Shown one piece after another: positions 1 to 29,824 of a stretch of 29,824 nt of DNA. This DNA comes from a virus (taxonomy: Duplodnaviria > Caudoviricetes). Below the pieces are notes generated by a model that was not told the origin of the DNA, ran no database searches, and saw only the letters and a list, made by a program, of their open reading frames with translations. Positions within the stretch are counted from its first letter, which is position 1; each line of letters begins with the position of its first letter. The position numbers and the translations under genes are program-made. Location: the IMG/VR virus record IMGVR_UViG_3300030329_001380, positions 1 to 29,824 of that record. One strand, written 5' to 3'.

Positions 1-972
1 GCTGATAGATTAACTGAAGCAGAAATAATAAGTCAATTTGGTGCAGCAGTATTAGTAGATGGTGGTGGTATTAATTGCAGACATAAATGGGAGATAGCAA
101 GTGAAGAAGGCACTAAATTCCATGAAGGCAAACAAGCACAGCAAGTAATACAGAACAAAATAGTTGCTCCTAAACCTAAAATACCAAAAGGATTTAATGT
201 CAAATATTCAGGTAGTGAAGCATCATTAAAGAAATCATTTAATGATAAAATAGATGATTTTTCTAAAGGTAAGACAGTTACATTGTATCATGGTTCAAAT
301 AGAAAATTTGATAAATTTAGAATTGCAAAGTCAAGGTCAGATGCAAATGCACAATTTCAAGGTGATGGAATATTTTTCACAACAGATAGAATGGTAGCAG
401 CAAAATATGCAACTGCATCAAGAAATGCAAATTTTGAATTTGGTATAATTAAAGAATTAAAAAGAAAAAATAAGAATGTAGGAGAAATAGCAGAAAGATT
501 GTATTACAAGGGAGATTCTATATGGCAAGATAAAGATACTTTAAGATTGGTAAATTTAGTTGAAGATAGTGGTGTAGATGCTAATGATATTGCAGATTTA
601 GTTGAATGGATAGCAGGTTCAAAAACAGAAATGTCAGGTGGAGGAGGAACTGCAATGACAATGTTTAGCAATTCTACATTATCTGTTCCAAATCATATAG
701 TAGAAATAGCAAGAAAATTTGGTGTTAAAAAAAATCTTTTAGAACCTACTATATATGAAGTAAAAGTAACTGGTAAAAATATATTGGTTACATCATCACA
801 ACAAAAAGCCAAATCTGCATTTAACAATGGATATGATGCTGTAATATATACAGGAAGTGGAACTGTTGATGATGTTGCTGAAATTATAATATATAATGAA
901 GATAATGTTAGTATATTAAACAAATCAATAATAGAGAGAGTTACAGTTGAAGAAGGTTGGGATGGTTTATAA
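1..972 (+). CDS. MuF/SPP1 gp7-like minor head protein with C-terminal ADP-ribosyltransferase-like domain (5' truncated by window)
   Basis: Frame 1 is open from base 1 (ADRLTEAEIISQFGAAVLVDGGGINCRHKW...), so the ORF-track start at 283 is internal. GGxNCRH at 61-84 is the typical end of MuF/minor-capsid domains. It is followed by LYHGS...GDGIFFT...AKYA...GYDAVIY...EIIIY, an H-Y-E (PARP/ART-PolyVal-like) pattern. Position after portal and before scaffold fits. Confidence 0.75.
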   Translation, partial: ADRLTEAEIISQFGAAVLVDGGGINCRHKWEIASEEGTKFHEGKQAQQVIQNKIVAPKPKIPKGFNVKYSGSEASLKKSFNDKIDDFSKGKTVTLYHGSNRKFDKFRIAKSRSDANAQFQGDGIFFTTDRMVAAKYATASRNANFEFGIIKELKRKNKNVGEIAERLYYKGDSIWQDKDTLRLVNLVEDSGVDANDIADLVEWIAGSKTEMSGGGGTAMTMFSNSTLSVPNHIVEIARKFGVKKNLLEPTIYEVKVTGKNILVTSSQQKAKSAFNNGYDAVIYTGSGTVDDVAEIIIYNEDNVSILNKSIIERVTVEEGWDGL

Positions 973-975
973 ATA

Positions 976-1128
976 ATGCTTGATGCTAAATTCTTTTTAA
1001 AAGTAGGTCCTAATGTTAGAGATTTATATAGAAAGCATATATTTACTGATGGAAAACATGACCACACAGAACCATTTAAAGGTGATAAAGGTATTAGATA
1101 TGAAGAAATAGAGGACACAGATGCTTAA
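976..1128 (+). CDS. 50-aa ORF, truncated paralog of the N-terminus of the next gene
   Basis: Translated by hand: MLDAKFFLKVGPNVRDLYRKHIFTDGKHDHTEPFKGDKGIRYEEIEDTDA*. Aligns with MLKNPDTFFRRLGANVRDRYRKHIFQDARDVFGKPFKG of 1121..1627. Confidence 0.6.
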   Translation: MLDAKFFLKVGPNVRDLYRKHIFTDGKHDHTEPFKGDKGIRYEEIEDTDA

Positions 1129-1627
1129 AAATCCTGATACATTTTTTAGAAGATTAGGTGCTAATGTAAGAGATAGATATAGAAAACATATCTTCCAAGA
1201 TGCTAGAGATGTATTTGGTAAACCATTTAAAGGGTATTCTACTTATGGTTCAAAATGGGTTACCATGAATGTTAAAAAATCTTTTAAAAAATCAGCACCT
1301 AAAGCAGGTTATTCATATAGTCAAGCAAAAAAAGGAAAAATGTTTCCAAGACAGGCAGACAAATATGCTAATAGCAAAGCACCTGTATTAACATCTGACT
1401 TATTAAGAGATTTTTCATTAGTAAGAACATCAGCAGGTGGCTTTGAAATAGGTTGGGTAACTCATGGTGCAAAGATTAAATGGTTAAAGAAAAGAGGTAG
1501 AGTGCTAACAGATTCTAAACAAGCATTTCCAAAAGGTATAGTTGAATACATGAGTAAAGAATTAACAAAACAATACAAAAAAGAAAACCCAAATAAAACT
1601 ACAATACATAACTTGGGTAAAAAATAA
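1121..1627 (+). CDS. Basic virion morphogenesis/neck-completion-like protein
   Basis: GAGGA RBS at 1111-1115. Lys/Arg-rich; the PVLTSDLLRDFS...FEIGW segment resembles the L-x-TG-x-L-x-x-S motif of Mu gpG/HK97 gp10-like proteins; lies in the head module. Confidence 0.45.
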   Translation: MLKNPDTFFRRLGANVRDRYRKHIFQDARDVFGKPFKGYSTYGSKWVTMNVKKSFKKSAPKAGYSYSQAKKGKMFPRQADKYANSKAPVLTSDLLRDFSLVRTSAGGFEIGWVTHGAKIKWLKKRGRVLTDSKQAFPKGIVEYMSKELTKQYKKENPNKTTIHNLGKK

Positions 1628-1629
1628 AT

Positions 1630-1666
1630 GTATTATTTTAATAAAAACAAATTATATTACACAAAA
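1630..1666 (+). promoter_or_regulatory. Putative promoter (TATATT -10-like box)
   Basis: AT-rich intergenic gap with TTATATTACACAAAA (1652-1666); near-identical TTATATTATACACAAAA at 8766-8782. Confidence 0.45.
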
Positions 1667-1701
1667 GATTTCTTAAACAATACTGACAAAACAGGAGATA
1701 A

Positions 1702-2277
1702 ATGATGGAAAAGGAAAGCACTCAAACTAACAATGAACAAACATTGTCAACAAATGACAGCACAGAAGCTGTTGATAAAAATGTACCTTATGATAGATTC
1801 TCTGAAGTAAATACTCAAAAGAATGATGCTTTAAAGCAAGTAGAATCTTTACAGGCTCAATTAGATAAAATGAATCAGGCAAATAAAACCAAGCAAGAAG
1901 AAGAACTTGCTAAACAAGGTGAATATAAACAGTTGCTTGATAATACTAAAAAAGAGTTAGAAGGATTTAAAACTAAAGCAGAACAATGGGATTCATATCA
2001 AACAAATAGAAGAACATCTTTAATGGAAAAATTGACAGATGATTCTGATAAAGATATAGCAGAAGGTTTGAGTTTAGATAAACTGGAAAAATATGTAGAT
2101 AAGGTTGTAGTTAAAAATGCTCCTTCAACTTCACAAGCTAGAGCAGGAAGTGCTAAAGCAGGTGATTTTGGTGGCTATGGTTCATATACAGAATGGGCAA
2201 CTAAAGACCCAAAAGGATATGAAGAAGCAAAGAAAACTTCTACTAATACAGGAATAACAATAGGTTGGAGTGACTAA
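1702..2277 (+). CDS. Capsid scaffolding protein
   Basis: ACAGGAG RBS; low-complexity acidic N-terminus, VPYDRFxEVN motif, long coiled coil; lies upstream of the major capsid gene. Confidence 0.75.
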   Translation: MMEKESTQTNNEQTLSTNDSTEAVDKNVPYDRFSEVNTQKNDALKQVESLQAQLDKMNQANKTKQEEELAKQGEYKQLLDNTKKELEGFKTKAEQWDSYQTNRRTSLMEKLTDDSDKDIAEGLSLDKLEKYVDKVVVKNAPSTSQARAGSAKAGDFGGYGSYTEWATKDPKGYEEAKKTSTNTGITIGWSD

Positions 2278-2518
2278 AAAACATTCAAAAATATTAGGTG
2301 TTGATTATGACCCAACTAATGATATGAAGTTGAAGCCTAAAGAAGATGGTGATGTTGATGTTGATTATAAAGGTGGAAAGATGACATTTGATGAATATAT
2401 TGATGAAATGGAATCTAGGACTACAAGGCATCAAGATGGAAAATCACTTACAACAAGTTCTTTGGGAGTATTTGCAGGGTTTGGTAAAGGAACATTAAAA
2501 AGACCTTATAAAGAATAA
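2270..2518 (+). CDS. Hypothetical protein (head module)
   Basis: GTG start overlapping the scaffold stop; 82 aa with phage-typical codon usage. Confidence 0.55.
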   Translation: MTKKHSKILGVDYDPTNDMKLKPKEDGDVDVDYKGGKMTFDEYIDEMESRTTRHQDGKSLTTSSLGVFAGFGKGTLKRPYKE

Positions 2519-2583
2519 TTAAACACTTTGAAAATGAAGGCTTTAAAGCAGTTGAAACAAAGTAAAATATATGAGGAAGTATT

Positions 2584-3504
2584 ATGGCAGATGCAGTAAG
2601 TGATACAGGTGCTAGTAGAGTAAAAGGTGGTTTAGGATTAATAGTAGGTGATGCAGTAGTAGCATTTAACAAATCAAATGTTATGCTACCATTAGTAACA
2701 TCTAAACAAGCAGTAAAAGGTGCAATCACAGTACAATTTGTAGATTATACAAAAATAGGTGCAAGTGATGTTGGTGCAGCAACAGATGGTAATGATTACA
2801 CAACAATGACATCTATTGATACTGCTGCAAGACAATGCACAGTTAGTGAGCATGTTATAAGAACAGATGTATCTGATTTAGCAGCAATGGGTAGTGCTGA
2901 AGATTATACAGGAAATGTTGGACAGGTTCTAGGTAATGCAGTAGCAGCTAAATTAGATGATGATTTAGTAGAGCTTGGAAAAGGTTTCTCACAAACAGAA
3001 TGTGGTGCTGGAAGCACTTTAGCATTATCACATTTGTTTGGTTCAATGAGGCAGTTAAGAGCAGCAGGTGGTCCATTCCCTTATAATTTGGTATTATCAC
3101 CAAAGCAGGTTTGGGGTTCTAAAGGCTTAATTGCTTTAACTAATAATACTGCTTTAGATACAGCAGGTTCATCTACAACTGATACTGCAACAGCAAGACC
3201 ACTTGGATTATTAGGTAATCAAGGTCAAGAAGCATTAAGTACAGGCTTTATTGGTTCAATAGCAGGTTTTGATTGTTATTGGTCAGACCAAATTGATGAA
3301 GATGTATCTTCAGGTGGTGATGCAGCAGGATTTGCATTTAGTAAAGGTGCAATAGGTTGTGCTGTTGGTCCACAAGGATTGATAAGAATAGAAACAGAAA
3401 GAAATGCTTCACACAGAACAACTGAATATGTTGCAACAGGGTTTTGGGGTGAGGTAGAAATACATGATGGATTTGGTGTATATATTCTATCTGATGTATC
3501 TTAA
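2584..3504 (+). CDS. Major capsid protein (HK97 fold)
   Basis: 306 aa, Ala/Gly-rich; GxAVAAKLDDDL spine-helix pattern and C-terminal RIETER...YVATGFWGEVEI strand pattern; follows scaffold, precedes a strong hairpin; GAGGA RBS. Confidence 0.85.
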   Translation: MADAVSDTGASRVKGGLGLIVGDAVVAFNKSNVMLPLVTSKQAVKGAITVQFVDYTKIGASDVGAATDGNDYTTMTSIDTAARQCTVSEHVIRTDVSDLAAMGSAEDYTGNVGQVLGNAVAAKLDDDLVELGKGFSQTECGAGSTLALSHLFGSMRQLRAAGGPFPYNLVLSPKQVWGSKGLIALTNNTALDTAGSSTTDTATARPLGLLGNQGQEALSTGFIGSIAGFDCYWSDQIDEDVSSGGDAAGFAFSKGAIGCAVGPQGLIRIETERNASHRTTEYVATGFWGEVEIHDGFGVYILSDVS

Positions 3505-3521
3505 TTAATAATAAGCAATGC

Positions 3522-3554
3522 AATAAGGGTGTAGGCAACTGCACCCTTATTATA
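3522..3554 (+). terminator. Stem-loop after capsid gene (terminator/stabiliser)
   Basis: AATAAGGGTGTAG-GCAA-CTGCACCCTTATT: 13-bp stem with one G-U pair and a GNRA loop; only a weak U-tail. Confidence 0.65.
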
Positions 3555-3566
3555 ACTGGAGAATAA

Positions 3567-3737
3567 ATGGAAAGATTTTTTAAAAAAGCAAGTGGTACAA
3601 TAATTAAAGTTCATAAGCATCATGACATAGAAAGTTTAAAAGCTAGATTTACTGAATGTGATGCACATGGAAAAGAGTTGGTAGTAGAAAAATCAAAGCC
3701 AAAAAAGAAGGCTGATAAAAAGAAGGCAGGTAAATAA
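3567..3737 (+). CDS. Small basic hypothetical protein (56 aa)
   Basis: Not in ORF track. GGAG RBS then MERFFKKASGTIIKVHKHHDIESLKARFTECDAHGKELVVEKSKPKKKADKKKAGK*; stop overlaps next ATG (TAATG). Confidence 0.65.
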   Translation: MERFFKKASGTIIKVHKHHDIESLKARFTECDAHGKELVVEKSKPKKKADKKKAGK

Positions 3738-3946
3738 TGGCAATAGTAGCAAAAAGTTTTATACATAATGATAATAAATTAGTTGGTGCTTCAGGTGATG
3801 CAGATGGCATTTTACCTGAAGATGTACAAGATTGGATTACTGCAAATGGTGGTACTGTTGATGGCACTTCTAATTTAAATGTAACTTGCTGTCCTTATGG
3901 CAATAACCAAATATTTACTCTTATTGTTATTGACAATAATGCTTAA
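3737..3946 (+). CDS. Hypothetical small protein (possible virion component)
   Basis: Translationally coupled to upstream ORF; 69 aa. Confidence 0.55.
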   Translation: MAIVAKSFIHNDNKLVGASGDADGILPEDVQDWITANGGTVDGTSNLNVTCCPYGNNQIFTLIVIDNNA

Positions 3947-3954
3947 TATTAATT

Positions 3955-4365
3955 ATGAACTATTTAATAGAACAAATTAAACAGCATGAAGGCTTTAGAG
4001 ATAAAGTATATAAATGCAAATTAGGATATGATACTATTGGCTATGGTTTTGCTATAAAGGATTTAGTATTAGATAAAGATATAGCAGAGCAAATACTAAT
4101 GAGAAAAGTATATGAGTTAGTTTGCAGAATACAAAATAAGTTTGATTGGTTTGATAAGCTACCACAAGAAGCACAAGATGTAGTAGCTAACATGTGTTAT
4201 CAATTAGGTGTTACAGGCTTTTCAAAGTTTAAAAAAACAATAGCATTATTAAAGGCACATAAGTTTAAAAAAGCAAGTGTTGAAATGCTAGATAGTAAAT
4301 GGGCTTTGCAAACTCCTAATAGAGCAGAAGAATTAAGCCACATATTAAGGAATTTAGGTGAATAA
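3955..4365 (+). CDS. Endolysin, GH24 (T4-type) lysozyme
   Basis: HEG...YKC...GYDTIGYG gives an E-x8-C-x5-T catalytic triad; also NMCYQLG, EMLDSKWAxQTPNRA. Confidence 0.92.
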   Translation: MNYLIEQIKQHEGFRDKVYKCKLGYDTIGYGFAIKDLVLDKDIAEQILMRKVYELVCRIQNKFDWFDKLPQEAQDVVANMCYQLGVTGFSKFKKTIALLKAHKFKKASVEMLDSKWALQTPNRAEELSHILRNLGE

Positions 4366-4555
4366 AAAGGTTGATGAATATAGAGATAGTGTAATTACAC
4401 ATCTTGAGTATTTGAGGGAAAAAATAGATAAGGTGGAAAAGCATTTAGATAGGTTAAATGGCAGAGTGAGAACCAATGAAAGAAATATATACTGGATATT
4501 TGGTTTAGGTGTTGGCATTACTTCCTTACTATCAACTTTTATTTATCTTAAATAG
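4358..4555 (+). CDS. Small membrane protein, XhlA/holin-like (coiled coil plus C-terminal TM helix)
   Basis: IDKVEKHLDRLNGRVRTNE coiled coil followed by hydrophobic WIFGLGVGITSLLSTFIYL; overlaps endolysin stop. Confidence 0.55.
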   Translation: MNKKVDEYRDSVITHLEYLREKIDKVEKHLDRLNGRVRTNERNIYWIFGLGVGITSLLSTFIYLK

Positions 4556-5740
4556 ATGTATTGTCCAACATGTTATTCAGGCAATTTAATTAAATGTGGT
4601 TGGGATAGTGGTAAGCAAAGGTATCAATGCAAAAAATGCAAACATAAAAGTGCTTTTCCTATTGAAGATATTGGGCTAATAAAAGAGAATGTAAAGTTAG
4701 CAAAGCAGAAACAGAACTACCAAGATTTAAATAGGATAGAAAGAAAAGCATTTAGAGAGCATGTAAGAGTTGAAAATGCTGTTGCAAGATACTCTGAAAA
4801 GTTGTTAAAGATTTTTGAAAGATATAAATTAAGTGAACTTACAATAAAGCATAAAGAAGATTCAAGTGCAGTAGGTGTAATACAATTTAGTGATGTGCAT
4901 TTTAATGAACTTGTTAATCTTGAACACAATAAATATGATTTTAGTATTGCTTCAGCTAGATGCAAACACTTTGTAACTAAAGCAATTAAATATTTTAAGG
5001 CTTTTGGAATAACAAATGTTCTTATGGTGCAATCAGGAGATTTACTTAATTCAGATAGAAGGTTAGATGAACTTTTATCTATGGCTACAAATAGAGCAAA
5101 GGCTACATTTCTAGCAGTTGATATTATGCAACAGGTAATACTTCACTTAAATAAAGAATTTAATGTATCTGTTTGTATGGTAACAGGAAATGAAAGCAGA
5201 GTTAAAAAAGATTGGGGTTGGTCACCCATGATAGCATCAGACAATTATGACTATACTATATTTCAAACATTAAGATACATTTTTAAAGATTCAACTATAA
5301 ATTTTATAGATGGTGACCCTACTGAAGTTGTAGTAGAAGTTGCAGGACAAAATTTATTAGTGTTACATGGCAATGGTGCAATTAAAAGAACAGGTATAGA
5401 ATCATCTATTAATCAAATGATTGGTAGATACAAGATGAGAGGTACAAAAATAGATTATGTTATATTTGGACATGTACATTCAGCAAGAGTTGGTGATAAT
5501 TATTCAAGGAGTAGTAGCATGGTAGGTGCAAATGATTATAGTGAAAAGGCATTAAATCTAGCAGGTAGAGCATCACAGAATTGCTATATATTTTATAAGA
5601 ATGGCAATAGAGATGGGATTAAAATTGATTTACAAAACTATACAACTGGTTATGATATTGACAAATCACTTGAATCCTATAATGCTAAGTCAAGTGATAA
5701 GATTAATAATGGAACAACTATATTTAAGGTAGTAGTATGA
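4556..5740 (+). CDS. Calcineurin-like metallophosphoesterase with N-terminal Zn ribbon
   Basis: Motifs SDVH, GDLLN, GNE (usually GNH), LHG, GHVH; N-terminal CxxC...CxxC ribbon followed by a coiled coil. Confidence 0.8.
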   Translation: MYCPTCYSGNLIKCGWDSGKQRYQCKKCKHKSAFPIEDIGLIKENVKLAKQKQNYQDLNRIERKAFREHVRVENAVARYSEKLLKIFERYKLSELTIKHKEDSSAVGVIQFSDVHFNELVNLEHNKYDFSIASARCKHFVTKAIKYFKAFGITNVLMVQSGDLLNSDRRLDELLSMATNRAKATFLAVDIMQQVILHLNKEFNVSVCMVTGNESRVKKDWGWSPMIASDNYDYTIFQTLRYIFKDSTINFIDGDPTEVVVEVAGQNLLVLHGNGAIKRTGIESSINQMIGRYKMRGTKIDYVIFGHVHSARVGDNYSRSSSMVGANDYSEKALNLAGRASQNCYIFYKNGNRDGIKIDLQNYTTGYDIDKSLESYNAKSSDKINNGTTIFKVVV

Positions 5741-6438
5741 AAATTGGTGATAAATTACTGAAATTAGGCTATATTAATAAAAAGCAATTAACAAGTGCCT
5801 TAAAGAAACAATCTAAAGAAAAAATACTATATAATAAAGATTTACAGCTAGGTAAGATTTTATTAGATAAAGAATTTTTAAGTTTAGATGAATTAACAGA
5901 AGCATTGAGTACAACTATTGAAGAAGAAGTTAAAGAAGTTAAACAGGAGGTGGCTATGCCAACAGAAATAGGTGAGGGAAGCAAGTTTACATTTGATTTA
6001 AAGTTTATAATAACTATTGGTGCTGTATTAGTATCAGGTGCAGGTATTTATTTTACTATGGAAAATAGTATTAATGATTTAAAGTCAGCAGATAGTCCTA
6101 GTAGATTAGAATACAATGTTTTATTAAATGAAATAACAAGTATTAAGAATGCAGGTAATTTAGATGTTATTACATATAAGTTAGAAGAATATGATGATAC
6201 ATTTAAAGAATTAAAATCTTTATCATCTACATTAACACCTTTAGCATCTGATTTAGATTACTTAAAAAAAGAAATAAATAATTTAAAGAATAAAGAAATT
6301 GAAATACCTGTTGTAGATTTATCTAGTTTAGAAAATAAAATACTAGAGTTATCCACAACTGTTAATAACATGTCAACAACTATAAATGAATACAAAGATA
6401 AAGTAGATAAACTAGAGAAAGTGGAGGGCAGATTTTAA
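5737..6438 (+). CDS. Membrane protein: N-terminal MshEN-like motif, single TM helix, C-terminal coiled coil; probable second start at 5956
   Basis: KIGxxLLxxGYIxxxxLxxxLxxQ matches the 24-residue MshEN consensus, with a degenerate second copy. TM helix FIITIGAVLVSGAGIYF; heptad-rich C-terminus; AGGAGGT at 5945-5951 before in-frame ATG 5956. Confidence 0.7.
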   Translation: MKIGDKLLKLGYINKKQLTSALKKQSKEKILYNKDLQLGKILLDKEFLSLDELTEALSTTIEEEVKEVKQEVAMPTEIGEGSKFTFDLKFIITIGAVLVSGAGIYFTMENSINDLKSADSPSRLEYNVLLNEITSIKNAGNLDVITYKLEEYDDTFKELKSLSSTLTPLASDLDYLKKEINNLKNKEIEIPVVDLSSLENKILELSTTVNNMSTTINEYKDKVDKLEKVEGRF

Positions 6439-7530
6439 ATGAAGGACTTTATAAATGAACAAGCATCAAAAAGAGGATTGGTTGGAATTATTTGCCTTAT
6501 GGTTGGATATGGCAGTTTTATTTATGGTGGCTTTATTAGTAATTCAACTTTGTATTTTGGGTTACAATCTAATACAGCTATTGTTGAAGGATATGATGAT
6601 AATTTAGATAATGATTTTAGATACAATATAGGATTAAGGAAGATTGCATTATTTCCTTATCAAGATAGAAGTGATTTTTATAAAGGTGATGAAAATGAAT
6701 TAAGTGATAATGCAATACTAGGTGCTGTTAATAATTGGGAATATCTATTTAATTTTAGCAGTTCTAGGAATCAAGGAATAGAATTTATTGACCAAGAATA
6801 TTGGTTAAAGTGGAGCAATAATTGGTTTGTAACAAAAGCCAAATATATTAATAAAGAAAGTAGAGATTTAGAGTTTTTTGATTTTGATACTAGGTTTAGA
6901 TTAAACCTAAATAAAGTTAATTTTACAGTAGGTGGTGCTATTAAAATGCACCCTACTTATGGTCACCCACCAATAGAAGATTATTTTGGAACATGGTGGG
7001 AGTTGGCTTATGAATATGGATATACAGATTTCATGATACCCTTGCATGATTTAAATGATAATGGCATTATAGATGATTACTATGTATGGATAGAAACAGA
7101 CCCTGTAACAGAAGAAGGTTACTGGATTTATTACTATGAAGGAATTAATTATTATTGGGAGAATCCTGATGGACAATATGTAGCAGGAAGTGATGAAGAA
7201 TTTTACCAATATCATTATCCACATGTAGTACACATGTACAATGAAGATAATAAAATAGAAGAATGGCAGGGTGAAGCTGCAATAGTTGTAGGTATTGATG
7301 TATTACTTGGGAATGAAAATTATTATTCTCATATTTGGATTAATGCTTTTCCTGAAACTGTTGGTTTGACAGATAAGGCATATACAGGAAATGACATGCA
7401 ATATGATTTGGGAGCATTGATTGGTGCAAAATTATCAAATCATGTTGGGGTGTTCTTGGAGGGTAGTTACCTAAACTATTATGGAAAAAATGAATACACA
7501 TTAGAAACAGGTATTAATTATAAATTCTAA
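6439..7530 (+). CDS. Putative outer-membrane beta-barrel protein
   Basis: Hydrophobic N-terminal signal-like stretch; many alternating aromatic beta-strands; ends YTLETGINYKF (beta-signal with terminal Phe); acidic/aromatic loop with DLNDNGIID. Confidence 0.7.
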   Translation: MKDFINEQASKRGLVGIICLMVGYGSFIYGGFISNSTLYFGLQSNTAIVEGYDDNLDNDFRYNIGLRKIALFPYQDRSDFYKGDENELSDNAILGAVNNWEYLFNFSSSRNQGIEFIDQEYWLKWSNNWFVTKAKYINKESRDLEFFDFDTRFRLNLNKVNFTVGGAIKMHPTYGHPPIEDYFGTWWELAYEYGYTDFMIPLHDLNDNGIIDDYYVWIETDPVTEEGYWIYYYEGINYYWENPDGQYVAGSDEEFYQYHYPHVVHMYNEDNKIEEWQGEAAIVVGIDVLLGNENYYSHIWINAFPETVGLTDKAYTGNDMQYDLGALIGAKLSNHVGVFLEGSYLNYYGKNEYTLETGINYKF

Positions 7531-7721
7531 TGGCTGTTGATAAGGACATATTAAAGTTAAAAAAAGAAATTAAAGAACTCAAAAAAGATTTACAATCTAT
7601 AAAGAAAGAGTTTCAGATTGTAAGTGTGAGTAATCAAGAAATGAAAGCATTTTTTGAGAATATATATGAAATTACAACAATAATCAATGAGGAGAATGAC
7701 AATGACAGAATGGCTAATTAA
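7530..7721 (+). CDS. Small coiled-coil hypothetical protein
   Basis: Coupled TAATG start; heptad pattern. Confidence 0.55.
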   Translation: MAVDKDILKLKKEIKELKKDLQSIKKEFQIVSVSNQEMKAFFENIYEITTIINEENDNDRMAN

Positions 7722-7854
7722 TAACTGGGAATATGCTTTAGTGGGTTTTTATGCACTAGAAAAAATAGTTTTATTATCACCTACTAAATATGATGATATG
7801 CTATGGAGCATGTTTGTTAAACCTATGTTTAATAAGTTATCAGGAAAGAAGTAG
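7702..7854 (+). CDS. Small membrane protein, holin-like (50 aa)
   Basis: Not in ORF track. GAGGAG RBS at 7689-7694; MTEWLINNWEYALVGFYALEKIVLLSPTKYDDMLWSMFVKPMFNKLSGKK* is amphipathic/hydrophobic with a PTKxDD turn and basic tail. Confidence 0.6.
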   Translation: MTEWLINNWEYALVGFYALEKIVLLSPTKYDDMLWSMFVKPMFNKLSGKK

Positions 7855-7855
7855 A

Positions 7856-8737
7856 TTGAATTTAAAGGATATAAGAAAATATTTATCTAATATCTTTGAA
7901 GGAAAAAGAAAGAATGCAGTATCACTACCAAATGATACTGCTCTTTCTACTAATTTGAAAAAATTAAAAATAGGTGAAGAAGATACACCTGTTGAAATAT
8001 CAACATCAGAAGTTAGAGTTAATGGTACTATAAATGCAGATGCTGTAAATGTTGATGGTTCTGCTGTTGCTACAAAATTAAATGATTTGTCTGATGTATC
8101 ATATTCTAGTGGTGATTTAACTATAACAGATTTAGATAAGATAGTGGCAGATGATTTTGTAGTTGATTCAGGTGCAAGTGTTGAACTTGATTCACATAGT
8201 GGAAATTTTTTAGCAAAAAAAGCAGGAACAGAATTTAGTGCAGCAAATAGTGCTTATGCAGGAATGGTGCTTGGATATACTATGTTAAGAAACACAACTG
8301 CTGATGCAGGAGCAGAACTTATATCAATAGGAACAAGTTTTGCAACATTACAGACAGATGCAGGGAATGATGTGAAGGTTACTTTTGTTGCTCCACCAAG
8401 TGGCAAAGTTGAAATAGTTTTTTCAGCTTTAGTAGATGCTACTTCTAAAGTTATTTATTTTGCTTTATCTGATAATGCTACATATAATGAATATGATGCA
8501 ATACAAACCTATGATGCAAAATGTATGACTGTTGATGAAACAGATGAGAATGTTGTAAGTATTAGATGGTATGTTCCACTATTAACAGCAGGTTCATCAT
8601 ATACTTTTTTTATAGGAGCAAAAGTAACCAGTGGTACTTGTAATATTGTTCAAGGCATAAATAGGCTTAATAATTATAGTCCACCTATTATAGTAAAAGC
8701 AATAGCATTGCCTAACACAATTTACTCTGGGCAATAA
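7856..8737 (+). CDS. Structural protein, fibre/spike-like
   Basis: Likely TTG start at 7856 (the ORF-track start 7790 overlaps the holin-like ORF). LNDLSDV repeat-like motif and beta-rich C-terminal domain. Confidence 0.55.
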   Translation: MNLKDIRKYLSNIFEGKRKNAVSLPNDTALSTNLKKLKIGEEDTPVEISTSEVRVNGTINADAVNVDGSAVATKLNDLSDVSYSSGDLTITDLDKIVADDFVVDSGASVELDSHSGNFLAKKAGTEFSAANSAYAGMVLGYTMLRNTTADAGAELISIGTSFATLQTDAGNDVKVTFVAPPSGKVEIVFSALVDATSKVIYFALSDNATYNEYDAIQTYDAKCMTVDETDENVVSIRWYVPLLTAGSSYTFFIGAKVTSGTCNIVQGINRLNNYSPPIIVKAIALPNTIYSGQ

Positions 8738-8744
8738 AAATATG

Positions 8745-8782
8745 TTTATAAAAAGAAATATTATGTTATATTATACACAAAA
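8745..8782 (+). promoter_or_regulatory. Putative extended -10 promoter
   Basis: TG-N-TATATT at 8764-8772 in an AT-rich intergenic gap; shares TTATATTA..CACAAAA with 1652-1666. Confidence 0.45.
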
Positions 8783-8797
8783 TAAAGGCTTAATTTT

Positions 8798-9586
8798 ATG
8801 AGTTTTACAGGCAAATCACCAGCAAATACCTACAAAGATATAACCTATGTTGATAATAGTAATTCAGGAGTTACCACTACTATAAAAAGAATAAAAACAG
8901 GTGAAGGCTCTGATACTTCAGCATTAATATCTGATAGAGCATTAAAGGTTTTGCCTTCAACAGATAATGCTTCAGCATTTGAAGTTAATAATGCTTCTAA
9001 TACAAATAAATTTAGAGTAGATACAACAAATAATTATGTAAAAGCATTAGGACATCAAGTAAATACACAATATGCTAACTTTGGTGTAGCAAGTGGTATT
9101 GCTTCTGCTTATGCTGCTAATACACATTATCCTTTAGCATTTTCAGGTAATAATCAATCAGCAACTTTACAAGATAATATGACACTAGGAACAGGTACAG
9201 ACCCTGCAACATCATTTACAACAGCAGATGGTGCTAATACTGATGCTAGTTTAGTTGTTCCTGTTTTATGGTTTGTTCCTGATAATATAACAATAGACCA
9301 AGTAGTATCATTTGAAGGTTGTGATAATGCAACAGGTGGAACAACTAGAATGCACTTAATGAGTTATGATTTAACTTCAGGGAGTACATCTTGTTTAACC
9401 AATGGAACATTAATTGCACATAATTCAGATGTAACTAATGCAGGAAGTGAGCAAGTATATCAATCAACTTGGACAGTTGATAGTGCTAATGTATCAGGAG
9501 ATAAAGTTTTAATAGCAACATTTTTAACAACAGATGTTACTGGTGATTATTCAGTAAGTGTCAATGTAAAATACCATTTAAGATAG
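8798..9586 (+). CDS. Structural protein, fibre/decoration-like
   Basis: Thr/Ser/Asn/Ala-rich, beta-rich; lies in the structural block. Confidence 0.55.
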   Translation: MSFTGKSPANTYKDITYVDNSNSGVTTTIKRIKTGEGSDTSALISDRALKVLPSTDNASAFEVNNASNTNKFRVDTTNNYVKALGHQVNTQYANFGVASGIASAYAANTHYPLAFSGNNQSATLQDNMTLGTGTDPATSFTTADGANTDASLVVPVLWFVPDNITIDQVVSFEGCDNATGGTTRMHLMSYDLTSGSTSCLTNGTLIAHNSDVTNAGSEQVYQSTWTVDSANVSGDKVLIATFLTTDVTGDYSVSVNVKYHLR

Positions 9587-9593
9587 GAGAAAT

Positions 9594-11279
9594 ATGGCAA
9601 AGAAATTAAAAGTAGATTTAAATTTACAGGGTGATGCAGTATATAGTTGCAGTTCAACTAAAGGCTATGCAGACCAATTCACAATTAATCAACAAGTAAC
9701 TAATGCAGATACTTTTACAGATTTAATATCAACAAGTAAAGACCCTGCTGCTGCTTCAATATATTCAGCAAAAGCATTACTAATAAAAAATACAGGAAGT
9801 ATTGCAGCAGAAATATTAATTAAAGTTAATGATTGGAAAAATAGTAGCAATATAGATGCAGGAAATTCTGTTGATGTTGGTGGTGGTGGTGCAACTGTAT
9901 TTAGGTTTTGGAGTTTTGTTTTACCAGCTAATGATTTTATATTTTTACCTAATTCAAAAATTGTTTCATATAGTCCTTCAGCAGCAGGAACTTTTGAATC
10001 TGCTGCACTTGCTTCAACAGGAACATTTGCAGTAGAACCAAAAGATGTTAATAGTGGAAATGAATATAACCCTGTAACAGACCCTTCTGATGATTCTGCT
10101 GAACTTGTTAATGATGGCAGTATTGCAGCTGCTGATACAACTATAACTGTTGATGATGGTAGTTACTTTTTAGCAGGAGATAAATTGAGATTAAGTGCTG
10201 AAATTGTAAGGGTTGTATCTGTATCAGGTCAAGTACTAACAGTAGAAAGAGGTTTAGATGGAAGCACAGCAGCAGCAGAAGCAGATGATAGTGCTATTAA
10301 TTGGGCTTTCCATAATGAGCATTTAAGATATGATGTAGGCAAATGTATTACTACAACAGGTGGAAGATTTAAACAATCAGGTGGGTTCTTTGGACAATCA
10401 TGCAGAACATCAACAGGAGCAGTAGATGGTTTGGTTGCAGGTTCAGTTGCTATTGGTCCTTTTTATAGTGAAGGTGGCTATTTAGATTGGGGATTATCAG
10501 GCATTAGACCTTCAACAGATACAGGACTAACAGCAGGTACTACTTATGCTTTTGATTTAGTTTTAGATGAATATCATGCAAGTGGCAAGGGTTCAACTGA
10601 TACAGAAGCAACAATATCCTTTACTGTTGATTCTAGTGATACAACATTTGCATCAGGTTCTAATTCAGTATTACCTAAAATACAAGCAGCCATTAATGAT
10701 ACATTTAGATTTGTAGATGGGAACTTTGGAACAACAACTAATTTACAAAAAAATAGAGGTGCTACAATATCATTAGTAAATGGTGATGTAAGGATAAGGT
10801 CTAAATCTAATCATAGTGAAACTATTGTAGGAATAGCAGCACCTGCTTCAGGTACTACACCATTTGGTGTTGGAAGATTTCCTGCTGTATCAAGTGATGT
10901 ACCACAAGTATTAGGTAGTTTAGCAGGTTCAGGCACAAGTGGATTAATGTATGGCAGAGTAGCAACTAAAGCACCTGAAACAATTATAGACAAAGTAACA
11001 GGAAAAGAAACTATTAATTATAATGCTTTCTTGTTAGATGATGGTAATGGAAACTTATTACATAATGGCAATAGAGCAGGGAGTATAGATTATACTACTG
11101 GGCATTGCAGTTTTACACATTTACCATCAGCAGAATTTAAATTCTATGGACAATCATTATCTGCACATGCAGGTGGCACAAAATTTATAGCAACAGCAAA
11201 TAATGCAATACAATCTATAAGTGCTAGAAGCATTAACCCTAAAGATAATGCACAAATACAATTAGTGGTAATGAATTAA
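9594..11279 (+). CDS. Large structural protein (fibre/baseplate-like)
   Basis: AGGAG RBS; Gly/Ser/Thr-rich; TTITVDDGS..F.AGD....EIV.V.SVSG..LTVERG.DGSTAA beta module and DDGNGNL...GSIDYTTG motif, both of a kind seen in phage structural proteins. Confidence 0.6.
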   Translation: MAKKLKVDLNLQGDAVYSCSSTKGYADQFTINQQVTNADTFTDLISTSKDPAAASIYSAKALLIKNTGSIAAEILIKVNDWKNSSNIDAGNSVDVGGGGATVFRFWSFVLPANDFIFLPNSKIVSYSPSAAGTFESAALASTGTFAVEPKDVNSGNEYNPVTDPSDDSAELVNDGSIAAADTTITVDDGSYFLAGDKLRLSAEIVRVVSVSGQVLTVERGLDGSTAAAEADDSAINWAFHNEHLRYDVGKCITTTGGRFKQSGGFFGQSCRTSTGAVDGLVAGSVAIGPFYSEGGYLDWGLSGIRPSTDTGLTAGTTYAFDLVLDEYHASGKGSTDTEATISFTVDSSDTTFASGSNSVLPKIQAAINDTFRFVDGNFGTTTNLQKNRGATISLVNGDVRIRSKSNHSETIVGIAAPASGTTPFGVGRFPAVSSDVPQVLGSLAGSGTSGLMYGRVATKAPETIIDKVTGKETINYNAFLLDDGNGNLLHNGNRAGSIDYTTGHCSFTHLPSAEFKFYGQSLSAHAGGTKFIATANNAIQSISARSINPKDNAQIQLVVMN

Positions 11280-11289
11280 GGAGTAATAG

Positions 11290-12270
11290 ATGGCAACAGA
11301 TTTTAAATATTGTGGTATATCAGTATTAACAAGATATGTTAATAAGATTTCAGATTATGATAAAAAGTTGCAATTATTTAATCCTAGTACAAATAGCAAT
11401 TTGCATACATTTCATGATACAGGACATGTTGATACCTTGTTTATAAATGGAGAAGAACAAGCAACAGCAAATACTGATACACCTAATGCTAATGGTGAGT
11501 GGTGGTATATTGAAGCTACAAATAAAGTAGAATATTATAATGATGGCTATACATCAACTACTATCAATGAACAAATATTTGAAGCAGGTGAAGATTTTAA
11601 TAGTTATTTATCACAAGAATTAATAAATGCTTCTTTAGAATTTCATAATTATATAGATTCAAGATATTCTACACCTTTAGAAAAATCAAAACAAATTGAT
11701 ACAAATACAGCAGCAGCTTCAGTAGCAGAAGAATATGACCCTTTAATTGTTAAAATAGTTTGTTATATATGTGCTAGTAATGTTATAAGAGCAAAAGAGC
11801 CTGAAAATGAAATGTCTGATTATTATATGAATTTAGTAACTAATCCTGAAAGAACAGGTTTAGTAGATAAGTTAAATGATGGTATATATAAACTATCACA
11901 TGAAGTAGATGCTAATGATAAAAAAGGTTCAATAAGGCATAGAAATTTATCAGGAAGTATGGATATAGTAGAACTAGCAGGTCAATACTATGGTGAAAAT
12001 TATGATTTATTAAAAGTTGAAGTTGAAGCCACAGGTGCTTATGGTACAGGTACATTTAAAGTACATTATTTTTCTGATGATAAATTATTTGGTGCTACAT
12101 CAAGTGCAGAAAAAATAACTGGTGGATTACAACACATACATAATGGTTTATATGGTAGATTTCAAGGAGCAAGTGCAACTGATGGTGATATATGGGAGAT
12201 AGAAGTTTATGGCAGCCATAGAAAGCAAACTAATAAATCTAGTAAAAGCATAGAATTAAGTAGAAGGTAA
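11290..12270 (+). CDS. Putative head-tail connector/adaptor with accessory domains
   Basis: AAGGAG RBS; helical segments (LINASLEFHNYIDSRY...LIVKIVCYICA) resembling Mu gp36/SPP1 gp15-type adaptors; precedes the tail genes. Confidence 0.5.
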   Translation: MATDFKYCGISVLTRYVNKISDYDKKLQLFNPSTNSNLHTFHDTGHVDTLFINGEEQATANTDTPNANGEWWYIEATNKVEYYNDGYTSTTINEQIFEAGEDFNSYLSQELINASLEFHNYIDSRYSTPLEKSKQIDTNTAAASVAEEYDPLIVKIVCYICASNVIRAKEPENEMSDYYMNLVTNPERTGLVDKLNDGIYKLSHEVDANDKKGSIRHRNLSGSMDIVELAGQYYGENYDLLKVEVEATGAYGTGTFKVHYFSDDKLFGATSSAEKITGGLQHIHNGLYGRFQGASATDGDIWEIEVYGSHRKQTNKSSKSIELSRR

Positions 12271-12704
12271 TGGCAGTAACATACACCAATACATGGAAAA
12301 ATCTACTAACAGCATTAATGAGCAAGATTAAAGCAGAAATGAAATGTCCAGTATTTAGTGACTTTGATGAATCAAATAATGCTAATCAATTTGTTAGATT
12401 AGTACCTAGAGGTTCTACATTAGTGGAATTAGCCACTTTTTTAGAAGTTAGGGAGTTTGATATAGGTGTTCAATATTTCTTTGCAAAAAGAGATAATAAG
12501 AAATTTCAGAATTATGTATTAAATCAAGTATCTATTTTAGAAGCATTGGTACATGATAACATAACTTTAACATTAGCAGATTCTACTAAACTTGTAAATG
12601 TTAGTTTAGATGATTTAGAACTAAATGTAGAGTTAGATGGTTTTGAGGATTATTTTATAGCAGAGTGGACTTTAACAGGTACACACTATGGCAATGCAGC
12701 ATAA
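12270..12704 (+). CDS. Putative tail terminator/completion protein
   Basis: 144 aa alpha/beta pattern typical of lambda gpU-like proteins; just upstream of the tail tube gene. Confidence 0.55.
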   Translation: MAVTYTNTWKNLLTALMSKIKAEMKCPVFSDFDESNNANQFVRLVPRGSTLVELATFLEVREFDIGVQYFFAKRDNKKFQNYVLNQVSILEALVHDNITLTLADSTKLVNVSLDDLELNVELDGFEDYFIAEWTLTGTHYGNAA

Positions 12705-12713
12705 AGGAGGAGC

Positions 12714-12911
12714 ATGAAGATTAAAGCTAGAAATGAAAAACTTAATAATTTTAATGTTATGAATGTGCCTTGTTCATCAAGGGAATTTTCTGATTTGAGA
12801 GATGGCAAAGAAATTATTTTAGAAGAAAAAGTAGCAAACAAGATGTTGGCTATGGGATTGGTAAAAAAAGTAAATACAAAACAAACTAAAAAAGGAAAAG
12901 GAGATAAATAA
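12714..12911 (+). CDS. Small basic hypothetical protein
   Basis: AGGAGG RBS; 65 aa; Lys-rich tail. Confidence 0.6.
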   Translation: MKIKARNEKLNNFNVMNVPCSSREFSDLRDGKEIILEEKVANKMLAMGLVKKVNTKQTKKGKGDK

Positions 12912-13999
12912 TGGCTATAAGTCAAACAGTTATTCCTATTAGTGATGTTAAATTGGGTATCAAAGGTGAATCAGCATTTGGAACATTATTAGATAGTGAT
13001 GGAACAAATACAACTGCATTTAGGCAGCTACCTGTTGTCCAAGCAACAAAGCCAACATTTAATATTACAAGGGAATCAAGATTATTAAGTGGTAGAGGAA
13101 CAGTTAAAAATGCAGCAGATACAATAATAACAAATAAAAATGGTACTGTAACATGTCCATTTGATTTTATTGCTACACCTGAATTATTATTACAGCATTT
13201 AGTTTTAGTAACACAAACTTATAATGCAGATGGTTCTAATGTTTATACAGTAGAAGTAGATGGTTCAAACAATAATACACATATTGGTGGTGCTATTTCA
13301 AGTGGGTTGCCACATTCAGTAAACCTAGCATATTTTCCTGCTGCTTCACAAGGAATCTGTGTGCCAGGTTGTGTTGTTTCAGATATGGCAATTAGTGCTG
13401 ACTATGGAACTAATGGTGGAAATCTATCTATAAGTGGAAACTATTATAGTGGCTTTTCTAATCTAGTTGCATCAGCAACAGGTAGCAAATTAGAAGATAA
13501 TTTTACTGGAACTTGGGTTGAACCTGATGCAGGAGTATTTTTTAATCTAGGCAGTTTAAGTACAAAGCAATTAGAGGTTGATGGTGAAAATCAAGATATG
13601 ATTGTAAAAGGCTTTAATTTAAATATTGCTAATGGTGTAAACAGGGTTGGTTCTAATAGTGAGGGTGGTGCAGAAGCCTATGCTTTCCCTGAATATACAG
13701 TAACAGGTGATATTACAATTAAATATGATACTGAATTTGGTTTAGCAGCAGCAACTAATGTAGTGCAATCATTTATGGATGGCAATACTTGTACACTTGC
13801 ATTAAAATTTGGTGATGGTACTGTATCTAGTGTAAGTGAAATGAATATACTTGCAGAAGTACAATATACAGGTGACCCTACACAAGATATTAGTGAAAGT
13901 GGAATATTTTGGACAATACCTTTTGAGTGTGTTCAAAATAGTTCTACTGAAGCACTTAAAATATCATTGTTTAGTGATACTGCTATTGCTTCAATGTAA
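12911..13999 (+). CDS. Major tail (tube) protein
   Basis: 362 aa, beta-rich; KLGIKGESAFG N-terminus and FNLNIANG...VTGDITIKYD pattern; followed by chaperone pair and tape measure. Confidence 0.8.
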   Translation: MAISQTVIPISDVKLGIKGESAFGTLLDSDGTNTTAFRQLPVVQATKPTFNITRESRLLSGRGTVKNAADTIITNKNGTVTCPFDFIATPELLLQHLVLVTQTYNADGSNVYTVEVDGSNNNTHIGGAISSGLPHSVNLAYFPAASQGICVPGCVVSDMAISADYGTNGGNLSISGNYYSGFSNLVASATGSKLEDNFTGTWVEPDAGVFFNLGSLSTKQLEVDGENQDMIVKGFNLNIANGVNRVGSNSEGGAEAYAFPEYTVTGDITIKYDTEFGLAAATNVVQSFMDGNTCTLALKFGDGTVSSVSEMNILAEVQYTGDPTQDISESGIFWTIPFECVQNSSTEALKISLFSDTAIASM

Positions 14000-14067
14000 G
14001 AGTTAGTTAAGGGTTTAATAACCCTTATAAAAGAGTGTAAGATATATATAAAGATAAATATAAAGAT
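13997..14067. repeat. Second copy of rep-gene iteron-like array (71 bp)
   Basis: Ungapped hand alignment to 25820-25890 gives 53/71 identities; four 7-bp boxes at 11-bp spacing followed by AAGATATATATAAAGATAAA. Confidence 0.75.
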
Positions 14068-14079
14068 GAGGATAAGGAT

Positions 14080-14334
14080 ATGAAAGTTAAAATAGTAAGT
14101 GAAGATAAAAAGTTCAAACCTTTTGAAATTGAGTTAAAAGATGTAAATATGGATGAGAGAGAAGAAATCAATAATATGATTTTTGATACTCAAAAAGATA
14201 AAAACTTTTCTTGGTTTTTAAAGGTTATAGAACTTGGTACTAATTATAGCAGGGATGACCTGAACAAATATAGCAATGATGAATTGTTTGCAATATCAGG
14301 TAAAGTTATAGAGAGTGCCAATAAAAAAAAATAG
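14080..14334 (+). CDS. Tail assembly chaperone (gpG-like)
   Basis: Lies between tail tube and tape measure; ends in AAT AAA AAA AAA TAG slippery run. Confidence 0.75.
   Translation: MKVKIVSEDKKFKPFEIELKDVNMDEREEINNMIFDTQKDKNFSWFLKVIELGTNYSRDDLNKYSNDELFAISGKVIESANKKK
14323..14331 (+). other. Programmed -1 ribosomal frameshift site (A9)
   Basis: The -1 frame has a stop at 14322-14324, then is open (IEKIIFDINIWVSIKG...) through 14747. Confidence 0.75.
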
Positions 14335-14747
14335 AAAAAATAATTTTTGACATCAATATATGGGTGTCAATCAAAGGTTTAAAGAATGAAGGTTATAATG
14401 GGTTTGATTATCCATATCAAGGCTTGTGTCCTGTAACTGGTAAGCCTAAAACCTTTAATACTATTGAGGATGTATATGAACAATTATTATTATGCAATCA
14501 AGAGTTAGAGGATAAAAAAATTACTAATGTATCAGAAACATTATATATTGAACATTTTATGTTTTGTAATACAGAACAACTTATTGACAAAAAAATACAA
14601 ACAAGAATAAAAGAGTATAATTTCTGTAAAAGTTTTAGTTGTCCTCCATATCCTTCCTTAAAAGAAACACCTGCTAAAGTTATAGATGACTTTTTAGAAA
14701 TTGAAAGTATAATGAATAGAATAAAATTAGAAACAAGGAAAGAATAA
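14331..14747 (+). CDS. Tail assembly chaperone frameshift extension (gpT-like part of gpGT)
   Basis: In the -1 frame relative to 14080; no RBS before GTG 14364; stop overlaps the tape measure ATG. Confidence 0.7.
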   Translation: MEKIIFDINIWVSIKGLKNEGYNGFDYPYQGLCPVTGKPKTFNTIEDVYEQLLLCNQELEDKKITNVSETLYIEHFMFCNTEQLIDKKIQTRIKEYNFCKSFSCPPYPSLKETPAKVIDDFLEIESIMNRIKLETRKE

Positions 14748-16885
14748 TGACTACTTCAAAAAACACTCAAATAATAGAAGCAAAAACCAAAGGATTTAAT
14801 AAAGCTAAACAAAATATTAAAGGTGTTAATAAATCTTTAGGTGGAATGGCTAAACAAGCAGCTTTAGCAGCAGCAGCTATGTGGGGTGCTAAAAAATTAT
14901 TAGATGGTATGAAGGCTTCAATTAATTTAGCAGCAGAACAAGAATTAGCAGAAAAGAAACTAGAAGCAGCATTAGGTGGTGTTAGTAAAGAATTAAAGCA
15001 ATATGCCAGAGAATTACAACAAGTATCAAGATTTGGTGATGAAGTTACTTTAGGTGCTATGGCTATGATTGCTTCATTTGTAAAAGATGAAAAAGCAATT
15101 AAAATGGCAACAAAAGCAAGTATGGATTTAGCAGCAGCTAAAGGCATGGATTTAGTAGCAGCAGCAGATTTAGTATCTAAATCTTTAGGTTCATCTACAA
15201 ATGCTTTATCAAGATATGGTATTGAAGTAACAGGTGCAGTAGGCTCTACTGAAAGATTAGAATCATTAACAAATAATTTAGCAGCAGTTTTTGGTGGACA
15301 GGCACAAGAACAAGCAAACACCTATACAGGACAAATTGACCAAATGAATAATGCAATAGGTGATTTAGGAGAAGCTATTGGTGATAAACTTTTACCATTT
15401 TTAGAAAAAGCTGCTAATCTTGTTAAATGGACTGCTGAAAAACTAACAGCTCTGGTGGAAAATGCAAGAGCAGCAGGAGATGCTATTTGGGAGTTTTTTG
15501 GTGTAGAGGTAGCAAAAGAAGTAGAGGATAGGATTAATAATGCAAGTGGTGCATTTAGAAAAGTAACAGAAACAATATCAACTGGTTCTCAAAAAATTAG
15601 AAGTGAAGGGCAATTAAATATAAACAAATTTAATCTATTAGTTGATGCTTTGAAAGAAGTAGTAAAAGAAGAAGGCAATAGAAGTGTTATTATAAACAAA
15701 ATAAAATCTGAATATGGCACTTATTTAGGAAATATAAATTTAGAAAAAGCCACATTAGAACAAATAGCAGCATTCCAAAAAGATATAACTAATCAAATGA
15801 CAACAAGATTAAGAGTACAAGTTGGTGAAGAAGAAATTTTAGAAGTAATGAGAGAAGAACAAAAACTAATAAAAGAGATAAATAAGTTGAAAGGGGAGAT
15901 ACATTTAAAAGAGTTAGCAAATTCAATAATAAGAGGTGACAATCTTGACTTTGAGTTGTATCTAAATCAAAAGCAAATTAATGAATTAATAAAAAATGAA
16001 GATAAGATAAAAGATTTAAATTATCAAATTGAACAAAAAAATCTGAAGATTGATGCTAATAGAAACAAACAAAAACTATTAATACATCAATTATCAGAAC
16101 TTGGAATAGAATTTGACAATTTAGAAAGTTCAATAGAAGGTGCAGGAATAAGTTTAGCAGACCTAACTTATAAAGCAATGGGTGGTGCAGACCAATTTAA
16201 AGAACTTCTTGCAACACAAAGAGATTTAAGAGATAGTTTTATAGAAGAAGCAGAAGGAGAATCAACACTAGAAGACCAACTACAAGCATATATGGATTTT
16301 TATGAAACTAGAAATGAATTAGTAGAAATATCAGAACAAGAACATGCTGATATAATTGCACATTATCAAGGACAAATTAGTGATAGAAACAAAGATGAAA
16401 TAAAACAAAGAGTTAGTGATACTGTTGCAGGATTGGATGAAATTGGAAACCAATTTAAAGCATTTAAGAAAGTAGCACAGGCAGCAGCAATAGCAGAAAC
16501 AATATATTCTACTTATTATGCAGCACAAGAAGCATATACAAATTGGATAGAAAGCAAATTACCAATAGACCCTGCAACAAAACAAGCACTAGGTGTTGCA
16601 AATGCAGCATTAGCAGTTGGTCAAGGTATGGCTAGAGTAAACCAAATAAGAAAAGCAGCAGTAGGTGCAGATTATATAGCAGATGAGCCACAATTACTAA
16701 TGGTTGGTGAACAAGGATTAAGAGAAAGAGTACAAGTAACACCTTTAGATGGTGTAAATATAGAAGGTGGAACACAAGGAATAACATTAAATATTCAAGG
16801 CAATGTATTAACAGATTCATTTGTTGAAGAATCAATAGTGCCAAGTTTAAGAGAAGCATTAAGACAGGGAGAGGTACTTGCTTAA
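14747..16885 (+). CDS. Tape measure protein
   Basis: 712 aa, Ala-rich helical; LSRYGI and GQIDQMNNAIGDLGEAIGDKLLP TMP motifs; C-terminal LMVGE...ERVQVTPL motif. Confidence 0.88.
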   Translation: MTTSKNTQIIEAKTKGFNKAKQNIKGVNKSLGGMAKQAALAAAAMWGAKKLLDGMKASINLAAEQELAEKKLEAALGGVSKELKQYARELQQVSRFGDEVTLGAMAMIASFVKDEKAIKMATKASMDLAAAKGMDLVAAADLVSKSLGSSTNALSRYGIEVTGAVGSTERLESLTNNLAAVFGGQAQEQANTYTGQIDQMNNAIGDLGEAIGDKLLPFLEKAANLVKWTAEKLTALVENARAAGDAIWEFFGVEVAKEVEDRINNASGAFRKVTETISTGSQKIRSEGQLNINKFNLLVDALKEVVKEEGNRSVIINKIKSEYGTYLGNINLEKATLEQIAAFQKDITNQMTTRLRVQVGEEEILEVMREEQKLIKEINKLKGEIHLKELANSIIRGDNLDFELYLNQKQINELIKNEDKIKDLNYQIEQKNLKIDANRNKQKLLIHQLSELGIEFDNLESSIEGAGISLADLTYKAMGGADQFKELLATQRDLRDSFIEEAEGESTLEDQLQAYMDFYETRNELVEISEQEHADIIAHYQGQISDRNKDEIKQRVSDTVAGLDEIGNQFKAFKKVAQAAAIAETIYSTYYAAQEAYTNWIESKLPIDPATKQALGVANAALAVGQGMARVNQIRKAAVGADYIADEPQLLMVGEQGLRERVQVTPLDGVNIEGGTQGITLNIQGNVLTDSFVEESIVPSLREALRQGEVLA

Positions 16886-19800
16886 TTTATCAGATAACTT
16901 TAAAAATGATATAATATTAACTGGACAAACATTAACACCTGTTGCAGTTATTACAGACCAAAATGATAATATATTATATACATTTTCTACACATAATTTA
17001 AAGATAACTAATGTAGATGTAGACCCTATATTAAAAGATGTATCTAAAATAAAAATCAACACAGATTATGATAAAAAAAATATTAAAGCAAATACTTTAA
17101 GAGCAAATATTTATAATTATTATGATACTAAAGATAGGCTTACAGATATATTTGATATGGTATCTAAAAGGATTTATTTATTTTACAAATCACCATTAAC
17201 TAGGACAATTAATTTTACTGATGAAATAAATAATACTGATTGTGCTTTAGTATATAAGGGCAGAATTACAAGAGTAGAACATAATCAACAAATTATTTCC
17301 ATATTAGCAGAAGATTCTACACAGGCTAAAATTAATAATAAAAGTGTTCCTTATATGACACAAGATAAATTATCTAATGATGTTAAAGATAGAATATTAG
17401 AAGAATACAAAGATGATAATATAACTATTCCTATGGTTTTTGGTAGTGTTGATAAAGCACCTGTGTTACCTTATTTAGACAAAAATAATGATAGAGTAAT
17501 GAATTTGTTATTTGATATACATCCTACAAGTGGACACTTTAAAACATCTAAAATACCTTCAGTAGCAGATAACATTTTACCAATAGATGATAATAACTAT
17601 TATTTATATATAAAAAGGGATAAAGATTTTATAATATGGAATCATGTTGACAAAACATTTAATTATCAAGATTATACATATTCAAGAGTAAGGGTTCATA
17701 ACTATCAAGGAAGTACAGACCAATATTTATTAAATCAATTACAAGATGATGCTCCTGAAGATGTTGGTTTATGGGATGTTCATGCTTTTGCAGAAAGACA
17801 GGTAGAATCTGCAACAACAGGTGATAACTCTATTTTAGATATTAGAAATTTAATAGTTGGGCAATCAGAGGAATCAGGAGGAAGTTTAGATTATTTAAAT
17901 AATAATGCTGGATATAAAAAAATATTTTATAGAGCAACAGACCCAATAGCAAATCATGATGTTTCAGAGGGCTATGATACTGATATATCAGGCTTTTGGT
18001 TTCAACAAGAAATATATACACAGGCAGACAATAGTGCAGGTGATGGTAGATTTATACTATTAAAGTTAGATAAGGGTGTTAATGATAGGTTGAGGTGTAT
18101 GAAGCAAGATGGTGTGTTTATAGGCAACACATTTTTATTGTCTAATTTTAAAATAAGATGTGAATGGGATAGTACTATGAACCCACATGATGATTTTTTT
18201 GTATTTGGTTTGCCAGCTGAAGTTGAGTATGCAGGATTTCATGTAGCACCAATAGCAATAGATATTTGGAGAGAAAGAGTACCTGAAATATTATCAAGAA
18301 TTACATCAGAAGGTGACCAAGATTGGGAAGATTTAATATTGCATCTACTTATAGAAACTGAAGAAGATTTAATGAATCATGGGCATCCCTATAATGCAGA
18401 CCCATTATATGATTATGCACCTGAACCATTTGCTTATCAAAACTCTCCAATAAGAATGCCAACACAAGAAACTACAAAACATAATAGGGAAGCTAAATAT
18501 TTTTCAGCAAATAATACTGAATCAGGGCATCCAGTTGTAGATACTGATAAACTAAAAAAAATACAGGGATTATATTATGGTGATACAGGAACAGATGAAA
18601 GAGTTTTATTACCAGCAGCTAATTCACATGATTATATAGCTATATTTGAATATTATCCTAGAGATTGGCATGATGCAGATTGGCATCACAGACAAAGATT
18701 AACAATTAACAATGTAGGGTTTTTGCAATCTGTTCATGCAGAAAACATAAGAGAAGATGAAATATTTGCATCTATTGTTGGTAGAAAATCACATTATTAT
18801 ACAGAAGAAATTTTAGCAGCTCCAACAGGAAACAATACACCAATAGTACCTGAATTAATAGAATTAATTAAAGGTAATGATAATGCTTATCCTGATTTTA
18901 ATGCTTTAATAGAATCCTACTATGCAACATTGCAAAGAAGTTTAGAGGGATATTATGATGGTGGAAACATAACACTATTAAATTCAGAATTAAATTCAAA
19001 CTTTTTAGAACTACTGCAACAATCATGGTCAGAGTTTAATAATGAAGATGATTCAGCAATTTATAGGAATTTTGAACTTTATAAAGAATTTATTTATAGT
19101 GTAAATAAAAAAATATTTGAAATAATGTATTACATGTATTATAGAAGCAATAGTATGCAATCTTTATTAAATGAAAATGTACCAGAAAGAGAGTATGCTT
19201 TAGTTGGAATTTTCTCATCTAATATAGTAAAGGCAGTAACAAAAAGAATGTTAGAATACATATATCAAACTGACATTGATATTGATATACCATTTAGTTT
19301 AGAATATGTTAACCCAAATTGGTATATGTCACAATCAGGTGCATGGTGGGCTGCTGATGTTTATTCAAGTGAAGAATTAACTTTAGAATCAATAGATTTA
19401 ACTGATTCTATCAATTTCCAATATAATTGGGATTTTGAAACAAATGAAGATGGAAATGATTGGATGAACAATTTAGTAACTTTTATAGATGACACTATAT
19501 ATTCAATTAATTATGCTTTATATGATGCTTTATCATCTGAAATAAGCCATGCTTGGCAAATAAATGAAAATAACAATGGTGGCTTTTGGTATGTTACTTA
19601 TTACCATAATGATGTTAATGAACAAGTACAACAATTTCCACAGCAATTTAGTTGGAGCAATAACCAAAACACAAATGAAATAACAAATACTATATTAGAA
19701 TCCTTATATATGACATGGAATAGTCTTCAAATTTCTAATGATTTTGCAACAACAACAGATGGAATTATTGAAAAACCATCAGATATAGTTATGAATATAA

Positions 19801-20972
19801 TGTGTTATGAATTAGGATATGGAAGAAGAATAAAAAATCAAGATATTGCAACACAATATAATATTGCTCCTGATTATAACCAATTTGACATGGAATCCAT
19901 TGAAAAATCAAGAAATGCACATGCTGGGTTTAAAATGGGTTTTGCCATTAATGAACAAATGGATTCTAAAAAATTAATAGAGGGTATATTACAAGAATCT
20001 AAATCATACCCAACATTTTCATCAGATGGCAAATTTGGATTAATGACAATAAAAGAATCATATACATTAGAAGATATTGATAGAGAAATAGATATTAATG
20101 ATGTATTAAAACATAAAATATCAAAAACAAAACAAGAAGATTTAATGACATCTTGCAAAATGATGTATAGGTTTAACAATGGAACAGATAATTATGATAT
20201 GGAAACTAGTACCTTACACATAGAAGAATTGTTGGTTGATTATACAGGATATGATAGTTATGGAATAACACAAGATGAAGGGCATAAAGATATAAAATTA
20301 AGATACCATACTGATATAGATACAGTTAATGAATTTCAAAAATATAAATTATTAAATGAATGCAATGTCCATAATTTAATAGATTTAACATTGCCATTAA
20401 GCTATATGGATTTAAATATGGGTGATATTATTCATATACCATTAAACCCAAATCAAAATTCTTATGGAATAGATTTTAGTAAAGTAACTTATTTAAATGG
20501 ACAGCATGTGTACCCTTTGTTTATGATTATGGGAATAACTATATCAAGTAATTCTGTGCAAATTACAGGCTATCAGTTACATTATCTAGGAACAGATGGT
20601 GACCATAAATTTGGTGTAGATTATGATATTGTAGGTTGTACTGAACAAATTAACACTTATGGTTATCAACTATATGATGGTAGTGGCAATACCAGCCATC
20701 CATCTAATTATGACCCTATTGCTAATTGGAACTACAATCCACTTGCAACAGTTCATAATAATATTGAAATACCATTTTATGATATAAATGGTGATGGGAT
20801 TATTAATGTTATAGATATAATAGATGTGGCAAATCATATTTTAGGAGAAGCAGAACTAACAGATTTACAAAAAGAAAGATTAAGCAACATAAATTGGGTT
20901 AGACCAGTTGAACCTGATGTAACACATATTACAAAAATGACATATATTATATTGGCACTTTGGAATGATTAA
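16878..20972 (+). CDS. Large tail-tip/baseplate hub protein with C-terminal dockerin-like (EF-hand) motif
   Basis: Follows TMP; YKGRITRV, IPMVFG and IEKPSDI...ELG tail-protein motifs; DINGDGIINVIDII...ILG at 20781-20846. Confidence 0.7.
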   Translation: MLNLSDNFKNDIILTGQTLTPVAVITDQNDNILYTFSTHNLKITNVDVDPILKDVSKIKINTDYDKKNIKANTLRANIYNYYDTKDRLTDIFDMVSKRIYLFYKSPLTRTINFTDEINNTDCALVYKGRITRVEHNQQIISILAEDSTQAKINNKSVPYMTQDKLSNDVKDRILEEYKDDNITIPMVFGSVDKAPVLPYLDKNNDRVMNLLFDIHPTSGHFKTSKIPSVADNILPIDDNNYYLYIKRDKDFIIWNHVDKTFNYQDYTYSRVRVHNYQGSTDQYLLNQLQDDAPEDVGLWDVHAFAERQVESATTGDNSILDIRNLIVGQSEESGGSLDYLNNNAGYKKIFYRATDPIANHDVSEGYDTDISGFWFQQEIYTQADNSAGDGRFILLKLDKGVNDRLRCMKQDGVFIGNTFLLSNFKIRCEWDSTMNPHDDFFVFGLPAEVEYAGFHVAPIAIDIWRERVPEILSRITSEGDQDWEDLILHLLIETEEDLMNHGHPYNADPLYDYAPEPFAYQNSPIRMPTQETTKHNREAKYFSANNTESGHPVVDTDKLKKIQGLYYGDTGTDERVLLPAANSHDYIAIFEYYPRDWHDADWHHRQRLTINNVGFLQSVHAENIREDEIFASIVGRKSHYYTEEILAAPTGNNTPIVPELIELIKGNDNAYPDFNALIESYYATLQRSLEGYYDGGNITLLNSELNSNFLELLQQSWSEFNNEDDSAIYRNFELYKEFIYSVNKKIFEIMYYMYYRSNSMQSLLNENVPEREYALVGIFSSNIVKAVTKRMLEYIYQTDIDIDIPFSLEYVNPNWYMSQSGAWWAADVYSSEELTLESIDLTDSINFQYNWDFETNEDGNDWMNNLVTFIDDTIYSINYALYDALSSEISHAWQINENNNGGFWYVTYYHNDVNEQVQQFPQQFSWSNNQNTNEITNTILESLYMTWNSLQISNDFATTTDGIIEKPSDIVMNIMCYELGYGRRIKNQDIATQYNIAPDYNQFDMESIEKSRNAHAGFKMGFAINEQMDSKKLIEGILQESKSYPTFSSDGKFGLMTIKESYTLEDIDREIDINDVLKHKISKTKQEDLMTSCKMMYRFNNGTDNYDMETSTLHIEELLVDYTGYDSYGITQDEGHKDIKLRYHTDIDTVNEFQKYKLLNECNVHNLIDLTLPLSYMDLNMGDIIHIPLNPNQNSYGIDFSKVTYLNGQHVYPLFMIMGITISSNSVQITGYQLHYLGTDGDHKFGVDYDIVGCTEQINTYGYQLYDGSGNTSHPSNYDPIANWNYNPLATVHNNIEIPFYDINGDGIINVIDIIDVANHILGEAELTDLQKERLSNINWVRPVEPDVTHITKMTYIILALWND

Positions 20973-21672
20973 AAATAAAAACAACATAGGCAGAATAAAT
21001 ATTACTGAAACAAATGTTTCAATAGATACTGATATAAATTATAGAGCAATAGAATTGCATTATACAAAAACAATGTCTATTGAAGGATTGATGCCTAGTT
21101 ATTTTTTAATTAAAAAAAGTGAAAACAAAATATTAATAATAAAATTTCAAGAAAACAATCATATACAAGAAGAATTATTTTCATATATTGGTGAATGTAA
21201 TATAACAAGAGCATATTTAGTTAATGAAGAACACATATTGCAGGAATTAAGAATTAATAGAGCATCATTAGATAATTATAATTTATTAGAAAATCAAGAT
21301 TGGGCTACATTAACAAGGAGCTGGGAAGATATAAGTTTTGAAGGTAGAAATAATGATATTAAAAAATTAAATATTAAACACATTAGAGATAAAGAAGCAG
21401 GAACACATACAATAGTAAGAGAGCCTGTTAATAAAATACAAAGAGTAGCACAAAAAGATAGATTAAACAACATATTATCAGGACTTAACACCAAAGGTCA
21501 AGAATATAGAAAAGCAGCTAATAATCAAGAATATGCAGGTGATTATTATGTTGATTTAAATACAAATGAATTATATACAGATAATGATGAATTACTAAAA
21601 CCAATAAAAGATATAAAACAAATTAGAAAAGGAAAGCAGTATGGCACAAGGACACCATCAAATAATTACTAA
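20965..21672 (+). CDS. Hypothetical tail-region protein (N-terminal beta-sandwich, possibly cohesin-like)
   Basis: Overlaps the upstream stop; N-terminal ~90 aa of alternating beta-strands. Confidence 0.5.
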   Translation: MIKNKNNIGRINITETNVSIDTDINYRAIELHYTKTMSIEGLMPSYFLIKKSENKILIIKFQENNHIQEELFSYIGECNITRAYLVNEEHILQELRINRASLDNYNLLENQDWATLTRSWEDISFEGRNNDIKKLNIKHIRDKEAGTHTIVREPVNKIQRVAQKDRLNNILSGLNTKGQEYRKAANNQEYAGDYYVDLNTNELYTDNDELLKPIKDIKQIRKGKQYGTRTPSNNY

Positions 21673-22915
21673 ACCAAGATTGTATATGTCTTATCCATTG
21701 TATTTATATGCTATGGGTGGATTAGATTTTGTAACAACAGATTCAAGTGAATTAACAAAAGAGGATGTGTATAGGCTTATATCATTAAATCCATCAAAAA
21801 AAACAAGCATACCAAATCATACAAATATATTGTATAATTTAATGCCAAAATATGATATGACAGAGAGTGAATATATGGCAGCACCACAGCCACCTATAAA
21901 TTTTTTATTTGATACTATAAATACTTATGCTATGGTTTTAGGTAGTACAACAACAGGAACACCACATGTTTATCCTTATGGTTTAGGATATTTAGGTAAT
22001 CCAGATACATCAGGTTTTGGTTTTGAAGGTTTTGGTTTTGAGAATAGTAATTTAAGACCATTTAAAATGTTAGGTCCTCCAACTTATGAATATAATCAAG
22101 AAACTGAAGAAGGTGTATGGACTGAAGATGGCACTATTGAACAAGGTGATGTTGAATCTATTATTAATTATCCACCACAATACAAAGGCTTTTCTGCTTG
22201 GAGATTAAAATATATGCCAGATTTACCAGAAGGTCCTGATTTGTCAAATATTGACCAAATGTATTGGGATGCCTTTTGGGAGAATTATAATAACTCTTTA
22301 ATGGATATAGGCTCTTATTACACAAGGCACATGGGATTTGAACTTCCTGCTGGAGATTATGGCAGCCTTCTTTATGGTAAATTTTGGGATTTTCCACAAA
22401 ATGCAGAATTAAGCCAATCAATGTCTTTTAGCTATGGTAGAAAGCAAAGTAAATCTGTATCAGGTAAAACATTAAGTTCATTACAATATGATAGACCTGA
22501 TGAATGGGTATCAGGTGAGCCATTTGGACTAGGAAGCACTAAAAACAATCCATATAGAAGGTCAGGAGTAAGAACATGGGATGTAGCATTTACTAGCCTA
22601 GAACCAAAACATTTAATGAGCCAAAATATAATGGAAAATTCTTATGGTTATGAAGCACAAGATAATCATTCTACTGTTAATAATAACCTAGACCCTGTTT
22701 CTAGCCTTTATAATAGCTTTAATTCAGTAGATTTTCAAAATAATGTAATGAAGTTTACTATGGGTGGACACTTACCAATGGTACTATGCACAGATGCAAA
22801 TGATACATCACCAAGTAACTGGGCTATTGTAAGAATTAAGCAAGATACACTACAAATAACACAGAAATCACCTAATTTATATAGCTTTAAAATGACTTTA
22901 GAAGAACAAATCTAA
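21641..22915 (+). CDS. Tail protein, distal-tail (Dit)-like with inserted domain
   Basis: C-terminal GKFWDFP...SFSYG...RTWDVAF...YSFKMTLEEQI resembles distal tail folds; last gene before the terminator. Confidence 0.5.
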   Translation: MAQGHHQIITKPRLYMSYPLYLYAMGGLDFVTTDSSELTKEDVYRLISLNPSKKTSIPNHTNILYNLMPKYDMTESEYMAAPQPPINFLFDTINTYAMVLGSTTTGTPHVYPYGLGYLGNPDTSGFGFEGFGFENSNLRPFKMLGPPTYEYNQETEEGVWTEDGTIEQGDVESIINYPPQYKGFSAWRLKYMPDLPEGPDLSNIDQMYWDAFWENYNNSLMDIGSYYTRHMGFELPAGDYGSLLYGKFWDFPQNAELSQSMSFSYGRKQSKSVSGKTLSSLQYDRPDEWVSGEPFGLGSTKNNPYRRSGVRTWDVAFTSLEPKHLMSQNIMENSYGYEAQDNHSTVNNNLDPVSSLYNSFNSVDFQNNVMKFTMGGHLPMVLCTDANDTSPSNWAIVRIKQDTLQITQKSPNLYSFKMTLEEQI

Positions 22916-22951
22916 TCCCTCCCTTATCCTCTTACACTCAATGGATTAGGT
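22910..22951 (+). ncRNA. Putative 3'UTR stem-loop with anti-Shine-Dalgarno loop
   Basis: Stem CTAATCC/GGATTAG; 24-nt loop CTCCCTTATCCTCTTACACTCAAT complementary to GAGGATAAG RBSs at 14068 and 23961. Confidence 0.45.
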
Positions 22952-22954
22952 AAG

Positions 22955-22990
22955 AAACCCCTTCAGAAATGTTGGGGTTTTTTATTTATT
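22955..22990 (+). terminator. Rho-independent terminator ending the late operon
   Basis: AAACCCC-N12-GGGGTTT followed by a long T-rich tract. Confidence 0.8.
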
Positions 22991-23001
22991 TTATTTTTTT
23001 A

Positions 23002-23031
23002 TTGTTTTATATTAATATTATTTTATATATT
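23002..23031 (+). promoter_or_regulatory. Putative sigma70-like early promoter
   Basis: TTGTTT (23002-23007), 18-bp spacer, TATATT (23026-23031), with T-rich upstream element, ahead of the small-gene cluster. Confidence 0.55.
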
Positions 23032-23050
23032 ACTTGTAGTGAAAGTTAAC

Positions 23051-23260
23051 AAACAGGAGAAACATAAAATGGTAAAATTAAATTCAAAAGATATATTTAA
23101 CAAAAAAGATTGTGATGTGTATTATGACACAACAAATAAAGTAACAACATATATTCCTAAAGGAAAAGATTATAAAGTTCCTTCAAGAAAAAATCAAAAT
23201 CTAATTAAAATAAACAATTAAACAAAACAGGAGAAACATAAGATGGTAAAATTAAATTCA
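23051..23260 (+). repeat. 36-bp direct repeat covering RBS and first six codons (23051-23086 and 23225-23260)
   Basis: AAACAGGAGAAACATAA(A/G)ATGGTAAAATTAAATTCA, 35/36 identical. Confidence 0.9.
23069..23221 (+). CDS. Small early hypothetical protein (50 aa)
   Basis: AGGAG RBS favours ATG 23069 over the track start 23039; MVKLNSKDIF... Confidence 0.65.
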   Translation: MVKLNSKDIFNKKDCDVYYDTTNKVTTYIPKGKDYKVPSRKNQNLIKINN

Positions 23261-23437
23261 GTAGGTTCAATATTAGATACAAAAACTTTTAATGTATATC
23301 CACAAAATAATGATGGTACACCTGATTTAGATTGTGGTGTGTATGTTTTGGATTGTGATGTAGAATGGGTAAATTCTTTAAGTAAAGAAGATTTACAAAC
23401 TCTTAATGATATGAATATAATTAATTATAAAAAATAA
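23243..23437 (+). CDS. Small early hypothetical protein
   Basis: AGGAG RBS; MVKLNSVGS...; 64 aa. Confidence 0.7.
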   Translation: MVKLNSVGSILDTKTFNVYPQNNDGTPDLDCGVYVLDCDVEWVNSLSKEDLQTLNDMNIINYKK

Positions 23438-23447
23438 TTAAAAACAA

Positions 23448-23469
23448 GGGAGGGTGTAAAAACCCTCCC
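23448..23469. other. GC-rich intergenic hairpin
   Basis: GGGAGGGT-GTAAAA-ACCCTCCC perfect 8-bp stem; no U-tail on +, T-rich tail on - strand. Confidence 0.7.
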
Positions 23470-23487
23470 ACAAAACAGGAGAAACAA

Positions 23488-23748
23488 ATGGAAATTGGAA
23501 AAAAAGTAAATGTGGGAAATAGTAGTTATGGCATGAAAAATGTTGTTATGGAATTAGTTGAAAGAATTGAACACAGATGCAAAGAATCAGAATGTGAAAA
23601 TCATAAAGCAGAAGAATGTTTAGATTGCCATGATATTGATACTTGGGATTGTAGTGGTTGTAATGATGATGATGCAACAGTTTTTCATCATAAAGTAGGT
23701 TACAATTATAGTCCTAAATGTGATGGTTGTGGTGGTGGTTGGAATTAA
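23488..23748 (+). CDS. Cys/His-rich (Zn-binding-like) early protein
   Basis: AGGAG RBS; Cx4C, CxxC, CxxC, CxxC. Confidence 0.65.
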   Translation: MEIGKKVNVGNSSYGMKNVVMELVERIEHRCKESECENHKAEECLDCHDIDTWDCSGCNDDDATVFHHKVGYNYSPKCDGCGGGWN

Positions 23749-23773
23749 AATAAAAACAAAATAGGAGAAACAA

Positions 23774-23968
23774 ATGGACAATAAAATTAAACAATTTATT
23801 AGAGATTTATACAAAAGTTTACACCTACCTTATAATGCAAGTGATTATGTAGGATATTTAAAAACAGATACAGAATATAAAGCAGTTCAAGATAATTGCA
23901 TGATTCATATAGACCATGAGTTTAAAAGTTATAGAATAGAACCATTTAAATCAATAAATAGAGGATAA
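23774..23968 (+). CDS. Small early hypothetical protein
   Basis: AGGAGAAACAAATG initiation motif shared with neighbours. Confidence 0.65.
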   Translation: MDNKIKQFIRDLYKSLHLPYNASDYVGYLKTDTEYKAVQDNCMIHIDHEFKSYRIEPFKSINRG

Positions 23969-23972
23969 GAAA

Positions 23973-24608
23973 ATGCCAGTAAATATACATGGAAAAGAAT
24001 ACTACACAGTAGTAGAGAGAATGAAAATAATGTTAAAAGATACTAATAAGTATAGCATACATACAGAACTAATTAAATTAGAAGCAGGTATTGTTGTAGT
24101 GAAGGCTATTTTAGATACAGAAAGAGGAACTTATACAGGACATGCTATGGAAGAAATAGGTTCTAGCCAAATTAATAAAACTTCAGCACTTGAGAATTGT
24201 GAAACATCTGCAATAGGCAGGGCATTATCTAGTGCAGGATATTTTGGTAGTGAGTTTTGTAGTGCTAATGAATTAGAAAATGCTTTAAATCAACAATCTA
24301 AACCAGTAAAAAAACCTGATGCAATAGCACAGGCAGAAAAAACATTTGGCAAAGAAAATGTTGTAGCATTTCCTGAAACAGATAATGTTAAAACAATTAA
24401 TTTTGGTAAGCATAAAGGCAGTTCTTGGGCTGATGTGCCTATTGACTATATAGATTGGTTGATTTCTAAAGGTTCTGTTGATTGGCAGAAAGAAGAAGCA
24501 CAGCAAGAAAAAGATAGAAGAAATCCAAGTGAGCCAAAAAGAAAAGCAGGTGGTATGAGTGAAGCAGCATTAATGGAAGAAGAAAAACTAGAAGAAATAC
24601 CTTTTTAG
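23973..24608 (+). CDS. Single-strand annealing protein (Sak/Rad52-like) with FGKHKG domain and acidic tail
   Basis: GKEYxTVxER...TGHAxE...INKTSALENCETSAIGRAL; INFGKHKG...VPIDYIDWL; ends EEIPF. Confidence 0.65.
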   Translation: MPVNIHGKEYYTVVERMKIMLKDTNKYSIHTELIKLEAGIVVVKAILDTERGTYTGHAMEEIGSSQINKTSALENCETSAIGRALSSAGYFGSEFCSANELENALNQQSKPVKKPDAIAQAEKTFGKENVVAFPETDNVKTINFGKHKGSSWADVPIDYIDWLISKGSVDWQKEEAQQEKDRRNPSEPKRKAGGMSEAALMEEEKLEEIPF

Positions 24609-24613
24609 GAGGA

Positions 24614-24772
24614 ATGATGACAGATAAAGTAAAAAATGCAAGAGTAATAGCAATACATTCAAAAATACACCATGATTTAAAAGTATATGCAGCAGTTCAT
24701 GGTTTAAGCATAGCTGAAGTTGCAGAGTATGCTATTGTTAATTACATTAAAAAGGAGAAACAAAATGGCTAA
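24614..24772 (+). CDS. Ribbon-helix-helix-like DNA-binding protein (52 aa)
   Basis: Not in ORF track. AGGAGG RBS; MMTDKVKNARVIAIHSKIHHDLKVYAAVHGLSIAEVAEYAIVNYIKKEKQNG* gives a strand-helix-G-x-S-helix pattern. Confidence 0.7.
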   Translation: MMTDKVKNARVIAIHSKIHHDLKVYAAVHGLSIAEVAEYAIVNYIKKEKQNG

Positions 24773-25223
24773 TTGTAATGATGTTATTGAAAAAAGAATA
24801 AGTGAATCTAATGGTTCAATTATTAGTGCTAAAGAGTACTATAATAATAAAGGAGAATATGTAGATGATTTTGCTTGGGTGGATAGACAGGAGTTTATGA
24901 CACACCAAGAAAGGCAGAGGATTCCCTTTGAAATCATGAAAATGCCTGATTTAATGGTAGTTTGCAAAGAAAAGGGTTCAAGGTTAGTTGAAGTAAAATC
25001 AGGTTGTGATGACCATGTAAAATTAAAATTTGAAGATATAGATGGTTATAGATACTGGAATAAAATATGTGATGTTTATTTTCATATAGGAAACAAGCCA
25101 TATATCATATCTTTTAATAAAATGCACCAGCTATACTTAAATAATAAGGATACATATAAGCATGATTTTATGCCTGATAATATGAAAGCATACTTTGAGT
25201 TACCTTATAAGGATATTAAATGA
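24765..25223 (+). CDS. PD-(D/E)XK-family nuclease-like protein
   Basis: AGGAGAAAC RBS gives start 24765; MPDLMVV...LVEVKS catalytic motif. Confidence 0.65.
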   Translation: MANCNDVIEKRISESNGSIISAKEYYNNKGEYVDDFAWVDRQEFMTHQERQRIPFEIMKMPDLMVVCKEKGSRLVEVKSGCDDHVKLKFEDIDGYRYWNKICDVYFHIGNKPYIISFNKMHQLYLNNKDTYKHDFMPDNMKAYFELPYKDIK

Positions 25224-25411
25224 AAAATCTGCCAAAAAAGAAATATCCTGAAAGAACACATTGTATAGATTGCAATGATGAGTTTAATAAGGAAAATTCT
25301 TATAAAACACAAGGCAGAATAGATAGCAGATGTATTAAGTGTAGAAGAAAGTATATTAACAAGGTAAATAAAAAAAGATATAAAGCATTAAAGGAAAGTA
25401 AGTGGTTTTGA
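25220..25411 (+). CDS. Small Zn-finger protein
   Basis: CxxC-x17-CxxC, basic; ATGA overlap with upstream stop. Confidence 0.65.
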   Translation: MKNLPKKKYPERTHCIDCNDEFNKENSYKTQGRIDSRCIKCRRKYINKVNKKRYKALKESKWF

Positions 25412-25491
25412 TATGAAATTACAATATTATAGATGCTCAAAATGTAGTAAATTAGGTACAAACAAAAGACATCATAGAAGGGAGAAAAAAG

Positions 25492-26274
25492 ATGGCAAAA
25501 AGGTTCATAGATAGTGGTATATTTGATAGTGCAGATTTTAGGCACTTAAAGTGTGAGTATAAGTTGTTTTGGTTTTATTTGTTAACTAAAGTTAATCATG
25601 CAGGTATATGGATTAACCCTGATTTTGAATTAGCAGAATTTCAACTAGGTGGAGTAAAGCTGGACAAAAATAAGATTATGGATATATATAAAGATGATAT
25701 TGAAGTAATTAATGGAAAGCATATATATTTAAAGAAATATGTAGATTTCCAATATGGAAAGCTAAACCCTAAAGTAAAAGCACATTTAAGTGTAATAAAA
25801 ATATTAGAAAAGTATAATATAAGAGTTAGCAAAGAGTTAGGTAAGAGTTCTGAAACTCTTAAAGATATATATAAAGATAAAATTAAAGATATAGATACTA
25901 GGGAAAATGAATTTTATGCACAAGTACTAAAAGTAGCAGATACTAAATATAATAAAGAGTTATTAGATGATTTTTGTAATTACTGGACTGAAAAGAATAT
26001 AGGTGGCTCTAAAATGAGATATGAAAAGCAAAATACATTTGATATAAGTAGAAGATTAGCAAGATGGCTTAAGATGTCTAAAGATTGGAATAAAGACACA
26101 AAAACAAATGAAGATGGCTATAATATAAATGATTTTAAATTTGATACTACTGGTAATGCTAGATTAGGGTATTGTAAAAAATGCACTTTAGTAGATTTTT
26201 ATGATAAATGGAATATATTAAAAGAATATTCAAAGTGTTGTAATGATAAATTGTTACCAACTAAAAATGGGTAG
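25492..26274 (+). CDS. Replication initiator / replisome organiser
   Basis: GGGAG RBS; N-terminal wHTH-like region (KLFWFYLLTKVNHAG), repetitive linker with iteron-like DNA, and DFCNYWTE...MRYEKQNTFD...RLARW domain. Confidence 0.7.
   Translation: MAKRFIDSGIFDSADFRHLKCEYKLFWFYLLTKVNHAGIWINPDFELAEFQLGGVKLDKNKIMDIYKDDIEVINGKHIYLKKYVDFQYGKLNPKVKAHLSVIKILEKYNIRVSKELGKSSETLKDIYKDKIKDIDTRENEFYAQVLKVADTKYNKELLDDFCNYWTEKNIGGSKMRYEKQNTFDISRRLARWLKMSKDWNKDTKTNEDGYNINDFKFDTTGNARLGYCKKCTLVDFYDKWNILKEYSKCCNDKLLPTKNG
25820..25890. promoter_or_regulatory. Putative replication origin (iterons plus AT-rich tract) inside rep gene
   Basis: AAGAGTT at 25821, 25832 and 25843, inverted AACTCTT at 25854 (11-bp period), then AT-rich AAGATATATATAAAGATAAA; lambda-O-like placement. 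Confidence 0.6.
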
Positions 26275-26325
26275 GGTGTTTTTCATAAGCCCACACTACT
26301 TATGTTTCTCCCACATCCTACCCAT
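26267..26325 (+). ncRNA. Putative structured RNA with exposed anti-SD sequence
   Basis: 13-bp outer stem ATGGGTAGGGTGT/ACATCCTACCCAT (one G-U), inner CATAAG/CTTATG stem; 26299-26311 is the exact reverse complement of 23230-23242. Confidence 0.5.
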
Positions 26326-26331
26326 AATATT

Positions 26332-26745
26332 ATGAAGATAAGATTTGTAATAAAAGGAGAACCAATAGCACAAAAAAGGCATAGGCATCACAGATTTGGT
26401 GTTTATGACCCTTCATCCAAAGACAAAACATACATATCAACAGTTATTCACTCCCACATCCCACAAGTCAAGTTGAAGGGTGCTATTGTTCTCCACATAG
26501 ATTTTTATTGTAAAAGACCTAAATACCACTTTGGTACTGGAAAGAATAAAGATAAAATTAAAAAGAAATATCAAAACATATACAAACTAACAAAACCTGA
26601 TATAGATAATTATATTAAGTTCTACATGGATTGCTTCAATGATAAAATATGGGAAGATGATTCACAGGTTATTAATATTAGTTCAAGTAAAAGATATAGT
26701 AATTCAGAGCCTAAAACAGAAGTACACATATACCAATTAAATTAG
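26332..26745 (+). CDS. rusA: RusA-family Holliday junction resolvase
   Basis: FVIKGEP, KPDIDNYIKFYMD and WEDDSQV motifs; start more likely ATG 26332 than 26302. Confidence 0.9.
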   Translation: MKIRFVIKGEPIAQKRHRHHRFGVYDPSSKDKTYISTVIHSHIPQVKLKGAIVLHIDFYCKRPKYHFGTGKNKDKIKKKYQNIYKLTKPDIDNYIKFYMDCFNDKIWEDDSQVINISSSKRYSNSEPKTEVHIYQLN

Positions 26746-26753
26746 GGTAAAGT

Positions 26754-27362
26754 ATGATTGATTTAATATTAGATGATTGTATGAATGTTATGAAAAAGTA
26801 TGATGATAATCATTTTGATTTGGCTATTGTAGACCCACCTTATGGATTAAAGAGATTTAACAATTTAAATGGTAGTTGTAGTAAATTTGCTACAAAAAAA
26901 CTACAAAAATGGAACAAAAAACCAACATCACAATATTTTGATGAATTATTTAGGGTAAGTAAAAAACAAATTATATGGGGTGCAAATAATTTTGATTTAC
27001 CAACATCAGAATATTTTATTGTGTGGAAGAAAAGTAACAAATTAAATTTTAGTTTTGCTATGGTGGAACAGGCTTGGACTAACATCAGAAAACCTGCTAA
27101 AATATTTACACATTATGAAGAAGCAGATAGAAAACATAGAATACACCCAACTCAAAAACCTGTAAAGCTATATAAATGGATATTACAAAACTATGCTGAA
27201 AAAGGACAGAAGATATTAGATACTCATTTAGGTTCAGGTTCAATAGCAGTTGCTTGTTATTATGCAGGTGTAGATTTAGTAGGCATTGAAATAGATGAAA
27301 AATATTACAATAAGGCTAAAGAAAGAATAGATAAACTAACTTTACAGAATACATTATTTTAA
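26754..27362 (+). CDS. Orphan DNA amino-methyltransferase (N6-A/N4-C, beta class)
   Basis: DPPY (motif IV) near N-terminus, HPTQKP, then LDTHLGSGS (motif I) and GIEID. Confidence 0.9.
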   Translation: MIDLILDDCMNVMKKYDDNHFDLAIVDPPYGLKRFNNLNGSCSKFATKKLQKWNKKPTSQYFDELFRVSKKQIIWGANNFDLPTSEYFIVWKKSNKLNFSFAMVEQAWTNIRKPAKIFTHYEEADRKHRIHPTQKPVKLYKWILQNYAEKGQKILDTHLGSGSIAVACYYAGVDLVGIEIDEKYYNKAKERIDKLTLQNTLF

Positions 27363-27403
27363 ATTAGTTATTTTTTATTTCACAAAATATTCTATATTAT
27401 GTT

Positions 27404-27760
27404 GTGGAAAAGAACACTAAAAAGACACAAAAGAAACAAAAAATTAATAAAAAAGAAATATTTTTAAAGTGTTTCCAACAAAAGTTGTGCCACATATCTA
27501 AAGCATGTGATGCAGCTAACATTTCAAGAAAGACTTATTATAGATGGATTGAAGATGATGAGTTTAAAGACCAAGTAGAAGCAGCTAAAGAAGGTTTGAT
27601 AGACCATGTAGAGCATCAGTTGCTACAAAAGATAGATAGTGGTGATACTACTGCTATTATATTTTTCTTAAAAACAAGAGCAAAAGAAAGAGGATATGTT
27701 GAGAAGCAAGAGATAACATTAAGTAAACCTATTGAGGATATAACCTTTGATGAAATCTAA
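27404..27760 (+). CDS. terS: Terminase small subunit
   Basis: HTH (ISKACDAANISRKTYYRW), GDTTAIIFFLKTRAKERGYVE; directly upstream of TerL. Confidence 0.8.
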   Translation: MEKNTKKTQKKQKINKKEIFLKCFQQKLCHISKACDAANISRKTYYRWIEDDEFKDQVEAAKEGLIDHVEHQLLQKIDSGDTTAIIFFLKTRAKERGYVEKQEITLSKPIEDITFDEI

Positions 27761-29018
27761 TGTAATGACATTAAAGAAAGAGAATTACTTTCCTAGCCAA
27801 TGGGAATTTCTAACTAATAAAAAGAAGATTAGCTGTTATACTGGTGGCTTTGGTTCAGGAAAAACTCATAGCCTACTAGCAAAGGTTTTTTATTGCCTTA
27901 TTACAAAGAAGAATAAAGATGGTAAATCAAATGGGTTGATATTATATCCTACTTATTCATTAGCAGAAGAAGTATTTGTAGAACCATTTAGAGAAATACT
28001 AGAAAGAAATGGAATTGATTATGATTACAATATAGCTAATCACAGATTTAAAACTGCTTATGGAAACATTAAGATATATCAAACAAGGCATCCTCAAAGA
28101 ATTGTAGGTAGTTCATATACTTATGTAGGTATTGATGAACTTGATATTGAATCATATAAGTATGCAGAGATGGCTGTACAAAAAGCATTAGGTAGGTTAA
28201 GAGGTTGTGAAGATGCTGAACTATTTATAACAACTACTCCTGAAGGCTTTGGCTATACATATCATTTTATGGTAGAACAATCTTCAGATAATAAATTATT
28301 GGTATATGGTAAAACTACTGATAATCCTTATCTGCCTAAATCATATATAGAATCATTAAAAGAGAATTATGATGAGCAATTATTAAAAGCCTACATTGAT
28401 GGCAGATTTGTAAATTTAAATCAAAAAGGAACTTATTATGGATTTGACAGAACTAATGCAGTCAGAGAATGCAAATACAACAGAAGCCTACCAATCAGAA
28501 TTGGAATGGACTGGAATGTTGACCCTTTATGTGCAGCCATATTTCAAATCTACCCAAACAAGCAAATTAAAGTTATTAAAGAATTGGCATTATCCCATCA
28601 AGGTACAGGTGATTTAATGACACAAAGGATGTGTGATACTATAAGGGATTTATATCCTAATAATAAATATATTGCTTATCCTGATGCAACAGGTGCTGCT
28701 AGGCATAGTTCAGCACAATATTCAGATATAGATATAGTAAGAGCAAATGGGTTTCAAGTATTAGTTAAGCATATTAATCCAAGAGTAGTTAATAGGGTTA
28801 ATGCTATGAATAACCAACTATCAAAGAACAATATAATTATAGACCCAAGTTGTAGATTACTAATAAAAGATTTAGAGCAAGTGTGTAATAAAGAGGGTAC
28901 AAGAGATATAGACAAATCAAATAAAGAACTATCACACATGAGTGATGCTTTAGGGTATGGGATAGAATGGGAATATCCAACTAAAAGACCTAACAGAATA
29001 GGAGTAACAGACAGATGA
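27747..29018 (+). CDS. terL: Terminase large subunit
   Basis: Walker A GGFGSGKT, Walker B YVGIDE, coupling motif TTTP, RNaseH-like GMDWN...HMSDALGY. Confidence 0.95.
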   Translation: MMKSNVMTLKKENYFPSQWEFLTNKKKISCYTGGFGSGKTHSLLAKVFYCLITKKNKDGKSNGLILYPTYSLAEEVFVEPFREILERNGIDYDYNIANHRFKTAYGNIKIYQTRHPQRIVGSSYTYVGIDELDIESYKYAEMAVQKALGRLRGCEDAELFITTTPEGFGYTYHFMVEQSSDNKLLVYGKTTDNPYLPKSYIESLKENYDEQLLKAYIDGRFVNLNQKGTYYGFDRTNAVRECKYNRSLPIRIGMDWNVDPLCAAIFQIYPNKQIKVIKELALSHQGTGDLMTQRMCDTIRDLYPNNKYIAYPDATGAARHSSAQYSDIDIVRANGFQVLVKHINPRVVNRVNAMNNQLSKNNIIIDPSCRLLIKDLEQVCNKEGTRDIDKSNKELSHMSDALGYGIEWEYPTKRPNRIGVTDR

Positions 29019-29824
29019 TACCAAATTTAGGAGAACTTGCTGTTTTAATGTCAAGATGGGATGCTAATCAGCAAAGAAAAAACAAATGGAAGCAAACAAG
29101 ATATGAAGCACTTGATTACTATAATGGCAAAACAAAAGAATATGTACAGGATTATTTTAGTTCATCAATGCTTGACAAGATAGTAACAGGCAATGTTAAT
29201 ATAACTAAAAGAATTATAGATAGAATTAGTTTAGTATATATGGTTTCTCCTAAAAGATTATACACTAAAGATGATATACATTTATCCTTCCATGAAAAAG
29301 ATATGAAGCTACAAAGATTAGAAAGAATGACTAACCTAATTGATGGTGTTTTATTTAAACCTTGTTACAGATACAATGATAACAATGAAGGCTTTATTGA
29401 ATATGATATTATATTTGATTATGAGCCTATATTTCATGGTGATGACCCTATGAAGCCTGATGCTTATGTTTATCCTATTAACATGAAATCATCAGTAATG
29501 ACAGATGATGTAGAAAGATTTGCATATTGGGATAAAGACAATCACTTTATATTTGATAGAAATAGCAAGATATACTCTAATGAAGATAATCCTGAAATGG
29601 TTAATCCTTATGGTGTAATACCATTAATAGAATCATACAGGGATGGTAAACCTGAATACAGTTACATGGACACAGATGCTAGTATAGATTTAATACAAAC
29701 TAATCTATCTATTAATGTAGCAGAAACAAATAAAAATGCTAATGTAATGTTTCAATCATTTGGGTATATGTATGTTAATGGAGCAGGAGTAGATAAAGAT
29801 GTAATGGAAGTAGGACAGGATAAG
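29015..29824 (+). CDS. Portal protein, SPP1-like (3' truncated)
   Basis: Not in ORF track. ATGA overlap with TerL; open to window end: MIPNLGELAV...LDYYNG...NITKRIIDRISLVY...NPYGVIPLI. Confidence 0.85.
   Translation, partial: MIPNLGELAVLMSRWDANQQRKNKWKQTRYEALDYYNGKTKEYVQDYFSSSMLDKIVTGNVNITKRIIDRISLVYMVSPKRLYTKDDIHLSFHEKDMKLQRLERMTNLIDGVLFKPCYRYNDNNEGFIEYDIIFDYEPIFHGDDPMKPDAYVYPINMKSSVMTDDVERFAYWDKDNHFIFDRNSKIYSNEDNPEMVNPYGVIPLIESYRDGKPEYSYMDTDASIDLIQTNLSINVAETNKNANVMFQSFGYMYVNGAGVDKDVMEVGQDK

Follow-up and report, generated by a model that had tools for sequence, protein, structure and literature searches.

Why does the genome of a tailed phage contain no CG dinucleotide? The window, by which we mean the whole stretch of 29,824 bases analysed here, had been described as CG-free in an earlier note, and exact counting bears this out: CG is found 0 times on both strands, where base composition predicts 634.6. 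GC, CC and GG are common, as also described, with 907 (O/E 1.43), 441 (O/E 1.11) and 1,129 (O/E 1.11) occurrences, respectively. The 37 ORFs (9,182 codons) harbour no CGN codon, no NCG codon and no C|G codon junction, and their 301 Arg codons are AGA (240) or AGG (61), in agreement with the codon usage reported by that note. The codon-shuffled null that it proposed yielded 153.6 +/- 10 junction CGs (200 shuffles, minimum 127), against 0 in the window. The 2,368 bases outside the ORFs, which take in two cut-off gene ends, are similarly devoid of CG (46 expected). Two independently deposited contigs, L132 and L133, share 99.9% identity with the window and are CG-free too, and therefore the absence of CG is not an assembly artefact. 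Stop codons comprise 27 TAA, 6 TAG and 4 TGA, and the scan of positions 1-15000 revealed 10 terminator-like hairpins versus 4.6 +/- 2.3 in shuffles. Our literature search found no earlier published account of CG-free phages.

Table 1. Features of the window, with the evidence for each assignment.
Feature	Coordinates	Strand	Evidence
Near-complete tailed phage genome	1..29824	.	virus record, CheckV 98% complete, linear
ART-PolyVal (ADP-ribosyltransferase-like) domain protein	283..972	+	PF18760 E 4.5e-8, above cut-off
Major capsid protein, family marker	2584..3504	+	phrog_544 E 5.5e-5
Phage lysozyme (endolysin)	3955..4365	+	PF00959 E 3e-10; phrog_7 endolysin
Zinc ribbon + metallophosphoesterase (exonuclease-like)	4556..5740	+	phrog_284 E 7.6e-58
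N-terminal MshE-type c-di-GMP-binding-like motif	5737..6438	+	NF053729 E 1.1e-8, 34.7 bits, cut-off 38 not reached
Predicted outer-membrane beta-barrel protein	6439..7530	+	structure model, pLDDT 63
Tail tube protein	12911..13999	+	PF18906 E 1.3e-7
Tape measure protein	14747..16885	+	phrog_27166 E 3.8e-6
Probable tail protein, 1,364 aa	16878..20972	+	assigned by position
RusA Holliday-junction resolvase	26302..26745	+	PF05866 E 1.5e-23
N6/N4-type DNA methyltransferase	26754..27362	+	PF01555 E 2e-18
Terminase large subunit	27747..29018	+	PF03237 E 6.8e-12; phrog_2

The gene content supports a walled, probably diderm and non-Mollicute host, as the earlier note had proposed. The lysozyme implies a peptidoglycan-walled host, and the predicted beta-barrel protein points to a diderm one; in Foldseek, its model best matches porins, among them NanC (E 4.9e-4, 7% identity), and its closest named Atlas clusters are Phage_OMP, autotransporter and OmpG. 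The lysozyme, the four TGA stops, the porin-like fold and the marine runs all argue against a Mollicute. The capsid protein shares 30-33% identity with four pelagiphage capsids and with that of phage DSL-LC06. The pelagiphages HTVC111P, 112P, 026P and 202P, with genomes of 31-32 kb, are its closest cultured capsid relatives, and identity at this level gives no basis for assigning a SAR11 host. The probable tail protein has a weak dockerin-like C-terminus (PF00404 E 7.4e-4, below cut-off), and a Marinimicrobia host, presumed from this end and from the GC content, is a guess on our part. The GTDB genome contigs, scanned with the capsid and again with an alignment of the porin-like protein, yielded no relative, and neither lists of protein homologues nor cluster look-ups named an organism. 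The zinc ribbon/metallophosphoesterase protein was the query that retrieved 80 metagenome relatives (80 of 99 loci kept), all on contigs of at most 37 kb, and therefore no host flank was seen. Neither a host nor a nuclease nor a matching methyltransferase was found in the GTDB contig and metagenome scans.

Loss of CG may reflect selection, as the earlier note argued, or cytosine decay, and the Arg codons, the substitutions between relatives and the silent sites support the former. CGN accounts for 0 of 301 Arg codons against 87 expected under a crude neutral codon model, whereas in relatives with 29-35% GC and CG O/E ratios of 0.4-0.6 it makes up 15-31% of the aligned Arg codons. In L134, which is 89.8% identical to the window over 4,115 nt, T>C changes before A, C or T are found at 98 of 1,964 positions, but before G at 0 of 401, where 20 were expected; silent changes that would create CG are missing between close relatives. 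Among the variant places of four runs, 0 of the 40 listed of ~2,130 create CG, but these are too few and too mixed with relatives to carry weight. As many pairwise comparisons among relatives are not independent, the pooled expectation for T/C differences before G in CG-free pairs, 757, is inflated, and we do not rely on it.

Erosion of CG to TG/CA by methylation and deamination without any selection is highly improbable. The TG/CA excess that the earlier note suggested looking for does exist, as the strand-symmetric CA/TG ratio is 1.27 when redistribution alone gives 1.18, and 147 of 213 CG sites are opposite TG or CA in CG-free partners. However, CT/AG climbs as much as CA/TG as CG falls (slopes -0.22 and -0.15, 51 records), and transitions are not in excess among the changes at CG sites (72% versus 68% in the background, unpolarised and from non-independent pairs). 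In addition, deamination cannot convert CGN Arg codons to AGR and so cannot empty the CGN box, and with 336 CGs expected at silent transition sites of the window, decay alone would require CG sites to be over 112-fold hypermutable, counting only the window. The N6/N4-type enzyme is the sole methyltransferase detected in the virus record, which has no match to the C5 methyltransferase signature PF00145 (the control matched in 9 of 14 genomes). A CpG methyltransferase combined with deamination, as the earlier note envisaged, thus fails as the sole cause.

Least probable of all is a physical or translational constraint, such as DNA packaging, UV lesions or a missing tRNA for CGN. This marine genome is AT-rich, and the accessible text of PMC11282364 links bacterial CG depletion to DNA structure and temperature, but relatives of equal GC content whose capsids are homologous have O/E ratios of 0.4-0.6, junctions, NCG codons and non-coding DNA are all affected, and the dipyrimidine context TCG is the one that persists longest in relatives.

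Related phages, to which the earlier note proposed extending the analysis, display the same state repeatedly. Fifteen of the 118 sequence clusters of the family, including that of the window, are CG-free and none is mixed; the CG-free clusters total 227,698 nt, with 0 CG against 5,144 expected. They are scattered across the capsid tree (29 rows), on which 7 changes are required to place the 9 CG-free rows, with starred branches forcing at least 4 of them, and monophyly of these rows is rejected (AU p 5e-56). The CG O/E ratios of the relatives form a continuum from 0.004 to 1.2, with a separate spike at zero. Partial purges were also found. RCGY is purged in 5 of 91 representatives, including L193 (0 versus 83 expected) and G036 (0 versus 107 expected), and VCGB in 5 of 114, including L272, which has 1 VCGB of 213 expected versus 120 of 284 for TCG-containing contexts. 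Both types of purges leave sites that fit on one strand only; L193 retains 51 ACGG, 80 ACGA, 30 CCGC and 37 GCGA. Other single purges among the 91 representatives concern SCGS (8), MCGK (2) and YCGR (1), and WCGW and KCGM purges were found in 0 of 91. Some relatives display asymmetric gaps: L032 also lacks ACGA, L225 lacks CCGA, and in L048/L049 GCGA is the sole CG context kept.

The one-strand matches bear on the idea that CG is read by a lethal but non-cutting defence, for example a CpG-specific double-strand DNA deaminase, which we consider very unlikely. Bacterial enzymes of this specificity exist in vitro (bioRxiv 10.1101/2023.06.29.547047), but the words 'defense' and 'restriction' are absent from the accessible text of that report. 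Moreover, a one-strand reader would spare TCGA only, whereas relatives spare ACGA, CCGA and GCGA, and the expected excess of transitions is absent.

Restriction has also left its mark on the window. Of the 302 non-CG restriction sites that could be tested there, 31 reach no more than 10% of expectation, and restriction pressure is therefore strong. Words at zero include GATC, GGCC, CTRYAG, CCNNGG, GGNNCC and GASTC, as well as the 6-bp words AAGCTT, ATGCAT, CAATTG, CATATG, CTGCAG, GAATTC, GATATC, TCTAGA and CTCTTC, and CTNAG, CASTG and CCWGG occur once each. The earlier note had overlooked the zero counts of GATC, GGCC, CTRYAG, CCNNGG, GGNNCC and many 6-bp palindromes. AT-only palindromes are untouched. 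Near-elimination of palindromic sites by silent change, the hallmark of avoidance of type II restriction-modification, is thus found here.

A stack of known CG-containing restriction-modification sites, also put forward in the earlier note, fails as the sole cause, since stacking all 601 listed sites leaves 8% of the CGs. Realistic stacks (10-16% draws of the listed sites) leave 48-53% of them, with 137 of 519 as the lowest value (500 draws, 16%); about half is the level of many CG-bearing relatives. Undescribed short CG-core sites, such as RCGY, YCGR, SCGS, WCGW, MCGK and KCGM, or words of three bases, for example ACG, might instead jointly cover the 16 NCGN contexts with no single CG reader. 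The six 4-base words cover every NCGN by construction, four of them are purged singly in relatives, and L048/L049 retain GCGA only; nevertheless, each of the 15 clusters would have to be exposed to all six, and no representative is purged of WCGW or KCGM. We deem this explanation distinctly unlikely.

The reading that we favour, tentatively and at slightly less than an even chance, is that the genome owes its lack of CG to a restriction-like nuclease that is carried by its hosts and reads CG. The Biopython restriction list (1,088 enzymes) has no entry for CG, RCGY or VCGB, and the proposed enzyme is therefore hypothetical. It would act on unmethylated double-stranded DNA and cut it at CG, flanking bases mattering little or not at all, and a matching host methyltransferase would protect the host DNA. 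CG itself is inherently symmetric; the reader may be two-fold symmetric (type IIP-like) with relaxed flanks, and the host nucleases could form a nested symmetric series, RCGY, VCGB and CG, with CG as its fully relaxed end. The phage, which appears to encode no detectable DNA polymerase or base-modification enzymes, would pass between strains with differing restriction sets and escape by losing sites, as for many classic restriction sites. The absence of CG at every codon position and outside genes, and its recurrence across the family, speak for the proposal. The varying partial patterns of L032, L048/L049 and L225 speak against it, as several stacked short sites could explain them, the continuum of CG O/E ratios among relatives does so too, and RCGY is the known target of GlaI (PMC7604892), which fits prior methylation equally well. 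An undescribed CG-directed defence, as the earlier note had suggested, is, we infer, the best remaining reading, although neither its host nor its enzyme was found in our scans.

Its main competitor, which we hold to be rather unlikely, involves marking before cutting. An orphan host CG methyltransferase (M.SssI/M.MpeI-like or DNMT3-like) would mark the progeny phage DNA, and other strains would cut 5mC DNA with type IV/IIM enzymes (GlaI-, PsuGI- or Mrr-like), so that zero CG would mean no mark. It requires known enzyme types only, and a DNMT3-like methyltransferase does circulate in the phage family. The RCGY purged in 5 of 91 relatives is the GlaI site; VCGB and full CG match no methyl-directed site that we have seen. 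Nevertheless, CG methylation should show up as an excess of transitions, which is not seen. In the accessible part of PMC6286503, type IV sites differ only slightly, and the CG methyltransferases named in the accessible literature are Mollicute enzymes. C5 methyltransferases were searched in 50 of the records. The DNMT3-like gene is carried by the CG-free G044, L080, L286 and L290, but it was not found in the visible slot of the window and of seven other CG-free loci, and it is also present in family members with O/E ratios of 0.47-0.61 and in unrelated phages with ratios up to 1.66. As a phage-encoded cause of CG loss, this gene is thus neither needed nor sufficient, and we rejected it. The single provirus among the methyltransferase loci, L246, lacks the capsid of this family.

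Known systems offer partial parallels. CviJI and CviKI-1, of chlorella-virus origin, recognize RGCY, one of the shortest list entries (a degenerate palindrome of 6 bits), and illustrate that very short sites are restrictable, but their core is GC, which is over-represented in the window, and not CG. CpG under-representation in Mycoplasma penetrans is attributed to deamination; it concerns the chromosome of a Mollicute, whereas here CG is at zero in a phage whose host is walled, and transitions are not in excess. M.SssI and M.MpeI systems combine CG depletion with a prokaryotic enzyme that recognizes bare CG, as proposed here; both are CG methyltransferases according to the accessible text of PMC5944983. 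The text of PMC11282364, as far as available, describes CpG as under-represented in M. penetrans and bacterial defence systems as not known to prefer CpG as a target; its supplement gives an 'O/E CpG' of 1.14 for M. penetrans, in contradiction with the text, and its table was therefore not used. GlaI, a methyl-dependent nuclease with the site R(5mC)GY (PMC7604892, accessible part), and PsuGI, with the site BB5mCGD (PMC12707154, whose accessible part also cites an E. coli activity against CG-modified DNA), share a CG core with degenerate flanks, and the GlaI site is the word purged in five relatives; however, both need prior methylation and neither covers every NCGN.

Type II site avoidance is comparable in its near-complete, silent removal of palindromes. 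According to the accessible text of PMC6286503 (Rusinov et al. 2018), it is orthodox type II sites alone that are subject to common avoidance, which is most complete among non-temperate phages, and the window phage has no detected integrase; here, in contrast, the purged word is only 2 bp long and is missing from the enzyme list. That text contains neither 'CpG' nor 'dinucleotide'. The sequencing method of PMC8919816 detects 5mC poorly, and its accessible part therefore gives no evidence for or against marine CG methylation. PMC4752239 mentions CpG in its references only, and PMC5890265, in its accessible part, concerns eukaryotic DNMT3.

Somewhat more tentatively still, marine bacteria may possess an undescribed restriction family built around a CG core whose flanks can be tuned (RCGY, VCGB, CG), the bare-CG member of which would be a two-base enzyme. 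If so, restriction sites could be as short as two bases, below the limit known so far, and a CG-cutting or CG-sensing enzyme would become available for methylome work. A phage family whose whole genomes switch among an ordinary state and states free of RCGY, of VCGB or of all CG would be a natural readout of CG-directed defence, whose purge patterns would predict defence specificities ahead of enzyme discovery and could serve host prediction for uncultured phages. Such a defence would parallel, in bacteria, the use of CpG to tell self from non-self, and would be powerful enough to strip every CG from whole phage genomes repeatedly.

Across all 29,824 bases the window has not one CG dinucleotide, where 634.6 would be expected; two further contigs 99.9% identical to it also have none. 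All eight CG-containing codons are unused in the 37 ORFs (9,182 codons), C|G codon junctions in these ORFs number 0 against 153.6 ± 10 in 200 synonymous shuffles, and the 2,368 bases outside the ORFs lack the 46 CGs expected. GC, CC and GG occur at least as often as expected. The earlier note's description of a CG-free genome, with NCG codons and C|G junctions unused and GC, CC and GG common, was thus accurate.

Silent transition sites alone account for 336 expected CGs, and a mutational cause, which we consider very unlikely, would therefore require >112-fold hypermutability. None of the 301 Arg codons is CGN (87 expected under a simple neutral model), 42 of 98 conserved Arg sites carry CGN in one or more relatives, and CGN-to-AGR changes cannot arise by deamination. 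In stretches sharing 85% identity or more, CGs of CG-bearing relatives face a transition in 147 of 213 cases, a single transversion in 56 and a double change in 10; transitions make up 72% of single changes at CG versus 68% at other C/G positions, in unpolarised, non-independent pairs. Comparison with L134, a related locus with 89.8% identity across 4,115 bases, shows T>C changes at 98 of the 1,964 sites followed by A, C or T; the 401 sites followed by G show none, against 20 expected. As judged from these sequence comparisons, CG loss behaves like selection, not decay, as the note had proposed; its alternative of methylation followed by deamination fails as sole cause on the required hypermutability, the Arg codons and the near-background transitions. 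The TG/CA excess that it suggested looking for is present and mild (CA/TG 1.27 versus 1.18), but CT/AG rises equally in 51 low-GC records. Action of a CpG deaminase or similar reader is improbable, and physical causes are the least likely of all.

We calibrated the absence against stacked restriction sites in recoded nulls. With six classic four-base CG sites excluded, 66% of CGs remain; when a random 10-16% of the other sites is excluded as well, 48-53% remain, resembling relatives G006, G008 and G036 (O/E 0.46-0.52) and G041 (0.38). Even all 601 sites together (at least about 7 bits, from an incomplete Biopython copy, methyl-dependent enzymes being dropped) spare 8%, which counts against the note's option of stacked CG-containing R-M sites; known sites are, on these simulations, insufficient. 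A stack of undescribed short sites seems unlikely. The phage faces strong restriction pressure: of 302 testable CG-less sites, 31 are reduced to 10% of the null or less and a further 16 to 35% or less. The CG purge resembles restriction-site avoidance in its working and differs in that the avoided word is no listed site.

Relatives were collected through the capsid (65 loci), terminase (20), tail tube (10), phosphoesterase (80 of 99 loci) and a methyltransferase (80 of 349, of which 26 with shared genes entered the family set). After removal of loci that duplicated a contig already included, 197 records formed 118 clusters at 93% identity, 15 of them CG-free and none mixed. Together the representatives of the CG-free clusters span 227,698 bases, in which 5,144 CGs would be expected; G044 (31.4 kb), G042 and G048 are CG-free across the entire record. 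Many CG-free members retain GATC, and the two purges are therefore independent. GATC-rich relatives (G041 at L081, L012, L075; 88-130 sites) exist beside GATC-free ones, and CATG is wholly purged in G041 (0/110) and G038 (0/121).

On a capsid tree of 29 rows, two records with divergent capsids being omitted, the nine CG-free rows require seven changes, at least four of them forced by well-supported branches; seven changes were matched by 161 of 500 shuffles. A single CG-free clade, chosen after the first tree was seen, is rejected (AU p 5e-56). Because the genomes are mosaic, the tree indicates that the CG-free state was repeatedly gained or lost, or that genes were exchanged and then purged; it does not reveal the direction of change. 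In L020, L021 and L058-L065, capsid matches span 1,120-1,380 bases versus the usual about 900 and several are split into pieces, which suggests insertions such as inteins or introns.

A phage C5 methyltransferase moves through the family. Its best PDB matches are eukaryotic DNMT3C/3A/3B (DNMT3C, E 2e-25, versus 1e-7 for M.HhaI), and its relatives occur on 349 viral contigs. Across 80 carriers CG O/E ranges from 0 to 1.66; as a cause of CG absence the enzyme is neither necessary nor sufficient.

Features of the window and of related loci
Feature	Location	Strand	Remarks
DNMT3-like C5 methyltransferase	L113:926-1924	-	record G044
DNMT3-like C5 methyltransferase	L102:1491-2510	-	
DNMT3-like C5 methyltransferase	loci L212-L290		
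ART-PolyVal domain gene	window:283-972		precedes head genes; homologue absent from first 94 loci
MshE-type c-di-GMP-motif gene adjoining predicted outer-membrane beta-barrel gene	window:5737-7530		patchy across family; Atlas clusters virus-only
Weak dockerin type I match	window:20643-20969		C-terminus of 1,364-aa protein; E 7.4e-4, below cut-off

Some relatives have purged only part of the CG contexts. RCGY is purged in 5 of 91 representatives (observed/expected 0/83 in L193, 0/107 in G036 (L126+L127), 0/26 in G038, 4/68 in G023 and 0/18 in L032), and L193 retains ACGG, ACGA, CCGC and GCGA, which carry RCG on one strand only. The purge is clean in L193, G036, G038 and G023, with remaining CG contexts retained. 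Five of 114 representatives (L272, L032, L051, L094, L225) have purged VCGB and kept TCG-containing contexts, with 1/213 versus 120/284 in L272. Twelve near-zero representatives leak mainly ACGA and GCGA (98 of 157). Exceptions are L032, where ACGA is also missing, and L048/L049, where GCGA is the sole context left. Six loci (L148, L166, L167, L170, L172, L174) have low CG overall (O/E 0.05-0.12), with CCG/CGG contexts nearly all gone and ACG and GCG contexts leaking.

Taken at sequence level, these patterns appear to need a fit on both strands, which would be how a symmetric dimer reads DNA, by analogy with type IIP enzymes. We tentatively favour, at somewhat under even chances, a host-encoded symmetric nuclease that would cut phage DNA at unmethylated CG, with a methyltransferase shielding host DNA; in a series running from RCGY through VCGB to CG, this bare-CG reader would be the most relaxed member. 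The main rival, in which one strain methylates CG and the next cuts methylated DNA, is possible though rather doubtful; one partial state, RCGY, coincides with the GlaI site R(5mC)GY, and the Biopython list holds no enzyme for unmethylated RCGY.

The window is 98% complete according to CheckV on the virus record. It encodes terminase, capsid, tail tube, tape measure, lysozyme, RusA, an N6/N4 methyltransferase and an ART-PolyVal protein; integrase, DNA polymerase, base-modification enzyme and C5 methyltransferase were not detected in it. A contig of 31,878 bases with the same replication-type protein suggests that about 2 kb may be missing from the record. All 20 window-bearing runs, of 24 listed, are marine, and the closest cultured capsids are those of pelagiphages (30-33% identity). 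A probable walled diderm host, in agreement with the note, is indicated by the lysozyme, by four TGA stops and by a porin-like model of low confidence (pLDDT 63), whose best match is NanC (E 4.9e-4). Searches of GTDB genome contigs with the capsid and porin-like protein, and of metagenome loci with the phosphoesterase, yielded no host.

Full-text literature searches, their coverage leaving out most subscription journals, turned up no published account of phage genomes free of CG or of a restriction enzyme that cuts at CG. The window adds the calibrated test of CG absence against stacked restriction sites, the nested RCGY and VCGB states, and a phage family whose CG-free state switches.
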